In this document: one piece after another, positions 1 to 64,000 of the stretch
Layout of the letters: every line of letters starts with the position of its first letter
How positions within the stretch are numbered: the first letter of the stretch is position 1
Origin: a plasmid
Sequence record: CP033547.1
Reading direction: 5' to 3' (one strand)
Length of the DNA: 64,000 nucleotides
Position numbers and translations under genes: made by a program
The notes under the pieces: model-generated
What the model was told of the DNA's origin: nothing
The model's database searches: none
The model's input: only the letters and a program-made list of their open reading frames with translations

Positions 1-1
1 T

Positions 2-298
2 CAAAATAAAATCTGGGCAACCAGAAAGCGTCCTTGGGTTGACCGTTTGGCATCGGCATGGATCATTCAGAAATTTGTAGACCCTCAGGCAAAATTTATT
101 TGGTTAGAGCATCCCAATGATTGCCCCAAAGATACCTTAGGTTTTGATTTTGATGATGCCCAATTTACCCATATCAATCATCTAGTCACTTTTGAAGTGT
201 TAATGCATAGCTTTGAATTACAAAACCCTGCTTTAAATAAAATCGCTGAAATTGTTCATTTTTTAGATGTTGGGGAAATGAGCCTGCCGAAGCCTTAG
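2..298 (+). CDS. chrB: ChrB-family chromate resistance regulator, C-terminal part (5' end lies outside window)
   Basis: Frame 2 from position 2 reads ...RPWVDRLASAWIIQKFVDP..., the conserved ChrB C-terminal motif; directly upstream of chrA. Confidence 0.6.
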   Translation, partial: QNKIWATRKRPWVDRLASAWIIQKFVDPQAKFIWLEHPNDCPKDTLGFDFDDAQFTHINHLVTFEVLMHSFELQNPALNKIAEIVHFLDVGEMSLPKP

Positions 299-413
299 GC
301 ATTGAAAAAATCTTGCAAGGCTTAAGAAGCACGATCACAGATGATGATCAATTACTCCATCTTTCAAACCATATTTTTGATGGCTTATATGCAGACTTTC
401 AAAGGAATTTAAC

Positions 414-1750
414 ATGAATAATAAGCCATCTTTAATAGATGAAACAGAAATTGAATCTATCAGCTTTTGGCAAGCATTCAAATTTTGGTTAAAACTGGGA
501 TTCATTAGCTTTGGTGGTCCTGCCGGGCAAATCGCTGTTATGCACCAAGAGTTAGTTGAAGAAAAAAAATGGATTTCAGAACAGCGTTTTATGCACGCAT
601 TGAATTATTGCATGCTCTTACCCGGCCCCGAAGCTCAACAACTTGCAACTTATATTGGCTGGTTAATGCATAAAACCAAAGGTGGCATCGTTGCAGGGGT
701 TTTATTTATTCTACCTTCTCTTTTTATCCTCATTGGGCTGTCTTGGGTCTATGTGAAATATGGCAACGTCCCGATCATTGCCGGTTTGTTTTATGGCATT
801 AAGCCCGCAGTTGCCGCAATTGTATTTCATGCCACGTATCGTATTGGCAGTCGTTCATTAAAGAATAAATTTCTATGGGCGATTGCAGTTATCGCTTTTC
901 TTGCAATATTTATTTTTAATATTCCTTTCCCTTTAATCGTTTTATGTGCAGCGATATCGGGTTATTTGGTCGGTAAAAGTATCCTGATTTATTTAAGCTA
1001 AATGCACATCAGTCCAGTCAAAAATCCTATGGACGTGCAATTATTGATGATGATACCCCTACACCTGAACATGCTGTTTTTAAATGGTCTCATCTGATCA
1101 AAATAACTGTAATTTCAGCACTTTTATGGGCAATTCCACTCATCTCTTTAACAGCAGTTTTGGGATGGAGTCATTCTTATACTCAACTGGCTTGGTTCTT
1201 TACTAAAGCTGCACTTCTGACATTTGGTGGTGCTTATGCTGTTCTGCCTTACGTTTATCAAGGCGCTGTCGGTTTTTATCACTGGCTCACCCCAACTCAA
1301 ATGATCGATGGTTTAGCCCTAGGTGAAAGTACTCCCGGCCCATTGATCATGGTGGTGGCTTTTGTCGGCTTCTTAGCAGCTTATAACCATTCGCTGTTGG
1401 GTGCTGAATATCAATTTATTGCAGGTGCATTAGGTGCAATCATCGTCACGTGGTTTACTTTTATTTTCTCATTTTTCTTTATCTTAGCCGGAGCACCTGT
1501 TATAGAGTCCACACACAATCAAATTAAATTTACTGCCCCTTTAACCGCCATTACCGCTGCCGTGGTGGGCGTAATTTTAAATTTGGCACTCTTTTTATGT
1601 TACCACGTGCTTTGGCCACAGGGTTTTGAAGGGAATTTTGATTATATCTCTGCCATTATTGCAATTTTAGCTGTAGTCGCATTATTTAAATTTAATCAAA
1701 GTGTGCTCAGAGTCATCATCGGTTCTGCTTTTAGTGGGTTTAACGATTAA
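414..1750 (+). pseudogene. chrA: Chromate efflux transporter ChrA; the two homologous CHR halves are in different frames with an apparent frameshift near 977-1000
   Basis: ORFs 414..1001 and 1160..1750 both have chromate-transporter signature (FGGPAGQIAVM..., LTFGGAYAVLPY...). Frame 2 is open from 977 and encodes a plausible linker (...TPEHAVFKWSHLIKITVISALLWAIPL...). Confidence 0.8.
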
Positions 1751-1871
1751 AATTTTACTATAAAGAATGAACACTAGAGGTATGGATAAAAAATCTATGC
1801 TTCTTTTGACACGATTCAAGGTATCTTCTTTCATATAAAAAATTAAAGAATATTCCACTAAATCACTCACC

Positions 1872-1899
1872 ATTTAACATAATGGTGGTTATGCGAAGT
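1872..1899. other. pdif site (XerD arm-spacer-XerC arm): ATTTAACATAA TGGTGG TTATGCGAAGT
   Basis: 11-6-11 architecture matching Acinetobacter plasmid dif consensus (ATTTCGTATAA-N6-TTATGTTAATT). Confidence 0.75.
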
Positions 1900-1956
1900 C
1901 GACTTGTAATGCAATTTGCATTACAATATTCCTAGTACATTAAATACTTGGGAAAT

Positions 1957-2206
1957 ATGATGGCTACTGTTAACTTCCAGGATCGATGAAGCCCTTAAAG
2001 AAAAATCTTATTCAATCCTTAAAGAGCAAGGTATTGCACCTACTGATTTCTTCACTAGTATTCTTGAGTATGTTGCTACGACTGGGAAACTGCCTGTCAA
2101 AAAGCTTTGCTTTCGGAAGAAGATGAAGAATTATTAGCTCTTGTCCGTAAGCGCATTAATGATCCTAAAGAGATGTTTGAGGAAGTCACATTAGATGACT
2201 TATAAG
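1957..2206 (+). pseudogene. relB: RelB/DinJ-family antitoxin, disrupted (in-frame TGA at 1987 and frameshift); C-terminus ...LLALVRKRINDPKEMFEEVTLDDL overlaps relE start
   Basis: ATGATGGCTACTGTTAACTTC... then stop; downstream frames encode typical DinJ C-terminus; 4-bp overlap with toxin start. Confidence 0.6.
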
Positions 2207-2488
2207 CTTTTACGTCACAAGGACTTTACAGCAGAATGGGAAAAACTCCCTGTTGCTATACGAGATCAATTTAAAAAGAAACTAGCCAAAGTCATAGAGC
2301 AGCCACATATTCCAAAGAATATGCTTAGAGGCGATCTTGCAGGTTGCTATAAAATCAAATTATTAAAAGCTGGTGTCCGACTTGTCTATCAAGTTAAAGA
2401 TGATCAGGTAGTTATCCTGCTCATTACCGTCGGAAAACGAGCTGATAGCATAGTTTATGACGAAGCGAAAAAGCGAATTAAAGACTAA
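2195..2488 (+). CDS. relE: RelE/ParE-family type II toxin
   Basis: 97-aa ORF MTYKLLRHKDFTAEWEKLP...GDLAGCYKIKLLKAGVRLVYQV, typical RelE/ParE fold signature; followed by terminator hairpin GGGAGCTTATAGCTCCC. Confidence 0.8.
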   Translation: MTYKLLRHKDFTAEWEKLPVAIRDQFKKKLAKVIEQPHIPKNMLRGDLAGCYKIKLLKAGVRLVYQVKDDQVVILLITVGKRADSIVYDEAKKRIKD

Positions 2489-2647
2489 AAATGGGAGCTT
2501 ATAGCTCCCATTTTTGTGTAGAGGCAGCAAGATTATGCTGTTTTGATCAGAACTCAGTTAACCATCCCGGGATTCTGCTCTGGCCCATTCAGCGCAGTTT
2601 TTTACTTTGGATGAAGTTAACCCATGTTATATTGCACAAGATAAAAA

Positions 2648-3467
2648 GGCACTGTTGCAAAGTTAGCGATGAGGCAGCCTTTTGTCTTATTCAAAGGCCT
2701 TACATTTCAAAAACTCTGCTTACCAGGCGCATTTCGCCCAGGGGATCACCATAATAAAATGCTGAGGCCTGGCCTTTGCGTAGTGCACGCATCACCTCAA
2801 TACCTTTGATGGTGGCGTAAGCCGTCTTCATGGATTTAAATCCCAGCGTGGCGTTGATTATCCGTTTCAGTTTGCCATGATCGCATTCAATCACGTTGTT
2901 CCGGTACTTAATCTGTCGGTGTTCAACGTCAGACGGGCACCGGCCTTCGCGTTTGAGCAGAGCAAGCGCGCGACCATAGGCGGGCGCTTTATCCGTGTTG
3001 ATGAATCGTGGGATCTGCCACTTCTTCACGTTGTTGAGGATTTTACCCAGAAACCGGTATGCAGCTTTGCTGTTACGACGGGAGGAGAGATAAAAATCGA
3101 CAGTGCGGCCCCGGCTGTCGACGGCCCGGTACAGATACGCCCAGCGGCCATTGACCTTCACGTAGGTTTCATCCATGTGCCACGGGCAAAGATCGGAAGG
3201 GTTACGCCAGTACCAGCGCAGCCGTTTTTCCATTTCAGGCGCATAACGCTGAACCCAGCGGTAAATCGTGGAGTGATCGACATTCACTCCGCGTTCAGCC
3301 AGCATCTCCTGCAGCTCACGGTAACTGATGCCGTATTTGCAGTACCAGCGTACGGCCCACAGAATGATGTCACGCTGAAAATGCCGGCCTTTGAATGGGT
3401 TCATGTGCAGCTCCATCAGCAAAAGGGGATGATAAGTTTATCACCACCGACTATTTGCAACAGTGCC
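2648..3467 (-). mobile_element. IS26 (IS6 family), 820 bp, 14-bp IRs GGCACTGTTGCAAA; no flanking 8-bp duplication
   Basis: IR at 2648-2661 and inverted copy at 3454-3467; encodes Tnp26 identical in sequence pattern to IS26. Confidence 0.95.
2700..3404 (-). CDS. tnpA: IS26 transposase Tnp26
   Basis: MNPFKGRHFQRDIILWAVRWYCKYGISYRELQEMLAERGVNVDHSTIYRWVQRYAPEMEKRLRWYWRNPSDLCPWHMDETYVKVNGRWAYLYRAVDSRGRTVDFYLSSRRNSKAAYRFLGKILNNVKKWQIPRFINTDKAPAYGRALALLKREGRCPSDVEHRQIKYRNNVIECDHGKLKRIINATLGFKSMKTAYATIKGIEVMRALRKGQASAFYYGDPLGEMRLVSRVFEM. Confidence 0.95.
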   Translation of the reverse strand: MNPFKGRHFQRDIILWAVRWYCKYGISYRELQEMLAERGVNVDHSTIYRWVQRYAPEMEKRLRWYWRNPSDLCPWHMDETYVKVNGRWAYLYRAVDSRGRTVDFYLSSRRNSKAAYRFLGKILNNVKKWQIPRFINTDKAPAYGRALALLKREGRCPSDVEHRQIKYRNNVIECDHGKLKRIINATLGFKSMKTAYATIKGIEVMRALRKGQASAFYYGDPLGEMRLVSRVFEM

Positions 3468-4452
<985 letters not shown>

Positions 4453-4482
4453 AGAATTAGAAGTTTGAGGTTAATCTATTTT

Positions 4483-5285
4483 TGGTAGTGTTTCAAAAAG
4501 TATGCTGGAAGAAAAAAGCCGATTGGATTTTGATAAAATAGAGAAATGCAAATAACTCTAGCAATCAAATGTCCAACCTGCCTCAGTGATAGTATAAAGA
4601 AAAATGGTATCAAAGTAGATGGGAAACAAAACTATCAGTGCAAAGACTGTAAACGTCAGTTTATTGGTGATCATGCACTGAGCTATCTAGGATGTAAGTC
4701 AGGTATTACTCGTAAAATATTACAGTTGATGGTCAGAGGCAGCGGTATACGAGATATTGCTGAAGTTGAGCGCATCAGTATCGGTAAAGTTTTACGTACT
4801 TTAACTGAATCAACCTATGAAATTCAGCCTCAGCAAAGTCATTATGAATCTCTCGAAGTAGATGAGTTCTGGAATTTTGTTGGAAATAAAAAGAATAAAC
4901 AATGGCTTATTTACGCCTATCATCGAGAAACAGGTGAAATTGTTGCTTATGTTTGGGGTAAACGAGATTTAGCTACAGTCTAACAATTGAAGACAAAGCT
5001 TAAACAATTAGATATTCACTACACCCGAATTGCAAGTGATCATTGGGACAGTTTCATCACTGCTTTTTAAAAAATGGTAAGCAAAGTATTGGTAAATTTT
5101 TTACTGTAGGTATTGAAGGCAATAATTGCAAAATAAGGCATAGAATTAGGCGTAGCTTCAGAAGAAGCTGTAATTTTTCAAAAAGCTTGAAAACCATTTT
5201 AAAGCTTTTGATTTAGCCTTCTTTTCTTTTACATCAATAATGGCTTCATTTAAAGGCAGCATACTTTTTGAAGCACCACCAAAAT
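4483..5285 (+). mobile_element. ISAba3 (IS1 family), ~803 bp, IRs TTTGGTAGTGTTTCAAAAAGTATG / TTTGGTGGTGCTTCAAAAAGTATG
   Basis: Terminal inverted repeats at 4483 and 5262-5285; classic blaOXA-58 flanking element. Confidence 0.85.
4546..4983 (+). CDS. ISAba3 transposase (IS1-family InsA-like N-terminal ORF with zinc-finger CPTC...CKDC)
   Basis: [53 protein letters not shown]...; remainder of Tpase in other frame to 5260. Confidence 0.85.
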   Translation: MQITLAIKCPTCLSDSIKKNGIKVDGKQNYQCKDCKRQFIGDHALSYLGCKSGITRKILQLMVRGSGIRDIAEVERISIGKVLRTLTESTYEIQPQQSHYESLEVDEFWNFVGNKKNKQWLIYAYHRETGEIVAYVWGKRDLATV

Positions 5286-5336
5286 TTTATGTTAAGTAGA
5301 GACTAAAAATGCCCTTGATTAAGGGCTTACAAGGGC

Positions 5337-6821
5337 TGTTATTCCCAAGTAGAAATGTCCTACCTAATAACCAAATAGAAATGTCCTATATGGACATTTC
5401 CAAGTCAAGCACAGGATTTAGATTTCGTTGTTCAATCGCTGTTTTCTGTGCTTGTCTACGTGGCATCTTTTGAGAACGATTGCGTTTGTTTTGGTGTTCC
5501 AGTTGTTCATGCTGTTGTTGAATATGTGCCAGCACAGAACCCAAACGTTTATTCTCAACGATCTCTCGCTGGTTGAGCTGACTTAATTTATCAAAGATGC
5601 TGTAATTGATTTTTCTTCCCTGATATTCAATGGCTACAGTACCATCCGGATATTCCAAGGAACTCAAGATACTTGCCGCCCAATCTTTGATTTTCTTCGC
5701 TGTTTTCCAAGATATATACGCATTTATCATAAGTAATCGTCAAGCTGTTCGTGACCCTGCGGGGTTCACGCCAGGTAAAAACATCATCTAATTCTTCGGC
5801 TGTTTCAGCGATAGGCCGATGTAGATCCTTGGAATTAAAAGCCATCTTGGCGAATTTACGATTAAATTGCTCAATAAAAGCACGGCAGCCACTTATTGGC
5901 ATCTGCAATTGAACTGATGCCTTCTAGACGCATCTCCTTAATCAGACGATCCTGAAGTGTTCTATTCGCTCGTTCTACACGACCTTTGGCTTGAGGGGAG
6001 TTAGCGAAAATGATATCGATATTGAGAGTGCTCAGAACACGTCCAAACTGGGTAATCTTGGTGTCTTTCTTGCTACTTTGATTCACCCTAAAAACTGAAT
6101 GTTTGTCACTGTAAAATGCCAATGGCTTACCATGCTGTTCGATATATAAACGTGTCGAAATCATATAGTCAAAGGCTGACTCTGACGCACAGAAGCGTAA
6201 ATGCTGCAATTTTCCTGTGGCATCATCGATGAATACTAGCAGACAGCATTTAGGTGCTCGACCTTCAAACCAATCATGGTGTGAGCCATCAATTTGGATC
6301 AATTCACCATAACAATCTCGGTTATAACGAGGCTGATATGGTCGTTTCAGGCGCTTGCAGCGAGGGATCCATAAATCGGCTGCAATCATCCAAGGAACGC
6401 AGGGTTTCTACTGAAAGATCGAATCCATGCACGGTGGTGAGCTTTTCATGCGCTAAAGTGGGTCCGAAACCATAAAGTTGATCTGAAACAATATTGAGAC
6501 ACTTAAGTCTGAGTTCTTCAGGAAGTTTAGAATTGCTGATTTGGCCACGACCGGCATGGGCTAATGCAGCGGGACCTTGAGCTTTGTATTTCTGCAGTAA
6601 GCGTCTGATGTGACGTTCTGAGATATGAAGTAGCTGAGCAGCCTGGGATTGAGTTATACGTTGATCACAGATTTCTTGCAAGACCGACAATCGTTTAAGT
6701 TCTTTATCCGACATAGACACCAACATATCAAACCGTCCGCTAAGGAAATTGCAAAAGCGCATATTCTAAAAGCGGACATTTTTACTTTGGAGAAACCGGA
6801 CATTTCTATTTTGGGCTTACA
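5337..6821 (-). mobile_element. IS copy A (ISNCY/IS1202-group-like, ~1485 bp), transposase split into 4 ORFs (5386..6762), flanked by 5-bp duplication AGGGC
   Basis: Ends TGTTATTCCCAAGTAGAAATGTCC (5337) and GGACATTTCTATTTTGGGCTTACA (6821), shared with copies at 14854 and 21647; AGGGC at 5332-5336 and 6822-6826. Confidence 0.8.
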
Positions 6822-6826
6822 AGGGC

Positions 6827-6854
6827 ATTTTGTATAAGGTGTATTATGTTAATT
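6827..6854. other. pdif site (XerC-spacer-XerD): ATTTTGTATAA GGTGTA TTATGTTAATT
   Basis: 11-6-11 dif-like architecture; immediately follows TSD of IS copy A. Confidence 0.8.
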
Positions 6855-6916
6855 TTAGAATTTCTTCATTAGATAATTTTTGATAAGCTAAATCCATTAG
6901 GACTAATTAAGTAAAT

Positions 6917-7733
6917 ATGAGCAATTGGGTCAATGTCACACAGGATAAGTCTACAGGTATAGAACTAATTCATGCCCACTTCAAAGGCTTTGCATACGAT
7001 CCTCATCTACACTCAAGTTATCTTATAGGGGTAACAGAGTTAGGACATCAACAATTCAATTGTAGAAAAAAAAAATTATTGATAGCTATCAAGGTCAAAC
7101 TTTCATGCTTGAACCTGAAGAAGTTCATGATGGTAATGCACCAGATCCTCTCGGCTTCACTTATAAAATGATGCATTTAGATCCAGCATGGTTAAAAAAA
7201 AAGCTATGAAGGAATATTTAATGAGCCTATCGAACTTGCTATCGAATCAACCCTACGTTCTGATCCTCAACTTTCACATTTGATACTTTCAACCTACAAT
7301 ATATTGAATAACAATGAATCTCAATTGATGAAAGATACGTATTTAGATCTTTTATTAGAAAACTTAGTAAATAAAAAAATTTTATATAAACGTGAAAAGT
7401 CTATCCAGACATTACCTAATATTGCATTAAAGCTAAAAGAAATTTTACATGAAAGTCTCTTTCATGATTTAGACTTACAAACACTCTCAACATTGGTGAA
7501 AACAGATCGTTTTTATATTAACCGTGTATTTAAAAAAACTTTAACTGTTCTCCACATCAATATCTGATCCAACTCCGTTTAAATAAGGCAAAAGAATTGT
7601 TAAGAAAAGGATTATCAGCAACAACTGTTGCTTCATATCTTTGTTTTTCTGATCAAAGTCATCTAGGTCGATGGTTTAAACGTTGTTATGGCATAACATT
7701 GAATCAATATCAAAAGCGTGCACAAATGTTCTA
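6917..7733 (+). pseudogene. araC1: AraC-family transcriptional regulator (araC1 of the blaOXA-58 region), multiple frameshifts at A-runs (7070-7079, 7194-7203)
   Basis: N-terminal cupin-like MSNWVNVTQDKSTGIELIHAHFKGFAYDPHLHSSYLIGVTELG...; C-terminal HTH ...LKRCYGITLNQYQKRAQMF in other frames. Confidence 0.6.
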
Positions 7734-7789
7734 GATATATCTTGAAGATATTTATCAAACTAGCCAAATAGTTTATTAATTTTTGGATT

Positions 7790-8399
7790 TTATTTTGGAA
7801 ACGATTTTAGCTTTTTGTGCCTTTTCTTTTGTTGCATCAATTACTCCTGGACCAACCAATTTCCTTATTCTTAGTACAAGTCATCAATTCAGTATTAAAA
7901 AACATTAGGCTTAATCTTCGGTGGAAGTATTGGTGCTGCATCATTAGTCTTAATTACAGGACTTGGAATTGGTACAACACTCAATGAATACCCCAAGATT
8001 CAATTAATATTAAGTTTCACTGGCGGCATTTGGTTAAGCTATATTGGATGGAAAATTTTTAATTATAGACCTGATCTAGAATCTAAAATCCAAAATCAAA
8101 ATAAGAAAAATGGTTTTTTTACAGGCTTCTTTTTACAGTTTATCAACCCTAAAAGCTGGTTGATGGCTATTGCTGTTATTACTGTTTATACAGCACAACT
8201 AGCTAACTACTATCAGTCACTCATTCTATTTTCATTCATCTTTATGCTGATTTCTCTACCTTGTTTATTTATTTGGGCTTATTTAGGAAAAATCACAAAA
8301 AAAATACTTTCTACAGCTCATCATATGGTGCTCTTTAATCGAGTATTAGGTACTGTTTTACTTATTTCAGTATGGTATCCAATATTGCATGCTATTTAA
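7790..8399 (+). pseudogene. lysE: LysE/RhtB-family amino-acid exporter (lysE of blaOXA-58 region), frameshifted
   Basis: Hydrophobic ORFs 7790.. and 8160..8399 (MAIAVITVYTAQLANYYQSLILFSFIFML...) typical LysE translocator; ends at pdif. Confidence 0.55.
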
Positions 8400-8421
8400 C
8401 ATAATGGGCGTTATACGAAAT
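8394..8421. other. pdif site (XerD-spacer-XerC): ATTTAACATAA TGGGCG TTATACGAAAT
   Basis: dif-like 11-6-11. Confidence 0.8.
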
Positions 8422-8632
8422 GCAGCACAAATTGAAAAATATAAAAATCAAAAACTTATGATATAAATTATTTGCTCGATGATGTTCAAAAGCCGACTTG
8501 GAAACAAGTCGGCTTTTTTTATGAGCAGTTTTGATAGTTCTTGCCAATAAATTTGACTAAAAATTACGCTTCTCAACTTGAGTTATACAATTTTGTGATA
8601 CATTATTGTATATACAAATTTGAATGTTTTTT

Positions 8633-8921
8633 ATGGAACAGTATTTTTGAATGGGATGAGGCTAAGAATCGAAAGAATCAGAAAAAGCATGATATCTCTT
8701 TCGAAACTGCAAGCCTTGTTTTTGAAGATCCATTACGGATCTCAATCCAAGACAGACATACCGATGGTGAAGAACGTTGGCAAACCATTGGACGAGTTAA
8801 AGGCGTACTAATGTTATTGGTGGCTCACACCATTTTTGATGAAGATGACTGTGAAATCATACGAATCATTAGTGCAAGGCAAGTGACTAAAGCGGAGCGA
8901 AACAAATATGAGCATGGTTAG
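8633..8921 (+). pseudogene. brnT: BrnT toxin (DUF497), +1 frameshift in T-run just after ATG
   Basis: ...FEWDEAKNRKNQKKHDISFETASLVFEDPLRISIQDRHTDGEERWQTIGRV... BrnT signature; ATG at 8633 out of frame by one T. Confidence 0.7.
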
Positions 8922-9249
8922 ATACTCACGCAAAGAGCTGAATGAGAAATTTGGTGAGAAGCAAGATGCTGAAATTCAACGCTTGCTTGCTAAAGGCACG
9001 GTTCCTGATGATCAGCTAGATCTATCAGATATTCCTGAAATTACCGATTGGAGCAGTGCTGTACGCCAAAATCAATTTTACCGCCCAGTGAAGCAACAAA
9101 CTTCAATTCGGTTAGATGCTGATGTACTTGCTTGGTTCAAAGCACAAGGCAAAGGTTATCAAACACGAATGAATGAAATTTTACGGGATGCTATGCTGAA
9201 AGAATTAAAAATCATCAATAAAAATGGGAGCTTAAGCTCCCATTTTTGA
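8908..9249 (+). CDS. brnA: BrnA antitoxin
   Basis: 113-aa ORF overlapping brnT end; ...YQTRMNEILRDAM... ; stop abuts pdif. Confidence 0.7.
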   Translation: MSMVRYSRKELNEKFGEKQDAEIQRLLAKGTVPDDQLDLSDIPEITDWSSAVRQNQFYRPVKQQTSIRLDADVLAWFKAQGKGYQTRMNEILRDAMLKELKIINKNGSLSSHF

Positions 9250-9276
9250 CTTCGCATAACGCCCATTATGTTAATT
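9249..9276. other. pdif site (XerC-spacer-XerD): ACTTCGCATAA CGCCCA TTATGTTAATT
   Basis: dif-like 11-6-11. Confidence 0.8.
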
Positions 9277-9309
9277 TTAGTTTTCCTTAATACGACAAAA
9301 ATATCTACT

Positions 9310-9841
9310 TCATTTCACGAGAATTTCTTTTGCTAAAAGTTCTTCTTTCGTTACACCGAAATATCTTATTTCTAATTTAGGCCTGCCTAACATCTTTAAA
9401 AGATTGTTTTCATCATTTATATTTTTTATAGCTTTGCTTACACAATCAATTACGTCATTAGTTTTAGAAATAGCTTCTTTTTCAGATACTTGATCGCTTA
9501 CTTTTCGAGATATTAAGTCATCAAAATATATCCTATATTCTTCACAAACTAGATAAAAATAAGGGTCTAATCTATCTAAATCATATTCAGATTCAAAGGG
9601 TTTACGATCTAATAAATCTTTTTCAGGATAAATAATCAATTGTCCTGCATCGAACCAAAACTCCACAGAAAAAATTATCAAACTCAATTCCATTTAAATC
9701 ATTACTAAAATTTTGAAAATACTGTAATAAAAGATTTTCTATATCCTCTAAAAACTCTTTATTCTTAATATCAAATATTAAAGATTCATTAGAAATAGCT
9801 TTGATACAATCTTCTTGAATATCTAACCCCTTTAAAGTCAT
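9310..9841 (-). pseudogene. Hypothetical protein (~175 aa) forming its own dif module; frameshift in A-run near 9665
   Basis: ORFs 9623..9841 and 9310..9693 contiguous on minus strand; no recognisable domain. Confidence 0.35.
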
Positions 9842-9890
9842 TTTTACTCCATTTAAATTTTTAGGTTTTGGTGCATTAAGAATTTTGATT

Positions 9891-9918
9891 AACTTAACAT
9901 AATGGCGGTTATACGAAA
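9891..9918. other. pdif site (XerD-spacer-XerC): ACTTAACATAA TGGCGG TTATACGAAAT
   Basis: dif-like 11-6-11. Confidence 0.8.
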
Positions 9919-9989
9919 TTCACCGTTTCGAGCCCCAAATATCAAGTTTATTTCTTGCATAAATGTATCCTATAGGATACATTCTACTT

Positions 9990-10292
9990 ATGTACTCAAT
10001 ATATACCACTGAAGTCTTTGATGACTGGTTCACCAAGTTAAAAGACCAGCAGGCAAAAAGACGCATACAAGTCCGAATTGATCGGGTTGAAGATGGAAAC
10101 TTTGGAGATACTGAGCCGGTCGGTGAAGGTGTTTCTGAATTACGTTTCTTCTTTGGGCCAGGCTATAGGATTTATTACTGCAAGCAAGGGCAAAGGGTTG
10201 TTATTCTTTTAGCAGGCGGAGATAAGTCTACGCAAAGTAAAGATATAAAACTTGCCCTGCAATTGGCACAAGATTTAGAGGAGGAGCTATAA
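9990..10292 (+). CDS. RelE/ParE-superfamily addiction-module killer protein (HigB-like); alternative start 9963
   Basis: MYSIYTTEVFDDWFTKLKDQQAKRRIQVRIDRVEDGNFGDTEPVGEGVSELRFFFGPGYRIYY...; immediately followed by HTH antidote. Confidence 0.65.
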   Translation: MYSIYTTEVFDDWFTKLKDQQAKRRIQVRIDRVEDGNFGDTEPVGEGVSELRFFFGPGYRIYYCKQGQRVVILLAGGDKSTQSKDIKLALQLAQDLEEEL

Positions 10293-10574
10293 ATGGCTAT
10301 TAAACTTCGCAAATGGGACAGTGCTGAGCATCTTAAAACAGAGGATGATATGCAGGCTTACTTACAAGCATGTATTGAAGAATCTAATGGCGATGCCGCA
10401 TTCATTGCAAAGGCTTTAGGTAACATTGCAAAAGCTAAAGGAATGGCTCAATTATCACGAGATACAGGCTTAGGCCGAGAAAGTCTTTATAAAGCACTTT
10501 CTGGTGATGTTAACCCTAGTTTTGATACTGTGATTAAAGTTGTAAAAGCACTGAATTTACGCTTAGCAATTTAA
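10293..10574 (+). CDS. Addiction-module antidote, HTH DNA-binding protein (HigA-like)
   Basis: MAIKLRKWDSAEHLKTEDDMQAYL...SRDTGLGRESLYKALSGDVNPSFDTVIKVVKALNLRLAI. Confidence 0.65.
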   Translation: MAIKLRKWDSAEHLKTEDDMQAYLQACIEESNGDAAFIAKALGNIAKAKGMAQLSRDTGLGRESLYKALSGDVNPSFDTVIKVVKALNLRLAI

Positions 10575-10615
10575 AAAGTTATTAAAAAATGGAGCTTTAG
10601 GCTCCATTTTTTTAA

Positions 10616-10643
10616 TTCTCGTATAAGGTGTATTATGTTAATT
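10616..10643. other. pdif site (XerC-spacer-XerD): TTCTCGTATAA GGTGTA TTATGTTAATT
   Basis: dif-like 11-6-11; preceded by terminator GGAGCTTTAGGCTCC. Confidence 0.8.
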
Positions 10644-10653
10644 TTAGAAATTC

Positions 10654-11079
10654 TTAATTTCCATCTATCCAAACTTGCTTGATCCAATCTGCTAAATCTT
10701 CCCACTGCTCATCGCTATATCCATCTGCTGTCCAATATCTAATTTTATGATTAGGAGATAGGCAATAATAACTACCATTATCTTCACAAATAGGTAGCCA
10801 ATCTTCTGGCAGACCTTGCTCCCTAGCATCATTTAATATCTGAGATAGCCCTCGATAGCATTCTTTCTCATCTGTAAGAGACGCTAATTCAATTGTTCCA
10901 TAAAAGATATTGCTAATCTCTTTCAAAACTTTTTTATAATCTTTTGGAAAAATAAAACCTATTTTTCGTTCATAAGCAGATATGAAAATATCATCAGGTA
11001 GTTCTATGTTTAGACGACTATTCCCAGATAGTTCTTTTAATTCTTGAATAATGTTATCAAGCTTATTTTGCATATACAT
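10654..11079 (-). CDS. SMI1/KNR4 (SUKH-superfamily) family protein
   Basis: 141-aa ORF ...DEQWEDLADWIKQVWIDGN with SUKH-like features; alone between two pdif sites. Confidence 0.5.
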   Translation of the reverse strand: MYMQNKLDNIIQELKELSGNSRLNIELPDDIFISAYERKIGFIFPKDYKKVLKEISNIFYGTIELASLTDEKECYRGLSQILNDAREQGLPEDWLPICEDNGSYYCLSPNHKIRYWTADGYSDEQWEDLADWIKQVWIDGN

Positions 11080-11110
11080 TCTGCTCTATCGCATTAAAGT
11101 TCTTACTACA

Positions 11111-11138
11111 ATTTAACATAATGGCTGTTATGCGAAAC
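11111..11138. other. pdif site (XerD-spacer-XerC): ATTTAACATAA TGGCTG TTATGCGAAAC
   Basis: dif-like 11-6-11. Confidence 0.8.
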
Positions 11139-11211
11139 GAGATCTACCAGCTCTCGTTTTTGTTATGGAAACTGCTAAAATTCAAATACGCCATTGACGT
11201 ATAAAGAGTCC

Positions 11212-11533
11212 ATGTTATTTATTGAAACCAGCATCTTTACCAAGCAAATTAAAGACCTTGTATCTGATGAGGAATATCGTCAACTTCAGCAAGATCTTTT
11301 TGGTACAGCCTGATAGAGGTGACCTAATCAAGAATGGCGGTGGTATTCGCAAAGTACGTTGTGCTCAAGGTAACAAAGGGAAAAGTGGTGGGATACGGGT
11401 GATTTATTATTGGGTCACCGAGGATGATCAGATCTTTTTCTTAGTGGCTTATCCAAAATCAGTAAAAGATAATTTAACAGATAAGGAAACCGCCATTCTG
11501 CACCAACTCGTGAAGGAGCAATTTCATGGATAA
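11212..11533 (+). pseudogene. higB: HigB toxin (RelE/ParE superfamily), +1 frameshift in T-run near 11290
   Basis: MLFIETSIFTKQIKTLVSDEEYRQLQQDLL / VQPDRGDLIKNGGGIRKVRCAQGNKGKSGGIRVIYYWVTEDDQIFFLVAYPKSVKDNL... Confidence 0.7.
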
Positions 11534-11798
11534 CAACTTATTTGATGACTTGGTTGCTTCAATCAAAGAAGCTGGAGCTATCAAACGTAAAGAAGTTAAA
11601 GCAAGCCGAGTTACAGAACTCGAATTGCCTGATATTAAAGAAGTACGTGAAAAAACTGGCTTGAGCCAAAATGAATTTGCTGCACGTCTACATATTAGCC
11701 CCCGTACCCTGCAAAATTGGGAACAGGGACGACGCTATCCAACTGGACCAGCAGCTACATTGATTCGAATTTTAGATGCTCACCCAAGCCTTATTTGA
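11526..11798 (+). CDS. higA: HigA antitoxin (XRE-family HTH)
   Basis: ...KTGLSQNEFAARLHISPRTLQNWEQGRRYPTGPAATLIRIL...; overlaps higB stop. Confidence 0.75.
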   Translation: MDNNLFDDLVASIKEAGAIKRKEVKASRVTELELPDIKEVREKTGLSQNEFAARLHISPRTLQNWEQGRRYPTGPAATLIRILDAHPSLI

Positions 11799-11838
11799 AA
11801 AATTACTTAAAAAATGGGAGCTTAAGGCTCCCATTTTT

Positions 11839-11866
11839 ATTTCGTATAAGGTGTATTATGTTAATT
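11839..11866. other. pdif site (XerC-spacer-XerD): ATTTCGTATAA GGTGTA TTATGTTAATT (perfect consensus)
   Basis: dif-like 11-6-11; preceded by terminator GGGAGCTTAAGGCTCCC. Confidence 0.85.
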
Positions 11867-12290
11867 TTAGAAAATCTTCACTACTATTATTTTAAAATAA
11901 GCCTTATATCCAAGCATAAAACAAGGTTGTCTAGACTTCTTTTAACAGTAAAGTTATCATAAAACTGAATTTTTATTTTTTAGGTAAGTTTATGCATTCT
12001 ATCCGCATTCGTTAAGACACAACTATTTGCATAGTGACACTATTTTATAATGGTGGGCTTTTGTTGTGTCTTTAAGAATATATGCGGATATATAAAGTAA
12101 AAGTATGCTTAATTTATAAGTATGCTTTTAGTGCATAGTTTCCAGTTATAACTTAATTGACTAGCTATTTGTCCACCCTGTGGATGAATAGCTTTTTTTT
12201 GGGAGGACACTGTGATGCTAGCTTTTGTTTTTCACCTAAATCCTGTTTGCTGCATAAAAAATTTCAAGAGCTAAACAGGAGTAAATAAAA

Positions 12291-13765
12291 ATGAGTTTAA
12301 TTATTAAAGCGAGAAACATACGCTTGGATTATGCTGGGCGTGATGTTTTGGATATTGATGAATTGGAAATTCACTCTTATGACCGTATTGGTCTTGTGGG
12401 TGATAACGGAGCAGGAAAGAGTAGTTTACTCAAAGTACTTAATGGCGAAATTGTTTTAGCCGAAGCGACATTACAGCGTTTTGGTGATTTTGCACATATC
12501 AGCCAACTGGGCGGAATCGAAATAGAAACGGTCGAAGACCGGGCAATGTTATCTCGCCTTGGTGTTTCCAATGTACAAAACGACACAATGAGTGGCGGAG
12601 AGGAAACTCGTGCAAAAATTGCTGCCGCATTTTCCCAACAAGTACATGGCATTCTAGCGGATGAACCAACCAGCCACCTTGATCTCAATGGAATAGATCT
12701 ACTTATTGGTCAACTTAAAGCATTTGATGGAGCATTACTTGTTATCAGTCATGACCGATATTTTCTTGATATGGTTGTAGACAAGATATGGGAGTTAAAA
12801 GACGGTAAAATTACGGAATATTGGGGTGGTTACTCGGATTACTTGCGTCAAAAAGAAGAAGAGCGACAACACCAAGCCGTAGAATATGAGCTGATGATGA
12901 AGGAACGGGAGCGATTAGAATCTGCTGTGCAAGAAAAACGCCAGCAAGCTAATCGATTAGACAATAAGAAAAAAGGAGAAAAATCCAAAAACTCTACCGA
13001 AAGTGCTGGACGACTTGGGCATGCAAAAATGACTGGCACCAAGCAAAGAAAACTGTATCAGGCAGCTAAGAGTATGGAAAAGCGTTTGGCTGCATTAGAA
13101 GATATTCAAGCACCAGAGCATTTGCGTTCTATTCGTTTTCGTCAAAGTTCAGCCCTAGAACTGCACAATAAGTTCCCGATTACGGCAGATGGTCTGAGCT
13201 TAAAATTTGGTAGCCGTACTATCTTTGATGACGCTAACTTTATAATACCGCTTGGCGCTAAAGTCGCTATAACTGGATCGAATGGAACAGGGAAAACGTC
13301 CTTGTTAAAAATGATATCAGAACGTGCTGATGGATTAACCATATCTCCAAAAGCTGAAATTGGCTACTTTACACAAACAGGATATAAATTTAACACGCAT
13401 AAATCTGTGCTCTCCTTTATGCAGGAAGAGTGCGAGTACACAGTTGCGGAAATTCGTGCAGTATTGGCTTCAATGGGGATCGGAGCGAATGATATTCAAA
13501 AAACTTATCCGACTTATCGGGAGGTGAAATCATCAAACTGCTTTTATCCAAAATGCTTTTAGGAAAATATAATATTTTGCTTATGGATGAACCATGAAAC
13601 TATCTTGACCTAAAAAGTATTGCCGCATTAGAAACAATGATGAAGTCCTATGCAGGAACTATTATCTTCGTATCTCATGACAAGCAATTGGTCGATAATA
13701 TTGCTGACATTATCTACGAGATCAAAGACCACAAAATCATCAAGACTTTTGAGAGAGATTGTTAA
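12291..13765 (+). pseudogene. msr(E): ABC-F ribosomal protection protein Msr(E) (macrolide resistance), disrupted: 1-bp insertion near 13510 and in-frame TGA at ~13596 in LLMDEP-G motif
   Basis: [50 protein letters not shown]... two ABC domains; C-terminus [38 protein letters not shown]...KTFERDC readable in other frame. Confidence 0.9.
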
Positions 13766-13820
13766 TGATAGCCAATCTAATCCGAACATTAATTATTGAA
13801 CTCTTTAAAGGAAATTAAAA

Positions 13821-14708
13821 ATGACAATTCAAGATATTCAATCACTTGCTGGAAGCACACGGCTTGTTGCTTACGGACAAAATGAATTTCAAATGAAATG
13901 GGCATTGATTTTAAGGTCGTTTTTGCTCTTGATACAAAGGGGCAACAATGGTTGCTGCGTATTCCTCGTCGTGATGGCATGAGGGAACAAATCAAGAAAG
14001 AAAAACGCATTTTAGAATTGGTAAAAAAACATCTTTCTGTAGAGGTTCCTGATTGGAGAATTTCATCTACAGAATTAGTGGCTTATCCCATACTTAAAGA
14101 TAATCCTGTTTTTAAATTTGGATGCTGAAACCTATGAAATAATTTGGAATATGGACAAAGATAGCCCGAAATACATAACATCTTTGGCAAAAACCTTATT
14201 TGAAATCCATAGTATTCCTGAAAAAGAAGTTCGGGAAAATGATTTGAAAATTATGAAACCTTCAGATTTAAGACCTGAAATAGCAAACAATTTGCAGTTA
14301 GTAAAATCTGAAATTGGTATAAGTGAGCAATTGGAAACCCGCTACAGAAAATGGTTGGATAATGATGTTCTATGGGCAGATTTCACCCAATTTATACATG
14401 GCGATTTATATGCTGGGCATGTACTAGCTTCAAAGGATGGAGCTGTTTCAGGCGTTATTGATTGGTCAACAGCCCATATAGATGACCCAGCGATTGATTT
14501 TGCTGGGCATGTAACTTTGTTTGGAGAAGAAAGCCTCAAAACTCTAATCATCGAGTATGAAAAACTAGGGGGTAAAGTTTGGAATAAACTATATGAACAG
14601 ACTTTAGAAAGAGCAGCGGCCTCTCCTTTGATGTATGGTTTATTTGCCTTAGAAACTCAAAATGAAAGCCTTATCGTTGGAGCAAAAGCTCAGTTGGGAG
14701 TTATATAA
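13821..14708 (+). pseudogene. mph(E): Macrolide 2'-phosphotransferase Mph(E), two homopolymer frameshifts (~13885 and ~14108)
   Basis: MTIQDIQSLAGSTRLVAYGQNEF.../...GIDFKVVFALDTKGQQWLLRIPRRDGMREQIKKEKRILELV.../...HGDLYAGHVLASKDGAVSGVIDWSTAHIDDPAIDFAGH... Confidence 0.9.
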
Positions 14709-14819
14709 TTTAAAAATATGATTGCTGAGAACTGCCTTGTTTTGAAACTTGGTTGGCTTTAATTAGTTTTTAGTATTCTTTATAGAAAATGCCTCGATCA
14801 AGGGGCATTTCTAACAATC

Positions 14820-14847
14820 ATTTAACATAAAATTTCTTATGTGAAGT
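14820..14847. other. pdif site (XerD-spacer-XerC): ATTTAACATAA AATTTC TTATGTGAAGT
   Basis: dif-like 11-6-11; closes the 2.95-kb msr(E)-mph(E) dif module (11867-14819). Confidence 0.75.
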
Positions 14848-14853
14848 AACCTG

Positions 14854-16340
14854 TGTAAGCCCAAAATAGAAATGTCCGGTTTCTCCAAAGTAAAAAATGT
14901 CCGCTTTTAGAATATGCGCTTTTGCAATTTCCTTAGCGGACGGTTTGATATGTTGGTGTCTATGTCGGATAAAGAACTTAAACGATTGTCGGTCTTGCAA
15001 GAAATCTGTGATCAACGTATAACTCAATCCCAGGCTGCTCAGCTACTTCATATCTCAGAACGTCACATCAGACGCTTACTGCAGAAATACAAAGCTCAAG
15101 GTCCCGCTGCATTAGCCCATGCCGGTCGTGGCCAAATCAGCAATTCTAAACTTCCTGAAGAACTCAGACTTAAGTGTCTCAATATTGTTTCAGATCAACT
15201 TTATGGTTTCGGACCCACTTTAGCGCATGAAAAGCTCACCACCGTGCATGGATTCGATCTTTCAGTAGAAACCCTGCGTTCCTTGGATGATTGCAGCCGA
15301 TTTATGGATCCCTCGCTGCAAGCGCCTGAAACGACCATATCAGCCTCGTTATAACCGAGATTGTTATGGTGAATTGATCCAAATTGATGGCTCACACCAT
15401 GATTGGTTTGAAGGTCGAGCACCTAAATGCTGTCTGCTAGTATTCATCGATGATGCCACAGGAAAATTGCAGCATTTACGCTTCTGTGCGTCAGAGTCAG
15501 CCTTTGACTATATGATTTCGACACGTTTATATATCGAACAGCATGGTAAGCCATTGGCATTTTACAGTGACAAACATTCAGTTTTTAGGGTGAATCAAAG
15601 TAGCAAGAAAGACACCAAGATTACCCAGTTTGGACGTGTTCTGAGCACTCTCAATATCGATATCATTTTCGCTAACTCCCCTCAAAGCCAAAGGTCGTGT
15701 AGAACGAGCGAATAGAACACTTCCAGGATCGTCTGATTAAGGAGATGCGTCTAGAAGGCATCAGTTCAATTGCAGATGCCAATAAGTGGCTGCCGTGCTT
15801 TATTGAGCAATTTAATCGTAAATTCGCCAAGATGGCTTTTAATTCCAAGGATCTACATCGGCCTATCGCTGAAACAGCCGAAGAATTAGATGATGTTTTT
15901 ACCTGGCGTGAACCCCGCAGGGTCACGAACAGCTTGACGATTACTTATGATAAATGCGTATATATCTTGGAAAACAGCGAAGAAAATCAAAGATTGGGCG
16001 GCAAGTATCTTGAGTTCCTTGGAATATCCGGATGGTACTGTAGCCATTGAATATCAGGGAAGAAAAATCAATTACAGCATCTTTGATAAATTAAGTCAGC
16101 TCAACCAGCGAGAGATCGTTGAGAATAAACGTTTGGGTTCTGTGCTGGCACATATTCAACAACAGCATGAACAACTGGAACACCAAAACAAACGCAATCG
16201 TTCTCAAAAGATGCCACGTAGACAAGCACAGAAAACAGCGATTGAACAACGAAATCTAAATCCTGTGTTTGACTTGGAAATGTCCATATAGGACATTTCT
16301 ATTTGGTTATTAGGTAGGACATTTCTACTTGGGAATAACA
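14854..16340 (+). mobile_element. IS copy B (same ISNCY/IS1202-like element), transposase in 4 fragments (14914..16291); 6 bp (AACCTG) from XerC arm; no TSD detectable
   Basis: Ends TGTAAGCCCAAAATAGAAATGTCC (14854) and GGACATTTCTACTTGGGAATAACA (16340). Confidence 0.8.
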
Positions 16341-16391
16341 ACAGATGCTTTTTAAATTGTGTTATAATTCAGTATGCTAACACCTAGTTTA

Positions 16392-16425
16392 CAGCCCACT
16401 CACCCTCGAGTGGGCTTTTTTTATG
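16392..16425 (+). terminator. Rho-independent terminator hairpin CCCACTCACCCTCGAGTGGGCTTTTTTT
   Basis: Perfect stem CCCACTC/GAGTGGG followed by T7 run. Confidence 0.5.
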
Positions 16426-16726
16426 ATTTTTCACGTTCCACGCCTATTCTTTAATCAATGTTCCACGGTTTTATTTAATGTTGCTGAACAATCAATGGAT
16501 ACCAGTAAAGCCCTTTAGGTCTTCTGTTGCTTCAAATATAAAGTCTCTACGATCAAGGATTAGACAATCTTTATTGTGTCGTCTGACTGATCTTGTGGCT
16601 TTGCTAATATCATGGCAATCCCAAGATTTGGGATAATACTTTATTAAAGAACGGACAATCTTGTTTTTATATTCTGAGGTTTTCTATAATCTTAATTATG
16701 TTACATAATCAAGATTGATAATAAAA

Positions 16727-17290
16727 ATGACGCAAAATAAGCATGGTGGTGCACGCAAAGGTTCTGGCCGTCCTTTTTGTCTATAACGAACCGACCAAGG
16801 TCATTCGGGTGCCAGAGTCTCGTGTATTGGAAATCAAGAAATACCTGAAAAAAAATGACACTCCAAAGTTTAACGATATTTCCTCTATTACATTGCTTGG
16901 AGACAAAAACACATTATGAGATTCCTGTTGCTTTGCAAAAAGTTGCTGCAGGCTTCCCTTCCCCTGCTCAGGACTATATCGATAAGACCCTTGATCTAAA
17001 CGAGTTTCTTATTCAAAACCAACAGGCAACCTTTATCGTTGAAGTGGAATCCTTATCCATGCGTGATGCAGGGATTGATCTGAATGACAAGCTAATCGTT
17101 GACCGTAGTATTGAAGCCAAGCATGGGGATATTGTTCTGGCATTGATAGACAATGATTTTACGATTAAACGTTTAATGATTGAGGGTAATCAATGCTGGT
17201 TGCAGGCGGCTAATCCTGATTTTGCTGATATCTATTTGAAAGATAATCAAACCATGCTGATTTGGGGTGGGGCAAGTATGTACAGGATGC
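16727..17290 (+). pseudogene. umuD: UmuD-like S24 LexA-family peptidase (UmuDAb-like), frameshifted N-terminus
   Basis: MTQNKHGGARKGSGRP... ; ...VAAGFPSPAQDYIDKTLDLNEFLIQNQQATFIVEVESLSMRDAGIDLNDKLIVDRSIEAKHGDIVLALIDNDFTIKRLMIEGN... Confidence 0.7.
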
Positions 17291-17741
17291 GGTCATACGT
17301 TTACGAGCAGACGCTTCCTTATGTGGATGTGTCATTGCTTTTGTGCAATCGAATCCTTTTGATTCAAAGGTTCCCTATTACAGTAAATCGTTGGCTTTTG
17401 AGTTTCCTGAACCGACGGATTGTGTTTTGGATCTGATTAAAACAGCTATGCAACTGCTGGAACACATTTATAAATCTGACGTGAAATATAAAAAGTGTGG
17501 TGTAATTCTGACGGATTTAATTGCTAAGCAGCGCTTTACTCCTGACCTGCTGACGGACCACAGCCAGCGTGAAAGTAATGAAAGCCTCATGCAGACTTTA
17601 GAAGCGGTACAGGCGAGATATGGGAAAACTAAATTAGCTGTTGGCAGCTGCTACTTGCCACAACGAAAGTGGTCCATGAATCGTACCCATTTGACCCAAA
17701 ACTATTTCAGCTGGCAGGGATTATTAAAGATCAGCCATTAA
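17262..17741 (+). pseudogene. umuC: Truncated umuC (C-terminal ~160 aa of Y-family DNA polymerase V), fused directly after umuD
   Basis: ...KYKKCGVILTDLIAKQRFTPDLLTDHSQRESNESLMQTLEAVQARYGKTKLAVGS... aligns to C-terminus of full umuC at 41371..42668. Confidence 0.65.
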
Positions 17742-17994
17742 ATTAATTAGCCTCACCTATTTGGTTTAAGTCAGCTTAATGAAGAACTCGACACATAAGC
17801 CGACACAGGCTTGATCCTCAGTCAACCATTTAACAACGTAAGTATGTTGTTTGGGATCCATGTAACACCTCTCGAGGAAAAGGTGGTTAGTAATAAAACT
17901 CTGCTCAAGCAAATTTATTGGGTTAACTGTCAGTTTTCACCATCTCATGTCCTTTATTTCTAGAACATTCTAGACTTTTCTCGACCTAGAATTT

Positions 17995-18189
17995 TTATTC
18001 TTTAAAGGTGTCATTCAACGCCTGTTGCACAGCATCAATACGTAATTTGCAGGCTTTATAGGCAGTCATGGACTCTTCAACGATCGCCATAAGGTTATCA
18101 ATATCCGGTTCTTCCTGAGATTCAAGAAATTCGGCATTTTTCTTGAGAATTTCATAACCTTTCTTGAAACTTAGTTCTTCATTGTTCAT
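17995..18189 (-). CDS. xseB: Exodeoxyribonuclease VII small subunit
   Basis: MNNEELSFKKGYEILKKNAEFLESQEEPDIDNLMAIVEESMTAYKACKLRIDAVQQALNDTFKE. Confidence 0.8.
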   Translation of the reverse strand: MNNEELSFKKGYEILKKNAEFLESQEEPDIDNLMAIVEESMTAYKACKLRIDAVQQALNDTFKE

Positions 18190-19446
18190 GTGCGTTTACC
18201 TGTGTCACGGTGGCATCAATGGTGCCATCCTTAAGTTCAATCTGTAATTGCTGGTCAGTAATCTGCTGTATGGAACGGATGGCTTTGCCTTGGCTACGGA
18301 CAATTGCATAGCCCTTGGCCATCACATTACGTGGATTCTGTAGCAAGGTTTCCCTCATCAATGACTCTACCTGCTGTGAAGCTAGTTTAATCTGTTGTTG
18401 AGCAAGATACTTAGTATCACTCTTCAGCATATCAACTCTACGTTGGGCTTCATTGATCTGGTTCTGTGTCAGAGTTTTGATAGTTTTCAGATACTGATCA
18501 CTCTGGCTCTGGTAGGTGATCAACTGGTGCTGTGACAGTAGCTTGATGGTCTGCAAAGCAGTACTAACTTCATTGACTCGCTCCACAATCAGGTTACGGA
18601 TCCCTGCGATCACTTTACTCGGAGTATCAAAGGAACGGTGTGCAATTTCATCCAAAATAGTGTGGTCTTTCTCGTGGCCAATACCGACCCAGATAGGCAC
18701 AGTTCTTTTTACACAGCAGTGCGGCCAGATCATAATCATTCAGGTAAGCTAGGTCATTCACGGCTCCACCACCACGGATAATCACAATAAGGTCTGGTGC
18801 TATCAAGTAATCTTGAGCCCACTGTCTTAAGGCACGGCCCAAAACCTGAATGATGCTGGCAGAAGCAGTATTACCCTGAAAAGTTGCTGAATGATAAACG
18901 AAATGGCAGACACCAGCCTGAGCCAGGGCATCCGCATCTTTTTAAAGTCACCTAACCCTGCAGCATTTTCCGGTGCAATGACCAAGACATTCTGAATATC
19001 AAAGGGTACCGGCAACTGTTTATTGTTATTGAGCAGGCCTTCCTCAGTCAGTCGCAGCAGAATCTGCTGATAGCGTTTGGCGATGTCTCCTAGAGTAAAG
19101 CTAGAGTCGATATCTTCGATATTGACCGAGAAGCCATATTGCGGATCAAATCTAGCTTTGACCTTGATCAGTACATTCAGGTCTTTCGACAGTTCAATAC
19201 CACTTTCTCGTTCAAACTTTAGAACTATTTTTGTGCCGTAAATTTCCAAATGGTGCCTTTACAACTAGCGATCACCTTATGGCTTTCTTCATCTTTCTCA
19301 GCCAACTCAAGATAATAGTGACCGCCTTTAATACTTAAATTACGGATCTCAGCCTTGACCCACACTGCCCCATCAAAAGTCAGATGGATGACTTCCTGTA
19401 CAGTGGCAAGGTATTCACTAAGGCTGAGTTGTTGACGTTCTGACAT
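18179..19446 (-). pseudogene. xseA: Exodeoxyribonuclease VII large subunit, split into 4 ORFs by frameshifts
   Basis: N-terminal OB-fold ORF MSERQQLSLSEYLATVQEVIHLTFDGAVWVKAEIRNLSIKGGHYYLELAEKDEES...; catalytic region ...NDLAYLNDYDLAALLCKKNCAYLGRYWPRERPHY...; C-terminal coiled-coil ORF. Confidence 0.75.
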
Positions 19447-19662
19447 GATGTAAAGGATAGCTAAAATATAAGGAGGTGAGATTTAACCTAATATTGATCA
19501 ATTCTACTGCAAATCAGATGAGTTTATTGCAATTTTGAGAAATGTATAAGTTCTTCTTAGACACCTAGAGTGATCATTGAGATTTTTAGTTTAATTATAC
19601 TTTTATATTAAAATAGATATATAATCAATAAAATCATTATATTTTACTATTTTAATAAAATT

Positions 19663-20967
19663 ATGAAGCAATACTGTACACTGCAAATCTACCAAGACTA
19701 TGAATGGCATGACTGTGCTTTGGTTGAGGTTACGGATGATCAAAATGCTGGATGGCAGGCAGCTACACGTACATCATATTTGTTCGAATATGCTATTTCA
19801 TATATGGATCTAAGAGATGGTCATGCGCTTGCTTATGACTTACCAGTGAACGTTCAAAATAGATTGGAATCAACTTGGCCAGCATTTCTTATGGATCTAT
19901 TACCTCAAGGATACGGCCGCAAAGAATTACTAATACAGCTTGATTTTTCTGAGAATGTTCAGGAACAAGCGGACTGGGCGCTTTTAAAAGCAGGCGCAGG
20001 AAATCCAATTGGGAATCTGCGAGTCAAAGAGGCTCATGAGTGGTTACAAAGTCATTTCCCAAAGCTGCAGAATCAGGGATTTAGCCTAAGCCAAATTATT
20101 GAACGTAAAGAGAAGTTTATTGAATCGCTCGCATCTTATGGACTTTTTATTGCTGGTTCATCTGGTATTCAGGGTGAGTGGCCAAAATTGTTGTTAACAC
20201 AAGGTTATGATGATCTTTTCTATCTAGATCATACTCTTCCAGATGATCAAGTTAAGCAGCATTGGTTGGTTAAATTTAGCCGCGGCAGTGATCAAAATTT
20301 GAATAAAATCCTGATGAACGAAGCTTTGTATATGAAAGTCGCTCAGTACTTGCAACTACGTGTACACCGGGATCTTGAGCTACATGGCAAGACTTTGTTT
20401 ATTCCAAGATTTGATCGCAAAGTAATTAATGGCAAAGTTGAAAGAATTGCTCAGGAAAGCCTTGCATCTCTAGGTGGGAAGGCGGGCTTTGGGGTTAGAA
20501 TGACCCATAATCAAATATGTACCCTGCTTATGGAGGCTTGTACCGAACCAAAGCAGGAAGTATTTGAGTATTTGAAGCGTGATCTCGCAAATGTTGCCTT
20601 AGGCAATAAAGATAACCATACTCGCAATACAGCAATCCAACGCTTCAATAATGGTAAAATTCAGCTCACACCATTATTTGATTTTGCGCCAATGTGGTTA
20701 CATCCTGATGGTATTGCACGTACTACTCGTTGGGAAAGAGATGATCATGGTGGTATGCCACTTTTGAGTTCTGTGATTGAGCAGATAGCTGAAAGCACTT
20801 CGATTGGTCCACAAGAAATTAAAACTTTATTAATTGAACAGTTACCAATTTATCGGGGATTGTTAGAAAAGATGCAGGCTCTTCAAGTAGCGGATGAAAT
20901 TCTGGAAAATAGCCAATATCGAATAATCAATATTTGCCAGCAGTTGGAGGAGATCAGCCATGGATAA
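19663..20967 (+). CDS. HipA-like Ser/Thr kinase toxin (HipA_N + HipA_C)
   Basis: 434 aa; ...DLLPQGYGRKELL..., ...ALGNKDNHTRNTAIQRFNNGKIQLTPLFDFAPM... (HipA catalytic-loop-like). Confidence 0.65.
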   Translation: MKQYCTLQIYQDYEWHDCALVEVTDDQNAGWQAATRTSYLFEYAISYMDLRDGHALAYDLPVNVQNRLESTWPAFLMDLLPQGYGRKELLIQLDFSENVQEQADWALLKAGAGNPIGNLRVKEAHEWLQSHFPKLQNQGFSLSQIIERKEKFIESLASYGLFIAGSSGIQGEWPKLLLTQGYDDLFYLDHTLPDDQVKQHWLVKFSRGSDQNLNKILMNEALYMKVAQYLQLRVHRDLELHGKTLFIPRFDRKVINGKVERIAQESLASLGGKAGFGVRMTHNQICTLLMEACTEPKQEVFEYLKRDLANVALGNKDNHTRNTAIQRFNNGKIQLTPLFDFAPMWLHPDGIARTTRWERDDHGGMPLLSSVIEQIAESTSIGPQEIKTLLIEQLPIYRGLLEKMQALQVADEILENSQYRIINICQQLEEISHG

Positions 20968-21237
20968 ACGTTTTAAACCATTGACCCCTATTCAACAAAT
21001 GGAAAAAAGACTATCTGTGCTTGAAACCATCAATAATCATCCAGACTGGTCTTTTTATCAAGTTGCTCGATTTATTCGAACAGAGCTACATTTAACACTG
21101 AATGATATGGCTAAAATTACTAAGATTGCGCCACAGACACTGCAAAAATGGAGCAACCAGGGAGCAATCCTACTTTGAAATCCATGCAGAAATTACTCGA
21201 TACTTTCGGTTTACAATTACAAATAAAAGTTAAATGA
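20960..21237 (+). pseudogene. Small HTH DNA-binding protein (putative HipB-like partner) overlapping hipA-like stop; frameshift near 21165
   Basis: MDKRFKPLTPIQQMEKRLSVLETINNHPDWSFYQVARFIRTELHLTLNDMAKITKIAPQTLQKWSNQG... then ...PTLKSMQKLLDTFGLQLQIKVK in +1 frame. Confidence 0.5.
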
Positions 21238-21331
21238 TTTTTAATTCTGAGCCATCGGTTTTTCTAAAATCTTATCCGTTTAAGGATACAAAGAGGAAAT
21301 AAACAGGCTCTAGGTTGTTTTATGATTATTT

Positions 21332-21553
21332 TTAGACAAACGACTCCAAAACCTTATGTAGCAAGGGTTTTGTCTCTACAGTAATTAATTTATTTTTGAA
21401 AAAATGGAGTAGAGTGTTTGAAATATGAATAATCGAATTCCGAGTTTCTGTAAGCACAGCAATTTCATCTGCATGTGCTTTATATTCATCTATATTTTCG
21501 AGTAATTCATCCTCTGAGAATGGGAGTTTTTTTTGATTTTCAGTGTCGTTCAT
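21332..21553 (-). CDS. Hypothetical protein (73 aa)
   Basis: ORF only. Confidence 0.25.
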   Translation of the reverse strand: MNDTENQKKLPFSEDELLENIDEYKAHADEIAVLTETRNSIIHISNTLLHFFKNKLITVETKPLLHKVLESFV

Positions 21554-21646
21554 AGAGTCATATCCTGAGAAGTTATTTAGATCATCATAAACCAGACATT
21601 TTTAATGGTGAGAATACAGACACTTTAAATGGTTTCTAACAAGATT

Positions 21647-23130
21647 TGTTATTCCCAAGTAGAAATGTCCTACCTAATAACCAAATAGAAATGTCCTATA
21701 TGGACATTTCCAAGTCAAGCACAGGATTTAGATTTCGTTGTTCAATCGCTGTTTTCTGTGCTTGTCTACGTGGCATCTTTTGAGAACGATTGCGTTTGTT
21801 TTGGTGTTCCAGTTGTTCATGCTGTTGTTGAATATGTGCCAGCACAGAACCCAAACGTTTATTCTCAACGATCTCTCGCTGGTTGAGCTGACTTAATTTA
21901 TCAAAGATGCTGTAATTGATTTTTCTTCCCTGATATTCAATGGCTACAGTACCATCCGGATATTCCAAGGAACTCAAGATACTTGCCGCCCAATCTTTGA
22001 TTTTTCTTCGCTGTTTTCCAAGATATATACGCATTTATCATAAGTAATCGTCAAGCTGTTCGTGACCCTGCGGGGTTCACGCCAGGTAAAAACATCATCT
22101 AATTCTTCGGCTGTTTCAGCGATAGGCCGATGTAGATCCTTGGAATTAAAAGCCATCTTGGCGAATTTACGATTAAATTGCTCAATAAAGCACGGCAGCC
22201 ACTTATTGGCATCTGCAATTGAACTGATGCCTTCTAGACGCATCTCCTTAATCAGACGATCCTGAAGTGTTCTATTCGCTCGTTCTACACGACCTTTGGC
22301 TTGAGGGGAGTTAGCGAAAATGATATCGATATTGAGAGTGCTCAGAACACGTCCAAACTGGGTAATCTTGGTGTCTTTCTTGCTACTTTGATTCACCCTA
22401 AAAACTGAATGTTTGTCACTGTAAAATGCCAATGGCTTACCATGCTGTTCGATATATAAACGTGTCGAAATCATATAGTCAAAGGCTGACTCTGACGCAC
22501 AGAAGCGTAAATGCTGCAATTTTCCTGTGGCATCATCGATGAATACTAGCAGACAGCATTTAGGTGCTCGACCTTCAAACCAATCATGGTGTGAGCCATC
22601 AATTTGGATCAATTCACCATAACAATCTCGGTTATAACGAGGCTGATATGGTCGTTTCAGGCGCTTGCAGCGAGGGATCCATAAATCGGCTGCAATCATC
22701 CAGGAACGCAGGGTTTCTACTGAAAGATCGAATCCATGCACGGTGGTGAGCTTTTCATGCGCTAAAGTGGGTCCGAAACCATAAAGTTGATCTGAAACAA
22801 TATTGAGACACTTAAGTCTGAGTTCTTCAGGAAGTTTAGAATTGCTGATTTGGCCACGACCGGCATGGGCTAATGCAGCGGGACCTTGAGCTTTGTATTT
22901 CTGCAGTAAGCGTCTGATGTGACGTTCTGAGATATGAAGTAGCTGAGCAGCCTGGGATTGAGTTATACGTTGATCACAGATTTCTTGCAAGACCGACAAT
23001 CGTTTAAGTTCTTTATCCGACATAGACACCAACATATCAAACCGTCCGCTAAGGAAATTGCAAAAGCGCATATTCTAAAAGCGGACATTTTTACTTTGGA
23101 GAAACCGGACATTTCTATTTTGGGCTTACA
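21647..23130 (-). mobile_element. IS copy C (same ISNCY/IS1202-like element, 1484 bp), flanked by AAGATT duplication; least damaged copy
   Basis: AAGATT at 21641-21646 and 23131-23136; same terminal sequences as copies A/B. Confidence 0.85.
21696..23071 (-). CDS. IS transposase (~470 aa; N-terminal HTH, DDE/rve integrase core), one frameshift at ~22000 (extra T)
   Basis: MRFCNFLSGRFDMLVSMSDKELKRLSVLQEICDQRITQSQAAQLLHISERHIRRLL...IQIDGSHHDWFEGRAPKCCLLVFIDDATGKL... Confidence 0.8.
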
Positions 23131-23136
23131 AAGATT

Positions 23137-23164
23137 GCTTCACATAAGAGATTTTATGTTAAAT
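23137..23164. other. pdif site (XerC-spacer-XerD): GCTTCACATAA GAGATT TTATGTTAAAT
   Basis: dif-like 11-6-11 immediately after TSD of IS copy C. Confidence 0.7.
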
Positions 23165-23762
23165 GTCTTTTTTCATTGCTCTCTGAACTGTTGCAATACC
23201 TACAAACAAAATAAACGCAATCGTTCTCAAAAGATGCCAAGCAGACGTGCACAGAAAACAGTAATCAAAGAACGAAATCTGAATCCTGTGCTTGACTTGG
23301 AAATGTCTGTATAGGACATTTCTACTTGGGAATAACATCATCATGCTATATAAGTATTTAACCGTATTCTTTTATTTTTTGGCGCACCATGTATATAGAT
23401 ACAAAAAAAAGCAATTATTGGATAAATTAATATAGCTCCACCTGCTCGACCATCTACGGATGGAGATAAGGACATGCTTAAAACAATAAATACAATAAGA
23501 TATAAAATATAACATGTTCCCCAAGTTAATAATCCAAAGAGTATAGGGAAACAAAATTTTGAAATAACTCCAAAGGGCTTCGATCTTTTATAGAGATGCT
23601 TTTCAAAAGATTATTCGAAATATTAACAGCAACAATTGTCATAAATAGATTAAAAAGCAGAAAATAAAGCATACTAAAAATTAAATATGAAAAATAATTT
23701 ATTATATATTAGTTGATTAAATTTAACATTAATTAAAATATACGTTTAAAGATAAGCAATAA

Positions 23763-23790
23763 AAAACCCCGACATCCTGTCGGGGTTTTT
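23763..23790. terminator. Bidirectional rho-independent terminator AAAAACCCCGACATCCTGTCGGGGTTTTT
   Basis: Perfect GC-rich stem flanked by A-run and T-run. Confidence 0.55.
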
Positions 23791-24193
23791 CGTGTTTGGT
23801 TGCAAGGTATAACTCCTGTCGTACCTAACCATCCTTGTGCTGATCTTTCTTATTCTTATTGTTTGGAGCTTCCTGCTCTCTATGACTTCATCATAAGAAA
23901 TAACGCTTTGATCAGCTAGAAGCAGATTCCTTAAATTACTGTACGTCAAAGCGTACAAAACTGGCTTAAAAATAGCCCCCAGATTTATCCGCAGAAATTG
24001 TGGATTTTTTTCAGGCTGAAAGCCTTATAGATTGTAGGTGATTTTCTGTTTTGAGTGTTTTTAAGCAAAACTGTTGGCAAAAATATCAAAACCGCTCACA
24101 AAAAAAGCCGACTATTTCAAAGTCGGCTTTTTGGGCATTTTGGATTTTTATGATTTAAATAAGTATCTGATTTTTATATTAATATACGAGTGT

Positions 24194-24221
24194 ATTGCGT
24201 ATAAGCACCATTATGTTAAAT
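24194..24221. other. pdif site (XerC-spacer-XerD): ATTGCGTATAA GCACCA TTATGTTAAAT
   Basis: dif-like 11-6-11. Confidence 0.7.
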
Positions 24222-24290
24222 AGACAGTGAATTAGTGGAAAAATCCAGTTATTGTGAAGCGTGGATAAGAGATTTTATGTCGAGCAATGA

Positions 24291-24776
24291 TTACCTATCA
24301 ACAAAGTATTCAGATAAAGTCTGTTTCCATTGAGATTGTATCTCTTTATTCTTATCTCTATATTTCTCAATACATTTCATAAGGTTATATCTATTTTTTG
24401 TACAAATAGTATCTGCTATTTTACTTAATACATCTATTTGATAAGGAATAGTTAGGCCAAATTTCTCAAGGAGAATATCTATTTCTGGTAAAAATAATCT
24501 GACTAATTCTTCATTAGATTTATTAAATTTGTTTTTAAATTCTTGAGGAATACATGAATTTCCTATGCGATCATAAATTTCAGGATTTTGAACATAATGC
24601 TTATTTTCCAATATAAGGCCTTTGTATCTAAGATACTCAATATCAATTTTTGATAAATCTTGCTCAAGAAAATAATAACAAGTCCATTTTATTTGTGATA
24701 AATGAGTTAATTCAACAAATTGGAATGGTCTCTCAATATATATTCCCGTATTATTTATTATTTCACTAATAAACAA
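24291..24776 (-). CDS. Hypothetical protein (161 aa), downstream of and co-oriented with the CBASS-like operon
   Basis: ORF only; no recognisable domain. Confidence 0.35.
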   Translation of the reverse strand: MFISEIINNTGIYIERPFQFVELTHLSQIKWTCYYFLEQDLSKIDIEYLRYKGLILENKHYVQNPEIYDRIGNSCIPQEFKNKFNKSNEELVRLFLPEIDILLEKFGLTIPYQIDVLSKIADTICTKNRYNLMKCIEKYRDKNKEIQSQWKQTLSEYFVDR

Positions 24777-24814
24777 TATAAAATTAATATGATTCTTATT
24801 TAGATATTTTAGAG

Positions 24815-24918
24815 TAGACCTCTTGCGAAAGTATTATTTTTGACTATTTTAGACTTTGATATTTATTTAAAAATCAACGTTTATCACTGATTAAATTTTG
24901 ACTAACGCAAGAGGTCTA
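24815..24918. repeat. MITE-like 104-bp element with 13-bp terminal inverted repeats TAGACCTCTTGCG...CGCAAGAGGTCTA; same left end as IS5-family remnant at 31033
   Basis: TAGACCTCTTGCGAAAGTA at 24815 and 31033; inverted copy at 24903-24918. Confidence 0.6.
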
Positions 24919-25093
24919 TATATTATTGGGGATATTAAAGTGAAGAGAGTCGCTGAGACTTATACAACTTAAAAAATATTTATGTATGCCGACCTTATTT
25001 AAAACAAAAAGACTCTTAATTAAAAAAAACAATATATTTATTTTAACAATTAACTGCTTCGTTAATTAGTCATTTAATCTAACTAAAGAATAT

Positions 25094-26167
25094 CTACAAA
25101 GTCGGTTTCTCTTCAATAGATGAAGTATTAGAACTTTCTGAAAATTTACCATTATGTAATTTTTCAAAGCAATGTGGACAGGTGTCTCGAGCCACTAATT
25201 TCATATCATTAATTTTTCTACCAGTGTAACCAATACTGTAACGAGTAAAATAGTTATTTTCTAATTGATTAGAATTTCTCCATTCTAAAAGAAGATCGAT
25301 TGCTAAACCCGCCACAGATAGACTGGATGAAACTGAATAAGGAGTATATGCAGCGCAAGGTCCCAAGCCCATAACTTTTTTATAGTCCTTATTCCCTAGA
25401 GGGTCTAAATCATCTTTATAATCCTGTATTCCAGATTGATGCAAACAACTAATACATCCACCTTTACTCTCATAATCGGAAGGAGTATTCATCAATGCTT
25501 GCACACATTCTCCATTGCCATATATCCATAAATGTAAAAGGTGTGGCCTATCATGTGCAGGTATTTGAATTATCTTTTCATTTAAATACTCTGCGATTTC
25601 AACTTGTCCAGTAGAATCTACTATTAAATCATATTCGTCAAAATTACTAATTGTATTTACACTTTTTTCTACAGAGTGAATGAAAAGTCCATTATTACCA
25701 ACCTGCTCTTTAATATATTCGATTATTGCATTTGCTTTATTTAATCCAATATACTTTTTCCCTAATATATGTCTTCCTATATTTTCAAGTTTAAGGTCAT
25801 CATAATCACAAACACTAAAACAACCTGTTTCCATACCAGCACCAATTTTAACTAATGCATCTGCAACATATCCTCCGATTGCACCTGCTCCAATTTGTAA
25901 AATTTTCAGATTCGTTAAATTATTGTTTTTAATACCTTCTATATTTCTATTAATTAATTCTTGCATACAGTAACTCTTTATATAAACAGGTAACACCATC
26001 TCCCTCAATATTTCCGATAATATTCTCACATTCCCTTTTAACAATTTATAATATTTACTCTTCCATTCTACAAAAAATGAAAAAAAATGATTCTCAAAGA
26101 CCAAAGAAACGAATATTTTTTTATCGGATTTAAATTTATTTAAATTTCTTTTTAAAACAAAAAACAA
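25094..26167 (-). CDS. cap2: E1-like (ThiF/MoeB-family) adenylyltransferase, Cap2-like
   Basis: Rossmann GAGAIGG, two CxxC (GCISCLHQ, CPHCF); 357 aa; ORF 26271..26570 upstream may be its N-terminal (E2?) part. Confidence 0.7.
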   Translation of the reverse strand: MFFVLKRNLNKFKSDKKIFVSLVFENHFFSFFVEWKSKYYKLLKGNVRILSEILREMVLPVYIKSYCMQELINRNIEGIKNNNLTNLKILQIGAGAIGGYVADALVKIGAGMETGCFSVCDYDDLKLENIGRHILGKKYIGLNKANAIIEYIKEQVGNNGLFIHSVEKSVNTISNFDEYDLIVDSTGQVEIAEYLNEKIIQIPAHDRPHLLHLWIYGNGECVQALMNTPSDYESKGGCISCLHQSGIQDYKDDLDPLGNKDYKKVMGLGPCAAYTPYSVSSSLSVAGLAIDLLLEWRNSNQLENNYFTRYSIGYTGRKINDMKLVARDTCPHCFEKLHNGKFSESSNTSSIEEKPTL

Positions 26168-26270
26168 TTAGGATCAATATCATTAATAAATAAAAACATT
26201 TTCCCTAATGTTATCTCCCCCTCCCTATTAAAGTAATTTGACAATAAAGGAATATTATCTTTAAAAACTT

Positions 26271-26570
26271 TCAACAAAATAAAATCAAAATCAATCGTTT
26301 TTGACATTTATTATCTTTAGTAGAAATATATGTTAAAGGTAGATTCTGAAAACTCCCATTATTATTTAACTCCACAAATAAGTTTTCAGAACTATACTTT
26401 TTCTCAAACTCATTTGAAAATATCATCCACATTGGAATTATTTCTTTTCTCAACTCTTTCATAAAAATTGAGGGATTCATTAATTCTAATATTACATGTT
26501 TAAATTGGCTTTCCAGAAAACATATAACATCTACCAGATTCTTTCTATTAATTTCTATTTTGTCATGCAA
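26271..26570 (-). CDS. Hypothetical 99-aa ORF between JAB and E1 genes (possibly N-terminal portion of Cap2 separated by frameshift)
   Basis: ORF only; contains Cys (DVICFLES) but no clear UBC motif. Confidence 0.3.
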   Translation of the reverse strand: MHDKIEINRKNLVDVICFLESQFKHVILELMNPSIFMKELRKEIIPMWMIFSNEFEKKYSSENLFVELNNNGSFQNLPLTYISTKDNKCQKRLILILFC

Positions 26571-26882
26571 GGCATAGCAAAAATTATAGGCTTTTTATTC
26601 AAATAAGTAAAATGAGAATCAATTGAAAAATGAGGCAAAGGGAAAATAAAATGTTTAATCCTTTTATTTACTTCCAATTAAATCATCTTCAAACAAATAC
26701 ACTCTTGGAGGATTAATAAAATCCCAATCCAAAAAAAAATACACCTAATCTTATATTGAATCCAGATACAACAATATTTTTCACCCATAAACTATTGTAA
26801 AACCGTTTTTTTAAATTTGTATCATAGGGATCCACTAGATTATAACCTAGCTGTGTAAGATATTGAGCACATGAAGCGGGAA

Positions 26883-27383
26883 TCAAAGCGTATCCCCCTC
26901 ATAAACTCTTAAAGCATAATATTTTTTATTTAAAAGTAAACTAAACCAATCTTCTTTATAACTTTTGTTTCCTGCTATCCATAGTAACTTAGGAAGCTCA
27001 TTAAATTTCCCATTACTAATAAGTTGACTCCACCCTTGATAATCACAATTAGAAGGCCGTGGTTGTGGTTCTGGATGAGTATGCCATTCGCCTATATATT
27101 GTAATATCCCATTTGAAATTTCATGTACCTTGTTTAAATAACTTTGATGTTTTGTAGACTTTCTATGAAAGCTATAAATAGTTCTTTCATCATCATCTGC
27201 TGGAGAACTAATATCGATTACCCTTAATGATTTACTACGTATTTCACCAATAATTATTCCACACGCCTCAGCTTTTTGAGCATCTGCAAACTGTCTGTGA
27301 AGATGAATTAAATGAAGTGCACTATCTGTTAAGTGCACTTCAAATCTTAGTTCATCAGAATAAAGATGCAAGCCCAACTTCAC
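26883..27383 (-). CDS. cap3: JAB/MPN+ (JAMM) metallopeptidase, Cap3-like
   Basis: JAMM motif E...HTHPEPQPRPSNCD (HxHx7Sx2D); GTG start overlaps upstream stop (GTGA). Confidence 0.8.
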   Translation of the reverse strand: MKLGLHLYSDELRFEVHLTDSALHLIHLHRQFADAQKAEACGIIIGEIRSKSLRVIDISSPADDDERTIYSFHRKSTKHQSYLNKVHEISNGILQYIGEWHTHPEPQPRPSNCDYQGWSQLISNGKFNELPKLLWIAGNKSYKEDWFSLLLNKKYYALRVYEGDTL

Positions 27384-28563
27384 CCACCCCTTGTAGGTTC
27401 AATTATTGCTGGGGACGTAGCTTGATATGGCAATTCCTGATTAGCATTCTCAATAACCACATAACTTTCATTGTCAGGAATTCTTTTTCCGAATTGGCTT
27501 CGCAGAAAACCAATTGAAGTTTTAGGTGATTCAATATCAATAGCTACTGAAACTGCGCTAAGTAAATCTTTAGCTAAATCATGCGCTTCTTGTCTTTCCT
27601 CTTTAGGAATTCTATTGAAGTCTTCATCTGTATGTTCAGGAATAGAAGGTTCTTTGACTGGCCCAAGTAATGCCTTTGGGAGATGTCTTAAAACATGCAA
27701 TAAAAGCAAGATCATCTCTATCTTTAACATATTGATAATTTTGATTTGCTATAATCATCAGCAATATTGAGCTTGGCCCTCCACCATCTTTATATTCTTG
27801 ATCTCGCCAAGCTTTAAGATAACGAGCAATATATCTTAATTGCCGACCATTATCTTCTTGATCAGCCAAAAAATCTGCATACCATTTACGAATTAACTCA
27901 CAGTCACTATCTTTCCAATTACCATCACGTAAAGCCATATGGATTTTAGTAATGTAATGTAATTCGATGATTTTCGCTTCACTTTCAAAGCTTTCAGTTG
28001 CGTAGTGATAACCCTTGAATACATATTCATCTTTGGCAATTGTTGCTTTTGCCTCATCTAGAATCATATTGTTTCTTTCAACTAAGCTATCGAACATTGG
28101 ATCAGGTACAATATAAAGAGGTACATCCATATGTGCATTGCCTTTCAATATAAGTCGGCAACAAGTATTTTTATCTTTACATAGTTTCCAACCCTCACTA
28201 TCAGCCAAAGGTTGCAATAACGTTTCCACTGCCAAATAATATGATTTAGCTACCTTATCAGAACGTCCCTGAGCTAATAAAGAATTTGGAAGGTACACAC
28301 CATAATCAACATCCATTTCTTGTGTAGGGTATGCTGGCTGGTTACAAGTACCATAAGCCCAAGATCCTTGAAGACGGAATTTTGGCTTAACAAGATTTGG
28401 ATCGCCTCCATTCTCTACAATGAAATTTGCCATACCTTGCTTCCAGCGTGGCTCTTACCTTTTGACGACACGCATTTAAATAATCACGCTGATCATTTGT
28501 AGGCTTAATTTGTGTAATAAAGCCGTCATCTCTAGCTCTAAAAGTTCTGTGTAAATTACTACC
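27380..28563 (-). pseudogene. cdn: cGAS/DncV-like nucleotidyltransferase (CD-NTase/SMODS), two frameshifts (near 27700 and 28440)
   Basis: GS...DxD motif: RLQGSWAYGTCNQPAYPTQEMDVDYGVYLP, third acidic HMDVPLY; N-terminal MGSNLHRTFRARDDGFITQIKPTNDQRDYLNACRQKVRATLEA in adjacent frame. Confidence 0.7.
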
Positions 28564-29583
28564 CATTTAATTTATCTCCCCCTACATTTTTTTGTGGCCC
28601 ATCAAACCATTCTCTTTTTCTAGAAGGCTGATTAAAATAATTTCGTATAAAATCTTTGCCCAATGCAACTTTTGCAGATTGAATTCCATTTCCTTCAAGT
28701 ACTTGCTTAGCAGCATCACTTGTTTCATCTAGTCCAATAAATTGGGCTGATGCTTGCACGATCTGTTCGTCGATTTTGTAAAATTGGTTTGGAAATGGTT
28801 CCATTCTATGCTTAACCATTTGTTCCATAAATTGTTGCTGGCTACTCAAAACTAGATCAATAATATTTGGAGCTGCCTTAAGGATAGACCCCTCACCCCA
28901 ATCTAGGTATCCACCATCTTTTTTTTGTACTTGGATTAAGCTGCTTTTTTGACGATAAAGTACCAATCGAAAGAATGTGTACATCTTGAATATTCTTTTT
29001 AAACATATAATCAGCTTCATGTAAGCCAATCAAGCTAGGATCATTAGCAAAAAGCCCACCATCTACATATTCATTTGGACCAATCGGATGTCGTGGAAAA
29101 TAAGTAGGCGCTGCAGATGTAGCTAAAGCTACATCAACTATTTTTAATTTCCAATCACGTTTCAGATTTGGATTATGTGGTGTTTTCAGGGTTACAGGAC
29201 TGCCTCGTGTGAAATCAATTGTAGGAATAACTACAGGACATTTGAGATCTCCTAAAATTGAATCTCCGAACCACTCTTCTAAGACAGTTTTCAATGATTC
29301 ATTAGAGTATTTTGAACCTGTAAATTTAAGAAAAGGCTTAGGCTGAAATATTTTATCACCGTGTGATTTAAACAAATCAACGATAGCTTCAACTTTTATT
29401 CCATAAGCAATTGCCAACGCGACTATACCACCGACAGAGGTACCGGTTATTAGATCAAAACAATCAGCTATAGAGTCGTGTCCATTTTCTTTAGCTTCTT
29501 GCTCTAATTCTTTTAAAACTGTTGCAGTGAATAACCCTCGATATCCCCCCTCCTGATAGAGCTAGGATTTGAAATTTTTCCAT
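28559..29583 (-). pseudogene. capV: Patatin-like phospholipase effector (CapV-like), frameshifts (G6 run ~29555; ~29025)
   Basis: MEKFQILALSGGG(Y)RG oxyanion motif, GTSVGG (GxSxG), DGGLFANDP (DGG). Confidence 0.75.
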
Positions 29584-29932
29584 TTTTGTTGAACTTATAA
29601 TATGAATTACTTTTTTTTTATGAGGCCATTTGTGTGAATTTCAACCCATTTTTTGAAAAAAAATTTATATTTTTGTTGGTTTTGTTGCATAAACATTTTG
29701 CAAGGTACTGATTTTTTAAAGGTTTGCGCAGAATTTCAACCTAAGAATAAATTTAATAAAATCATATTCTTAGGTATTTATGCAACAAAGCCTTTTTGTT
29801 TGCAAGAGCTACTTATATGCACTGCTATTATATTGAGTAATATATTTCTAAAAATTAAGATGGAGTTTTACTCTTATAACAAATAAAATTTAGTAACAAT
29901 ATATTTTTTATAATTTAATTTAGGTATATCTA

Positions 29933-30379
29933 GTGACACATTCAGTCGATCGACTCATACATAACTCACTTAAAGAAATATGTAAAAAATGTAAAGAAGA
30001 TTTTTCAGGCTTAGCGATAGTTTGTTATGAGGATTTAAGTCACCTTCCCTATATAAGCTTACATAAAGAACAATTTTTTACCGATTTTGATTTAAAAAAT
30101 ATTAATGAAACCTTACTGAGAATATCTACTTATTCTTCAGCCTACCATGATGGATTTCATTTCTATGATATTAACTCTAAAAAATTAACCCATATTTCTC
30201 AATTCATCTCCCCTCCGTTAGAGTCTGTAGCATATATGAATATTGAAAATATCATTCCTTGCGGTGCTCGTGAGATGACAGCTTACTTAACATCGAGTAT
30301 TCAAGGAATATTTTGTGTAGGCCTGATCAGTGCCAATAAGACTATAAAAGTTTTTAAAAACAACTCAATTGTTAAATAA
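29933..30379 (+). CDS. Hypothetical 148-aa soluble protein, divergent from CBASS operon
   Basis: ORF only. Confidence 0.35.
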   Translation: MTHSVDRLIHNSLKEICKKCKEDFSGLAIVCYEDLSHLPYISLHKEQFFTDFDLKNINETLLRISTYSSAYHDGFHFYDINSKKLTHISQFISPPLESVAYMNIENIIPCGAREMTAYLTSSIQGIFCVGLISANKTIKVFKNNSIVK

Positions 30380-30390
30380 CGGGTAAGTGC

Positions 30391-31032
30391 ATGAGTTTTT
30401 TAGTACTAAAATTTAATGAGCTAACAAAAATAATTTACTTATTTGTAGGACTTACTGGTGTATTTATTGGATTAATACAATTTGTTAATTGGCTTGTTGC
30501 TGGAAGTCTAACTTTACTCCAATCTCTAACCCCTTCCATTACCGTATCACTTTTTATCTTAGGCTTACTTCTTAGAACAGTTACAATTAAGCATAAGTTT
30601 TTAAGTATTATTATTGGCAAGCCAATTATACATGGATTATGGAAAGGGAATTTGACGAGCAATTTTGAGGTAAATGGACAAAAAATTCCTCCAATTGAAA
30701 TCTATTTCTTCATAAAGCAGACTTTCTTAATAACCACCATCAAATCTTACACCTCACATCAGGCATCTGAATCAATCATTACAGCTTTGTCCCACAATAA
30801 AGACAGTGAAATTTCTGATTTTATCTATATTTATAAGTTTTATCGGACAAAACATAGTGAAAATAAGGTGACTTTCGGTAGTGGAAATTTAAGACTAATC
30901 AACCAAGGACAAACTTTGGAAGGCTTCTATTGGACTACTGCAAATACATGCGGTGAAATCGAGTTAAATTTGATAGAACGTAATTGTGAAAGCATAGACT
31001 CCTATCAACTAGCAAAGCAACATGATAAATAA
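30391..31032 (+). CDS. Hypothetical 213-aa protein with two N-terminal TM helices and beta-rich C-terminus (Cap15/S-2TMbeta-like architecture)
   Basis: IIYLFVGLTGVFIGLIQFVNWLVAG and ITVSLFILGLLLRTV hydrophobic helices then soluble domain. Confidence 0.4.
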   Translation: MSFLVLKFNELTKIIYLFVGLTGVFIGLIQFVNWLVAGSLTLLQSLTPSITVSLFILGLLLRTVTIKHKFLSIIIGKPIIHGLWKGNLTSNFEVNGQKIPPIEIYFFIKQTFLITTIKSYTSHQASESIITALSHNKDSEISDFIYIYKFYRTKHSENKVTFGSGNLRLINQGQTLEGFYWTTANTCGEIELNLIERNCESIDSYQLAKQHDK

Positions 31033-31316
31033 TAGACCTCTTGCGAAAGTAAAAAATGCCTCAATATAGATTTCATGAGATATGAGAAATTAAACCGTTT
31101 TTCAGATTCTGAATTTAAGCGCTTGGTTGGTGTACCTCGACCAGTTTTTACTGGAAGTGGTCGATGTTTTAGAAAAAGCAGAATCACTTAAAAAGAAATC
31201 AGGTCGTCCTCATACTTTAGCTATAGAGGATCAATTATTATTAACGCTCAATTACTTACGCAACTACAACACTCAACTAGAATTGGCGGCATACTACCAT
31301 ATCGCTGAAAGTAATG
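31033..31316 (+). mobile_element. Truncated IS5-family element (IRL TAGACCTCTTGCGAAAGTA plus transposase N-terminus 31075..31316), cut by IS3-family insertion
   Basis: MRYEKLNRFSDSEFKRLVGVPRPVF...LEVVDVLEKAESLKKKSGRPHTLAIEDQLLLTLNYLRNYNTQLELAAYYHIAESNVNR typical IS5/DDE_Tnp_1 N-terminus. Confidence 0.6.
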
Positions 31317-32650
31317 TGAACCGTACCGGGTTTGTCGGAGAGTCAATATTCTGAGAGACTACCCCCGATGACAAAATTAAAATACACCCCTGAAATCAGA
31401 GATAGAGCGGTTCAATTATTGATTGAATCTGAAAAAGATTATCCTTCTACTTGGGCTGCAATCACAGCAATTGCGCCTAAGATTGGTTGTACTCCTGAAA
31501 CACTTCGTGCCTGGCATCAAAAGCATTTAGATCAGCAAAATCCAGTTAAAGTACAGCAGCTTTCAGACCAAGAACGTATCAAACAACTCGAACGCGAAAA
31601 TAAAGAAATAAAGAACTGCAACGCACCAATGAGATTCTACGTAAAGCAGCCGCTTTTTTCGCCCAGGCGGAGCTCGACCGCCCACACAAATAATGGTGGA
31701 TTTCATCCATAACAATAAAGATCGATATGGTGTTGATGCGATTTGTAGGATTTTACCGATCGCAGCTTCAACCTATTACCGAACTTTAGATCTCGCTGAC
31801 AATCCAGAACATCGAGCGAAACGAGATCTACATGATGAGTATCATGCTGAACAAATTCAACGAATTTGGAAAGAAAGTTCAGGTCGATATGGTGTGCGTA
31901 AGGTCTGGCAACAATTGAAACGTGAAGGTTATGTTATCGCACGTTGTACAGTTGCTCGATTGATGCAGAAGCTAGGTATACAAGGTGTCTGGCGTGGTAA
32001 GAATAAACAAACCACCCGTAGCCGAGATGATCAAAAACGAGCAGCTGACTTAGTGAAACGGAATTTTAGTGCAGATCAGCCCGACCACCTTACGAAACAG
32101 TGTTTCTCAGGTCACTGATTTTACGTATATTCAAACCCATTCAGGCTGGGTCTATACCGCCTTTATTATTGATGAGTTCTCACGAGCAATTGTTGGATGG
32201 AAAGTATCGACACGGATGAATACAGATATGGTGCTCGATGCATTAGAGCAAGCATTACATGATCGAGGTATACCCAAGAATGTGATTCATCATTCCGACA
32301 GAGGTGTGCAATATCTTTCCATTCGTTATACCAATCGTTTAGAAGCAGCAAATTTACGAGCTTCCAGTCGGTACAACTGGTGATTCATACGATAATGCTT
32401 TGGCTGAAACGGTGAATGGCTTATACAAAACAGAGGTGATTGAATATTTAAAAGCAGATTGGCGTGGTTTAGCAGATGTACAACTTGCGACATTAAACTG
32501 GGTAGATTGGTTCAATAAAGAGCGTGTACATAGTGCACTGGGTTATGTGTCACCTGTTGATTTTTGGAAGCAATGTACTATGATAAAATTAATCCGTTAG
32601 GTCAGGTAGCCTAACTTAAATAAAGTCTCCGACAAACCCGGTACGGTTCA
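31317..32650 (+). mobile_element. IS3-family IS copy 1 (1334 bp; IRs TGAACCGTACCGGGTTTGTCGGAGA), orfA/orfB heavily frameshifted; no TSD
   Basis: Terminal IRs at 31317 and 32622-32650; orfA MTKLKYTPEIRDRAVQLLIESEKDY..., orfB rve-domain fragments. Confidence 0.8.
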
Positions 32651-32710
32651 GGTTGATTTATCCAATAGCCTGCAATTAGTTGAATATTCTTATCTAAATA
32701 TAAAATTTTC

Positions 32711-33890
32711 CTTTGTACACGACAAAAAAAGATAACTCATTGAAATAATGGCATAATACTTGTTTTCTGACGACGAATATGATGACACATTTCAATGAGT
32801 TACATCTCATCTTAAACAAATATCTAAAGTGGAACAAGTCACATGCAAAATGTTTTACACTGATTATGCTTGCATTAATTGTAAAACAGACATGTAATCT
32901 TTCTTCTGCATCTAAAGCCTTACCCATCAAGTGCTTACCACAATCATTTTATCGACGTATACAACGCTTCTTTGCAGATCAGTATTTCGATTATCGTCAA
33001 ATTTCTCAGTTAATTTTCAATATATTTTCATTCGATAAAGTCCAATTAACTTTGGATAGAACCAACTGGAAATGGGGAAAACGAGATATCAATATCTTGA
33101 TGTTAGCCATCGTCTATCGTGGAATAGCGATACCTATTGTTTGGACATTGCTCAATAAACGTGGCAATTCAGATACAAAAGAGCGTATTGCTTTGATTCA
33201 ACGCTTTATCTCCATTTTTGGTAAAGATCGTATTGTGAATGTGTTCGCAGACAGAGAATTTATCGGTGAGAAATGGTTTACATGGTTAATTGAAAATGAC
33301 ATTCACTTCTGTATACGTGTTAAAAAAAACTTTATTGTGACCAATCACTTAGCCAAGAATCATAAAATTAGTGATTTATTTCGTCATCTTCAAGTTGGTC
33401 AAACAGAATGTCGTAAACGACGTATTTGGGTTGGTCGAGTGAAACTGTATATTAGTGCGCTACGATTAGAAGATGGAGAACTTTTACTTGTTGTTTCTCC
33501 TATGTTTAATGCTTCTGCTATTCGTGATTATGCATTACGCTGGGAAATCGAAACCTTATTTAGTTGTCTCAAAGGACGTGGATTCAATCTTGAAAATACT
33601 CGTTTAACAGACCCTAGACGAGTTAAGAAATTGATAGCAGTGCTAGCTATCGGTTTCTGTTGGTGCTATTTAACAGGTGAATGGCAACATGATCGAAAAA
33701 AGCGATAAAAATAAAGAAGCATGGACGACTTTCAATAAGTTTATTTCGCTACGGTTTGGACTATGTTCAAATGGTTATTCTACGTTTGATTGGTTTTGGA
33801 AAAAAAGAAGAATTTAAGAAAGTGCTCGCAATTTTAAGAAAGAAAAAGCCTGATAGAACAAGGGCCCTATGAAATTTGTCGTGTACAGAG
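32711..33890 (+). mobile_element. ISAba1-family IS4 element (1180 bp) with perfect 9-bp TSD AAAATTTTC; inserted at stop codon of integrase gene
   Basis: IRs CTTTGTACACGACAAA / CTCTGTACACGACAAATTTC; TSD 32702-32710 and 33891-33899; Tpase MTHFNELHLILNKYLKWNKSH... Confidence 0.85.
32782..33708 (+). CDS. IS4-family (ISAba1-like) transposase, C-terminal 50 aa in other frame
   Basis: 309-aa ORF; ~85% similar to the ISAba1 copy at 56356. Confidence 0.8.
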   Translation: MTHFNELHLILNKYLKWNKSHAKCFTLIMLALIVKQTCNLSSASKALPIKCLPQSFYRRIQRFFADQYFDYRQISQLIFNIFSFDKVQLTLDRTNWKWGKRDINILMLAIVYRGIAIPIVWTLLNKRGNSDTKERIALIQRFISIFGKDRIVNVFADREFIGEKWFTWLIENDIHFCIRVKKNFIVTNHLAKNHKISDLFRHLQVGQTECRKRRIWVGRVKLYISALRLEDGELLLVVSPMFNASAIRDYALRWEIETLFSCLKGRGFNLENTRLTDPRRVKKLIAVLAIGFCWCYLTGEWQHDRKKR

Positions 33891-33897
33891 AAAATTT

Positions 33898-35097
33898 TCA
33901 CTGAGCAGCACTTAAATAATCTCCCCACCACTGCATCATTTCAGTTCGTTGAATTAAATAATCCGCATGATTATAGCTAGCACGTGTACGATTCTTATCA
34001 ATATGCGAAAGTTGAGCCTCAATCCAATTATCTTGGAACAATCCTGAGTCATTCAAAATAGTACTGAAGGTAGAACGTAATCCATGGGAGGAAAGTTGAT
34101 GTTTTCCATACCCCATCTTACGTATAGCCATATTTAATGTATTAAAATGAATCGGGTGATCCTGCTTTCGCGGACTAGCAAAAATGAATTTTTCACCCAA
34201 TGACCATTGCATCGCATCTTTTAAGATCTCTAACGCCTGATCTGAAAGTGGAACTAAAAAATCTGGAATTTCATGTCCTAGGATAACTTTACGTCGAAAC
34301 TGTTTAATATGTAAGGCTGGAATTCTCCAAATTTTATCTTTTATATCAAAATGATGAGGTTCAGCCATTAACAACTCTGCCCCTCGCACGCCAGTATATA
34401 ATTTAAACATGAGTGCTTTTTTTAATAATGGGATGTGCATCCAACTTTTTTAATTTATGCATAAAATCTGAGATGTCTTCAGCTTTTAAATAAGGATAGT
34501 TCTTCTTGATTTTATTGTTAACAGCAATTTTATTTAAACCATGCGCGATATTATATTCACAATAGCCCATTGCTACAGCATAGTCAAAAATTTGGTTCAA
34601 ATAACTACAAGCTTTTTGACAGGTTCTTTAACTTGACGTGACTCTATTTTTCTAATTATTGAAACTAGGTCATAGCGCTTAATATCTTGAAAAGGGATAT
34701 CCTGAAGAACTGGATAAATATCATGCTGTAAACATTTTTCTGCTAACTGGAGAACACCACAGCGTGGTAAATCATTGAATGCATTTTTAAGTTTGAACTG
34801 TAGCCACTCCTCTGCTACCTGATGAAAAGTAATTAAATTAGAAACAGTTTCATTTTCAAAACAGAAATTATTATCTCTAAAATCATCCCTGACTTGTCGT
34901 GCCTTTTTCAGGGATAAATCAGGATAAAGCCCTAACTGAATTCGGCGGCGTTTCTTGGTTTTTGGATCTGTATATCGATAACTCCAAGACTTCCTTCCAT
35001 TTGGTTCAATTTTTAGACTAAGTCCATCTTCATCCGATAAAAAACAAGTTTTTTCCTTGCAATGAGCTTGGCGAACTTTAATTTCAGTAAGACTCAT
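33898..35097 (-). pseudogene. int: P4-type tyrosine integrase (~400 aa), two frameshifts
   Basis: N-terminal arm-binding ORF, core-binding ORF, catalytic ORF with HGLRSTFST (HxxR) and RASYNHADY (Tyr). Confidence 0.75.
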
Positions 35098-35491
35098 GAG
35101 ATTTGAATGAAACCTATCAATGGACTGATCAAATTAATTATACCAAAATAGAAGGACTTTCATATGATGCGTAGACTACGCATCATATATATTCTGTAAT
35201 ATATTGTTTTATATATTTAATATTTTAAGTATTTGTATTTTAGTAACCATTATAAGTACCACCTCTTCTTTAAGTTCCCAACAACTCACTTTTTCTGTCA
35301 TCAATGTTAAATAAGTCTTGTGCTTTAAATTCTTAGATGACCTCCTCTACCCTTTATTATCATTTTTATAAAAGTAACTATATGTACTCATTAAAATTTG
35401 TAGAGCTCAAAAACAAAAAAGACCGCTATATAGCAGTCTTTTAACTTAATTAAATAATAATTAATTCATTTTCATCATAAGTGCATAAGCA

Positions 35492-35746
35492 TCACGTTTG
35501 TTTTGACGCAATGATTCTATCTCGGACTTCGTCAGCTGTTTTACGAGAGTTGAGGATATACTTTGCTTCCCACTCTGTGAGCCTTTCGAAATCGTACCCG
35601 TAAATCGATTTCCACCATGCTTCAAGATTACCATATACATCCCTCAATTGCTGAAGAGTTTCTTTACTTAGAGCTAATTGTGATGAGTATTGTTTACCCG
35701 TCAGTGCATATGCTCCAATAACTTTATTCGTCCCAGTTGTTTCCAA
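35492..35746 (-). CDS. Hypothetical protein (84 aa)
   Basis: ORF only. Confidence 0.25.
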   Translation of the reverse strand: METTGTNKVIGAYALTGKQYSSQLALSKETLQQLRDVYGNLEAWWKSIYGYDFERLTEWEAKYILNSRKTADEVRDRIIASKQT

Positions 35747-36080
35747 TATGACCTTTTAATGATGGCTAGCATTAAATTTTACACTAAATTTACCGCTAGC
35801 ATCTCTTGGATATTATTTTTCGTATCAGGCAGCACTCTCAAAAGCCGTTTGTTTGGACAGTCCCCATGATCATACACGAGGCAGCTTCAAATACTTATGG
35901 GCCCATCCTATCCAGTTGTATCTTCTTGCATCACATGAATATTGTATACTCATTTTGACTACTTGAAAATTATGGAACAACGTCAATAAAAACAATAACT
36001 CTAGAGTCTTTAGTCGACATTCCTAAAAAGTGAACCGTACCGGGTTTGTCGGAGAGTCAATATTCTGAGAGACTATCCCG

Positions 36081-36398
36081 ATGACAAAATTAAAATATAC
36101 CCCTGAAATCAGAGAAAGAGCGGTTCAATTATTGATTGAATCTGAAAAAGATTATCCTTCTACTTGGGCTGCAATCACAGCAATTGCGCCTAAGATTGGT
36201 TGTACTCCTGAAACACTTCGTGCCTGGCATCAAAAGCATTTAGATCAGCAAAATCCTATTAAAGTACAACAGATATCTGATCAAGAAAAAATGAAGCAAA
36301 TGGAACGTGAAATTAAAGAATTAAAGCGTGCCAATGAAATTCTACGTAAAGCAGCCGCTTTTTTCGCCCAGGCGGAGCTCGACCGCCCACACAAATAA
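36081..36398 (+). CDS. IS3-family transposase OrfA (HTH, leucine zipper)
   Basis: MTKLKYTPEIRERAVQLLIESEKDYPSTWAAITAIAPKIGCTPETLRAWHQKHL... Confidence 0.85.
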   Translation: MTKLKYTPEIRERAVQLLIESEKDYPSTWAAITAIAPKIGCTPETLRAWHQKHLDQQNPIKVQQISDQEKMKQMEREIKELKRANEILRKAAAFFAQAELDRPHK

Positions 36399-37300
36399 TG
36401 GTGGATTTCATCCATAACAATAAAGACTTATATGGTGTTGATGCGATTTGTAGGATTTTACCGATCGCAGCTTCAACCTATTACCGGACTCTAGATCTCT
36501 GCGAAAATCCAGAACATCGAGCAAAGCGAGATTTACATGACTTGCATCATGCTGAGGAGATTAAACGAATTTGGAAGGAAAGTTCAGGTCGGTATGGTGT
36601 ACGTAAAGTCTGGCAAAAACTGAAACGTGAAGGCTATATTATTGCACGCTGTACTGTTGCTCGATTAATGAAAAAGCTAGGTATACAAGGTATTTGGCGA
36701 GGTAAGAACAAACAAACCACCCGTAGTCGAGATGACCAAAAACGAGCACCTGACTTGGTGAAACGGAATTTTAGAGCTGATCAGCCTAATCACTTGTGGG
36801 TTGCTGACTTTACCTATATTCAAACAAATTCAGGCTGGGTCTATACCGCCTTTATTATTGATGTGTTCTCACGAGCAATTGTTGGATGGAAAGTATCTAC
36901 ACGGATGAATACAGATATGGTACTCGATGCACTTGAGCAAGCATTGCACGATCGAGGCATGCCAAAGAATGTGATTCATCATTCCGATAGAGGTGTTCAA
37001 TATCTTTCTATTCGCTATACCAATCGTTTAGAAGCTGCAAATTTACGAGCATCAGTCGGTACAACTGGTGATTCATACGATAATGCTCTGGCTGAAACGG
37101 TGAATGGCTTATACAAAACAGAGGTGATTGAATATCTAAAAGCAGATTGGCAAGGTTTAGCGGATGTACAACTTGCGACACTAAACTGGGTAGATTGGTT
37201 CAATAAAAGCGTGTACACAGTGCACTGGGTTATGTATCGCCTTTTTGAGTTTGAAGCAATGTACTATGATAAGATTAACCCGTTAGGTCAGGTGGCCTAA
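36398..37300 (+). CDS. IS3-family transposase OrfB (rve DDE integrase core), C-terminal frameshift
   Basis: ...HLWVADFTYIQTNSGWVYTAFIIDVFSRAIVGWKVSTRMNTDMVLDALEQAL...HSDRGVQYLS... Confidence 0.85.
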   Translation: MVDFIHNNKDLYGVDAICRILPIAASTYYRTLDLCENPEHRAKRDLHDLHHAEEIKRIWKESSGRYGVRKVWQKLKREGYIIARCTVARLMKKLGIQGIWRGKNKQTTRSRDDQKRAPDLVKRNFRADQPNHLWVADFTYIQTNSGWVYTAFIIDVFSRAIVGWKVSTRMNTDMVLDALEQALHDRGMPKNVIHHSDRGVQYLSIRYTNRLEAANLRASVGTTGDSYDNALAETVNGLYKTEVIEYLKADWQGLADVQLATLNWVDWFNKSVYTVHWVMYRLFEFEAMYYDKINPLGQVA

Positions 37301-37561
37301 CTTAAATAAAAAGTCTCCGACAAACCCGGTACGGTTCAAAGGTAAATTCAACATTTCTTTCCATATCATTTCTTTGTGTCTCTGGATGAACAAAAGAAAC
37401 ATAGCTTATTTCAAAGAATCGGGCTAGGGTTTTTATGCCAATGATTTTGTTCTCTTCATTAGCAATTAAAACATCTAATTCCAGATCAAACTCTTCTAAT
37501 TATTTAATTAAATCTTTAACTTTCATTTTACTATCAACCTCTATGAATTATTTAAAAATTA

Positions 37562-37831
37562 TCACAATGAAACTTGTGAAAAAAAATGGATTTGAACAAA
37601 ATTTTTTAGCAAAAAAAGCATAGCAACCAGAAAAATCTTTCCAGCAATCAACAAAAATATCCCCGTGTGCTTCCAGTTTACAACATTTTGACTACCACAC
37701 TGCCCACAGTAGTAATAATAGCCTTTGATACGGCCACCGCATTCAGGACAATTTTTATGATTAATGAATAAGTTACTCAACGTCTCTTCTCCAAAATTCT
37801 TATTATCAAGTTGTAAGTGAAGATAGCACAC
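37562..37831 (-). CDS. Zinc-ribbon domain protein with C-terminal TM helix
   Basis: CPECGGRIKGYYYYCGQCGSQ four-Cys ribbon; hydrophobic tail. Confidence 0.4.
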   Translation of the reverse strand: MCYLHLQLDNKNFGEETLSNLFINHKNCPECGGRIKGYYYYCGQCGSQNVVNWKHTGIFLLIAGKIFLVAMLFLLKNFVQIHFFSQVSL

Positions 37832-37907
37832 ATTTATAAAAATGTCTTTTTTTAAAACATCAAAAGATGTTATAAAAAGACATTCGCTACTTTAGGATAA
37901 CTTTTAA

Positions 37908-38618
37908 GATGAATTTAAACCTCCTTGATGAAGAATCAATCCAACCTTCTGAACCCACGCCATGTGATTTTTTCAAAGGTGAAAATGCTATCAAAAAGCT
38001 AAACAGTTAGGATTACCTGATCTCGAGTTAGTCAGAAACGCAATTATGATCGGTGATGCTGACTATAGAACAAATACTCACTATAACCGTGCACGCTTTA
38101 TTGCACGATGGGGAAAAATTGGAGAACAGATTGCTTTACTGCTTCGACAATCTGATCCTGCTTGGATATTCCACAATGACAGCCAGCCAAGAATTGAGAA
38201 TACAGTAAAGAAAATACAAATTATCTTTATGAGCGGGAATATTGCATTGGGGTTAGCTGATCAAGTTGTATCAGCACACTGTGAAAAAGGATTAATGACA
38301 TTAAATAATATTAAGGAGAATCAGTCTGCTTATGATGATGAGACAAAATTGAGAACATGGATTTTATACTTTCCTTCAGCATCACATCCAGCCTATAAAG
38401 ACATTGATATCCCAAATATTCCTTTTGAATTTGCATACCCAACTAGCTTCGTACAGGACTTAAAAGCGAAAAAAATTTCAATTTTACCAAGTGACCATAC
38501 TTGCAGAATTGCATTTGAAATAGATAATACAGTTCCTGTAAAAACTGATCCTAAGCCAGTATTGGAACCATCTAATGAAATTAAACCAGATGATTTTGAT
38601 ATTCAGCTTGTAGTTTAA
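37908..38618 (+). pseudogene. Hypothetical protein (~236 aa), frameshift near 38010; upstream partner of HTH-ImmA/IrrE gene
   Basis: MNLNLLDEESIQPSEPTPCDFFKGENAIKK / ...LPDLELVRNAIMIGDADYRTNTHYNRARFIARWGKIGEQ... Confidence 0.4.
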
Positions 38619-38630
38619 TCTGAGGTTAAT

Positions 38631-39736
38631 GTGTTTAATAAAGATCGTTTACGTATTGCTAAAGAATTACGAGGACTTAGCAATACCGATTTCGCAGAAA
38701 AATTGAGTTGCTCTATCTCTAAGGTAAAGCAACTTTTAGACGTGGATAAAGAAATCAATGAAAATGATCAAGATGATATATGCCGTGTATTAAATTTACC
38801 CAAGTCATTCTTTGCAGGTAATGACACACAACCACATGAAACAGACCAAATCTTCTATAGATCGGTTGCTCGTATTAAAGCACAGCATAGAAAAGCTAAT
38901 GAGGCATATACTCTTTTAGCAATAAATATTAACAAGTACTTAAATCAGAAAGTAAAGTTACCTACTTTTCACCGTCCTGATTTAGATATTACTGAGTTTT
39001 TGGGTGAATCTAAGTATGCCGATCACCTAGCGTCAGAGTTGAGAGGTTTATGGGCTTTAGGTAATCAACCTATTAATAACATTGTTTCGTTGTGTGAGCT
39101 AAAGGGAATCCGTGTCTTTAGATTACCGACTGAAATTCGAGAAATTGATGCACTATCTTTTTTTGATGATGAAAGTGGTAGCCCTTTCATATTTCTAAAT
39201 ACATTTAAGTCTGCCGAAAGAGCCCGCTTCGATTGTGCACACGAACTTGGTCATATCGTTATGCATACGCATAACAAAAATTCGTGTCGAGAAAGATAAT
39301 CGTGTTCTCGAAACTGGAAGCAGATCAATTTTCATCTGAATTTTTAATGCCAACAGATGCATTTCTTTCTACTGCTCCACGCTATTTTTCACTAGAAAAT
39401 ATGATTGAATATAAAAAGATTTGGCGAACATCCCTGAAGACTATTAACTATAAAGCTCACAAGCTTGGATTAGTTAGCGATTGGGTTAATCGTAGTAACT
39501 CTATAAAGATCAATTCATTGGGTTACAATATTAATGAACCTGAAGAAACTCATCGAGATGAGAGTTTGATGTTGCCTAAAATTATCTCTGTTTTAGCCTC
39601 ACAACCATCATTTGATAAAAATCAAATGCTTGATGAAATTGGAATCGCTGAAGAAGATTTTAATCAATTAACATTTGATGCCTTAACTAAAGTTGAGCCT
39701 CCTAAGAAAAAACATAAGTTATATATTGTCGAGTAA
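38631..39736 (+). pseudogene. Fused XRE-HTH / ImmA-IrrE (COG2856, DUF955) zinc metallopeptidase, frameshift near 39290
   Basis: N-terminal HTH LRIAKELRGLSNTDFAEKLSCSISKVKQL; HEXXH motif CAHELGHIVMH. Confidence 0.7.
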
Positions 39737-39975
39737 TACAAACCTTCCTTAAAAATAATGCGCCTCACGGCGCACTATTTATGCAAAATCCTGAATAAAT
39801 TTTTATGACTTCACGCCCAACGTAGTTTTGCATCCCATAAGTCATACTGAAAATGTAACTTGCCCCATCATGACTTTTTTCATATAGCCTACTTGAACTG
39901 ACACCATAAATCCCATGTGTTCCATGAAGCATCGTATACAATTTCAGATAAATTCTTTAGTTATGTGATCATACA

Positions 39976-40617
39976 ATGTGCTCAAATTACCTATTTCCAA
40001 GTAAAAGAAATTTGACACTTTTAGGTGTCGATACCAGCCTGTTCAATCTTGAGCTTAAGGACCATGTGTTCCCTTCTTACCATGCCCCGATCATTTTAAA
40101 TGGCTCTGAACATTTGGAACTTGATATAGCAAAGTTTGGCTTGCTCCCGAGCTGGGCAAAAGAGTTGAAATTCAGTAGTCATACCTATAACGCTCGTACC
40201 GAGTCTGTAGCAGATAAGCCCAGTTTTCGACATGCTTGGAAGTACAGCAAGTTTTGCCTTGTGCCTGTACAGGAGTTCTATGAACCCAAATACATCAATG
40301 GCAAACCACACTGGTACACCATCAAGCGTAAAGATGAACAGCCTTTTACAGTTGCTGGTATCTATGACGATGCTGTGATTAATGGCAATAAGGTACGTTC
40401 ATTTTCAATGCTCACCATCAATTCTGATCATCACCCATTCATGAAGCAGTTCCATGCACCGAAGGATGAGAAGCGATCCATCATCGTGATTCCAGAGCAG
40501 TACAGAAAAGACTGGCTAACAGCCGATCATGAACATGCGCATGAATATTTCTTTCAAATGCCCGATGAATTCGTCACATTTCCACGCGATGAGCAGAAAC
40601 AAAACGTCTTATTCTGA
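39976..40617 (+). CDS. yedK: SOS-response associated peptidase (SRAP/YedK family, abasic-site processing protein)
   Basis: N-terminal Cys2 (MCSNY...), ...LLPSWAKE...YNARTESV... conserved SRAP core. Confidence 0.7.
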   Translation: MCSNYLFPSKRNLTLLGVDTSLFNLELKDHVFPSYHAPIILNGSEHLELDIAKFGLLPSWAKELKFSSHTYNARTESVADKPSFRHAWKYSKFCLVPVQEFYEPKYINGKPHWYTIKRKDEQPFTVAGIYDDAVINGNKVRSFSMLTINSDHHPFMKQFHAPKDEKRSIIVIPEQYRKDWLTADHEHAHEYFFQMPDEFVTFPRDEQKQNVLF

Positions 40618-40729
40618 CGCATCCTTGTTTATCCACAACTTTTTTAAATTTGAATTTTAAACGCTGTTAGTAATATCCTATTTAAACAAATTCTACTTCC
40701 AAACACGCCTCGTAGCGTAGGAGTATCTC

Positions 40730-41356
40730 ATGTCTAAGAAGTTGCCTATTTACTTCTCTGACGACGCATGGTCATCTTTACAAGAGCTCATGGGTCCAGA
40801 GGGTAAACCAAGTCCTACCATCAACACCGTGCTTGAACAAATCGCTGTTCAAAATGAGCTTGTTGAAAAATTAGGGCTTACTGCTGTCCTACCCAAATCC
40901 AAAGTATCTATTCCCGTCTCTTTAGAGCGTATTTCTGCAGGTCCGGCCTTCAGCACCAAGGATGAGCAAGACAAAGCACTCGATCTGAATGAGTTCCTGA
41001 TTCACAACCCTATTTCTACTTTTATTGCCTATGTAGACAGTGAATCCATGCTCGATGCTGGCCTAGAGATTAATGATCCAATCATTATTGATCGCAGTAT
41101 TGAAGCCAAGCATTACGATATCGTGGTTGCCCTGATTGATGACAATGCCTCGACCATTAAGCGGCTGATGATCACCAATAAGATGTCCAAGTCTGAAATC
41201 AAAGAAATATTTGGAGATGAAGATTATCCGCTTCCAGAACTTTGGTTGAAGGCTGAAAATTCGAATTACAATCACATCATTCCTGATGATAGTCAGACCA
41301 TATCAATCTGGGGTGTGGTGACTTTTAATTTAAAGCGTATTTATCACCGCTCATAA
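40730..41356 (+). CDS. umuD: UmuD-like S24 peptidase with long N-terminal extension (UmuDAb-like)
   Basis: ...ISAGPAFSTKDEQDKALDLNEFLIHNPISTFIAYVDSESMLDAGLEINDPIIIDRSIEAKHYDIVVALIDDNASTIKRLMI... Confidence 0.8.
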   Translation: MSKKLPIYFSDDAWSSLQELMGPEGKPSPTINTVLEQIAVQNELVEKLGLTAVLPKSKVSIPVSLERISAGPAFSTKDEQDKALDLNEFLIHNPISTFIAYVDSESMLDAGLEINDPIIIDRSIEAKHYDIVVALIDDNASTIKRLMITNKMSKSEIKEIFGDEDYPLPELWLKAENSNYNHIIPDDSQTISIWGVVTFNLKRIYHRS

Positions 41357-41370
41357 AAAGAAGAATAACC

Positions 41371-42668
41371 ATGCAAAGTGAAAATGAAATATTCGCGTTA
41401 GTCGACGTGAATAATTGCTACGTCTCGTGTGAGCGTGTGTTTAATCCTGCCTTGAATGATCGCCCAACCATTGTGCTCAGCAACAATGACGGCTGTGCCG
41501 TGGCCAGAAAGCCAGGAAGCGAAAGACTTAGGCATCAAGATGGGTGTTCCTGTATTCCAAATTAAAGAGCTGATCAAACAACATAACATTCAGGTGCTAT
41601 CCAGTAATTTCTCCTTATATGGCGAAATGTCCAAGCGCTTTATGGAGCTGCTTGGGGACTATGTTGCACCAGGAGATCAAGAGGTCTATTCCATTGATGA
41701 ATGCTTTCTGGAAGCTCACAGCTTACGAGCATCTATTTGACCTGACTGTATATGCTCAAGACATGAGGGCTAAGGCTTGGCGTTGGTTAGGCCTACCCTG
41801 CTGTATTGGAATTGGTCGCTCTAAAACCGAAGCCAAGATTGCCAATCATCTCGCCAAGAAAAACAAGTTCTTCAATGGGGTCTGTAATCTGGCCCATATG
41901 GACCCATGCTCTACAGAAACGCTACTCGCGCAGGTTGATGTGTCTGAGGTTTGGGGCGTAGGCAGACAGAACTGTAAGAAGCTCAATACTATGGGTGTTC
42001 AATCTGTGCTGGATCTGATCAATGCCAATCCTAAAGAAATCAAAAAGCAGTTTAGTATCGTGATGGAAAAGACGGTGCTTGAGCTACAGGGCCTTTCTTG
42101 TATTGACCTTAGTGATGATACTGTAGCGAAGAAGCAAATCATCAGCAGCCGTTCATATGGCAACCCAGTGTATGAAATGGATGACATTAAAGCTTCGGTT
42201 CGGCTTTATGTGGCCAGAGCCGTGAAACGAATGCGGGAAGATGGCTCAATCTGCAAGATGATCGGCGTGTATATCCAAACCAGTCGCTTTGATAAGACAG
42301 AGCGCTACTCGCCTTACATCGTCGTTCAAATGCATGAGCATACGGATGATCTACTGCTCATCACCAAGGCCGCGATGAAAGGCATCGATCAGATATTTAA
42401 GAAAGGCTTTAAGTATAAAAAGGCGGGAATCGTGCTGCTCGAAATTACAGATCAATCCAAGTTTGTGCCCGATCTATTCACGGACTATTCACATAAGCAA
42501 GAGCGAGAAAGGCTTTCAGATGCCATCGAAGCCATCAGTGAACGGTTTGGGAAGAATCTCGTCACGCTAGGCATTGCCAACAATAAAGAAGCCACATGGC
42601 ACATGAATCAAAACCTTAGATCACCTTCGTATTTAACCAAATGGTCTGACTTACCAAGAGTAGGATAA
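41371..42668 (+). pseudogene. umuC: Y-family DNA polymerase V subunit UmuC, two frameshifts
   Basis: MQSENEIFALVDVNNCYVSCERVFNP...; ...KDLGIKMGVPVFQIKELIK...; ...GIGRSKTEAKIANHLAKK... GVGRQ... Confidence 0.8.
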
Positions 42669-42672
42669 AAAC

Positions 42673-42891
42673 ATGCACTTATTTAAATTAACTGACGAAC
42701 AACTCGCACAAATTCTTATCCCGAAACGATTTGTACCACCTACTCCACCTGAACATGAAGGCAAGAATATGGTCTATGTATTTGATAGTGAGGATAAGTT
42801 TGAACTGACTTATGATGAGCTGGTGGAGATCATTAGCAAAGCAAGGATGGCTGGTCCGAAGTTGATACCTGTCTTAGGCACCGTGAATTAA
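42673..42891 (+). CDS. Hypothetical 72-aa protein downstream of umuC
   Basis: ORF only, 4 bp after umuC stop. Confidence 0.3.
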   Translation: MHLFKLTDEQLAQILIPKRFVPPTPPEHEGKNMVYVFDSEDKFELTYDELVEIISKARMAGPKLIPVLGTVN

Positions 42892-43604
42892 ATTGTGCAG
42901 TGTTCGCACGCCACTTGAAACATAACTTGATTGGAAATGAATTTGGGCTGAGAAAAATTCAGTTCAAATTTAACCTGACGGGCACACTAAAAAATGGGTA
43001 ATTGTCAGATCGAGTTTGGACTACAACACTTTAGCTCATCGATTTACCAAAGTGCTAATCTTTACACTATTGTCTAAAATCCAGTGACCAAATTGTGATG
43101 CTAAAGCTTTTAAATTCCCTTTATTATGAATCAAAGTTAGTATGATGCTTTTCATAAAGACAGTTTACTTATAACCAGAGAGATTTTTAAACAATTCCCC
43201 TTTTCAGTTTGCTTAGGCTATTTGATCCAGAGTTCATCTTTTTGCATCATTTTTAACATTAAATTAAATATAACCAGCGGAGTAACATTTTTTTTTGTTA
43301 GAGCCGACAACTCTTTGAAAACTAAATTTAACGGTTCGCTCAGGAGCATCCAAATTAACTGGGTAGTTTTGTTTTTCTAAATACAGATGATCTCCTAACA
43401 TTGGCTCTATACCAGTAATAAAATTAACAATTTGTTGCTCATCACCTTTCATTCGGCATTGAAAATGTAGAAAATTCTTACGCAGTTTTCCAAATAATAA
43501 TAATATTTTAAGCGCCTTAACCATGTTCTTTTCTTTCAGTGCATCTTGCTGCCTATCATCTTTATAATGAAAATCAAGGAGAGGAATTATTTCATCTGGA
43601 CGAG

Positions 43605-44959
43605 TCAGTTTTTAGCCTTTTCGTAAAGTTCATCAAACCAACTCTCTTCTAAATTCTTACTATAAACATAATTCGTTTTTAAATTAAATTTTTGGCGATC
43701 CATCCATTTAGTGCTCATCCATTGACATCGTTGCATCCATTCTTGAGCTTGGGTATCTTCGCTTAAACGACCTTCTCTAAAACTTATCAAACGTTGAAAA
43801 GGTGTCAGAGTACTCTTCTCTATACTAAACTTCTTTTCTTGTCGGCCAGCCATCGTAACTGGCTGTGTTTGCTGATAAGAATTAAACCATTTCTGTTGCT
43901 GAGTATAACGATTTAGGTTTATGTAGTCTGTACTTGACTTCACTGGACTAAAACACTGTTCTAATACTTTTTTTGAAATGATACACGGCGAATTATAAAT
44001 TCGATCGACTGCTAATAAATCCAAAACATGAAGGTAATTTGAAGCCGTTTGCTCAATACTGCTATGCCCCATCCAAGAGGCGAGCACCTGCCATTTATGT
44101 TGAATAATCTCTTCTTGAGCACGTGCTTTCATACCAAACAATAAATCCCTCATCTTTTTGCTTTTACCCAAGGACAATCTGTGTAGGTCTTGATCATTTC
44201 TTTTGAACCGAGCAAAGTTATTGCTAGATAGTTAGCAGCACTGTGGCGTAATGTATGAAAACTAAAGCCATGATGCATACCTAATATTTGACTAAACAAA
44301 TCTACTGTAATTTTGCTGATACATTGATCAGTTAATACACGATGATTCACACTAAAAAGTTGATCATCCTGCTGATTAACCAAATATTGCTCATAACGAT
44401 GTTGTATGTAACGTTGTACTACTAAAAACTCATGTTCTGACAATGCAATTTTCAATGGTATTTGACGATTCGCACTTCGCGTTTTCAGACGGCGATATGA
44501 ATTGTCTTGGATATGAAGCGTGATATTATTAAAAACTGTATTTTTCTTTTTCTTTTATAAAAGTAGCTCTGGGCAAATAATATCTTGTATTTTAAGACAA
44601 CGAACTTCATTTAATCGAAGTCCAGTTCTATAACTTAGTAAATACATCAGCTTTAAACAACTCAGATGATCGACCCACTCTGATGCCGTTGGCTCTTGAC
44701 TTAAATTTTCTAGTTTTTCCAATAATTTGCCAAATAGCAAAGGACTCACTAGCCGTGCATTGCAAATTTGTAAATGCTTAAAACTTGAATTCTGTAACAC
44801 CAATACCCCTGGAGCATCATAATTCTCTATACAGAATTGATGAAAATCTTTTAGGCGACCAAAACGGTATTCTGCGCTTTGGTGCATCTTACGAGAGGTT
44901 TTTCCTTTCACCGAATCTCGTTGAACTGCTTTTTCATCACGTTCACTGCTGTATTTCAA
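43605..44959 (-). pseudogene. Tyrosine recombinase catalytic region split over 3 ORFs
   Basis: YRTGLRLNEVRCLKIQDI (Arg I), HTLRHSAANYL (HxxR), MGHSSIEQTASNYLHV (Tyr). Confidence 0.6.
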
Positions 44960-45057
44960 TAGCTGCCGATATAAATCCTCATAGTCATCTATGGATTGTT
45001 GCTTTAAATCTAATTTATTGAGCCAAATCTCAAATATAAATTCTTTGCCAAACGATC

Positions 45058-48000
45058 CTAAGTAGCTTTCAATAGTTGATAATTGAAGCCCTCGTTTTTT
45101 AAATGCATTAACCAGTGAATTAAGCGTAGTTGAGCATCAATTAAAGACTTTTCCTCCGTATTAGCATCAACTATCTTCTCCTCTAACACCCTTCTAGTTT
45201 CTTGCCAAAAACGTAGCGTGCGTTCTTCTTTATTCCTCTTTTTATCTAAACGCTCAACTTTTTGACCTTTACGTTTCTTTTGACCAAACAACATCAACTC
45301 ATACGGAATCGTTTGTAATTTGCTTTGAACAGTCGGAACTTCAGGAAGTAACTGCTCTTGTTCAAAATGAATAGGGCGATTATCTGGTTCTGTGACTTGA
45401 TTGTAATCATTATTCCACAGCAATCTAAATTCGGATGGCCTTAAAGCAACAGTATTAATCTCTTGCTGGAAGCACATTACTCAAAAATATATCTATGCTG
45501 AGGTTTGGATTAAATTCGAGTACCATTTGCACATCATTAAATGCACGAAATCCACGGCGTTTAATTTGATATTGCAGATCCCCAAGACTTTTTTTCCTGC
45601 CTATCTTACTCAAGCTTTCTAAAATACAATCTTCAACTGAATGTTGCAGACAAAATTCTTTCTGAGTAGCTTTCAACTTTTTAAATATTGCAAAATGAAC
45701 TGCGCATATGGGTTAAAAAAAAACATGTTTCCATTGGTACAACTTTCCCTGTTCTACATCGTTGCCATATTGAGAGTTTTCAACACGATAATGTAGTAAC
45801 AATGGATTAGTGATTTTTGTAGTCCGAATGGTATAACCGAAAACAATTCAGATCTGTACCAAGCTCAATGGCCTCCTGCAATTGCTTCTGAATAGCAATC
45901 AAATGCTGTTCATCTGCACAGCCTGAAATATATATAAAACTTAAGCATAAATTTCCCCATAAGTACTTTGGTTCATTCCAATATTCAAATGAATCTTGCC
46001 AATACTGCCTTAATTCCTTAAGTACATGGATATGTAGATGCCCCTGTTCTAACCGTGACTCTGTACTCTCAATTTTTCTAGGCAGTACGATCCGTTTAGT
46101 ATGTGGATTTAGCTTAATTCTGTATGATTTTTTATCTACATTCTGGTTGAATTGCTTCCTTCTTTTATTAAATTCATCTTCAGTAAATTGCATCAGTTTT
46201 GATTGTTCGTCTCGGCTCAACTTTTGACTCAAACAATCAACACTATCTTTAATGTCATGCCATTTTTCAGCGATCTGCTGATCAAGTTTTTGCTGCATTT
46301 CTTTCGTCAATACTTCCAGGTGGAGAAGGCTGTCTATCTAGCGACTTTTTCACCATTTTATGAATATCAACAAATAGATCATCTAGTTGTGGTTTTATTA
46401 GTTCTTTGATTTTTGCATACAACTATTTTCGCTCTAAGTGTTTAATCGATAAAGATTTGACATTATCTTGCAATTGCTGGCGGGCTTGCTGTACATAGAC
46501 ATTCGGGATAAGTGAAGAATGCGGATGAAAAGCCTCTCGGTCACGTTGGTCATGACCATACAGGGCCTGAATTAAGTGAAAAGCTAATGCTGGTTTACCC
46601 TCTTGCTGCTCATGCATCAAAAAGTTCATGTCAAAATGACGTAACCAATTCGAATACATATTCTTTGGAAAGACTCCTTGCATATATGAATTCACCCATT
46701 TTCTCGATAAAGGGATTAACTTAATTTTCCTGCTCTGCCATTCTTTGACAGTTATCGGCAAGATATCTTTACTAAAAATGACCTTACCAAAAGATCATTT
46801 ACAGTTATCTTCTTCTTTGCAAAGACTTGTCTAAAAAATGAACCGTACGCTTCAATAATTTGTTCTAAAAAGGCAGTGTAATTTTGCAGTGTTTTTATGA
46901 AAAAAATCAGATAATGGGATAAAGCGACCATCCTTTCTTGCCTTACTATTTTTCTTATCATTCACATATAAAAGCTTGAGCTCAACACAATAATCATCCA
47001 AATTCCCCAACAGGTTTTTTTTAGGCCGACTTGCCAAACTCAACAAACTGATATGCCACATCCAACACGCATATGCATTAAGTTGATTAATAATGTGCTT
47101 ATCTTCTTGGATGTTTTCGTGACAATGTCTATGTAAAATATGGAATTGCTCTTTCACAAAATTGGGTTCAAGTGCCAGTTGGCTCCCTATCCTTCCTATA
47201 GATAATGCAGATTGCACTTTGAATTGTTGTTGCAATATTTTTAGTTCAGCCGTGTCTTCAGTAAAATGTGTGGAATGTGGTGTAAGTGCTTTTTTCTAAA
47301 AAGGCTAGATATGTGCTACTGAGTTGAGTTTTCGGTAGCCCGCCATAATAGATACCAGGCATGTGATGCTGACTATCCCGCCCAGCAATTACATGAGCAA
47401 GATATTCATTATATGTTTCATAATATATATGAAAATATAATTGAGCCTGCAGTTTTTCTACAGTGATCGAACCTACAAACCGATTATCAAGCCAATTCTT
47501 AAGCTTGGTATTAATATAAGCTGAAGATATAGATGGATTATCTCCTTGCTCGATGTAGTCAAACCATGCCGCAGGTAGATGTAGTTGATGCGACATCTCT
47601 TCATTCCATCGCACATGATTAAGACGCTGTATTTTCTGCTCTGAAATTTTTAAATCTAAATTGAGTAAATATTCCCGTCGTTTTCGTGAACCTTTTTGGA
47701 TCAAAATTCCATCTTGAATAAGCTCGTTAAAATTCATCAGTGCAACGGGTGATAATCCTGTCAACAGTGATAATAAACATGCTGCAGCGATTGCAGCATC
47801 TTTCCAGTTTCCAAATAATTCGGCTCTTAGTACATATACAACTTGCTTCCAGTACGTCCGGCGCTAAATAATGAGGATTTGTAATAAATGGAGCATGCCG
47901 GCGTTGGCGATGACGCGTGTAATGCGCAACATAATCACTAATTATATGATTAAATTGTTTAGTCTTTTCATCTTCTGAATATAACTCTACTTCCAGCGTC

Positions 48001-49244
48001 TGCAAGCTCAATTTCACCATCTTCATCTTTGTGAAGAGCGGCATCATGAAAACTGATTTTTGCGTTATATCCGACATCTTCTTGCTTACCTGATTTTATT
48101 TCACGAAATATTCTGACTTCGTTTTTAGTTGGCCATTGTAAAGCTTTCCGTTCTTTTGACTTACGTTGACGAAGAACAACACTACGATCATCTAGTCGTA
48201 TAAATATGATCAATAGTGCCGATAAATATTCAATTACTTTTATTTCTTGAAAATCATTAATATTAAAAAGTTGATTACGATCCTCGTTTTTCAAGCTACG
48301 TTCGTACATGACATAACGATTTAATAGCTTACTGCATTCTTCAAATAATTCAGCATGATTAGAATGCAGCACATATCGTGATACATAACGCAAGAGATCA
48401 CAGACCTGTTTTTTCTTATTCTCACCTTTAGGAATTTTTGAAAAATCTTGGTAATGTCGATAAGTTAAAAAACTTGCTTGCAGAATCAGATAACGTTGAG
48501 ACGACAGCTCTTGAGTATTACTAGTATCAGGAGATGCAAAATAACTTAAACAAGCTAGCAAATAATAATTACCAATTTGCCTCGTACTAGATATATAGCC
48601 GTATATCTGTTGCGCCTTCTCATATAGCGCATGGGCTTTTTTCACGTAAATCATCTGATAGATCGACAAATTGTGTATTCACAACATGATTGCGTAATAA
48701 ACAATAATCTTTTTGGAATTTTTCTGCTAAATCTAAGAATTGCTCTTCTGTTTCAATCTTTGGCATATTCGCTTTCGCTTAATTTTTTATCAAATTGCAT
48801 TGGTTAAATTCATTACGATCTGAACAATTTGGTAAAAGTTGATCTTTTATTGAACTCTTTGTCAGCTTAAAAAATCTAGCAAAAAAATTTAGCATCCAGC
48901 TCTTTCTGAGCTTTTCTCTCAAAGCACAAGTGTTGCTGTGATTTTTCGATAAAATCATCAAGATTATGTATCAACTGTAAGATTGCAACATAATTAGAAT
49001 GTACACGTAAGCATGGCTCCGTTTGCATTAATAGCAATATTTTTTGCCAAATTTTCACATAGATTATTTTGAACTTTGCTTGTACTACTACTTTCTGGCT
49101 CTGTTTAATCTTTTTGATTTTCAGTAGTTCTGAGTTAATTTTTACTATCTTAAATTGAACATTTTGTCGCTCAAAGCAAAAGGGCATGATAAATTGCCCC
49201 ATAAATATCTCTATATTTTTTACTAAATAGTCAAATTTTAACAT
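45058..49244 (-). pseudogene. Co-oriented run of >=11 abutting/overlapping frameshifted ORFs of unknown function upstream of the tyrosine recombinase (one or more large genes)
   Basis: ORFs 45058..45477 through 48876..49244 all on minus strand with minimal gaps; no recognisable motifs. Confidence 0.3.
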
Positions 49245-49516
49245 TTTTATCGATATAAAAAATGAGCATATCTTTGTATATTAAAATTCATTTAATTTAT
49301 CAACTAAATTTTCTCAAAATTACAATTATCAACAAATACATATGGTTTACTTATCATGGGTGGTCTAAATTTTAAGAATTCTTCCACTTTTTTTAGTTTT
49401 CTGTTATTACATGAAATAATACTGTTGCTTTCTATTTTGAAATATTAGGTGCAAGGCATTGATCAAATGATTCTCTGCTATACTTATTTCACGTATAGCA
49501 TCAATGGAGTTTAGAA

Positions 49517-49690
49517 ATGCTCAGAACCACTGAACAGAAAAAAAAAAATATATTCAAGCGACACGTGCGCAAAACTATCAAGCCAGCCTAAAGCTTGAAG
49601 GCATTACAACGACAGCTCAAATAACTCAACAGAGTAAAGCTGAAATCTTGCAAAAATATAAGAAATATTCGCAACCCGAATCTTAGTCAG
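49517..49690 (+). pseudogene. YhfG-like antitoxin of Fic, frameshift in A11 run
   Basis: ...ATRAQNYQASLKLEGITTTAQITQQSKAEILQKYKKYSQPES resembles YhfG NFQASRRLEGV. Confidence 0.45.
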
Positions 49691-49698
49691 GTGCATGT

Positions 49699-50297
49699 AT
49701 GGATAAATATGGGGAAATGGGTGATAGCCTATATTGTTACCCTGGCACAAACACCCTAAAGAACAAACTCAATATCCGCGATGAACATATTTTAGAGCAA
49801 GCCGAACTGGAACTCTCTGGATTGGCGAGCAGCCTAATTGAATATGCTGAACCACCCTACGACTTAAAATACTTAAAATCAATTCATTCACAGCTTTTTG
49901 GCGACTTATACGACTGGGCAGGAAAGTTAAGACAAATCGATATTTCCAAAGGTGACACCCGTTTTTGTAATTTTTCCCGTATTGAAATTGAAACCAATAA
50001 ACTACTCAAACCGCTTCAAGAAAAAAAAAATACTTTCAAGGCTTAGCACCACAACAACTGATTCCTCAACTTGCCGACTTGTATTGTGAGCTTAATGTCA
50101 TACACCCATTCCGTGAAGGTAATGGACGTACACAACGGATTTTCTTTGAGCATCTGATTGCTCATTGTGGTTATGGTATTGATTGGTCTCGCATTGACTC
50201 TCAACAACAATGGATTCAAGCCAATATTGAAGGTTTTTATGGTAATTTAAATCCATTAATTAAGATTTTTGAAATATGCTTTATTCAAAATACCTAA
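49699..50297 (+). pseudogene. fic: Fic-family AMPylase toxin, frameshift in A10 run (~50024)
   Basis: Fic motif HPFREGNGRTQR at 50100-50135. Confidence 0.8.
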
Positions 50298-50598
50298 AAT
50301 TTAAGTAGTCGAAGCCCACAATCCTTAATGAGCCATCATCTTTGCTTCAATCCACTGATTAATTTCCCAAATAAACCAACAATCACGATTCTTAGAAATC
50401 TCAATACTCTTCGGGTAATTTAGGATCGTAATATTCAGATTACTTATCCAGAATTGAATAGATCGTTAACTTAGATAGACTTTTAAGCAATGTAACTTGC
50501 CGCATGTTTATCAACATATGTCTCAAAAAGTCTGCCCATACATAGATTTATGGCGTTTAGTGCTTAAATTTCAGATTAATCTTCGTCTGATGACCTGA

Positions 50599-50904
50599 AT
50601 GGATGTTACAGATTACATGCAGGTGAATTACTCTGTGGCTGTATCATGGCTTTTGTGCAATCCAATCCATTTGATCCGAATGTTCTCTTTTTGCAATAAA
50701 GCAGCCTCTTCTGCTTTTCCTGAACCAACGAACTATGTCATTGATTTGATTCAACCGACAACAGTGATGCTGAATCAAATCTCCAAAGAAGGGATTAAAT
50801 GCAAGAAATGTGGTAAGAAAAAGATAGGGGATGGAAGTTATTATCCGTCTAATTTGAACCAGCCCATGAGTCGAGATCAGTTGAGTAAGAATCATTTTAA
50901 ATGA
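50599..50904 (+). pseudogene. umuC C-terminal remnant
   Basis: ...FPEPTNYVIDLIQPTTVMLNQISKEGIKCKKCG... parallels 17262..17741 and C-terminus of 41371..42668. Confidence 0.45.
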
Positions 50905-51129
50905 ATAAGAGAAGGATGGCTTACCTCACTTCTCCGAATAACAATGCTATGCTTTTCAACCAAGGTTATAAATTGGCAACTACATTTCATTCTTCTTCAT
51001 GCTGGTCCTATAGCCTGTAGACAATTACTACATCATTTGCATTCAATGCTCAATACAGCCTGTCAGCAGAACCGCAGCGATACTCTTTTTCGTGCATACA
51101 TGTAGTGTTTAAATCCATTCATTTTTCAA

Positions 51130-51365
51130 TGATCCTCTGCCGTTTATCACATTTATGGTCGATCTTTAACCTTGTGAAAAATGCACATACCGATCCCTTC
51201 AAACTGTCAAATTTATGTATGCGTGACATTTAAAGAAAATTATCTGATCAATTTTTTAGGTAAAATTCATCAAGAAAAAGTTATTATTATTCATAACATC
51301 ACCAATAACCACATAAAAACAATAATTTAATAAATTATTCTTCCAATTTTTTATATTTAGTGTTA
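51130..51365 (+). repeat. ~235-bp direct repeat copy 1 (diverged, ~75% identical to 53740-53975) flanking hipBA
   Basis: Shared blocks TGGTCGATCTT, CTTGTGAAAA, TAAAAACAATAA, TAAATTATTCTT, TTATATTTAGTGTTAT. Confidence 0.5.
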
Positions 51366-51904
51366 TTACCTCTAAATCCATGTTTACCACCTTCTATTAC
51401 ATAAGTAATTTAGAAGTATCCACGATATAAATTGCTTGCCCTCACACCTCTCCCCTCTCACGCCCAAAAAATTTATACTGAAAGGCAGATTAAGCCCGTT
51501 CGAGTTACATATAGCCGCATGCTATATTGAAAGCATTAAGAAAATATCCTCAATATTTATAGGATTTTTTAAAGTATGAACTAATTTTCGAAGAACCCTT
51601 TCTAAGTAATGTGACCTATTAGGAAAAATGAAAATACTGAAATCTCCGTATCAACAATCAGTCAAAGTACATCCTGATGATTTTCTGTAACCGATACCCA
51701 AGGACTATACCTACCCTTCTGATGTGCTGTGCAACAAAGCCCTCCTTAGCCACACTATAGCTATAGATTAATTCCATTATTTTGTGATTTAATTAAATTA
51801 TTCATTCTTAAGACCCAATTTAATGGATTTATATTTCACTAAACCAGAAGAAGTTGTGACTCTTTTTAGGTGAGCGTTTACGTAAGCAACGACTCTTTCT
51901 GGAG

Positions 51905-52129
51905 ATGTCTCAAACTGAGGTAGCAGCACGCGCTGGTGTCGGCGTGAATACAGTTTCGAATCTTGAAGCGGGACGAAATGTATCTGTTGAAAATTTAGTC
52001 CGTATTGCAATGGTCTTGGGTCGATTAAACGAACTTCAGGAACTATTTAAACCTCAGCTTAACAGTGTGAATGACATTCTTCGCTATGAGAGTCAAAGTA
52101 AGCGCCACCGTATTAAGAGGAAGGGATAA
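51905..52129 (+). CDS. hipB: HipB antitoxin (XRE HTH); reading frame extends upstream to ~51860 without ATG
   Basis: MSQTEVAARAGVGVNTVSNLEAGRNVSVENLVRIAMVLGRLNELQELF... Confidence 0.7.
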   Translation: MSQTEVAARAGVGVNTVSNLEAGRNVSVENLVRIAMVLGRLNELQELFKPQLNSVNDILRYESQSKRHRIKRKG

Positions 52130-53397
52130 TGCTCAATAGACTTAATGTTTATTACAACGGTTGGGACGAATCATGGTTATGGGGAACGCTGATTAGTTCA
52201 ACAGCCACGACAGGTAGACCCACCATTGCTTTTGAATATAGTCCAGAAGCAATACAGCAAGGTGTTGAGCTCTCTTCTTACTTGCTGCCTTTAAAAGGTC
52301 TACCATTCAGACAAGGTTTTCCTACTCATCAAATGGGACTCCCAAGGTCCAGTCTATGACGCTTTACCAGATGGTTGGGGCATGATGTTGATGGATCGAT
52401 ATTTCAAAAAAATTGGCTTAAATTCAGCACGAATTGGACCTTTGGAGCGTCTGACCTATATTAGTAGTCACGCAATGGGTGCCCTCTCCTTTGAACCTTG
52501 TGTTGCTGACATGCAAACCTCAGAAAATATCCCTTTACAACAACTGGCCCATGGGAAGTTCAAGAAGTACTCAAAGGTGAAGGTGGTGAATTTCTACAGC
52601 ATTTATTGGTCATGGGTGGCTCCCCTCAAGGTGCCAGACCAAAAGCGTTGGTTTACCGAGATCCTGTCAATTTAGAGTTTTCGACTCAAGATTCTGATCA
52701 ACATGAAGCCTGGCTGATTAAGTTTCCTGCTCAGCAAGAGCATCCTGAAGTCTGCGCCATTGAAGCCGTCTATGCAGAATGTTTGCGACTTTGTGCAATT
52801 GAGACTCCAGATACCCATTTCTTTAATTTGCCCAATGGTTTAACGGCTTTTGCTTCTAAACGATTCGATCGTCAAAATGGTATGCGGATTCCAATGCAGA
52901 GTTTGGCTGCATATACAGGAGCAGACTATAAAGTTCCAGGTAGCCTAGACTATCGCAATTTTCTCCGGGCAACCTTGATGTGTACGCAAGATGTACGAGA
53001 AAGATTGCATGCTTTTAAACGTGCTGTGTTTAATGTGCTTTTCAATAATCGGGATGACCATACTAAGAACTTTTCATTTCTCATGGAGAAAAATGGTCAA
53101 TGGAAATTGGCTCCAGCCTATGATGTGACCTTCTGCGAGGGTCCAGGTGGTTATCATCAAATGGACATTATGGGAGAAGCGCTCAATATTTCCCGAAGTG
53201 ACATACATAAACTCGGTACTTCAGAAGCTAATCTGACTACTCTAGAAGTCGATGAGATCATCTTGACCATGCGTGAAATTGCACTTCAATTTAGTCAAAT
53301 TGCGCAGCGCCTGTATCCCCATCAAATTCGAGAATCTACCCTACAGATGATTCAATCACGGATTCAACAGAATATTGATTTTTTAACTGAAACCTAA
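52129..53397 (+). pseudogene. hipA: HipA kinase toxin in 3 frames
   Basis: ...VMGGSPQGARPKALVY..., ...NVLFNNRDDHTKNFSFLMEKNGQWKLAPAYDVTF... Confidence 0.8.
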
Positions 53398-53739
53398 GCG
53401 TAAATATAAACTAAGCGCCAACCATCAACTGCAAATAGACTTTTGATATAGTTAGTCGCTACATAATCTGTAGAACCTGTGAATTAGCTCTCTTTATAAT
53501 CACGAATATTAGATGGATCACCGCCAAGATATATTCTGCAAACGTGAAATCACTACATCCAGATCGAAAATCACTAAGAAAAAACTGTCACTTAAAAAAA
53601 GGTCTGCACTATGGATAGATGCAGACCAAACTCTGGATAACTACCAGCACGAGAAATATGTCGCAATTTTGCATAGACATGAATTTGATAAAATCAGCCC
53701 AGAAAGCCAGAAATTCATAAAAACTATTTCATCAATCCC

Positions 53740-53975
53740 CTATAACTTAATCACGTTCATGGTCGATCTTAAATCTTGTGAAAAGTACTCATGCTGACCT
53801 AGCCAAACTGTAAAACTCATGTATTTATAGCCTTTAAATGAATCTTTCAATCGGTATATTTAAGGTAAAAACTAGTAATCAGAAGTTATTATCACCCCCA
53901 TATAAAACAAGGATCAACTTAAAAACAATAACTTAGTAAATTATTCTTTCATTTTTTTTATATTTAGTGTTATCC
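53740..53975 (+). repeat. ~235-bp direct repeat copy 2; ends exactly at junction with high-GC Tn5393 tnpA remnant
   Basis: see copy 1. Confidence 0.5.
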
Positions 53976-55469
53976 GCTCCGGAGATGTCTGGCTTACTAG
54001 GTCCCGGCGCTATGGCGATCTGAAACACGCACTCGTTCCGGCACAATCCATCGCGGAAGGCGGTCGTCTCGCTGTGCCATTGCGGCCGGAGGAATGGCTG
54101 GCAGACCGGCAAGCTCGCCTCGACATGCGGTTGCGCGAGCTTGGCCGTGCCGCTCGCGCAGGCACGATCCCGGGCGGGTCGATTGAAAACGGCGTTCTGC
54201 ATATCGAGAAACTCGAAGCCGCCGCGCCGACAGGCGCCGAAGATCTGGTGCTCGATCTCTACAAGCAGATCCCGCCCACGCGCATCACCGATCTCCCTGC
54301 TGGAGGTGGATGCGGCGACCGGCTTCACCGAAGCGTTCACCCATCTGCGCACAGGAGCACCCTGCGCTGACCGGATCGGGCTAATGAACGTTATCTTGGC
54401 GGAAGGGATCAACCTCGGCTTGCGCAAAATGGCGGATGCGACAAACACCCACACCTTCTGGGAATTGATCCGCATTGGACGGTGGCATGTCGAGGGCGAA
54501 GCCTATGACCGGGCGCTGGCCATGGTGGTCGAGGCACAGGCAGCGTTACCCATGGCCCGGTTCTGGGGCATGGGCACGTCGGCTTCGAGCGACGGACAGT
54601 TCTTCGTCGCTACAGAGCAAGGTGAGGCCATGAACCTGGTCAACGCGAAATATGGCAATACCCCGGGCCTGAAAGCCTATAGCCACGTCTCCGACCAATA
54701 TGCGCCGTTCGCAACCCAGGTGATTCCTGCAACGGCAAGCGAAGCGCCTTACATCCTCGATGGCCTGCTGATGAACGATGCTGGACGCCATATCCGCGAG
54801 CAGTTCACCGACACGGGCGGCTTCACCGATCACGTCTTTGCCGCATGTGCCATTCTCGGCTACCGGTTCGCTCCGCGCATCCGCGACCTGCCATCCAAAC
54901 GGCTCTACGCGTTCAATCCGTCGGCCGCCCCGGCGCACCTGCGAGCGTTGATCGGCGGAAAGGTCAACCAAGCCATGATCGAGCGCAATTGGCCCGACAT
55001 CCTGCGCATCGCCGCCACCATTGCTGCCGGGACCGTCGCGCCAAGCCAGATTCTGCGGAAACTCGCCTCCTATCCGCGGCAGAACGAGCTCGCGACAGCC
55101 CTGCGGGAAGTCGGTCGCGTCGAGCGCACCCTGTTCATGATCGACTGGATTCTGGATGCCGAACTCCAACGGCGTGCCCAGATCGGGCTCAACAAAGGCG
55201 AAGCTCATCATGCGCTGAAGCGGGCAATCAGCTTCCACCGCCGCGGTGAAATCCGCGACCGTTCCGCCGAAGGCCAGCATTACCGCATCGCCGGCATGAA
55301 TCTGCTCGCCGCCATCATCATCTTCTGGAACACCATGAAGCTCGGCGAGGTCGTTGCAAACCAGAAACGCGATGGAAAGCTGCTATCGCCCGATCTCTTG
55401 GCCCATGTTTCGCCGCTCGGATGGGAACACATCAATCTCACCGGAGAATATCGCTGGCCAAAGCCTTAG
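53976..55469 (+). pseudogene. tnpA: 3' ~1.5 kb of a Tn3-family transposase gene (Tn5393-like tnpA), high GC
   Basis: 442-aa ORF with Tn3 TnpA C-terminus ...MIERNWPDILRIAATIAAGTVAPSQILRKLASYPRQNELATALREVGRVERTLFMIDWILD... Confidence 0.8.
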
Positions 55470-55507
55470 CGTAGGATTCCGCCCCTCCCGCAAACGACCC
55501 CATCCAG
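55470..55507. repeat. Tn3-family terminal inverted repeat (Tn5393-type: GGGGTCGTTTGCGGGAGGGGCGGAATCCTACGCTAAGG, on minus strand)
   Basis: GGGG...ACGCTAAG 38-bp IR architecture abutting tnpA 3' end. Confidence 0.7.
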
Positions 55508-56355
55508 AGTTAGCTGTAGAAATGATTATGCCAGTCAAGGCTTTTGAAGAATTCTGCGCACACCATCAAGTACAGCACCTAAGTACGGATGATTTTGCAA
55601 AGATTGAATATGACCGCATGAAGTGGCGATTTGGACAGGCCGGTATTAGAGAATAAAAACTCTAGTCTTTATTAAAAATCAGGAAGATTTATATGCAAAT
55701 TGATATTACAACATCTTCAGTTAAGCCTTTAAGAAATACTTATGCTTATATTGAAAAAGATTTGGTGATAAACCAGCTTCACGTTATCAAGAAGCGACCT
55801 ACGATATTCAGGAAGAAATTAATTTTCATTACAAACCTTTATGGCAGCCTGAATTTGATCTTTACGATAAGGGCCGTACTGTAATCCAAATGAAAGATTG
55901 GTACGTGCTTAAAGATCCTCGTCAATTTTATTATGGGGCTTATACCCAAACTCGAGCTAAACAACAAGAGATTTTAGAAAGTAATTTTACGCTTGTTGAA
56001 AAACACGATTTATTAAGAAATATTTCTGAAGAAATTCTAAACAAAGTAACGAAATTACTACTCCCACTTTATTGTAAACAAGACATTTTTATCTTTTATA
56101 TTCAATGGCTTATTTTCCTGCTAATTGGTAATACCATGAAAAATACCATGCTCAGAAAAGGCTTAACAATATTTTGAAAAATTGCCTACTGAGCGCTGCC
56201 GCACAGCTCCATAGGCCGCTTTCCTGGCTTTGCTTCCAGATGTATGCTCTTCTGCTCCTGCAGCTAATGGATCACCGCAAACAGGTTACTCGCCTGGGGA
56301 TTCCTTTTCGACCCGAGCATCCGTATGAGACTCATGCTCGATTATTATTATTATA

Positions 56356-57533
56356 CTCTGTACACGACAAATTTCACAGAACCCTTATCCTATCAGGATT
56401 CTGCTTTCTTAAAATTGCCAAAATTTCCTTAAACTCTTCTTTTTCCCAAAACCAATTAAACGCTGAATCGCCATTTGAACATAGTCTAAACCATAGCGAA
56501 ATAAACTCATTGAGAGTCGTCCATGCTTCTTTATTTTTATCGCTTTTTTTGATTATGTTGCCATTCACCCGTTAAGTAACACCAACAGAAGCTTATAGCT
56601 AACACCGCAATCAATTTTTTCACTCGTCTAGGGTCTGTCAAGCGCGTATTTTCAAGATTAAACCCGCGTCCTTTGGAGACAACTGAATAAGGTTTCAATT
56701 TCCCAGCGTAATGCATAATCCTGAATAGCATTGGCATTAAACTGAGGAGAAACGACGAGTAAAAGCTCTCCATTTTCTAACTGTAGTGCACTTATATATA
56801 GTTTCACCCGACCAACCAAAATCCGTCGTTTACGACATTCAATTTGACCAACTTTAAGATGGCGAAATAAATCACTAATTTTATGATTCTTTCCTAAATG
56901 ATTGGTGACAATGAAGTTTTTTAACACGAATGCAGAAGTTGATGTCTTGTTCAATTAACCATGTAAACCACTGCTCACCGATAAACTCTCTGTCTGCGAA
57001 CACATTCACAATACGGTCTTTACCAAAAATGGCTATAAAGCGTTGAATCAAAGCAATACGCTCTTTCGTATCTGAATTTCCACGTTTATTAAGCAATGTC
57101 CAAAGGATAGGTATCGCTATTCCACGATAAACGATTGCGAGCATCAGGATATTAATATTTCGTTTTCCCCATTTCCAATTGGTTCTATCTAAAGTCAGTT
57201 GCACTTGGTCGAATGAAAACATATTGAAAATCAACTGAGAAATTTGACGATAATCAAAATACTGACCTGCAAAAGAAGCGCTGCATACGTCGATAAAATG
57301 ATTGTGGTAAACACTTGATGGGCAAGGCTTTAGATGCAGAAGAAAGATTACATGTTTGCTTTAAAATAATCACAAGCATGATGAGCGCAAAGCACTTTAA
57401 ATGTGACTTGTTCCATTTTAGAGATTTGTTTAAGATAAGATATAACTCATTGAGATGTGTCATAGTATTCGTCGTTAGAAAACAATTATTGTGACATTAT
57501 TTCAATGAGTTATCTATTTTGTCGTGTACAGAG
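56356..57533 (-). mobile_element. ISAba1 (IS4 family) with perfect 9-bp TSD ATTATTATA; outward end abuts sul2 start (18 bp)
   Basis: IRs CTCTGTACACGACAAA at both ends; TSD 56347-56355 and 57534-57542; Tpase fragments MTHLNELYLILNKSLKWNKSHLKCFALIMLVIILKQTCN... Confidence 0.85.
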
Positions 57534-57551
57534 ATTATTATAGAAGCCCCC

Positions 57552-58366
57552 ATGAATAAATCGCTCATCATTTTCGGCATCGTCAACATAACCTCGGACA
57601 GTTTCTCCGATGGAGGCCGGTATCTGGCGCCAGACGCAGCCATTGCGCAGGCGCGTAAGCTGATGGCCGAGGGGGCAGATGTGATCGACCTCGGTCCGGC
57701 ATCCAGCAATCCCGACGCCGCGCCTGTTTCGTCCGACACAGAAATCGCGCGTATCGCGCCGGTGCTGGACGCGCTCAAGGCAGATGGCATTCCCGTCTCG
57801 CTCGACAGTTATCAACCCGCGACGCAAGCCTATGCCTTGTCGCGTGGTGTGGCCTATCTCAATGATATTCGCGGTTTTCCAGACGCTGCGTTCTATCCGC
57901 AATTGGCGAAATCATCTGCCAAACTCGTCGTTATGCATTCGGTGCAAGACGGGCAGGCAGATCGGCGCGAGGCACCCGCTGGCGACATCATGGATCACAT
58001 TGCGGCGTTCTTTGACGCGCGCATCGCGGCGCTGACGGGTGCCGGTATCAAACGCAACCGCCTTGTCCTTGATCCCGGCATGGGGTTTTTTCTGGGGCTG
58101 CTCCCGAAACCTCGCTCTCGGTGCTGGCGCGGTTCGATGAATTGCGGCTGCGCTTCGATTTGCCGGTGCTTCTGTCTGTTTCGCGCAAATCCTTTCTGCG
58201 CGCGCTCACAGGCCGTGGTCCGGGGGATGTCGGGGCCGCGACACTCGCTGCAGAGCTTGCCGCCGCCGCAGGTGGAGCTGACTTCATCCGCACACACGAG
58301 CCGCGCCCCTTGCGCGACGGGCTGGCGGTATTGGCGGCGCTGAAAGAAACCGCAAGAATTCGTTAA
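57552..58366 (+). pseudogene. sul2: Sulfonamide-resistant dihydropteroate synthase Sul2, frameshift(s) near 58085-58120
   Basis: MNKSLIIFGIVNITSDSFSDGGRYLAPDAAIAQARKLMAEGADVIDLGPASSNPDAAPVSSDTEIARIAPVLDALKADGIPVSLDSYQPATQAYALSRG...; C-terminus ...LRFDLPVLLSVSRKSFLRALTGRGPGDVGAATLAAELAAAAGGADFIRTHEPRPLRDGLAVLAALKETARIR. Confidence 0.9.
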
Positions 58367-58452
58367 CTGCACATTCGGGATATTTCTCTATATTCGCGGT
58401 TCAGCAGGCATGTCCCCTTTGAGGGCGACCCGACGACAGGATAATCGACCTT

Positions 58453-58680
58453 ATGGTGCGCAAATATTTCGGCACAGACGGTATTCGTGGCAAAGCCAAC
58501 GAAGGCGCGATGACGGCGGAAACCGCCTTGCGCGTCGGCATGGCGGCTGGCCGTGTCTTTCGTCGCGGTGACCACCGCCATCGTGTCGTGATCGGCAAGG
58601 ATACGCGCCTGTCGGGCTATATGCTTGAACCCGCGCTCACAGCCGGTTTCACCTCGATGGGCATGGACGTATTCCTTTTG
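58453..58680 (+). pseudogene. glmM: Truncated glmM (phosphoglucosamine mutase) 5' fragment, the usual partner downstream of sul2
   Basis: [76 protein letters not shown]. Confidence 0.8.
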
Positions 58681-58954
58681 GCCCGCTGCCGACAACGTAT
58701 AGGAAGAATAAACGCCCTTTTCACCCAAGTCCAACAGCTTTGGACCGCAGTTGACTCTTTCGACACCCCTGCGATGCAACCCAATCCGGCTGACGGGGAG
58801 CCAGCAACGCTGAAAATTTACCCTCCTCTTTCCCACTAGCGGCTCCTTTTCCGACAACCAGCACGGCGGATCCCTGCCGCGGCGCTGTGAACGCAGCATT
58901 TTGATTGGTATCGTTGGCCTTCAGGCTCGTCAGTCAAACAGACCCAGGAGCAGC

Positions 58955-59761
58955 TCAGCCGGTGGCGCCCGGCTTTCGGGTAACGCCCTGGTCCCGCTGG
59001 TTTCGGCTTTGTGCTTCCAGGTGATCAAGGATCTGCTTGATCACTATAGGGTCTTCAATGCAGGCGATGACTTTCATGGCGCCGCCGCAGCCGCTGCAGG
59101 TCTCGATGTCGATATTGAAAACACGCTTGAGCCGTTGCGCCCATGTCATCGACGCTCGCCGTTGTGCTGGTGTTGCCGGTTCATCAGCCACCCTGACCTT
59201 GTTGCCCCTGCCCCGTTTTGCCGGCGTGACCAACGCCCGGTGCCGACTGTTGGGTGCGAACACCCCGTGGAAGCGGGTTAGGTTGACTCTGGGCTTCGGT
59301 ACCAGGGCGGCCAGCCTTGCAATGAAATCCAATGGTTCGAAAATGACGTGCGTGGTGCCGTCCCGGTACGGCGTCTTGAGCTGGTAGCGCACGTTGCCGC
59401 CTCGTGTTAACGACAGCCGCTTCTCGGATACCGCCGGGCGGCTGATGTACCGGCACAGCCGTTCGAGCTTCTTGCGTTCATCGGCCCTGGCCGCCACGCC
59501 GGCGTGCAGGCTGGACCCGGCTACCTTGCCAATCCCGTCACCGAACGGATCACCACTGGTCGGCAGAGTTTGCAAAGTGAACACCTTTCGCCCCGCCTGT
59601 GAACCGACAGCGATACGGTAAGTGATCGAGTGCCCCAGCAGGGTGTCATCGGGTCGTCATCCACCGCATCCGAGGCCAGATAGCTGTTTTCGACATCCCG
59701 TTCCAGCAGGCCTTGCCGTTCCAGATAGCGACCCACCCGGTGGGCGATGGTGTGCGTCAGC
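58955..59761 (-). pseudogene. rcr2: Truncated ISCR2 rolling-circle transposase (3' ~55%), cut by IS6-family element
   Basis: ...TRFHGVFAPNSRHRALVTPAKRGRGNK... HUH/Y2 transposase C-terminal region; sul2-glmM-ISCR2 context. Confidence 0.7.
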
Positions 59762-60580
59762 GGCACTGTTGCAAATAACCACGAATGGTAAGCTGAAGAC
59801 TGTTTTAGCTAAAGGTGCAGCATATGAATCCTTTCCATGGTCGGCATTTTCAGGGCGAAATCATTCTTTGGGCTGTGCGCTGGTATTGTAAATATGGCAT
59901 TAGCTATCGTGAACTGCAGGAAATGCTGGCCGAACGGGGTGTGAATGTTGATCACACGACTATTTACCGTTGGGTTCAACGTTATGCTCCTGAAATAGAA
60001 AAACGTTTACGCTGGTATTGGCGTAATCCTACAGATCTGAGCTCGTGGCATATTGATGAAACCTATGTAAAAGTGAATGGACGATGGTCTTATCTGTATC
60101 GTGCAGTCGATCAACGTGGCGATACCATTGATTTTTATCTTTCTTCTAGACGTAATACCAAATCAGCATATTGTTTTCTTGGAAAAATTTTAAATAATGT
60201 GAAGAAGTGGCAAATTCCACAAGTGATCAACACGGATAAAGCACCCACATATGGACGTGCTTTATCACGGTTAAAACGGGAAGGTAAATGTCCACCAGAC
60301 CTTGAGCACAGGCAGATTAAGTATAAAAATAACGTGATTGAATGTGATCATGGCAAGCTAAAGCGGATCATCAGGGCCACATTAGGATTCAAATCTATGA
60401 AGACGGCTTATGCCACAATTAAAGGTATTGAAGTCATGCGTGCACTACGTAAAGGACAAGCATCGTCATTTTATTATGGTCAGCCTCAGGGTGAAGTGTG
60501 TCTAATCAACAGGGTTTTCGGTCTCTAAGTACTTTTTAAAGGGAACATCATCGACTCAAATCTCTATTTGCAACAGTGCC
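59762..60580 (+). mobile_element. IS6-family element related to IS26 (IS1006/IS1008-like), 819 bp, IRs GGCACTGTTGCAAA; no TSD
   Basis: IRs at 59762 and 60567-60580. Confidence 0.85.
59824..60528 (+). CDS. IS6-family transposase
   Basis: MNPFHGRHFQGEIILWAVRWYCKYGISYRELQEMLAERGVNVDHTTIYRWVQRYAPEIEKRLRWYWRNPTDLSSWHIDETYVKVNGRWSYLYRAVDQRGDTIDFYL... (~85% to Tnp26). Confidence 0.9.
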   Translation: MNPFHGRHFQGEIILWAVRWYCKYGISYRELQEMLAERGVNVDHTTIYRWVQRYAPEIEKRLRWYWRNPTDLSSWHIDETYVKVNGRWSYLYRAVDQRGDTIDFYLSSRRNTKSAYCFLGKILNNVKKWQIPQVINTDKAPTYGRALSRLKREGKCPPDLEHRQIKYKNNVIECDHGKLKRIIRATLGFKSMKTAYATIKGIEVMRALRKGQASSFYYGQPQGEVCLINRVFGL

Positions 60581-60987
60581 ATACGGTGCATGTTCATAGT
60601 ATTGACCGTCTGGCACGTAATACAAATGATCTAAACAATCTTGTGAACAGTCTCAATGATCGTGGGATAACTATAATTTTCCATAAGGAGAATCTGATTT
60701 TCAGCCATGATATAGCCCAATCAGCAATGAATAAACTAATGTTTCAGATGCTTGCAGCATTTGCTGAATTTGAACGCTCAATGATTCGTGAACGTCAAAA
60801 AGAAGGAATTGCTAAAGCTAAAGCAAAGGGTTTATATAAGGGTAGAAAGCGAAAAGTAGACTATTCAGAAGTACAAAACGCTATGCGGAAAGAAAGGGCA
60901 ACATTTAGAAGTGTAGCTAGACAGTTTGGAGTAGGGGTGGCAACAGTTCAAAGAGCCTTAAAAATAGATATTAAAAATGGTGATTGA
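60581..60987 (+). pseudogene. Serine recombinase (resolvase/invertase) lacking N-terminal catalytic ~60 aa, truncated by the IS
   Basis: ...HSIDRLARNTNDLNNLVNSLNDRGITIIFHKENL...AEFERSMIRERQKEGIAKAKAKGLYKGRKRK... C-terminal HTH. Confidence 0.7.
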
Positions 60988-61067
60988 ACTCTATTAATTT
61001 ATGTATGCACATATAAAGTTTGTTAACACATTTTTAATGTGATAGATTTTACAGAGAGGTGCTATAT

Positions 61068-61271
61068 ATGACATATCAAGAATTTCAGATTGAACTTATT
61101 AAAATTGGTTTAACAATTAAAGAATTAGCTACCTTGATAGGTATGAATCCGAATTCTATAACTAACTATAAGAGCAAAGAAATTATTCCTTTAAATTTAG
61201 CAATTACAGTCTCATTGATATCTAGCTTAAAAGTAATGGCATTGATCCAGAATTGGCTATCAATGAAGTAA
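61068..61271 (+). CDS. Small HTH protein, candidate controller (C) protein of the downstream R-M system
   Basis: MTYQEFQIELIKIGLTIKELATLIGMNPNSITNYKSK... Confidence 0.35.
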   Translation: MTYQEFQIELIKIGLTIKELATLIGMNPNSITNYKSKEIIPLNLAITVSLISSLKVMALIQNWLSMK

Positions 61272-61521
61272 AAAGAAACCATTTTAAGGACTTTCTACAG
61301 TCCAACAAAAATAAGGAAATTTGATTGTATGTAAAAATTCTAATTAAAAATAAAGGTCAAGAAATTTTTGGATTTCTTTTAAATGTAACTCTTACAAATT
61401 CGAAATAATTCCCATTTCAATTTATAAGAATCTTTATTAATTAATATTTAGACATATAAACGTCGTGTTAAGCGAGCGATTGTAATATTATAGTCTTTGA
61501 TTTAAAAACTTAGATAACATA

Positions 61522-64000
61522 ATGAATAGCTTAGGAAATTTAAAAGGTCTAATTGAGAGATATAATCAGGATATCGAATTTTACCGTTCTACTCGATATA
61601 ATGAAACTCAACTACGTACTGATTTTATTGATCAATTTTTTTGCCATTTTAGGCTGGGATATAACCAATGTTACTAGAAAAAGTACTCATGAACGTGAGG
61701 TTTTGGTTGAAGAAGGAATTCGATTTAAGTCTAATGAAAATACAAAAAGCCAGACTATACCTTTCGTCTCTTTTCAGAGCGTAAATTTTTGTAGAAGCTA
61801 AAAACCAAGTGTTCATATTGATATCGATCCTGAACCAGCAAAACAAGTCCGTCGCTACGGATTTACTGCAAAGTTGAAAATTTCAGTCCTTACCAATTTT
61901 GAATATATAGCGATATATGACTGTTCGAACCCTGTTTCTGAAAGTGATTTAGCATCAACTTCTCGAATCAAGCTTTACCATTACACAGAACTTGTCGATA
62001 ACTTTGATGAAATTAAGAAATTAATTGGGAGAGAAAGCGTTTACTCGGGCCAATTTGAAACAGAATGGTCAGATATTGAAAGTAAGATATCTCGTTTTAG
62101 TGTAGACGATTTATTTCTACAGCAAATCAATAATTGGCGGGTAATGTTGGCGAATGATTTTATTTCTATAAAACCAGAATTAAATGAAGAACAGCTTAAT
62201 GATCTAACTCAGGACTATATAAACAGTATTGTTTTTCTTCGAGTTTGTGAAGATAGAGAGTTAGAAGACTATGAGACACTTTATCACTTTGCCAAAAACA
62301 AAGATTTTAAGTCACTAGTTGATAAATTAAAATTTTCCGATAAAAAGTATAACTCAGGATTATTTTCCTTATCATATATCAATCAACTGATAAATAACCA
62401 AGAATCATATATTTGGACTATTATTGAGCAACTATATTTCCCTCAAAGTACTTATTCATTTTCGGTATTTTCTTCCAGATATTTTTAGGAAATATTTATG
62501 AAGTATTTTTAAGTGAAAAGATTCGTCTCAATCAATATGGGAAAATCGAAATTAAGCCCAAGGCGGAACACCTTGATAGAGATGTCGTCACAACCCCTAC
62601 ACACATTATAAAAGAGATAATACGAAATACTGTTATAGAGTTCTGTCAGGGCAAAACAGATAAACAAATATTAAACTCAAAATTTGCAGATATTGCTTGT
62701 GGTTCAGGAGCATTTCTTCTAGAAATATTTCAGGTCATACAAGATATACTAATCGATTATTACATCGAACATGATCGTTCGAAATTGCAACAACTTACTG
62801 AACACAGTTTCAAATTAAAGTTTCCAGTTAAAAAGGAGATTTTAAATAATTGTATTTATGGAATCGATAAGGATTTTAATGCTGTAAAAGCATGTTCGTT
62901 TGGATTACTATTAAAACTTCTTGAAGGTGAATCAAAAGAAACTATTACATCAGATATTCCAATTTTACCGAAGACTGATGAAAATATTTTGTTTGGTAAT
63001 AGCTTGATAGAACTAACAGATAATGTAAAGAGTACTGACGTTTTAGCGATTAATCCCTTCAATATTGATCTTAAATTTGATGTAATCGTAGGTAATCCGC
63101 CTTATATGGCAACTGAGCATATGAAGCAGCTCACTCCTTTAGAACTACCACTATATAAAAAGAAATATAAATCAGCATTTAAGCAGTTTGATAAGTATTT
63201 TCTTTTTGTTGAGCGGTCATTACAGTTACTTAAAGACAATGGTTATCTAGGTTATATCCTACCATCAAAATTTGTAAAAGTAGGTGCAGGTAAAAACTTG
63301 CGACAACTACTAGTAGATAGTAAATCTCTTTGTAAGTTAATTTCATTTGGTGCAAACCAAGTTTTTAAAAAATAAGACGACTTATACTTGTTTGTTATTT
63401 TTAAAAAATCACAACAAACTGAGTTTTCTTTTTACGAAGTGAAAGACTTTAAAAAATGGCTAGCTCGGGATGAAGACGTTGTAAATACTAGTACCTATGA
63501 AATTGCTAATCTTGATGCAGATACATGGATTTTAGAAAATGAAATAAATCAAATTCTAGAACTAATGTATAGAAACTCTCAACCTTTAGGTAATATTTTA
63601 GGTAAAAAAAGCAATTGCTAACGGTATACAGACAAGTGCTAACGAATATTACATTCATAAGGAAATTAAAACCGAAGATGGGTATATTTACTTTGAGTAC
63701 CAAGGCAGTATTTACCACGTAGAAAAGGAGCTTACGAGACCTTACTTTGAAACTCAACGCTCAGGTGATGATCACTTTTACACATATAAAGATGTTGAGC
63801 CTAATGCTTTTGTGATTTATCCATATAAGAAAGTAAGTAATCATATTGTTTTTGTAGAATACGAAGAGCTAAGGACTACATATCCAAAAATGTTCGACTT
63901 TCTCCATCTAGTGAAAGAACATCTTGATAACGACAAACGTTCTATAAAAACCAGATCCTACGACATCCAATGAATGGTATAGATATGGACGTAGCCAAGC
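61522..64000 (+). pseudogene. Type IIG-like fused restriction endonuclease / gamma-class N6-adenine methyltransferase (MmeI/Eco57I/BREX-PglX-like), several frameshifts, continues past window end
   Basis: N-terminal ...LRTDFIDQFF(A)ILGWDITN... motif; NPPY motif IV (VIVGNPPYMATEH); ORFs 61874..62488, 62785..63375, 63388..63621 contiguous. Confidence 0.55.

Follow-up and report, generated by a model that had tools for sequence, protein, structure and literature searches.

Oriented insertion of three ISApi2 copies beside the XerC arms of pdif sites on a plasmid

The window analysed here, a stretch of 64,000 nucleotides from a plasmid (CP033547.1), contains three insertion sequences that are, with high confidence, copies of ISApi2 (ISAjo2 type, equivalent to the ISAba32 subgroup, of the IS1202 family), each inserted in a fixed orientation 5-6 bp outside the XerC arm of a pdif site. 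The targeting behaviour has been known since 2022-2023 and is confirmed by the window, which adds no new phenomenon. Published accounts already cover oriented insertion at XerC arms, duplications of 5-6 bp, stacking, IRL-retaining partial copies and copies lacking direct repeats (PMC10132070; Siguier et al. 2022/2023). An earlier note on this DNA had mentioned IS1202-group elements beside dif-like sites in Acinetobacter plasmids; such insertions have indeed been published for ISAjo2-type elements including ISApi2 (PMC10132070; bioRxiv 10.1101/2022.12.17.520857).

Results

Identity of the element

The three copies of one 1.48-kb element with common ends described in the earlier note were found at the positions and on the strands that it gave (Table 1). 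The IRL is TGTAAGCCCAAAATAGAAATGTCC and the IRR is TGTTATTCCCAAGTAGAAATGTCC, with 19 of 24 positions identical and the termini TGT...ACA. A subterminal repeat follows each end. At the IRL, ...AAATAGAAATGTCC is separated by 9 bp (GGTTTCTCC) from AAAGTAAAAATGTCC, while at the IRR, GGACATTTCTA is present twice in the layout GGACATTTCTATTTGG-TTATTAGGTA-GGACATTTCTACTTGGGAATAACA. The pairwise identity of the copies exceeds 99.5%, and the differences consist of seven 1-nt homopolymer indel positions and one substitution. All three align end to end with a 1482-bp reference copy, their excess length being made up of 1-nt homopolymer insertions; copy A, with three such insertions, is 99.8% identical to the reference.

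Table 1. Positions of the ISApi2 copies, their duplications and the adjoining pdif sites in the window
Feature	Position	Strand	Remarks
Left AGGGC	5332..5336		5-bp target duplication of copy A; junction reading
ISApi2 copy A	5337..6821	-	1485 bp as sequenced; in the blaOXA-58 dif module, beside the pdif upstream of araC1
Right AGGGC	6822..6826		5-bp spacer between the IRL of copy A (end 6821) and the XerC arm
pdif site A	6827..6854	+	XerC arm ATTTTGTATAA, spacer GGTGTA, XerD arm TTATGTTAATT
pdif site B	14820..14847	-	End of the msr(E)-mph(E) module; XerC arm ACTTCACATAA, spacer GAAATT, XerD arm TTATGTTAAAT
AACCTG	14848..14853		Spacer between the XerC arm and the IRL of copy B; one copy of the original 6-bp duplication
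ISApi2 copy B	14854..16340	+	1487 bp as sequenced; IRR-side duplication lost
Older IS1202-family IRL remnant	21577..21641	-	65 bp; matches the IRL end of the second IS in pOXA58_005069 at 94% identity
Left AGATT	21642..21646		Duplication of copy C; junction reading and empty-site comparison
ISApi2 copy C	21647..23130	-	1484 bp as sequenced; stacked, with the older remnant on one side and pdif C on the other
AAGATT	23131..23136		Spacer between the IRL of copy C (end 23130) and the XerC arm; right AGATT and one extra A
pdif site C	23137..23164	+	XerC arm GCTTCACATAA, spacer GAGATT, XerD arm TTATGTTAAAT

Copies of 1482 bp in CP033536, CP051863 and MK134375, named ISApi2 (PMC10132070 Table 4; Harmer, Pong and Hall 2023), are 99.8-99.9% identical to those of the window, and the copy in CP033536 carries the pdif given for it in that table. 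The name is used here on the basis of nucleotide identity to the copies so named in PMC10132070; isoforms of ISApi2 share 95% or more of their nucleotides with its ISfinder entry. ISApi2 has a length of 1,482 bp and targets the C side of pdif (PMC13141974). All 260 matching plasmid records were from Acinetobacter.

Elements of the ISAjo2 type, or ISAba32 subgroup, are defined by 1) a length of 1481-1482 bp, 2) IRs of 24-26 bp with 19-20 identical positions and outer 5'-TGT and ACA-3', 3) an inner IR part that is repeated internally, 7-10 bp from each terminal repeat, 4) a single transposase of 441-457 aa with an N-terminal HTH and a DDE core, 5) a target duplication of 5-6 bp and 6) an IRL that faces, in fixed orientation, the XerC arm of a dif-like site at a distance of 5-6 bp. 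The length, the imperfect 24-bp IRs and the internal repeat copies were all as expected for this group, as were the transposase of the reference copy, the duplications of A, B and C and the placement of the IRL.

The annotated ORF of the reference copy encodes 441 aa, and translation from the first ATG gives 457 aa. The HTH plus DDE transposase proposed earlier was borne out by the domain matches (HTH_28/HTH_23/HTH_29 and rve_3, a DDE core of RNase H fold), while its size of about 470 aa was not. The protein scored 483.6 bits against NF033594 (ISNCY family transposase; cut-off 250). The IS1202 family is still labelled ISNCY by annotation pipelines. A phmmer search with the transposase against PDB sequences gave no match to any solved structure; the transposase fold has been reported to be TnsB/MuA-like (PMC10132070).

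Nothing of substance distinguishes the window element from ISApi2 (ISAjo2-type cluster 1) as published (PMC10132070; Siguier et al. 2022/2023). The two agree in the homopolymer-corrected length of 1482 bp, the TGT/ACA ends, the 19/24 IRs, the subterminal repeats, the HTH and DDE transposase of 441-457 aa, the IRL 5-6 bp from the XerC arm and the 5-6-bp duplications. They also agree in being restricted to Acinetobacter and in having multiple copies per plasmid at separate pdif sites, stacking at one site and some copies without a duplication. ISAba71, ISAjo2 and ISAso2, of the same cluster, have the same architecture and targets but only about 90% nucleotide identity to the window element, compared with 99.8-99.9% for ISApi2. 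In other plasmids, these relatives occupy the pdif of copy A (blaOXA-58/araC1) and that of copy B (mphE), with junction matches of about 88-89% at site A and 97-98% at site B; the targets of ISAba71 include the oxa58 and msrE-mphE modules (PMC10132070 Table 6).

Frameshifts in the transposase gene

The earlier note described the three copies as encoding the transposase, but as sequenced the ORF is frameshifted in all of them. Compared with the 1482-bp reference, they have a total of ten 1-nt insertions at seven sites and one substitution. There are two to five frameshifting insertions in every copy, and one insertion, at reference position 1162 (TTCC-T-TGG), is common to all three, as might be seen if the copies were dead pseudogenes whose frameshifts are real and whose placement reflects past rather than current activity. 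Several observations make this improbable, 1) the differences are all 1-nt insertions in short homopolymers, with just one substitution, 2) a comparison of 4.4 kb of adjacent backbone with a sister plasmid gave six indels and no mismatches, 3) the matches of msr(E), mph(E) and blaOXA-58 to their family models are partial, consistent with truncation by frameshifts, and 4) of the plasmids searched, none other has the copy-A insertion, which implies recent activity. A programmed frameshift was rejected, since the reference copy has one continuous ORF. The frameshifts are most likely sequencing or assembly errors, because they are 1-nt homopolymer insertions and the backbone has indels without mismatches. 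The plasmid itself probably carries intact, active copies.

The three insertions and their target sites

In all three copies, the transposase-start end (IRL) faces a 28-bp pdif site and lies 5-6 bp from its XerC arm, as first described. The copy-A junction was read as proposed, with the right AGGGC ending one base before the XerC arm begins. The identical site A without an IS is present in pOXA58_100004, and the reconstructed empty site, with a single AGGGC, had 100% identity among the matches listed, 106 records covering at least 80% of it. No other plasmid in the collection has the copy-A junction. The closest relatives in the collection cover 74-77% of the 21-kb stretch queried.

The canonical empty blaOXA-58/araC1 flank reads AGGGC-TTACA-AGGGC-XerC arm, and here the IRL-tip 9-mer GGGCTTACA lies exactly 5 bp from the arm. 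The same 9-mer, to the left of copy A (5323-5331), was considered as the remnant of a second IS made together with copy A and rejected; it occurs in widespread IS-free sequence and is therefore no part of the copy-A insertion.

At copy B, TTATGTGAAGT ends at 14847 and is followed by AACCTG and then by the IRL from 14854, in agreement with the 6-bp distance given in the earlier note. On the IRR side the sequence is ACAGAT and the duplication is missing. However, AACCTG is found on both sides of the copy-B insertion in p1VB280820 and pE47_001, and the empty site B in pACI-c6b4 reads ...GAAGTAACCTGAATGCAGC. As these plasmids show, copy B originally had a 6-bp duplication, the IRR-side copy of which was removed by a later rearrangement of the far flank. 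The right flank is now ACAGA-TG-CTTTTT, joining the umuD region, and in pOXA58_005069 a second IS, of cluster 2, occupies the position of this flank. An inversion between copies A, B and C was rejected as the cause of the missing duplication, since the duplications flanking A, like those flanking C, still match each other.

Copy C is stacked on an older remnant, so that one pdif has been used repeatedly. The remnant derives from an IS that differs from ISApi2, being about 70% identical overall. The empty site C in five plasmids reads remnant-AGATT-XerC arm, and the remnant was thus 5 bp from the arm before copy C. Among the plasmid collection, the copy-C junction was shared only with pOXA58_005069, where the same insertion has AATCT (5 bp) on both sides and lacks the extra A at 23131. 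The start of the XerC arm given in the earlier note was correct, but the 6-bp duplication AAGATT that it listed is probably 5 bp (AGATT) on the evidence of pOXA58_005069, as is the offset, with the extra A probably a homopolymer error.

Targeting of XerC arms

Sites A, B and C match the pdif core YRYATAA-N6-TTATGTKAA, which occurs 11 times in the window compared with 0.00 expected from shuffles. A looser scan of the window found 12 pdif-like sites in the 64 kb. The XerC arms of sites B and C deviate from the consensus at 3-4 of 11 positions. The probability that one random insertion is correctly oriented and lies at an offset of 5-6 on the XerC side is about 24/128000 = 1.9e-4, and about 7e-12 for three, which excludes chance.

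The flanks of database copies, which the earlier note had suggested tabulating, were surveyed at 81 junctions having the same IRL. By strict criteria, a pdif was located at exactly 5 or 6 bp in 53 of them, 35 at 5 bp and 18 at 6 bp, representing 34 and 16 distinct target sites, respectively. Five more junctions had a XerC arm at 5 bp beside a damaged spacer or XerD arm, and 14/81 abutted another IS of the family at 5-6 bp. No recognisable dif-like site was present at 4/81 junctions and only degenerate ones at 3/81, so the targeting is strong but not absolute. The claim of site-specific, oriented targeting of the XerC side is supported by all three window copies, by the empty sites and by 53/81 database junctions.

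An uninterrupted target exists elsewhere for each of A, B and C, which shows that the insertions were independent. The association could also have arisen by descent, if one ancestral IS beside a pdif had spread together with the XerC arm by Xer-mediated or homologous recombination. The copy-B junction is common to at least four plasmids (the mphE-pdif/ISApi2 junction has 99.4% identity in four different plasmids) and its far flank has been exchanged, so recombination does move such junctions. As the origin of all three insertions, however, descent is very unlikely, because the XerC arms, spacers and 5-6-bp linkers differ between A, B and C, each empty target has the duplicated bases once and the survey revealed many distinct targets at both distances. 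Random insertion with survival only in harmless intergenic DNA beside pdif is scarcely credible, even though pdif sites separate modules, so that an insertion beside them would probably be neutral, and 4/81 surveyed copies are at sites without a recognisable dif, since selection leaves the fixed distance, the single orientation and the exclusive use of the XerC side unexplained and all three window copies fit against the chance given above.

Discussion

Length of the duplication and possible traces of former copies

The duplications have been described as essentially 5 bp (Harmer et al., PMC10132070) or as 5-6 bp (Siguier et al.). In copies of ISApi2 proper (at least 98% identity), a 6-bp duplication was about as frequent as a 5-bp one, and the CP033536 copy, tabulated with ATAGC in PMC10132070, reads 6 bp, GCTATT, on both sides; both observations agree with the 5-6 bp of Siguier et al. 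The position of GGGCTTACA, 5 bp from the arm in the empty blaOXA-58/araC1 flank, would fit a deletion scar of an earlier copy, formed via GGGC microhomology. A scan for the hypothetical scar-free ancestor found none, a negative of no weight given that its positive control matched only two metagenome contigs. The far junction of copy B (ACAGA-TG-C) likewise resembles the near-precise loss of a neighbouring IS. We tentatively suggest, as a possibility with the odds against it, that past occupancy by IS1202-family elements, and their loss, may still be legible in the flanks of pdif XerC arms, and, as a second possibility, that ISApi2 proper, unlike its relatives, may stagger its cut by 6 bp about as frequently as by 5 bp.

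Proposed mechanism

The transposase presumably binds the 24-bp terminal IRs and, at either end, the inner repeat's second, subterminal copy. Integration proceeds by a 5- or 6-bp staggered cut, 5-6 bp outside the XerC arm of a pdif or dif, with the IRL always directed towards the arm and the 11-6-11 site left intact. The literature suggests that the transposase may recognise not the DNA sequence alone but site-bound XerC (or XerC/D) or the bound site's architecture, and that transposition may follow a copy-out-paste-in route with a circular intermediate. An interaction between the transposase and XerC has been put forward as a proposal (PMC10132070; Siguier et al.); a literature search found no later experimental paper on Xer-dependent target recognition. 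A search by eye for a circle-junction promoter, with a -35 in the IRR and a -10 in the IRL, gave nothing convincing.

Tn7, whose TnsB transposase is directed by TnsD to insert at attTn7, resembles the IS in that it goes in at a specific position and orientation next to a conserved, protein-bound site without disrupting it. Its ends are likewise TGT/ACA, each with several repeats that bind the transposase, and its duplication is 5 bp. The IS, in contrast, has one protein, without equivalents of TnsA, TnsC and TnsD, and its target is a host recombinase site, not glmS.

Significance for resistance plasmids

The IS always lands inside a module, just within the bounding XerC arm, and it is plausible, from these positions and from the mphE-pdif/ISApi2 junction found in four different plasmids, that it may travel with dif modules. 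The behaviour matters for resistance plasmids of Acinetobacter, where an IS homing to XerC/XerD sites marks the dif modules and becomes part of them. It also provides homology through which plasmids can rearrange around such genes as blaOXA-58 and msr(E)-mph(E). The window adds the example of one plasmid, in which ISApi2 has newly inserted at the blaOXA-58/araC1 pdif, one insertion is stacked and one copy has been rearranged.

Identity and placement of the insertion sequence

The element matched 260 plasmid records, all from Acinetobacter; the best plasmid matches extended over 1482 bp with 99.9% identity and were annotated as an ISNCY family transposase. Three of these best matches (CP033536, CP051863 and MK134375) are the records given for ISApi2 by Harmer, Pong and Hall (PMC10132070), and the CP033536 copy was checked and adjoins the pdif site tabulated in that paper. 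By its identity to copies so named there, the element is ISApi2. The 441-aa transposase encoded by an intact copy scored 483.6 bits against NF033594 (cut-off 250) and has HTH domains at the N-terminus and an rve-type core.

Three copies of one 1.48-kb IS had been read from the sequence in the earlier note, and all three were present in the window on the strands listed below. The terminal inverted repeat on the transposase-start side, IRL (TGTAAGCCCAAAATAGAAATGTCC), and that at the other end, IRR (TGTTATTCCCAAGTAGAAATGTCC), were identical at 19 of 24 positions, with TGT...ACA termini and subterminal inner-repeat copies at both ends. In all three copies, the IRL faced a 28-bp XerC-spacer-XerD (pdif) site.

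Positions of the ISApi2 copies and of the adjoining pdif sites in the window
Feature	Position	Strand	Description
ISApi2 copy A	5337-6821	-	1.48-kb element
pdif A	6827-6854		AGGGC, then XerC arm ATTTTGTATAA-GGTGTA-XerD arm TTATGTTAATT
ISApi2 copy B	14854-16340	+	1.48-kb element
pdif B	XerC arm end 14847		XerC arm TTATGTGAAGT, then AACCTG, then IRL of copy B
ISApi2 copy C	21647-23130	-	1.48-kb element
pdif C	23137-23164		AAGATT, then XerC arm GCTTCACATAA-GAGATT-XerD arm TTATGTTAAAT

A pdif scan of the window gave 12 sites. The core YRYATAA-N6-TTATGTKAA occurred 11 times, versus 0.00 expected from shuffles, and these matches included all three IS-adjacent sites. With 12 sites, the probability that a random insertion would be correctly oriented and at offset 5-6 on the XerC side is ~1.9e-4, and for three of three it is ~7e-12. 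Integration was shown to be oriented and to lie 5-6 bp outside the XerC arm, with a duplication of equal length, the 11-6-11 site remaining intact.

The XerD side of pdif C carries a 131-bp IRR-end fragment (23207-23337) of a related ISAjo2-type IS, 89% identical to ISApi2 and 98% identical to copies at other loci, which is kept in the sister plasmids pOXA58_005069 and pOXA58_100004. This fragment retains only the IRR, whereas published partial copies retain the IRL (Siguier et al., bioRxiv 2022; Plasmid 2023). Downstream of pdif C on the minus strand (24291-~29000) is a CBASS-type anti-phage operon encoding, by synteny with pOXA58_100004, a ThiF/E1-like Cap2, a Mov34/JAB Cap3, a DncV-like nucleotidyltransferase and a phospholipase effector. 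The window assembly breaks up the Cap2 ORF. Further window repeats were 31364-32364 and 36077-37053, 32725-33805 and 56440-57520, and 2693-3424 and 59804-60535. Two of these families, direct or inverted, share 88-92% identity; the other, an inverted pair at 77%, overlaps an ORF (2700-3422), and pOXA58_100004 has IS1008 at the same position.

Probable sequence errors in the window

The transposase ORF was intact in none of the three copies as sequenced. Relative to the intact 1482-bp reference copy, there were ten single-base insertions over the three copies (seven short-homopolymer sites) and one substitution; 4.4 kb of adjacent backbone compared with pOXA58_005069 had 0 substitutions and 6 indels. 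Judged from the sequence, this pattern is that of an uncorrected error-prone assembly, not decay. Family models of msr(E), mph(E) and blaOXA-58 were matched only partly by the window genes, which fits the same indel damage. Compared with near-identical plasmids, the whole window has many one-base homopolymer indels (e.g. 5337-6821, 12291-14708, 16855-17741 and 18706-21443), splitting the three transposase genes and probably further genes. An extra T in TTCC-T-TGG was present at reference position 1162 in all three copies and at position 430 in two of them, a recurrence pointing to systematic miscalling of bases at CCTGG.

The earlier note gave the copy C duplication as AAGATT, and this is how it was sequenced. 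However, in pOXA58_005069 an insertion identical to copy C is flanked on either side by AATCT (5 bp), so AGATT is the likely real duplication and the A at 23131 probably an artefact. The 6-bp spacer of copy C is probably explained by the same type of homopolymer error.

History of the three copies

By sequence comparison, copies A, B and C are independent insertions. The flanks of copy A rejoined with a single AGGGC were 100% identical in the plasmids listed, and 106 records covered at least 80%; this IS-free target is located upstream of araC1, in a blaOXA-58 context. The copy A insertion itself was private, in no plasmid of the collection searched, and the blaOXA-58/araC1 pdif is occupied in other plasmids by ~89%-identical IS relatives. 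The IS-free target (window 5323-5336) reads GGGCTTACA-AGGGC-XerC arm, so that the distance between the XerC arm and a 9-mer equal to the IRL tip was already exactly 5 bp. This 9-mer may be the scar of an older insertion deleted via GGGC microhomology. No target free of the scar was matched in metagenome scans, in which the positive control itself matched just 2 contigs.

The rejoined flanks of copy C were 100% identical in five plasmids, pOXA58_100004 among them, and the joined site of copy B was absent from the plasmids searched. In msr(E)-mph(E) modules free of the IS, the left flank of copy B runs on as ...GAAGT-AACCTG-AATGCAGC, and the insertion has AACCTG on both sides in p1VB280820 and pE47_001, which argues that copy B inserted in the normal way, duplicating 6 bp, and that its IRR-side flank was swapped later. 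In pOXA58_005069, the copy B equivalent is followed by ACAGA, a second 1481-bp IS (~70% identical to ISApi2) and ACAGC-TTTTT. The far side of copy B in the window reads ACAGA-TG-CTTTTT, indicating that the second IS was lost almost precisely.

Across three sister plasmids, the mphE-umuD interval has three states (window 16341-16348; compared loci L001 8200-9695 and L081 15343-15400): ISApi2 plus the full second IS in pOXA58_005069, pdif-AACC fused to a 5'-truncated second IS in pOXA58_100004, and ISApi2-ACAGA-TG-C in the window, where 2 nt of the second IS are left. These states are deletions with endpoints at or near IS termini.

The earlier suggestion that the IS spreads together with dif modules stands as a compatible reading: the copy B junction was found with 99.4% identity in four plasmids differing in size and species, as co-travel with the msr(E)-mph(E) module would allow.

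Survey of IRL junctions

One genome per species was scanned for exact IRL matches, giving 84 junctions, 81 with usable flanks. A pdif site was present at 5 bp in 35 of the 81 (34 distinct targets), at 6 bp in 18 (16 distinct targets) and at 8 or 11 bp, via (GAT)n expansion, in 2. Five junctions had a XerC arm at 5 bp with a damaged spacer or XerD arm, 14 were 5-6 bp from the end of another IS1202-family element, 3 adjoined a degenerate dif-like site and 4 had no recognisable site. By these counts, copies were not mostly away from Xer sites, and the site-specific XerC/XerD targeting proposed in the earlier note was borne out. In copies of ISApi2 proper, 5 bp and 6 bp were used with roughly equal frequency.

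In three genomes (L073, L022 and L059), the IS is separated from one pdif (ATTTCGCATAA-GAGATT-TTATGTTAAGT) by GATGA, GATGATGA or GATGATGATGA, linkers which indicate that triplet expansion increases the distance between IS and XerC arm to 8 or 11 bp. At eight junctions (L064, L046, L017/L026/L053/L055/L065/L067), an ISApi2-type IRL faces the IRL tip of another IS1202-family element across 5 bp, head-to-head and with no pdif between, in contrast to the head-to-tail stacks predicted by simple successive targeting. The insertions at L009, L030 and L075 adjoin degenerate dif-like sequences with a XerD-like arm, TTACGTTAA(A/G), that may be weak secondary Xer-like targets; the L009 copy, in the chromosome of A. 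nosocomialis, is complete and has a 6-bp duplication, GTTCAT. Exact IRL matches at L008, L019, L024, L045, L051, L057 and L073 were in short contigs of MAGs or genomes labelled Clostridium, Bacteroidia, Ureibacillus, Anaerocolumna, Actinoplanes and Flavobacterium, which are probably mis-binned or contaminant since the IS is otherwise limited to Acinetobacter.

Relation to published elements

ISAjo2-type IS, ISApi2 being one of those named, are described in PMC10132070 as 1481-1482 bp long, with TGT/ACA ends, further repeat copies in the interior and a TnsB/MuA-like transposase of 441-457 aa. In that paper they occur in a single orientation beside pdif and dif sites, on the XerC side at a distance of 5 bp, and are flanked by duplications of 5 bp. 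Siguier et al. (bioRxiv 2022; Plasmid 2023) reported a distance to the Xer site of 5-6 bp equal to the duplication length, several copies at different sites within one plasmid, repeated insertion at a single site, the most recent copy being the proximal one, and duplication-less copies, ascribed to recombination. A 2026 paper (PMC13141974) took ISApi2 targeting of the pdif C side as established. Every feature of the window copies is covered by these descriptions; the earlier observation and its interpretation were correct, and the phenomenon is already known.

The literature searched yielded no experimental test of Xer-guided recognition or of copy-out-paste-in, a route that, from the cited papers, could possibly operate through circles. 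The targeted sites vary in sequence, here too, which suggests, in keeping with PMC10132070 and Siguier et al., that the element would recognise bound XerC or XerC/D, or the architecture of the site.

Follow-up and report, generated by a model that had tools for sequence, protein, structure and literature searches.

A mobile kinase-first Hip-family gene pair with putative toxin–antitoxin function on a multiresistance Acinetobacter plasmid

A stretch of 64,000 nucleotides of plasmid DNA (sequence record CP033547.1), referred to here as the window, was analysed computationally. It contains a gene for a Hip-family kinase followed on the same strand by a gene for a small HTH protein, whose start codon lies within the end of the kinase gene (8-nt overlap, ATGGATAA). 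The features of the locus are collected in Table 1. On its upstream side the pair adjoins a divergent xseBA, as an earlier note on this DNA had described. A small antitoxin gene upstream of the kinase was considered and rejected: the sole open reading frame (ORF) there encodes 46 amino acids on the reverse strand and overlaps the kinase start, and no conservation is seen among the genes upstream.

Table 1 Features of the kinase–HTH locus (window positions; kinase motifs in residue numbers of the protein).
Feature	Position	Strand	Remarks
Regulatory region	19592..19662	+	Travels with the module; putative operator and promoter
Inverted repeat, exact 11-mers TATTAAAATAG	19606-19616 and 19647-19657	+ and -	
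-10-like box TTTAAT	19651-19656		-12 to -7 relative to the A of the kinase ATG
Kinase gene	19663..20967	+	434 aa; Hip-family Ser/Thr kinase, putative toxin
Kinase motifs			Gly-rich loop G165-SSGIQGEWP-K175; K204; E220; R249-FDR; catalytic D317-N-H-T-R-N322; Mg-binding D340
Shine-Dalgarno sequence GGAGGAG of the HTH gene	20946..20952	+	Inside the kinase 3' end, 7 nt before the ATG at 20960
HTH gene	20960..21237	+	HipB-like, XRE family; putative antitoxin/autorepressor; intact form 92 aa

The kinase matches two Pfam families, Couple_hipA, which is the HipA N-terminal domain (residues 25–121, E = 9.8e-9), and HipA_C (residues 169–360, E = 3.2e-27), in keeping with the HipA_N and HipA_C features that the earlier note had recognized in a 434-aa HipA-like ORF. 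All four kinase motifs are present and their catalytic residues intact. Residues G171, K175, K204, D317, H319, N322 and D340 are invariant in the kinase family (77–107 members), and the motif residues line up with K157, K181, D309, H311, N314 and D332 of E. coli HipA; from its sequence, the kinase is predicted to be catalytically competent. An AlphaFold2 model (pLDDT of 94 and pTM of 0.93) shows a predicted full HipA fold, including the N-terminal subdomain. The best matches of the model in the PDB are the HipA entries 4pu5, 3tpt and 3dnt, which align over the full length (Foldseek E-values of 5e-16 to 1e-14 and TM-scores of 0.66–0.74). The only stretch modelled at low confidence, residues 163–166, is located at the Gly-rich loop.

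The second ORF opens at 20960 with ATGGATAAACG. In the window it ends at 21178 after 72 aa, and the remainder of the HTH gene continues in another frame to a stop at 21237 (...EQPGSNPTLKSMQKLLDTFGLQLQIKVK). The intact 92-aa protein matches XRE HTH structures (DdrOC, E = 0.0017) and aligns with the HTH of E. coli HipB, and its A. lwoffii orthologue carries the Pfam domain HTH_3. The N terminus of the HTH protein forms a conserved tail of about 30 aa with the motif MDKRFKPL[ST]P.E.

The break in the HTH frame is a 1-nt deletion, with five A residues at 21144–21148 in place of the six found, together with the intact 92-aa protein, in 13 near-identical finished Acinetobacter plasmids and one MAG contig. 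The corresponding span measures 1852 nt in all 13 plasmid records against 1851 nt in the window query, and a base-by-base comparison with pOXA58_100004 and the MAG contig locates the missing base to the A-run. Over the roughly 9.7 kb in which the window is near-identical to pOXA58_100004 (17270–21646 and 23131–28456), the two differ at 19 indel positions and by zero substitutions; the indels are short and nearly all lie in mononucleotide runs or doubled bases. Errors of the same kind split xseA into four ORFs (at 18706, 18939 and 19228), whereas xseBA is intact in the plasmid records. Because the 13 plasmids and the MAG contig all have A6 and the differences from pOXA58_100004 are exclusively indels, the HTH frameshift is very probably an assembly or sequencing error. 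The window thus contains short indel errors at a rate of about two per kb, almost every one of them in a base run, and apparent frameshifts in it should therefore not be read as biology. It is highly improbable that the frameshift is real and the HTH gene a pseudogene or the source of a truncated 72-aa protein: the window as given does show A5, but the extra base recurs in every plasmid record and in the MAG contig, an indel-only pattern is the signature of long-read consensus error, the same indels also break xseA and other genes, and loss of the only candidate antitoxin beside a 100% intact kinase should be counter-selected. Of the earlier description, in which an HTH ORF ran from the kinase end to 21237 through a frameshift, the overlap and the presence of the frameshift in the window stand, but the frameshift is very probably no property of the gene.

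A family profile was built from 107 kinase family members. It scores members at 373–532 bits, classical (clade I) HipA at 65–82 bits and HipH/YjjJ at 44.5 bits; judged by these sequence scores, the kinase family is a deep, separate branch. It is far from E. coli HipA, HipH/YjjJ and HipT, and the distinct HipA subfamily that had been suspected for this kinase is borne out. The possibility that HipH/YjjJ is the closest relative, to which pairwise BLAST and NCBIfam pointed, was rejected, as the family profile ranks classical HipA above HipH. Since the profile favours one and the pairwise methods the other, a deep separate branch is the only placement claimed here. At E ≤ 1e-30 the family comprises 215 clusters (50% identity), and relatives occur on 130 PLSDB plasmids.

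The HTH gene is a constant companion of these kinases. The earlier note had allowed that it might be unrelated in homologous loci; all 77 informative genome loci (77 of 77) instead have a downstream HTH partner, always on the same strand as the kinase and abutting or overlapping it. The same holds for its presence in eight of eight distant plasmid loci with kinase identities of 30–48%, in Agrobacterium, Bradyrhizobium, Acidiphilium, Comamonas, Pseudomonas, Rahnella and Ewingella, so that the pair spans alpha-, beta- and gammaproteobacteria. With the two genes found side by side in dozens of genomes, a chance association can be set aside; the HTH protein is the conserved partner of the kinase.

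The surroundings of the pair vary. Homology of the window plasmid to Acinetobacter loci in other contexts starts at 19592–19639; the sequences that flank the pair on A. lwoffii chromosomes are not those found on plasmids, and homology stops at the borders of the module. Elsewhere the upstream neighbours of the kinase are unrelated genes, and the neighbours in other hosts include metabolic genes (A. lwoffii) and traA or repC (Agrobacterium and Acidiphilium). As judged from these sequence borders, the kinase–HTH pair is shown to move as a unit between chromosomes and plasmids. The kinase is 100% identical to a protein encoded on 13 Acinetobacter plasmids, and an identical copy is found on plasmids of A. 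pittii, A. baumannii and A. towneri.

The upstream region contains an inverted repeat and a -10-like box directly before the kinase start. No Shine-Dalgarno sequence was found before the kinase ATG in 19592..19662, whereas that of the HTH gene is predicted to pair with the 16S 3' end at -9.3 kcal/mol. The asymmetry is general: a duplex of -6 kcal/mol or stronger precedes the HTH start in 28 of 33 loci and the kinase start in one of 34, with mean energies of -7.5 and -0.4 kcal/mol, respectively, although distant members can show a Shine-Dalgarno-like sequence before the kinase (for example, -6.5 kcal/mol in Rahnella). Among 30 loci, a TAnnnT element upstream of the kinase start ends at -7 in 20 and at -10 in 25. 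The register of the inverted repeat to the ATG is fixed across the Acinetobacter loci, and loci of Oxalobacteraceae have an inverted repeat of different sequence with the same architecture and a fixed register. In both lineages the repeat brackets the putative promoter region. Acinetobacter and betaproteobacterial loci share a kinase start that lacks a Shine-Dalgarno sequence and follows immediately on a -10-like box and a conserved inverted repeat. The arms of the repeat are 24–30 nt apart, an unusual spacing for a single HTH dimer.

Between 19300 and 21700, predicted sigma-70 promoters and terminators were no more numerous than in shuffled sequence, and a generic sigma-70 scan detected no internal or consensus promoter for the HTH gene in the kinase 3' end. 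With one mismatch allowed, the 11-mer half-site was found three times in the whole window against 4.7 expected, which is not above chance; the case for the inverted repeat therefore comes from cross-locus conservation and not from the half-site count. Hexamers resembling a -10 box are common in AT-rich Acinetobacter DNA.

We propose, with a probability of about 0.72, that this self-contained module of approximately 1.65 kb (19592–21237) on a multiresistance Acinetobacter plasmid is a toxin–antitoxin-like pair of kinase and HTH protein that acts as follows. The kinase would phosphorylate an essential translation factor and thereby arrest growth; as with HipA and HipT, the target would probably be an aminoacyl-tRNA synthetase. 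The HTH protein would bind the kinase and neutralize it, and would repress the operon by binding the inverted repeat that brackets the promoter. An excess of antitoxin, despite the reversed gene order, would be set by translation: the kinase AUG, which has no Shine-Dalgarno sequence and is located where the -10 box would start a leaderless mRNA, would yield little kinase, whereas the HTH cistron, with its strong GGAGG, would be translationally coupled. The sequences thus suggest poor translation of a leaderless toxin cistron and efficient, coupled translation of the antitoxin, which makes plausible the different regulatory logic surmised earlier for this gene order. Such an arrangement is a simple possible answer to the self-poisoning expected of a toxin-first operon. 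For the plasmid, the pay-off would most likely be post-segregational stabilization. Strict pairing, mobility and plasmid location fit a putative type II toxin–antitoxin function.

Hip kinases are the textbook link between toxin–antitoxin modules and antibiotic persistence. To our knowledge, no toxin-first Hip member has been studied experimentally. The module is 100% conserved on OXA-58-type and other multiresistance plasmids of A. baumannii, A. pittii and A. towneri; should it prove to be an addiction module, it would help to retain multiresistance plasmids in hospital and farm strains. HipA/HipB have been named among the stability functions in papers on Acinetobacter plasmids (PMC7530245, PMC6863613).

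Other readings of the pair have to be weighed against this one. Because HipB is not the antitoxin in hipBST, an HTH neighbour is no proof of antitoxin function. The pair might then consist of a kinase and a dedicated transcriptional repressor: the HTH protein would act only as HipB does in hipBST, and the kinase would have a regulatory role, either restrained by autophosphorylating the serines next to its Gly-rich loop or no more than mildly toxic, as HipH/YjjJ is. As in HipH (GSSAGGEQPK) and HipT, two serines (S166 and S167) do stand ahead of the Gly-rich loop, this loop is where model confidence is low, and PMC8262856 treats the HipB of hipBST apart from the antitoxin HipB proteins. Against this, no HipS-like gene is present and the kinase itself carries the N-terminal subdomain, which leaves the HTH protein as the only candidate neutralizer; the strict linkage by stop/start overlap in three proteobacterial classes and the frequent plasmid location also fit an addiction module better. 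We consider the repressor-only role unlikely.

A bolder version of the toxin–antitoxin reading would make the family a separate and much larger toxin-first family than HipE, with at least 215 clusters (50% identity) in alpha-, beta- and gammaproteobacteria and often carried on plasmids, rendered safe by a leaderless toxin cistron without a Shine-Dalgarno sequence behind an operator-embedded -10 box, with the HTH tail (MDKRFKPL[S/T]P.E) plugging the kinase as a pseudosubstrate or phospho-acceptor. This combination is doubtful; if true, plugging by the tail would be a mode of neutralization different from those of HipB and of HipS.

It is less probable still that the main role is anti-phage abortive infection rather than plasmid maintenance, with phage infection freeing the kinase to shut down translation. 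A CBASS operon (ThiF-like, Mov34/JAB and DncV-like genes) lies about 4 kb from the module on the window plasmid, and PMC8262856 argues that toxin–antitoxin modules, some Hip families included, may serve phage defence. However, the kinase has no match in PADLOC-DB and no relative among 50,697 phage records, so there is no database support for a defence-system label, and the different neighbourhoods in other hosts mean that the link to a defence island is not conserved. The molecular mechanism proposed for the toxin–antitoxin-like pair would be the same in, and compatible with, this role.

By gene order and domains, the window pair resembles a toxin-first type II toxin–antitoxin-like pair of the kind published as hipEB and hipAB by Gerdes, Baerentsen and Brodersen (mBio 2021; PMC8262856). 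In that paper, hipEB (HipE, clade IX) and hipAB (sub-clades of VI/VII) have the kinase gene first and a HipB-like HTH gene directly downstream, their kinases have the four kinase motifs and branch deeply relative to classical HipA, and HipE is stated to keep N-subdomain-1, all as in the window pair. The modules counted there are 12 hipEB and 8 hipAB, against the 215 clusters of the present family, and clades VII and IX have no analysed module in Table 1 of the paper. A literature search for experimental work on hipEB or HipE found only this paper. The toxin-first order singled out by the earlier note holds, with the HTH gene downstream in every informative genome locus, but has been known since 2021, and the kind is not new. 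The conserved inverted repeat and the kinase start without a Shine-Dalgarno sequence were not found in the consulted part of PMC8262856, and the combination of this start, behind the -10-like box and the repeat, with the strong Shine-Dalgarno sequence of the HTH gene is apparently a new point.

In classical hipBA the HipB HTH gene is immediately upstream of the kinase gene, the reverse of the order here. The hipBA kinases of E. coli K-12 and Shewanella share the fold (TM ~0.7, full length) and the catalytic residues with the window kinase, and hipBA likewise has an XRE-type HTH partner and repeated symmetric sites around the promoter. By sequence the window kinase does not group with the HipA proteins of E. 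coli, Caulobacter or Shewanella: a pairwise alignment with E. coli HipA gives 23% identity over 145 aa, structure-based identity is 13–18%, and phmmer found no HipA in the PDB at E ≤ 0.01. HipB has a C-terminal tail, whereas the tail of the present HTH family is N-terminal. HipB binds TATCC-N8-GGATA operators, which differ from the inverted repeat of the window, and HipA phosphorylates GltX.

HipH/YjjJ of E. coli K-12 is the best pairwise match (24% over 303 aa, E = 7e-7), and the YjjJ model is the only full-length NCBIfam match, at 35.9 bits, far below its cut-off of 401. The Gly-rich loop of HipH (GSSAGGEQPK) is similar to that of the window kinase (GSSGIQGEWPK), with the two preceding serines common to both. 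HipH is monocistronic, with an HTH fused to its N terminus, whereas the HTH here is encoded by a separate downstream gene; in the first 120 residues of the kinase, Pfam detected Couple_hipA and no HTH. The core kinase domain is also similar to that of hipBST (phmmer E = 3e-7 with L. pneumophila HipT; Foldseek target TM-score of 0.70). HipT, however, has no N-terminal subdomain, which HipS supplies in trans, and hipBST has the order B-S-T with the HTH gene first, whereas the window kinase has its own subdomain and the module no third, HipS-like gene. In higBA, mqsRA and hicAB the toxin gene also precedes that of the HTH antitoxin, and a device that ensures antitoxin excess is needed; these systems have extra internal promoters for the antitoxin. 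In the window module the asymmetry appears instead to be translational, with a possibly leaderless toxin cistron that has no Shine-Dalgarno sequence and an antitoxin cistron that has a strong one.

The module comprises a gene for a Hip-family kinase and, directly downstream on the same strand, a gene for a helix–turn–helix (HTH) protein. As an earlier note on this DNA described, the kinase is a 434-residue HipA-like protein with HipA_N and HipA_C features, the HTH ORF begins within its last codons and a divergent xseAB pair adjoins the module. The HTH ORF starts inside ATGGATAAACG, which gives an 8-nt overlap with the kinase stop. On the opposite strand, 5' of the kinase, lie xseB and xseA, the latter in four pieces in the window.

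Coordinates of the kinase–HTH module and of neighbouring features in the window
Feature	Position	Strand	Remarks
Hip-family kinase ORF, 434 aa	19663..20967	+	Pfam HipA_C, Couple_hipA
HTH ORF as read, 72 aa	20960..21178	+	
HTH continuation in a different frame	to 21237	+	ends in EQPGSNPTLKSMQKLLDTFGLQLQIKVK and stop
Inverted-repeat arms, exact 11-mers	19606-19616; 19647-19657		
Shine-Dalgarno site of HTH gene	20946-20952		GGAGGAG
Example indel sites	18706, 18939, 19228, 21144, 23403, 24058, 26159		versus pOXA58_100004
Transposase-like ORF, 365 aa	21974-23071	-	in segment 21646-23131
112-aa piece	21696-22034		in segment 21646-23131
Second copy of segment	15425-17269		~86% identical
umuD, Y-family polymerase, xseB-xseA	16855-19446		xseB-xseA on opposite strand
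CBASS-type operon	~25094-28456 and beyond	-	~4 kb from module
msr(E), mph(E), ISNCY-family transposases	~3467-8000		macrolide resistance; annotation of plasmid matches
Classical-order hipBA, HTH ORF	51905-52129		
Classical-order hipBA, kinase fragments	52129-52359; 52382-52675; 52606-53397		three, overlapping

The frameshift through which the HTH gene had been extended to 21237 is present in the window as read, but it is almost certainly an artefact and is to be disregarded. Thirteen Acinetobacter plasmids (A. pittii, A. baumannii, A. towneri and one other species) match positions 19450–21300 at 99.9%, each with 1,852 nt for the 1,851-nt query. Base-by-base comparison with the A. pittii plasmid pOXA58_100004 (NZ_CP027249.2) and with L005, a MAG contig whose identical kinase turned up among the reference genomes scanned, locates the additional base within the A-run (21144–21148). 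With six adenines in this run, the HTH gene encodes a 92-residue protein, MDKRFKPLTPIQQMEKRLSVLETINNHPDWSFYQVARFIRTELHLTLNDMAKITKIAPQTLQKMEQPGSNPTLKSMQKLLDTFGLQLQIKVK. Across the near-identical blocks shared with pOXA58_100004 (17270–21646 and 23131–28456, approximately 9.7 kb), the window differs by indels at 19 positions, almost all of them within mononucleotide runs or doubled bases, and never by a substitution; all indel differences from L005 are likewise changes in base-run length. This density, approximately 2 indels per kb, is typical of an unpolished long-read assembly, and other 'frameshifted' genes of the window are therefore suspect. Three of the 19 indels break xseA, a single 1,269-nt gene in the pOXA58_100004 record, and it consequently appears as four ORFs.

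As a whole, the window belongs to the pOXA58_100004/NZ_CP026086.2 type of Acinetobacter multiresistance plasmids. L005 (JAJZTL010000047.1, 'Proteobacteria bacterium SKS3.bin72'), whose bin label reads only 'Proteobacteria', is near-identical to this plasmid backbone. Both L005 and pOXA58_100004 are without the IS insertion of approximately 1.5 kb that lies about 410 nt 3' of the HTH gene in the window (21646–23131).

The kinase matches Pfam HipA_C (E = 3.2e-27, residues 169–360) and the HipA N-terminal domain Couple_hipA (E = 9.8e-9, residues 25–121). Residues G171, K175, K204, E220, R249-F-D, D317-N-H319, N322 and D340 show little or no variation among 77–107 family members, and the conserved positions have aligned counterparts in Escherichia coli HipA: the Gly-rich-loop and ATP lysines, the catalytic residues D309/H311/N314 and the Mg-binding D332. 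Ahead of the Gly-rich loop stand two serines, S166 and S167, an arrangement shared with HipH and HipT. An AlphaFold2 model (77 sequences; pLDDT 94, pTM 0.93, with values below 50 at residues 163–166 only) best matches full-length HipA of Shewanella and E. coli in the PDB (E of approximately 1e-14 to 5e-16, TM 0.66–0.74, identity 13–18%), followed by HipT cores, with CtkA far behind.

Judged by sequence, the kinase is nonetheless remote from all characterised Hip kinases. Legionella pneumophila HipT is the sole phmmer match in the PDB (E = 3e-7), BLASTP aligns 303 aa with HipH/YjjJ at 24% identity and 145 aa with HipA at 23%, and the only full-length NCBIfam model matched, YjjJ, scores 35.9 bits where the cut-off is 401. 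A family profile gives 373–532 bits for its own members, 65–82 for classical HipA and 44.5 for HipH, which bears out the earlier suggestion of a distinct subfamily. Among the 1.84 billion representatives of the library searched, 215 clusters fall in the family at E <= 1e-30, or 813 at E <= 1e-3, and the family forms a deep, distinct branch of the Hip kinases, moderate in size.

The classical-order hipBA of the window is also in pieces, probably through the same type of error. A fragment of its kinase shows 32% identity with the toxin-first kinase over 190 aa, against just 25% with E. coli HipA; like the toxin-first kinase, it is therefore not a clade I HipA.

The intact partner is an XRE-type HTH protein (top PDB match DdrOC, E = 0.0017), its A. 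lwoffii orthologue has Pfam HTH_3, and its HTH part aligns with E. coli HipB. Far from the HTH being unrelated in homologous loci, 77 of 79 genome loci from Acinetobacter and Oxalobacteraceae (for example Herbaspirillum, Janthinobacterium, Massilia and Undibacterium) carry a homologue of it directly 3' of the kinase and in the same orientation; the remaining two loci break off within the kinase gene. The same order holds in all eight distant plasmid loci (Agrobacterium, Bradyrhizobium, Acidiphilium, Comamonas, two Pseudomonas, Rahnella and Ewingella), with kinases just 30–48% identical to that of the window. The toxin-first observation is confirmed and its interpretation supported. At the junctions the two genes overlap by up to 17 nt or lie up to 17 nt apart; the 8-nt ATGGATAA overlap is common to most Acinetobacter loci, and in most betaproteobacterial loci the kinase stop abuts the HTH start. 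The partner carries an N-terminal tail of approximately 30 residues before the HTH, with the motif M-D-K-R-[FYW]-K-P-L-[ST]-P-x-E (residues 1–12, window 20960–20995; compared across homologous loci L010–L088). Position 9 is Ser or Thr in 29 of 31 distinct alpha-, beta- and gammaproteobacterial sequences, and the tail could serve for kinase docking, as a pseudosubstrate or as a phospho-acceptor.

The 70 nt 5' of the kinase are conserved in fixed register to the ATG. Acinetobacter loci carry an inverted repeat, TTTTATaTTAAAATAG near -62 to -47 and its mirror CTATTTTAATAAAA near -16 to -3; in GC-rich betaproteobacteria the arm sequence differs and the layout is kept (TACACA-N5-cTATCA at about -63 to -46, TGATA-N-TAT-NN-TGTGTA at about -21 to -3). 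TAnnnT hexamers occur with their ends at -10 (25 of 30 loci) and at -7 (20 of 30 loci; mean 4.7/6 matches to TATAAT), the latter being the canonical place for a transcript beginning at the A of the ATG. No Shine-Dalgarno sequence precedes the kinase in any Acinetobacter or betaproteobacterial locus: the strongest pairing with the 16S 3' end has a mean of -0.4 kcal/mol over 34 loci, reaching -6 or below in Rahnella only. HTH starts have GGAGG-type sites (mean -7.5 kcal/mol; -6 or below in 28 of 33 loci). The kinase cistron would then be leaderless or near-leaderless and poorly translated, the HTH protein would be produced efficiently through coupled re-initiation, and this protein, perhaps together with the kinase, would repress the putative promoter via the inverted repeat. 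We give this hypothesis roughly even odds, because the promoter is putative, -10-like hexamers abound in AT-rich DNA and more distant family members can carry an SD-like site before the kinase.

The module is a mobile unit. On the plasmids it lies between xseBA/umuDC and a CBASS operon, on A. lwoffii chromosomes between Rieske oxygenase and aldehyde dehydrogenase genes, and it adjoins traA in Agrobacterium and repC in Acidiphilium. Across Acinetobacter contexts, shared nucleotide homology starts 24–71 nt (mostly 65–71 nt) 5' of the kinase ATG and stops at or just before the HTH stop (window 19592–21237). Kinase relatives occur on 130 PLSDB plasmids; none was found in the phage record collection searched. 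Among the neighbours, the umuD–xseBA block (error-prone repair and exonuclease VII), an unusual plasmid cargo, sits beside the module in the two sequences examined for it, plasmid pOXA58_100004 and MAG contig L005. The CBASS operon, fragmented by indels in the window, encodes a ThiF/E1-like adenylyltransferase, a Mov34/JAB protein and a DncV-like cGAS/CD-NTase, by homology to an annotated plasmid.

Of the known systems, classical hipBA fails on both gene order and sequence grouping; HipH is excluded by the absence of a fused HTH, and hipBST by the kinase's N-subdomain and the absence of a HipS gene. Reports on Acinetobacter plasmids list 'HipA/HipB' among putative stability systems and pass over gene order (PMC7530245, PMC6863613), and RefSeq labels the pair a HipA domain-containing protein and a helix-turn-helix regulator. 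Modules of this kind have already been published, and public plasmid records contain this very sequence. In their study with a tree of 1,239 Hip kinases, Gerdes, Baerentsen and Brodersen (mBio 2021, PMC8262856) describe several reversals of gene order and two groups with the kinase first and an HTH HipB downstream: 12 deep-branching hipEB modules with N-subdomain-1 (clade IX, 'HipE') and eight hipAB modules in sub-clades of clades VI and VII, none of them studied experimentally. The present module shows all features stated there for hipEB, a likeness by description. The conserved translational and operator design, and the partner's conserved N-terminal tail, may be new.

What the first reader, a model, noticed from the sequence alone, without database searches (positions are those of the whole stretch)
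25094..29583. Type II CBASS-like anti-phage operon on a resistance plasmid, with atypical gene order and no obvious E2
A minus-strand operon reads capV (patatin), cdn, cap3 (JAB), a small ORF, then cap2 (E1). The patatin phospholipase has SGGGxRG, GTSVGG and DGG motifs. The CD-NTase has the GS...DVD motif plus a third acidic residue. The JAB peptidase has HTHP-x7-S-xx-D with a GTGA overlap, and the E1 has GAGAIGG and two CxxC motifs.

This matches capV-dncV-cap2-cap3 in content but not in order: JAB precedes E1, and 0.7 kb of unassigned small ORFs (26271-26882) sit where an E2 domain would be expected. Several genes carry homopolymer indels.

The operon is bracketed by copies of the same 19-bp IR (TAGACCTCTTGCGAAAGTA at 24815 and 31033), which suggests it was mobilised as a unit.
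Basis: partly seen in the sequence, partly recalled or inferred. Interest (0 to 1): 0.75.

Follow-up and report, generated by a model that had tools for sequence, protein, structure and literature searches.

The report
Ordinary type II CBASS, with E2
This is a complete, already-annotated anti-phage CBASS operon on an Acinetobacter carbapenem-resistance plasmid; the "missing E2" is the front half of the Cap2 gene, broken up by single-base sequencing errors, and a recently described "Panoptoo" guard system sits next to it.

Summary
The four genes are real and form a type II CBASS on the minus strand: capV (28559-29583), a cGAS/DncV-like cyclase (27380-28566), cap3/JAB (26883-27383) and cap2 (25094-26886).

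The same 6.5 kb occurs in eight Acinetobacter pOXA-58/pNDM-type plasmids. Seven of them differ from the window only slightly (99.8% identity). Aligned base by base to one of these, the window differs by 15 single-base indels, almost all in homopolymer runs, and by no substitution. In those records the genes are intact, and six of them name the cyclase and the lipase as CBASS proteins.

The "0.7 kb of unassigned small ORFs" is the N-terminal E2 and linker part of a 597-aa Cap2, split by five indels. It has an invariant cysteine. The predicted structure best matches E. cloacae Cap2 (7TO3) over its full length.

Having cap3 before cap2 differs from the Vibrio reference. That order is shared by the closest Cap2 relatives in Acinetobacter, Kingella, Haemophilus, Rodentibacter, Histophilus and Neisseria.

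The two exact 19-bp copies are direct, not inverted. One ends a separately dispersed 104-bp MITE. The other is the left end of a truncated IS5-family element. Mobilisation as a unit is not supported.

The divergent neighbours (29933-31032) are a Panoptoo PanS/PanE pair.

Verdict: already known; low interest.

The parts
25094..26886 (-). cap2: E2 (N-terminal), linker and E1 (C-terminal) fusion. It is 597 aa from a TTG start that overlaps the cap3 stop (TTGA). In the window it is split into six frames by indels at 26158, 26297, 26591, 26674 and 26731. The codon of the candidate E2 catalytic Cys is at 26577-26579.
   Evidence: Intact in NZ_CP028573.2 and NZ_CP102764.1. PADLOC E1-E2 model PDLC00854 matches aa 13-557, 317 bits. 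Pfam ThiF. Invariant C86, C494, and CxxC 461/464 with C553 (C556 nearly invariant). AF2 model pLDDT 83.7; top Foldseek hit 7to3_A Cap2 over 622 columns. Start site from homologues.
26883..27383 (-). cap3: JAB/JAMM isopeptidase, 164-166 aa, intact in the window. The GTG start overlaps the cyclase stop (GTGA).
   Evidence: Pfam Prok-JAB 58 bits. PADLOC JAB 152 bits. NCBIfam Cap3 107 bits, below the cut-off of 200. HxH-x7-S-xx-D motif.
27380..28566 (-). cdn: cGAS/DncV-like nucleotidyltransferase, 394 aa, C-terminus ...EPTRGG. Split in the window by indels at 27702 and 28443.
   Evidence: NCBIfam CBASS cGAMP synthase 357 bits, cut-off 150. Pfam DncV-like_NTFase plus DncV_C. V. cholerae DncV structures at E 4e-33 with GS/DxD/D aligned. 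Sequence.
28559..29583 (-). capV: patatin-like cGAMP-activated phospholipase, about 340 aa. RefSeq's 375-aa model runs to about 29690, into a MITE. Split in the window by indels at 28919 and 29545.
   Evidence: NCBIfam CBASS_lipase 374 bits, cut-off 200. PADLOC phospholipase effector 370 bits. Motifs. Chromosomal orthologues are 336-340 aa.
29678..29792 (.). MITEAba12-like miniature transposable element in the capV/panS divergent intergenic region. It is 113 bp in the reference plasmids and 115 bp here because of two indel errors.
   Evidence: 16-bp TIRs GGTTTTGTTGCATAAA / GGCTTTGTTGCATAAA, an 81-bp core, and flanking TTTTTGTT repeats. Matches the published description of MITEAba12 (PMC6382973). 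Absent from the chromosomal cassettes.
29933..30379 (+). panS: minimal diadenylate-cyclase-domain synthase of a Panoptoo system, 148 aa, intact.
   Evidence: PDB 37jy 'Panoptoo PanS synthase', E 7e-11 over aa 9-141. The DGF motif is conserved and GAR stands in place of GGR. Preprint 10.64898/2026.08.10.743927.
30391..31032 (+). panE: effector with two transmembrane helices and a Cap15-like beta-rich receptor domain, 213 aa, intact.
   Evidence: Pfam Cap15_CD_rec 41 bits, cut-off 31.2. PADLOC 2TM effector 81.5 bits.
24815..24918 (.). 104-bp MITE.
   Evidence: The same element, with the same ends, occurs alone in plasmids of A. haemolyticus, A. johnsonii, A. ursingii, A. lwoffii and A. pittii.
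31033..31312 (+). It is interrupted by an IS3 element (31313-32650) and then by an element with ISAba1-type ends (32711-33890). No right inverted repeat is present.
   Evidence: (H10-H25).
24196..24219 (+). pdif-like XerC/XerD site (TGCGTATAA-GCACCA-TTATGTTAA). It marks where sequence shared with several hundred other Acinetobacter plasmids stops and the CBASS-bearing segment starts.
24291..24776 (-). 161-aa ORF of unknown function between the pdif-like site and the 104-bp MITE. It travels with the cassette on the plasmids but is absent from the chromosomal cassettes.
   Evidence: No Pfam, NCBIfam, PADLOC or PHROG match. Presence and absence.

Best explanation
The locus is a complete, canonical-content type II CBASS anti-phage operon: capV-cdn-cap3-cap2, tightly packed with overlapping start and stop codons. 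It lies on an Acinetobacter pOXA-58-type resistance plasmid.

**Inferred mechanism (from characterised homologues, not shown here)**
- The DncV-like cyclase makes a cyclic dinucleotide, most likely 3'3'-cGAMP, on phage infection.
- That signal activates the patatin phospholipase CapV, which degrades the membrane and aborts the infection.
- Cap2 adenylates the cyclase's C-terminal Gly-Gly tail in its E1 domain.
- Cap2 then passes the tail to the E1 cysteine (candidate C494) and the E2 cysteine (candidate C86, RefSeq numbering; add 17 for the 597-aa form).
- Cap2 conjugates the cyclase to a target, which primes it. Cap3 reverses the conjugation.

**The apparent anomalies**
- The broken reading frames and the "missing E2" come from single-base indel errors spread evenly over the whole assembly. 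They are not biology.

**The neighbour**
- The divergently transcribed pair is a Panoptoo guard system.
- PanS, a minimal diadenylate-cyclase-type enzyme, is expected to make a decoy cyclic dinucleotide constitutively. The decoy keeps the membrane effector PanE off.
- A phage sponge or nuclease that removes cyclic dinucleotides to escape CBASS would release PanE.
- The six genes form a conserved cassette in Acinetobacter chromosomes and plasmids.
For: **Identity with intact plasmids**
- Seven plasmids are 99.8% identical over the 6.5 kb and an eighth is 99.5%. They carry the four genes intact. Six of the eight name the cyclase and the lipase as CBASS proteins; CP059478.1 calls them patatin-like phospholipase and hypothetical, and CP033537.1 lists only a peptidase and hypotheticals.
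- Aligned base by base to NZ_CP028573.2, the window differs by 15 single-base indels and no substitution.

**Even spread of the indels**
- The rate is about 2 per kb inside the operon, 3 per kb in its flanks, and 1.9-3.3 per kb across 17 kb of the neighbouring backbone.
- blaOXA-58, msr(E), sul2 and the tyrosine recombinase are truncated in the same way.

**Family assignments**
-, with DncV structures at E 4e-33.

**Cap2 E2 domain**
- A full-length PADLOC E1-E2 match.
- An invariant Cys, His and Pro in the N-terminal domain across 35 homologues.
- That Cys aligns with a Cys inside the Pfam Prok-E2_B match of distant homologues.
- The AF2 model best matches 7to3_A, E. cloacae Cap2, over 622 columns.
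- The published Cap2 architecture is E2-linker-E1, with a non-canonical E2 lacking the HPN motif.

**Cyclase tail**
- The cyclase ends in ...RGG. Type II cyclases have a conserved ubiquitin-like tail.

**Panoptoo**
-.

**Cassette conservation**
- The six-gene cassette is conserved at 51-91% protein identity in Acinetobacter chromosomes.
Against: - No function was measured here. The cyclase product, the conjugation chemistry, phage protection, the PanS product and PanE toxicity are all inferred from homologues.
- NCBIfam's Cap3 equivalog scores below its cut-off (107 versus 200).
- NCBIfam and Pfam have no E2 model that hits this Cap2. The HMM profile search against PDB sequences aligned only the E1 domain.
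- The E2 assignment therefore rests on the PADLOC profile, the fold match (TM about 0.5, multi-domain) and transitive alignment.
- PanS has G-A-R where the R. etli enzyme has G-G-R.
- I cannot see the reads, so genuine frameshifts in this particular isolate are not strictly excluded.
Confidence: 0.93

Rival explanations
1. The frameshifts are real. This copy of the CBASS is a decaying pseudogene array, or a phase-variable one switched through homopolymer tracts.
For: Nine single-base indels interrupt cap2, cdn and capV in the window, mostly in A/T/C runs. Defence systems are costly and are often inactivated.
Against: - There is no substitution against 15 indels in 6.5 kb.
- The same indel density occurs in non-coding flanks and across the plasmid backbone.
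- Genes under selection (blaOXA-58, msr(E), sul2) are truncated in the same way.
- Seven independent plasmids carry the intact version.
- This is the signature of unpolished long-read assembly.
Confidence: 0.04
2. The operon, together with Panoptoo, is the passenger of a composite transposon bounded by the 19-bp inverted repeats of an IS5-family element, and it moved as a unit.
For: - Two exact 19-mers lie at 24815 and 31033, with none expected by chance.
- Both are termini of elements of one family.
- The outer left end (24815) could in principle have cooperated with a since-lost right end of the IS.
Against: - The exact copies are direct repeats.
- The left one belongs to a 104-bp MITE found alone, with the same ends, in unrelated plasmids.
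- The right-hand IS is truncated after about 280-340 bp, and no right IR exists in the window.
- The eight plasmids that carry the region keep the same immediate flanks: the 161-aa ORF and the MITE on one side, and the IS5 end on the other; seven of the eight records also show the same tyrosine recombinase beyond it; in CP033537.1 that stretch carries no annotated gene. Three of them were read in detail.
- Chromosomal copies of the cassette lack the 19-mer.
- Homology with other plasmids ends at a pdif-like site at 24196-24219, not at the IR.
Confidence: 0.07
3. The system is an E1/JAB pathway with no E2, or with a novel small-protein substitute for E2, or a non-CBASS ubiquitin-like or sulfur-carrier system.
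For: Pfam and NCBIfam detect only ThiF in Cap2. The window shows only small ORFs at 26168-26886.
Against: - In the intact references the region is one continuous 580/597-aa ORF.
- PADLOC E1-E2 matches full length.
- The fold matches Cap2 7TO3 end to end.
- An invariant Cys is present.
- A bona fide CD-NTase and CapV sit in the same overlapping operon.
Confidence: 0.01

Closest known systems
Vibrio cholerae / E. coli TW11681 type II CBASS (capV-dncV-cap2-cap3)
   Same: - The same four components: a patatin CapV, a DncV-like cGAMP-synthase-family cyclase (GS/DxD/D aligned with DncV, E 4e-33), a Cap2 E1-E2 fusion and a Cap3 JAB.
- A cyclase with a C-terminal Gly tail.
   Different: - Gene order is capV-cdn-cap3-cap2.
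- The cyclase is only distantly similar to DncV: phmmer E 4e-33, aligned over residues 59-370 only.
- The Cap2 E2 domain is too divergent to hit Pfam Prok-E2_B.
Enterobacter cloacae Cap2-CdnD02 complex (PDB 7TO3/7TQD)
   Same: The best structural match to the predicted Cap2 over its whole length: E2-linker-E1, 622 aligned columns, Foldseek E 4e-15. The E1 domain is also the best sequence match.
   Different: - 13% sequence identity.
- TM about 0.5, which reflects domain orientation and divergence.
- The partner cyclase there is CdnD with a different effector.
Panoptoo PanS/PanE (Ragucci, Haley and Kranzusch, bioRxiv 10.64898/2026.08.10.743927; PDB 37jy)
   Same: A two-gene unit of a roughly 150-aa minimal DAC-domain synthase plus a two-transmembrane, Cap15-like effector, encoded next to a CBASS.
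   Different: - G-A-R instead of G-G-R in the second active-site motif.
- The product (3'3'-cUA or c-di-AMP) is unknown.
- Transcribed divergently from the CBASS, with a MITE in the shared intergenic region.
Panoptes (mCpol/OptS plus OptE 2TM-beta)
   Same: The same guard logic and the same effector family. A related A. baumannii locus (L041) has mCpol plus a Cap15-like gene beside a type II CBASS.
   Different: The synthase here is a DAC-domain protein, not a minimal CRISPR polymerase.
MITEAba12 (Adams and Brown 2019, PMC6382973)
   Same: For the element at 29678-29792:
- 113 bp in the reference plasmids.
- 16-bp TIRs differing at one base, with an 81-bp core.
- An 8/9 flanking duplication.
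- It creates an 'MQQ...' N-terminal extension on the neighbouring gene, as described in the paper.
   Different: Any effect on capV/panS transcription is untested.

Membership tests
Type II CBASS | [quoted passage not shown] | tested here: met
   NCBIfam CBASS cGAMP synthase 357 bits, cut-off 150. Pfam DncV-like_NTFase plus DncV_C. Motifs align to DncV.
Type II CBASS | A cyclic-nucleotide-activated effector in the same operon | tested here: met
   CapV: NCBIfam CBASS_lipase 374 bits, cut-off 200. PADLOC phospholipase effector. GGGYRG, GTSVG and DGG motifs.
Type II CBASS | Cap2 with an E1 (ThiF-type adenylation) domain | tested here: met
   Pfam ThiF 52 bits. GAGAIGG motif. Cap2 E1 crystal structures 7TSQ/7TSX are the best PDB sequence hits.
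Type II CBASS | Cap2 with an N-terminal E2 domain carrying a catalytic cysteine | tested here: met
   - PADLOC E1-E2 model matches aa 13-557.
- C86 is invariant and aligns with the Cys inside Prok-E2_B matches of homologues.
- Full-length fold match to 7to3_A.
- The catalytic role of C86 is inferred.
Type II CBASS | Cap3 JAB/JAMM isopeptidase | tested here: met
   Pfam Prok-JAB 58 bits. PADLOC JAB 152 bits. HxH-x7-S-xx-D motif. The NCBIfam Cap3 equivalog scores below its cut-off (107 of 200).
Type II CBASS | CD-NTase with an extended C-terminal tail ending in Gly/Ala for conjugation | tested here: met
   The C-terminus is ...AIIEPTRGG.
Type II CBASS | Phage defence, cyclic-nucleotide synthesis and cyclase conjugation | not testable with these tools
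   Needs experiments.
Panoptoo (panSE) | A minimal (about 150 aa) DAC-domain synthase with DGx and G-x-R motifs | tested here: met
   148 aa. PDB 37jy PanS at E 7e-11 over aa 9-141. DGF is conserved and GAR replaces GGR. No Pfam DisA_N hit at E <= 0.1.
Panoptoo (panSE) | An adjacent S2TM-beta (Cap15-like) effector | tested here: met
   Pfam Cap15_CD_rec 41 bits, cut-off 31.2. PADLOC 2TM effector. The gene starts 12 bp after the panS stop.
Panoptoo (panSE) | Constitutive decoy nucleotide that represses a toxic effector | not testable with these tools
   Needs expression and LC-MS experiments.
Composite transposon bounded by IS5-family ends | Two element ends in inverted orientation at the outer boundaries, with a functional right end | tested here: not met
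   The exact 19-mers are direct. The right-hand IS is truncated, and no right IR occurs anywhere in the window at up to 3 mismatches.
Composite transposon bounded by IS5-family ends | The same bounded unit at more than one genomic site | tested here: not met
   All eight plasmids share one context. Chromosomal cassettes lack the 19-mer.
Acinetobacter pdif (XerC/XerD) module | pdif sites at both ends of the segment | tested here: inconclusive
   The left site at 24196-24219 coincides with the homology break. No partner was found to the right, where nested IS insertions obscure the boundary.

The most novel reading that the evidence does not exclude
The CBASS-Panoptoo six-gene cassette may be a co-evolving guard and guarded unit that rides with carbapenemase genes on Acinetobacter plasmids. 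The cap3-before-cap2 subclade and its divergent E2 domain might reflect a changed regulation of cyclase priming. The MITEAba12-like insertion in the shared control region might rewire expression of both systems. If so, it would be a natural system for studying how a decoy-nucleotide guard is tuned to its neighbouring CBASS.
Probability: 0.12. Interest if true: 0.4.

Novelty: already known. Interest (0 to 1): 0.15.

Why it matters
The scientific gain is small.
- The locus is an intact, already-annotated defence operon. The feature that made it look unusual is an assembly artefact.
- Practical lesson: in this window, every broken gene should first be read as a homopolymer sequencing error.
- Carbapenem-resistance plasmids of clinical Acinetobacter (pOXA-58 and pNDM types) carry a CBASS plus a Panoptoo guard. 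This is relevant to phage-therapy host range and to the co-spread of phage resistance with antibiotic resistance.
- Minor annotation points follow. The RefSeq start of Cap2 is 17 codons short. The 375-aa CapV model starts inside a MITE. PanS and PanE are still labelled "hypothetical".

Tried and rejected
- **Sequence and profile search of Cap2 against PDB.** It aligned only the E1 domain and did not reach the E2 domain of 7TO3. I used structure prediction plus Foldseek instead.
- **Pfam and NCBIfam on Cap2.** They give no E2 hit for this subfamily. The link was made through distant homologues that do hit Prok-E2_B.
- **Promoter and terminator scan of 24200-31200.** It found no more sites than in shuffled sequence, so it is uninformative.
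- **Search for a right-hand pdif site.** None was found.
- **Attempt to find an "empty site".** I looked in plasmids that share the recombinase backbone but lack the cassette (pD36-4, p1UC20804). They are too rearranged by IS elements to define one.
- **Hypothesis that the nearby tyrosine recombinase moves the cassette.** That gene is backbone in more than 60 plasmids. It is only 27% identical to the integrase near one chromosomal cassette. No support.
- **Literature search for a prior description of this plasmid CBASS.** It found only a different, type III CBASS on an NDM/OXA-58 plasmid.
- **PHROGs, Pfam, NCBIfam and PADLOC on the 161-aa ORF.** No match.
- **Rfam.** It found only the IS3 frameshift pseudoknot.

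Full report
**1. What is in the sequence**

ORF listing of 23.5-32.5 kb shows a run of minus-strand fragments. Pfam assigns them as follows:
- ThiF: 25094-26167.
- Prok-JAB: 26883-27383.
- DncV-like nucleotidyltransferase plus DncV_C: split between 27380-27730 and 27636-28433.
- Patatin: 28893-29417.

The genes are visibly broken across reading frames.

**2. The same DNA elsewhere**

Megablast of 24700-31200 against PLSDB finds the whole stretch in eight Acinetobacter pittii or baumannii plasmids, seven at 99.8% identity and one at 99.5%. They include pOXA58_005046, pNDM-32 and pAOR07BL-2.

In those records the region holds four intact, co-oriented genes. Six of the eight records use these names; CP059478.1 and CP033537.1 use vaguer ones:
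- CBASS cGAMP-activated phospholipase (375-377 aa).
- cyclic GMP-AMP synthase DncV-like nucleotidyltransferase (394 aa).
- Mov34/MPN/PAD-1 family protein (164-166 aa).
- ThiF family adenylyltransferase (580 aa).

A base-by-base alignment of the window to NZ_CP028573.2 shows 15 differences. Every one is a single-base insertion or deletion, and none is a substitution. Fourteen of them lengthen or shorten a run of the same base.

Nine fall inside the operon, about 2 per kb, and six in the 2 kb of flanks. The neighbouring 17 kb of shared backbone shows 1.9-3.3 gaps per kb.

Other genes in the window are truncated in the same way:
- blaOXA-58-like (profile positions 1-245 of 280).
- msr(E)-like (to position 405 of 487).
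- sul2 (1-186 of 271).
- The tyrosine recombinase (split into 180 and 166 aa).

This is the pattern of an unpolished long-read assembly, not of gene decay.

**3. The "missing E2"**

The five indels at 26158, 26297, 26591, 26674 and 26731 cut cap2 into six frames. In the references the ORF is continuous.

Its true start is most likely a TTG 17 codons upstream of the RefSeq GTG. That start overlaps the cap3 stop as TTGA. Homologues begin M-IPAFC..LTQLGYNLVDPYD, and the same residues are encoded there. Cap2 is therefore 597 aa and spans window 25094-26886, leaving no unassigned gap.

Evidence that its N-terminal part is the E2 domain:
- The PADLOC E1-E2 model PDLC00854 matches residues 13-557 against model positions 38-602 of 605, at 317 bits.
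- In an alignment of 35 homologues down to 22% identity, P43, H68 and C86 are invariant in the N-terminal domain. So are the E1 features G316/G318/G321/G322, C461, C464, C494 and C553; C556 is nearly invariant.
- Eleven of the distant members hit Pfam Prok-E2_B. In the four I checked, the residue aligned with C86 is a Cys lying inside that Pfam match.
- An AlphaFold2 model built from the alignment has mean pLDDT 83.7 and pTM 0.71. It places C86 directly after a beta-hairpin (strands 69-77 and 80-85) and C494 in a flexible loop.
- The best Foldseek hit in the PDB is 7to3_A, the E. cloacae Cap2-CdnD02 complex. It is aligned over 622 columns with E 4e-15 and TM about 0.5.

The Cap2 paper describes this architecture: an N-terminal non-canonical ATG10/ATG3-like E2 without an HPN motif, with the Cys on a hairpin; a linker; and a C-terminal E1 with its Cys on the crossover loop. 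This explains why a reader looking for a UBC-type E2 would not see one.

In the window the C86 codon (26577-26579) lies just upstream of the first start codon of the 26271-26570 fragment. It therefore does not appear in any listed ORF.

**4. The other components**

- **Cyclase.** NCBIfam CBASS cGAMP synthase equivalog, 357 bits against a cut-off of 150. V. cholerae DncV structures match at E 4e-33, with QGSW, MDVDYG and HMDVP aligned to the DncV catalytic motifs. The C-terminus is ...EPTRGG, the ubiquitin-like tail expected of type II cyclases.
- **CapV.** NCBIfam CBASS_lipase, 374 bits against a cut-off of 200. Motifs GGGYRG, GTSVG and DGG are present.
- **Cap3.** Prok-JAB and PADLOC JAB match, and the JAMM motif HTHPEPQPRPSNCD is present. 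NCBIfam's Cap3 equivalog scores only 107 bits against a cut-off of 200.
- **Operon packing.** capV/cdn overlap by 8 nt, cdn/cap3 by GTGA and cap3/cap2 by TTGA.

All sequence-testable defining features of a type II CBASS are met.

**5. Gene order**

A scan of one genome per species with the Cap2 alignment returned 32 loci. I located the partner genes in them by tblastn. Contig look-ups for closer homologues added more.

| Relatives | Order |
|---|---|
| Acinetobacter relatives, 38-67% Cap2 identity | capV-cdn-cap3-cap2 |
| Kingella, Haemophilus, Rodentibacter, Histophilus, Neisseria, about 30% | cdn-cap3-cap2-capV |
| More distant Cap2 (those with a Pfam E2_B hit) | capV-cdn-cap2-cap3 (the Vibrio order) |
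| One A. baumannii locus | capV-cap2-cdn-cap3 |

cap3 before cap2 is therefore a clade trait found in several genera, not a peculiarity of this plasmid.

**6. The neighbours: a Panoptoo system**

Two intact genes are transcribed divergently from capV. The first (29933-30379, 148 aa) has no Pfam, NCBIfam, PADLOC or PHROG match. It does hit PDB 37jy, "Panoptoo PanS synthase", at E 7e-11 over residues 9-141. The DGF motif is conserved, and G-A-R stands at the position of G-G-R.

The second (30391-31032, 213 aa) matches Pfam Cap15_CD_rec above threshold and PADLOC 2TM effectors.

A 2026 preprint defines Panoptoo in these terms:
- A minimal diadenylate-cyclase-domain PanS constitutively makes 3'3'-cUA or c-di-AMP.
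- That nucleotide holds a toxic S2TM-beta effector, PanE, in check.
- The pair is usually encoded beside a CBASS.
- It fires when a phage sponge such as Acb4 removes the nucleotide.

The six-gene arrangement PanE-PanS | CapV-Cdn-Cap3-Cap2 recurs in Acinetobacter chromosomes. Protein identities to the plasmid copy are uneven:

| Protein | Identity in two chromosomal cassettes |
|---|---|
| CapV | 91 / 82% |
| Cdn | 84 / 71% |
| Cap3 | 76 / 69% |
| Cap2 | 67 / 53% |
| PanE | 78 / 60% |
| PanS | 59 / 51% |

PanS/PanE homologues also flank more distant CBASS loci (L018, L025, L026 with PanS only, L029 and L033). The chromosomal CapV proteins are 336-340 aa.

**7. The 19-bp repeats and mobility**

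The 19-mer occurs exactly at 24815 (+) and 31033 (+), and with three mismatches at 24900-24918 (-).

The first and third copies are the ends of a 104-bp element. That element is found alone, with the same boundaries, in plasmids of A. haemolyticus (100%), A. johnsonii, A. ursingii, A. lwoffii and A. pittii. It is therefore an independently mobile MITE.

The copy at 31033 is the left end of an IS5-family element, about 93% identical to annotated IS5-family transposase genes and about 90% to ones annotated as ISAba27-family. About 280 bp in, it is interrupted by an IS3 element carrying an ALIL frameshift pseudoknot. An element with ISAba1-type ends follows. After that the plasmid backbone, the tyrosine recombinase region, resumes. 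That region is present at 91.5% identity in more than 60 plasmids. No right-hand inverted repeat exists.

Sequence shared with several hundred other Acinetobacter plasmids stops at a pdif-like XerC/D site at 24196-24219. This is a better candidate for the left boundary of the accessory segment. No right-hand partner was found.

Chromosomal copies of the cassette lack the 19-mer. The composite-transposon reading is therefore not supported, though an ancient event cannot be excluded.

**8. An extra element in the control region**

Window 29678-29792 is a MITEAba12-like element between capV and panS. It is 113 bp in the references.
- It has 16-bp terminal repeats that differ at one base, an 81-bp core and an 8/9 flanking duplication, TTTTTGTT(G/T).
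- This matches the published description.
- That paper also notes outward-facing promoters and "MQQ..." fusions to neighbouring genes.
- RefSeq's 375-aa CapV model begins MQQNQQ inside this repeat.
- The element is absent from the chromosomal cassettes.

Whether it changes expression of either operon is untested.

**9. Verdict**

The main interpretation, a type II CBASS on a resistance plasmid, is right. The features that made the locus look unusual are explained as follows:
- The absent E2 and the broken genes are sequencing artefacts.
- The gene order is a known kind of variation within a clade.
- The bracketing repeat is two unrelated insertions.

The adjacent Panoptoo pair is the most interesting thing here, but it has already been described as a class. 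Novelty: already known. Interest: low.

Noticed in passing
window 29933-31032 (+): A divergent two-gene Panoptoo system next to the CBASS, labelled 'hypothetical' in RefSeq. PanS is a minimal DAC-domain synthase that hits PDB 37jy at E 7e-11. PanE is a two-transmembrane Cap15-like effector.
   Followed up: yes
window 29678-29792: A MITEAba12-like element (113 bp in the reference plasmids) inserted in the capV/panS intergenic control region. It has 16-bp TIRs and an 8/9 target duplication. RefSeq's extended CapV start (MQQNQQ...) lies inside its terminal repeat. It is absent from chromosomal copies of the cassette.
   Followed up: partly
window 24815-24918: A 104-bp MITE with IS5-family-type ends. 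It occurs on its own, with identical boundaries, in plasmids of several other Acinetobacter species.
   Followed up: partly
whole window, e.g. 3523-4383, 12291-13562, 33898-35097, 57519-58343: Assembly-wide single-base indels, about 2-3 per kb, truncate blaOXA-58-like, msr(E)-like, sul2 and the tyrosine recombinase as well. Any frameshift in this window should be treated as a probable sequencing error.
   Followed up: partly
window 1874-24219: Fourteen matches to a pdif-like XerC/XerD pattern lie at a dozen sites (0.34 expected by chance), clustered in the first 24 kb around the resistance genes. This is typical of Acinetobacter dif-module plasmids. The site at 24196-24219 coincides with the left homology boundary of the CBASS-bearing segment.
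   Followed up: partly
window 26835-26886; L001 8136-8187: The RefSeq Cap2 model (580 aa, GTG start) is probably 17 codons short. A TTG start overlapping the cap3 stop gives 597 aa and restores the N-terminal LTQLGYNL segment conserved in homologues.
   Followed up: yes
L036/L037 and L038/L039 (Acinetobacter chromosomes): The six-gene CBASS plus Panoptoo cassette is conserved in chromosomal islands, with very uneven divergence from the plasmid copy: CapV 91% identical, but Cap2 67% and PanS 59%.
   Followed up: no
L041 3695-9660 (A. baumannii contig): A sister arrangement: a Panoptes pair (mCpol plus a Cap15-like gene) beside a type II CBASS with yet another order, capV-cap2-cdn-cap3.
   Followed up: no
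window 24291-24776 (-): A 161-aa ORF with no match in Pfam, NCBIfam, PADLOC or PHROGs. It accompanies the cassette on the plasmids and on a metagenome contig (L003), but not in chromosomes.
   Followed up: partly
window 31313-33890: Nested insertions just right of panE: an IS3 element with an ALIL frameshift pseudoknot (31651-31767), then an element of about 1.18 kb with ISAba1-type inverted repeats (32711-33890). The second is absent from the reference plasmids.
   Followed up: partly
window 5337-6822, 14850-16340, 21647-23131: Three copies of one IS of about 1.49 kb. The copy at 21647-23131 is absent from pOXA58_005046.
   Followed up: no
NZ_CP076808.1 43744-44216 (matches window 30679-31151): Plasmid p1UC20804 retains only the last 354 bp of panE joined to the IS5-family end. 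It looks like a deletion remnant of the cassette.
   Followed up: no

Follow-up and report, generated by a model that had tools for sequence, protein, structure and literature searches.

PanS–PanE beside a plasmid-borne type II CBASS: a very probable copy of the PanDA/Panoptoo anti-phage system

Two preprints dated 11 August 2026 describe the same anti-phage system under the names PanDA (Nabhani, Sullivan et al., bioRxiv 10.64898/2026.08.10.743972, PMC13640721) and Panoptoo (Ragucci, Haley & Kranzusch, bioRxiv 10.64898/2026.08.10.743927). In this system the synthase PanS constitutively makes 3'3'-c-di-AMP or cUA, and this product represses the effector PanE; in the homologues studied, from E. 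coli and elsewhere, PanE alone is toxic, active PanS rescues, and PanS co-purifies with its product. Which ligand is physiological in E. coli is a point on which the preprints differ, the candidates being cUA and c-di-AMP. PanE binds c-di-AMP at micromolar affinity only, and phage sponges such as Acb4 take the signal away and so release PanE from repression; phage defence and sponge triggering have both been shown directly for homologues (PMC13640721). Both preprints find the system linked to CBASS operons that have patatin effectors and Ub-like machinery. In about half of PanDA systems CBASS is absent within 10 genes, and PanS is reported never to co-occur with non-immune diadenylate cyclases (DACs) (PMC13640721). 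In the earlier Panoptes system (OptS/OptE; Sullivan et al., Nature 2025, PMC12657218), sponges such as Acb2 act as triggers, and CBASS operons that have Cap2/Cap3 and a patatin or 2TMβ effector are often its neighbours.

Here we describe a two-gene locus in a 64,000-nucleotide stretch of an Acinetobacter plasmid, sequence record CP033547.1 (the window), that very probably represents an intact copy of PanDA/Panoptoo. This is an already known kind of system, and the locus holds no new biology. The computed evidence for the pair covers its homology and fold, the catalytic motifs, the structure of the operon and the conserved link to CBASS.

The panS–panE operon and its proteins

The two genes lie on the plus strand, panS at 29933..30379 (148 aa, GTG start) and panE at 30391..31032 (213 aa, ATG start), both intact and co-oriented with 11 nt between them. 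The ORFs of 148 and 213 aa claimed for 29933-31032 in an earlier note on this DNA are thus both present at exactly those positions. Their products are identical to WP_000149838.1 and WP_000009204.1, which are found in eight near-identical Acinetobacter plasmids and are annotated as hypothetical proteins, and positions 29732-31152 show zero base differences from the reference plasmid. Alignments of either product with its conserved homologues contain many invariant columns, and on the strength of this conservation panS and panE are real genes and not chance ORFs.

The 148-aa protein is a stand-alone minimal diadenylate cyclase, homologous to crystallised PanS and predicted to be a constitutive 3'3'-c-di-AMP synthase. 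The profile of its family, which collects 305 representatives at E<=0.001, matches PDB entry 37jy ("Panoptoo PanS synthase") over residues 8-148 with E=3.6e-19, and a direct BLASTP comparison with the crystallised protein, RePanS, gives 29% identity (E=1e-16). An AlphaFold2 (AF2) model (pLDDT 81) points to the same fold: in a Foldseek search of the PDB, the top 38 of 38 matches were CdaA, DacA, DisA or CdaM, each at probability 1.0, and the model aligns with the CdaA, DacA and DisA catalytic domains across about 146 residues at a TM-score of about 0.6. The protein has no transmembrane segment (maximum 19-residue Kyte-Doolittle score 1.31), in keeping with the earlier description of it as soluble. 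The accompanying statement that it has no recognisable domain did not hold, since the minimal diadenylate-cyclase fold is missed only by standard domain libraries. Scans of the 148-aa sequence against Pfam, NCBIfam and PADLOC returned no match, and the Pfam DAC model PF02457 did not match it even at E<=1; the same model weakly matches 30 of 75 members of the wider PanS family, the best at 3.7e-6.

The key residues of PanS are F24, G26, H72-D73-G74-F75-H76, G111-A112-R113, T116 and S121. Six of these (F24, G26, D73, G74, G111 and R113) are invariant in 75/75 family representatives, and H72, F75, H76 and S121 are conserved in at least 95% of them. The published PanS signature, in EcPanS numbering, comprises D68, G69, G103 and R105 (100%), F22, F70 and S113 (>99%) and the HDGFH motif (PMC13640721), and the corresponding RePanS residues are D71, G72, G107 and R108 (bioRxiv 10.64898/2026.08.10.743927). 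The signature is present here, as its equivalents are F24, H72-D73-G74-F75-H76, G111, R113 and S121. Three motifs differ: the "GGR" of RePanS is GAR, the canonical RHR is R-E-M, and the canonical DGA is DGF. At the nucleotide-specificity positions, PanS carries A112 and T116, a pair found in 24 of 26 Moraxellaceae homologues. The Acinetobacter enzyme "AbPanS", which has the same A112/T116 residues, yields c-di-AMP as its sole product from all four NTPs (PMC13640721), and by this match the product in this Acinetobacter clade is most likely 3'3'-c-di-AMP. The homologues fall into 38 clusters at 90% identity, with a patchy distribution confined to Moraxellaceae-type sequences.

The 213-aa protein is an S-2TMβ/Cap15-family effector. 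It scores 41 bits against Pfam PF18153 (Cap15_CD_rec; cut-off 31.2) and 1e-23 against the PADLOC models of CBASS "2TM" effectors. Its hydropathy profile shows a single long hydrophobic block at residues 10-67, which the AF2 model resolves into two helices at 8-35 and 43-63 (pLDDT 84-92); nine β-strands come after them, at 82-196. The model bears out the earlier proposal of two N-terminal TM helices followed by a β-rich domain. The β-domain is modelled at low confidence, with pLDDT 28-35 over residues 129-183. The top Foldseek matches are the Cap15 structures 7n34/7n35 (best, Yersinia Cap15; probability 0.97-0.98), although the E-value is weak (0.02); as the model is poor at 129-183, this result is supportive only. 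The best PDB match of the PanE profile is again Cap15 (E=0.03), and a single-sequence search of the PDB gave chance matches only. Taken as a whole, the Pfam score above cut-off, the PADLOC matches and the Cap15 top fold agree with the classification of this protein as a Cap15/S-2TMβ-type effector in the earlier note. The predicted β-barrel nucleotide receptor spans about residues 78-200, and Y180, W181, T182 and T186 are invariant among the homologues, which form 26 clusters at 90% identity.

The adjoining CBASS and the surrounding DNA

Upstream of panS, on the minus strand, lies a type II CBASS made up of capV (28559..29583; patatin phospholipase effector, by HMM match), a DncV-like CD-NTase (27380..28566; by HMM match), cap3 (26883-27383; JAB) and cap2 (25094 to about 26835; E1/E2-like ThiF). 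The closest solved structure to the CD-NTase is the V. cholerae cGAMP synthase DncV (E=3.5e-33). In the window, capV, the CD-NTase gene and cap2 are split by single-base indels (capV at 28919 and 29545; CD-NTase at 27702 and 28443), and all three are intact in the reference plasmid. We considered whether the CBASS had become a pseudogene; every difference is a single-base indel in a homopolymer or a CCAG/CTGG context, which are contexts typical of long-read errors, and pseudogenisation was therefore rejected. With capV the CBASS already has an effector, as the earlier note remarked.

The start codon of capV is the ATG at 29583 on the minus strand (MEKFQILALSGGG), and panS begins 349 bp away. 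The pair is thus transcribed away from capV as previously noted, across a spacing of 349 bp where 350 had been given, and it lies outside the CD-NTase operon, divergent from capV-cdn-cap3-cap2. The promoters of both units are presumed to lie in the intergenic region (29584..29932, 349 bp). A 115-nt element within it (29678-29792) can fold into a Y shape at -37.8 kcal/mol (z=-5.5). An Rfam scan of 29300-31300 gave no match, and a promoter and terminator scan found signals no commoner than in shuffles.

Among 21 related loci, panS is followed directly by panE in 19, and in 18 the pair has a CapV-CD-NTase-Cap2-Cap3 CBASS no more than about 2 kb away. The orientation of the pair relative to the CBASS takes four forms in these loci (divergent, convergent, tandem upstream and tandem downstream), and relatives of panSE are also chromosomal. 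In the window the pair has a low GC content of about 32% and a plasmid or island location, with an integrase, IS elements and the CBASS nearby. The carrier plasmid is mobilisable and has HipA/HTH modules and pdif modules aboard.

The pair had also been placed inside a segment bracketed by an inverted repeat, and such a repeat does exist: two imperfect arms of 31 nt (24896..24926 and 31025..31055, the latter overlapping the panE stop codon) are 81% complementary and enclose the CBASS plus panSE. Taken alone, the repeat is statistically unconvincing: a Markov-1 model of random 14-kb sequences yields one just as good in 15% of cases, and the significance of the arms is uncertain. Given this chance rate, and a 13-nt core that is found once outside the element (at locus L013), we did not accept the repeat as the boundary of a mobile unit.

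From these features and from the characterised homologues, we infer each functional step of the following model for the locus. PanS, which has no regulator, would continuously make a cyclic dinucleotide. PanE, an effector of Cap15 type that crosses the inner membrane twice, would bind this dinucleotide through its cytoplasmic β-barrel and would thereby be kept inactive. A phage nucleotide sponge of Acb4 or Acb2 type, aimed at the 3'3'-cGAMP-type signal of the adjoining CBASS, would drain the decoy dinucleotide too. PanE is predicted to permeabilise the inner membrane once its ligand is removed, so that the infected cell would die ahead of phage release. The pair would in this way guard the adjoining type II CBASS. 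Several points count against the assignment: the 29% identity to RePanS and the missing Pfam DAC match, the GAR and R-E-M motifs, the low-confidence β-domain model of PanE with its weak Cap15 E-value, the disagreement of the preprints over the E. coli ligand, and promoter and terminator signals no stronger than chance.

Alternative readings and significance

Several other readings of the pair were weighed. The broadest, framed for Moraxellaceae, joins several elements: because CBASS is linked to the pair in 18 of the 21 sampled loci, panSE might form an obligate third arm of the CapV/DncV/Cap2/Cap3 island, with PanE repressed by c-di-AMP and modulated by DncV cGAMP; and/or the pair might serve as an addiction module that stabilises the island, with the 115-nt element co-regulating both units. 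We consider this combination unlikely.

It is very unlikely that the pair is a positively signalling mini-CBASS, in which infection switches PanS on and its dinucleotide activates PanE. The shared family of PanE and ligand-activated Cap15 (PF18153, and the top structural match) would suit such a scheme, as would the intact DAC catalytic residues of PanS. However, PanS is a bare 148-aa catalytic domain without a sensor or regulatory module. Among the homologues, PanS is purified together with its product, and the toxicity that PanE shows by itself is relieved by active PanS. The merely micromolar affinity reported for PanE and c-di-AMP fits a releasable repressor ligand.

The tight linkage to a CapV-type type II CBASS (18/21 loci) and the preponderance of CBASS effectors among Cap15-family proteins (73% of 617; Ragucci preprint, bioRxiv 10.64898/2026.08.10.743927) might instead suggest that PanE serves the adjoining CBASS as a second, accessory effector and responds to the cGAMP of the DncV-like enzyme, the 148-aa protein being an unrelated accessory or sensor. 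This we regard as highly improbable, given that a cyclase-fold partner precedes PanE in 19/21 loci, that the crystal structure of a homologue of this partner contains the cyclic dinucleotide which that enzyme makes, that the orientation of the pair to the CBASS varies (divergent in the window), and that roughly half of PanDA systems are reported to lack a CBASS within 10 genes (PMC13640721). As for PanE being a Cap15 effector of the adjoining CD-NTase, its receptor domain and two TM helices are present but operon membership is not, and this assignment is not supported. The two genes form a transcription unit separate from the CBASS and encode a signal synthase of their own; together with the variable orientation, this leaves both the "second effector" and the "accessory sensor" of CBASS that the earlier note had offered unsupported. 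Its third suggestion, an independent uncharacterised defence pair, was right as to independence; "uncharacterised" no longer applies, since PanDA/Panoptoo has been described in the two August 2026 preprints.

We give very little weight to the idea that the pair is chiefly an addiction module, in which loss of the plasmid or island would stop dinucleotide synthesis, residual PanE would kill the cell, and the CBASS island would be stabilised by post-segregational killing. The toxicity of PanE and rescue by PanS in homologues amount to the logic of a toxin with a small-molecule antidote, and the location on a mobilisable plasmid with HipA/HTH and pdif modules also speaks for it; yet the same pair occurs in chromosomes, and homologues have been directly shown to act in phage defence and to be triggered by sponges. 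The addiction reading is compatible with a guard function. Finally, a housekeeping role outside defence, in which PanS and a membrane partner would use c-di-AMP signalling for osmoregulation or for homeostasis of the cell wall, suggested by the DAC fold common to CdaA and DisA, is scarcely credible for a PanS with no regulatory or TM domain and no Pfam DAC match, on a plasmid- or island-borne pair of about 32% GC near CBASS, an integrase and IS elements, with a patchy distribution (38 clusters at 90% identity, Moraxellaceae-type sequences only) and in a family reported never to co-occur with non-immune DACs (PMC13640721).

The reading of panSE as PanDA/Panoptoo means that a genuine defence system was, with high probability, found from sequence alone in genes whose public annotation is still "hypothetical protein". 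It also exposes an annotation gap, the PanS synthase being unrecognised by Pfam, NCBIfam and PADLOC v2, and the Moraxellaceae clade of PanS, which has GAR for GGR and escapes the Pfam DAC model, lends itself well to testing improved PanS profiles. Clinical A. baumannii and A. pittii plasmids that also bear resistance genes would carry a layered anti-phage island that combines a cGAMP-type CBASS with a decoy-signal guard against sponges. The design of phage therapy for Acinetobacter may be affected as well, since a phage that carries an Acb2- or Acb4-type sponge would be expected to trigger PanE.

Comparison with known systems

The locus shares with PanDA/Panoptoo a two-gene operon in which a minimal DAC of ~150 aa (PanS) is followed by a 2TM-β/Cap15-like effector (PanE), the HDGFH and G-x-R catalytic signature, an adjoining type II CBASS that encodes a patatin effector together with the Ub-like Cap2/Cap3, and a low-GC, mobile-element location. 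It differs in having GAR for "GGR", in its 29% identity to RePanS and its invisibility to the Pfam DAC model, and in a CBASS linkage of 18/21 in the relatives sampled here compared with about 50% overall.

Resemblance to the remaining systems is partial. DisA, CdaA and CdaS have the same catalytic fold, and their D-G and G-x-R residues are kept in PanS, whereas PanS lacks regulatory, TM or DNA-binding domains and has a longer lid loop; their role is homeostatic, and that predicted for PanS, in a gammaproteobacterial host, is immune. PanS does not belong with the canonical DACs of PF02457, having no match to that model, DGF and GAR-E-M motifs and no extra domain. Cap15 of CBASS (Duncan-Lowey et al. 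2021; PDB 7N34/7N35) has the PF18153 domain, the two N-terminal TM helices with a β-barrel nucleotide receptor, and the membrane-disrupting output that is predicted for PanE. However, Cap15 belongs to the operon of the CD-NTase and is switched on when it binds its ligand, whereas PanE is paired with a DAC of its own, is transcribed apart from the CBASS, and has characterised homologues that are repressed by ligand. Panoptes has an effector of the same family and operates by the same logic, in which a decoy dinucleotide from a constitutive minimal cyclase represses an S-2TMβ effector. Its synthase, however, is an mCpol (Cas10-palm) enzyme that makes 2',3'-c-di-AMP, whereas PanS has a DAC fold and is expected to make a 3',3'-linked product. 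A Pfam search of PanS for mCpol at E<=1 gave no match, and membership in mCpol/Panoptes was rejected because the fold of PanS is that of a DAC and not a Cas10 palm.

The panS-panE pair and its plasmid setting

The two ORFs form a real, intact and correctly delimited gene pair: panS (29933-30379, plus strand, GTG start, 148 aa) and panE (30391-31032, plus strand, ATG start, 213 aa) are separated by 11 nt from stop to start, exactly at the coordinates of the earlier note. The window is an Acinetobacter plasmid, and 29400-31200 shares 99.7% identity with eight plasmids of A. pittii and A. baumannii, on which both genes are labelled 'hypothetical protein'. Both are taken as intact because a base-by-base comparison with the reference plasmid pAOR07BL-2 (L001) found zero differences across 29732-31152.

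To the left of the pair, pAOR07BL-2 carries an intact type II CBASS, annotated as a cGAMP-activated phospholipase (CapV), a DncV-like CD-NTase, a JAB protein (Cap3) and a ThiF/E1-E2 protein (Cap2), all on the minus strand, whereas the CBASS genes of the window are fragmented. Pseudogenisation was rejected: of 27 differences from the reference in 23131-32710, 24 are single-base indels that fall in homopolymers or CCAG/CTGG contexts, a pattern characteristic of long-read sequencing error. Departures from the reference across 23131-41385 are almost all single-base indels (for example, 26159, 27702, 28443, 28919, 29545 and 34417), which fragment the reading frames of capV, the CD-NTase, cap2, an IS3 transposase and a tyrosine integrase and look like long-read error, not true pseudogenes. 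The capV start is the ATG at 29583 (minus strand; N-terminus MEKFQILALSGGG), 349 bp from panS and in line with the 350 bp proposed previously. The RefSeq capV model (375 aa; start at 9288 of L001, about window 29690) probably begins too far upstream, since a start at 29583 yields the usual MEKFQILALSGGG N-terminus and brings the protein close to the 331–341 aa of CapV in related loci.

Several other elements surround the pair. The imperfect inverted repeat said to bracket CBASS and pair is present (24896-24926 and 31025-31055; 31 nt, 81%), but we give it no weight because 15% of Markov-1 random 14-kb sequences hold one as good. Between its left arm and a pdif site at 24194, just left of the CBASS segment, lies a 161-aa ORF (24291-24776, minus strand, downstream of cap2) that is hypothetical in the reference and has no Pfam match. 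The window holds nine XerC/XerD-type pdif sites in all (chance expectation 0.01), the other eight (1872, 6827, 8394, 9249, 9892, 10616, 11111 and 11839) being grouped in 1.8–11.9 kb with alternating orientations, like Acinetobacter 'dif modules'. In the capV-panS intergenic region, a 115-nt nested inverted repeat (29678-29792) folds into a Y shape (-37.8 kcal/mol, z = -5.5; equal stability in 0 of 200 shuffles); it matches nothing in Rfam, and the corresponding region of a chromosomal A. pittii island (L002) lacks a conserved copy. Two window segments, 21646-23131 and 32710-33891, are missing from pAOR07BL-2. The latter is an IS (309-aa transposase; 24-nt inverted repeats at 32703-32726 and 33875-33898) lying between the integrase gene and the frameshifted IS3 copy downstream of panE, just past the right end of that copy (about 32660). 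A high-GC block at 53500-60500 (up to 62%) shares 99.8% identity with floR/sul2/ISVsa3/ISAba1 resistance regions, which occur on plasmids of Enterobacteriaceae and Acinetobacter by the thousand.

A minimal cyclase and a Cap15-type effector

PanS had no match in Pfam, NCBIfam or PADLOC, even at E ≤ 1, and its homologues in a word-indexed search (38 clusters) came only from Acinetobacter, Psychrobacter and a few metagenomic sequences, with invariant blocks HDGFHF, THISQ and GAREM. Its profile had one convincing match among solved structures, 37jy, the 'Panoptoo PanS synthase' RePanS (E = 3.6e-19, residues 8–148; 29% pairwise identity). The first 38 PDB matches of the AlphaFold2 model (pLDDT 81, pTM 0.81) in Foldseek were all diadenylate cyclases (DACs: CdaA, DacA, DisA, CdaM and DacM; probability 1.00, TM-score about 0.6), after which scores collapsed. 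The 148-aa partner, previously described as having no recognisable domain, is thus a minimal DAC. An exhaustive profile search gave 305 representatives (50% clustering), nearly all of 140–170 aa. Among 75 sampled members, Pfam DAC matched 30 weakly (best 3.7e-6; window PanS had no match), F24, G26, D73, G74, G111 and R113 were invariant, and H72, F75, H76 and S121 were at least 95% conserved. THISQ is invariant in 26 Moraxellaceae-clade homologues; in the wider family T86, H87 and Q90 are highly conserved and I88 and S89 vary.

The earlier assignment of PanE as a Cap15/S-2TMβ-type effector held. PanE matches the Cap15 cyclic-dinucleotide receptor domain (PF18153; 41 bits, cut-off 31.2) and 14 PADLOC CBASS '2TM effector' models (best 1.2e-23). 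Its single hydrophobic block (residues 10–67) is modelled by AlphaFold2 as two helices (8–35 and 43–63; pLDDT 84–92), followed by nine β-strands and a C-terminal helix. The best two Foldseek PDB matches were the Yersinia Cap15 receptor (7n34/7n35; probability 0.97–0.98), with a β-domain modelled poorly over 129–183, and Cap15 was again the sole near-significant PDB match of the family profile. Y180, W181, T182, T186 and G188 do not vary within the Moraxellaceae family, and their spacing appears to recall that of Y181/T183/T187, the suggested pocket residues of E. coli PanE (EcPanE) (PMC13640721).

Six-frame ORFs of 21 loci with PanS relatives at 31–99% identity (Acinetobacter, Psychrobacter, Marinomonas, Gilvimarinus, Luteimonas, Dechloromonas, Thiohalobacter, Thiobacillus and marine metagenomes) were scanned with purpose-built HMMs. 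PanE directly follows PanS in 19 of the 21. Co-occurrence with CD-NTases, a check suggested in the earlier note, was borne out by a CapV-CD-NTase-Cap2-Cap3 CBASS within about 2 kb of the pair in 18 loci; the remaining three comprise a 4-kb contig and two loci without any PanE. Relative to CBASS, the pair is divergent upstream (window, L001-L004, L011, L018), tandem downstream (L005-7, L016, L019), convergent (L008-10, L012-14, L017) or tandem upstream (L015), and these four positions argue that it is an autonomous unit that travels with CBASS, outside the CBASS operon.

Two metagenome-assembled Proteobacteria encode PanS-like minimal DACs with HDGFH and GQGAR (L021, 9962-10438; L022, 9950-10438) with no PanE downstream. 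In each case the cyclase gene closes an operon that also encodes an FkbM-type methyltransferase and DUF5662, joined in L022 by a 2H phosphoesterase (2'-5' RNA ligase superfamily). This is possibly a different use of the mini-cyclase, of which the accessible text of either preprint cited below makes no mention.

Probable decoy signalling and its alternatives

The system is already known: PanS-PanE was presented in two bioRxiv preprints of 11 August 2026 as Panoptoo (10.64898/2026.08.10.743927) or PanDA (10.64898/2026.08.10.743972, PMC13640721), overtaking the description 'uncharacterised'. The first reports pairs of minimal ~150-aa DAC proteins (PanS) and S2TMβ effectors (PanE), usually adjoining CBASS; a PanS product, 3'3'-cUA or 3'3'-c-di-AMP, that co-purifies with PanS; toxicity of PanE when alone; triggering of the full operon by the sponge Acb4; and a symmetric catalytic floor of D71, G72, G107 and R108 in the 1.5 Å RePanS structure (10.64898/2026.08.10.743927). 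These residues align to D73, G74, A112 and R113 of window PanS. In the second, PanS is defined by D68, G69, G103, R105, F22, F70, S113 and an HDGFH motif, the D68A and R105A mutants no longer relieve PanE toxicity, PanE makes the membrane permeable, and phage escaper mutations map to acb4 (PMC13640721).

Our homology, fold, motif and context results bear directly on the window pair; the biochemical and genetic steps were demonstrated for homologues only, and we infer every functional step here. Very probably, the locus works by a four-step decoy mechanism. PanS would constitutively synthesise 3'3'-c-di-AMP, which would fill the PanE β-barrel and keep PanE inert; a phage sponge aimed at the CBASS signal (Acb4 or, less strongly according to the preprints, Acb2) would drain c-di-AMP too; and ligand-free PanE would permeabilise the membrane, aborting infection. 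The guarded signal is probably 3'3'-cGAMP, as the window CD-NTase is nearest to V. cholerae DncV (E = 3.5e-33). We predict 3'3'-c-di-AMP as the decoy because window PanS has A112 and T116, a combination shared by 24 of 26 Moraxellaceae homologues and by the Acinetobacter AbPanS, which made only c-di-AMP from all four NTPs; these residues are equivalent to TmaDisA T107 and T111, and E. coli PanS has G104 and A108 there (PMC13640721). RePanS has G107/A111, counted from the profile alignment. EcPanE binds c-di-AMP (7.7 µM) and not cUA (PMC13640721).

A positively signalling mini-CBASS would likewise join a cyclase to a Cap15-type effector, but is improbable given that homologous PanE is toxic by itself. 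That PanE serves the neighbouring CBASS as a second effector would suit the tight linkage in 18 of 21 loci and is less probable still, with the pair placed in four ways around that operon. We doubt even more strongly that addiction is the pair's main role, to which the toxicity and its rescue in homologues would lend themselves and their triggering by a phage sponge would not. Housekeeping c-di-AMP signalling, despite the DAC fold, is scarcely credible for a cyclase that has no regulatory domain and lies beside CBASS.

Comparison with known systems

At the levels of sequence and context the window locus agrees with PanDA/Panoptoo throughout, and the earlier option of an independent defence pair was the right one, given its own cyclase and varying orientation to CBASS. 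We rejected membership in Panoptes (the synthase is a DAC, not mCpol), in CBASS as an in-operon Cap15 (the pair stands apart from the operon, in varying orientation, and brings its own cyclase) and in the canonical DACs (no Pfam match, motifs DGF and REM, no regulatory domain). The remaining value of the locus lies in annotation, as databases still miss PanS, and in its bearing on Acinetobacter phage therapy.

Differences between the characterised PanS and window PanS are modest, namely 29% identity and a change from GGR to GAR in the window protein. PanDA-linked CBASS generally has a 2TM-β or patatin effector and Ub-like machinery, and about 50% of PanDA systems have a CBASS no more than 10 genes away (PMC13640721), whereas this linkage is near-universal among the sampled relatives of the window clade.
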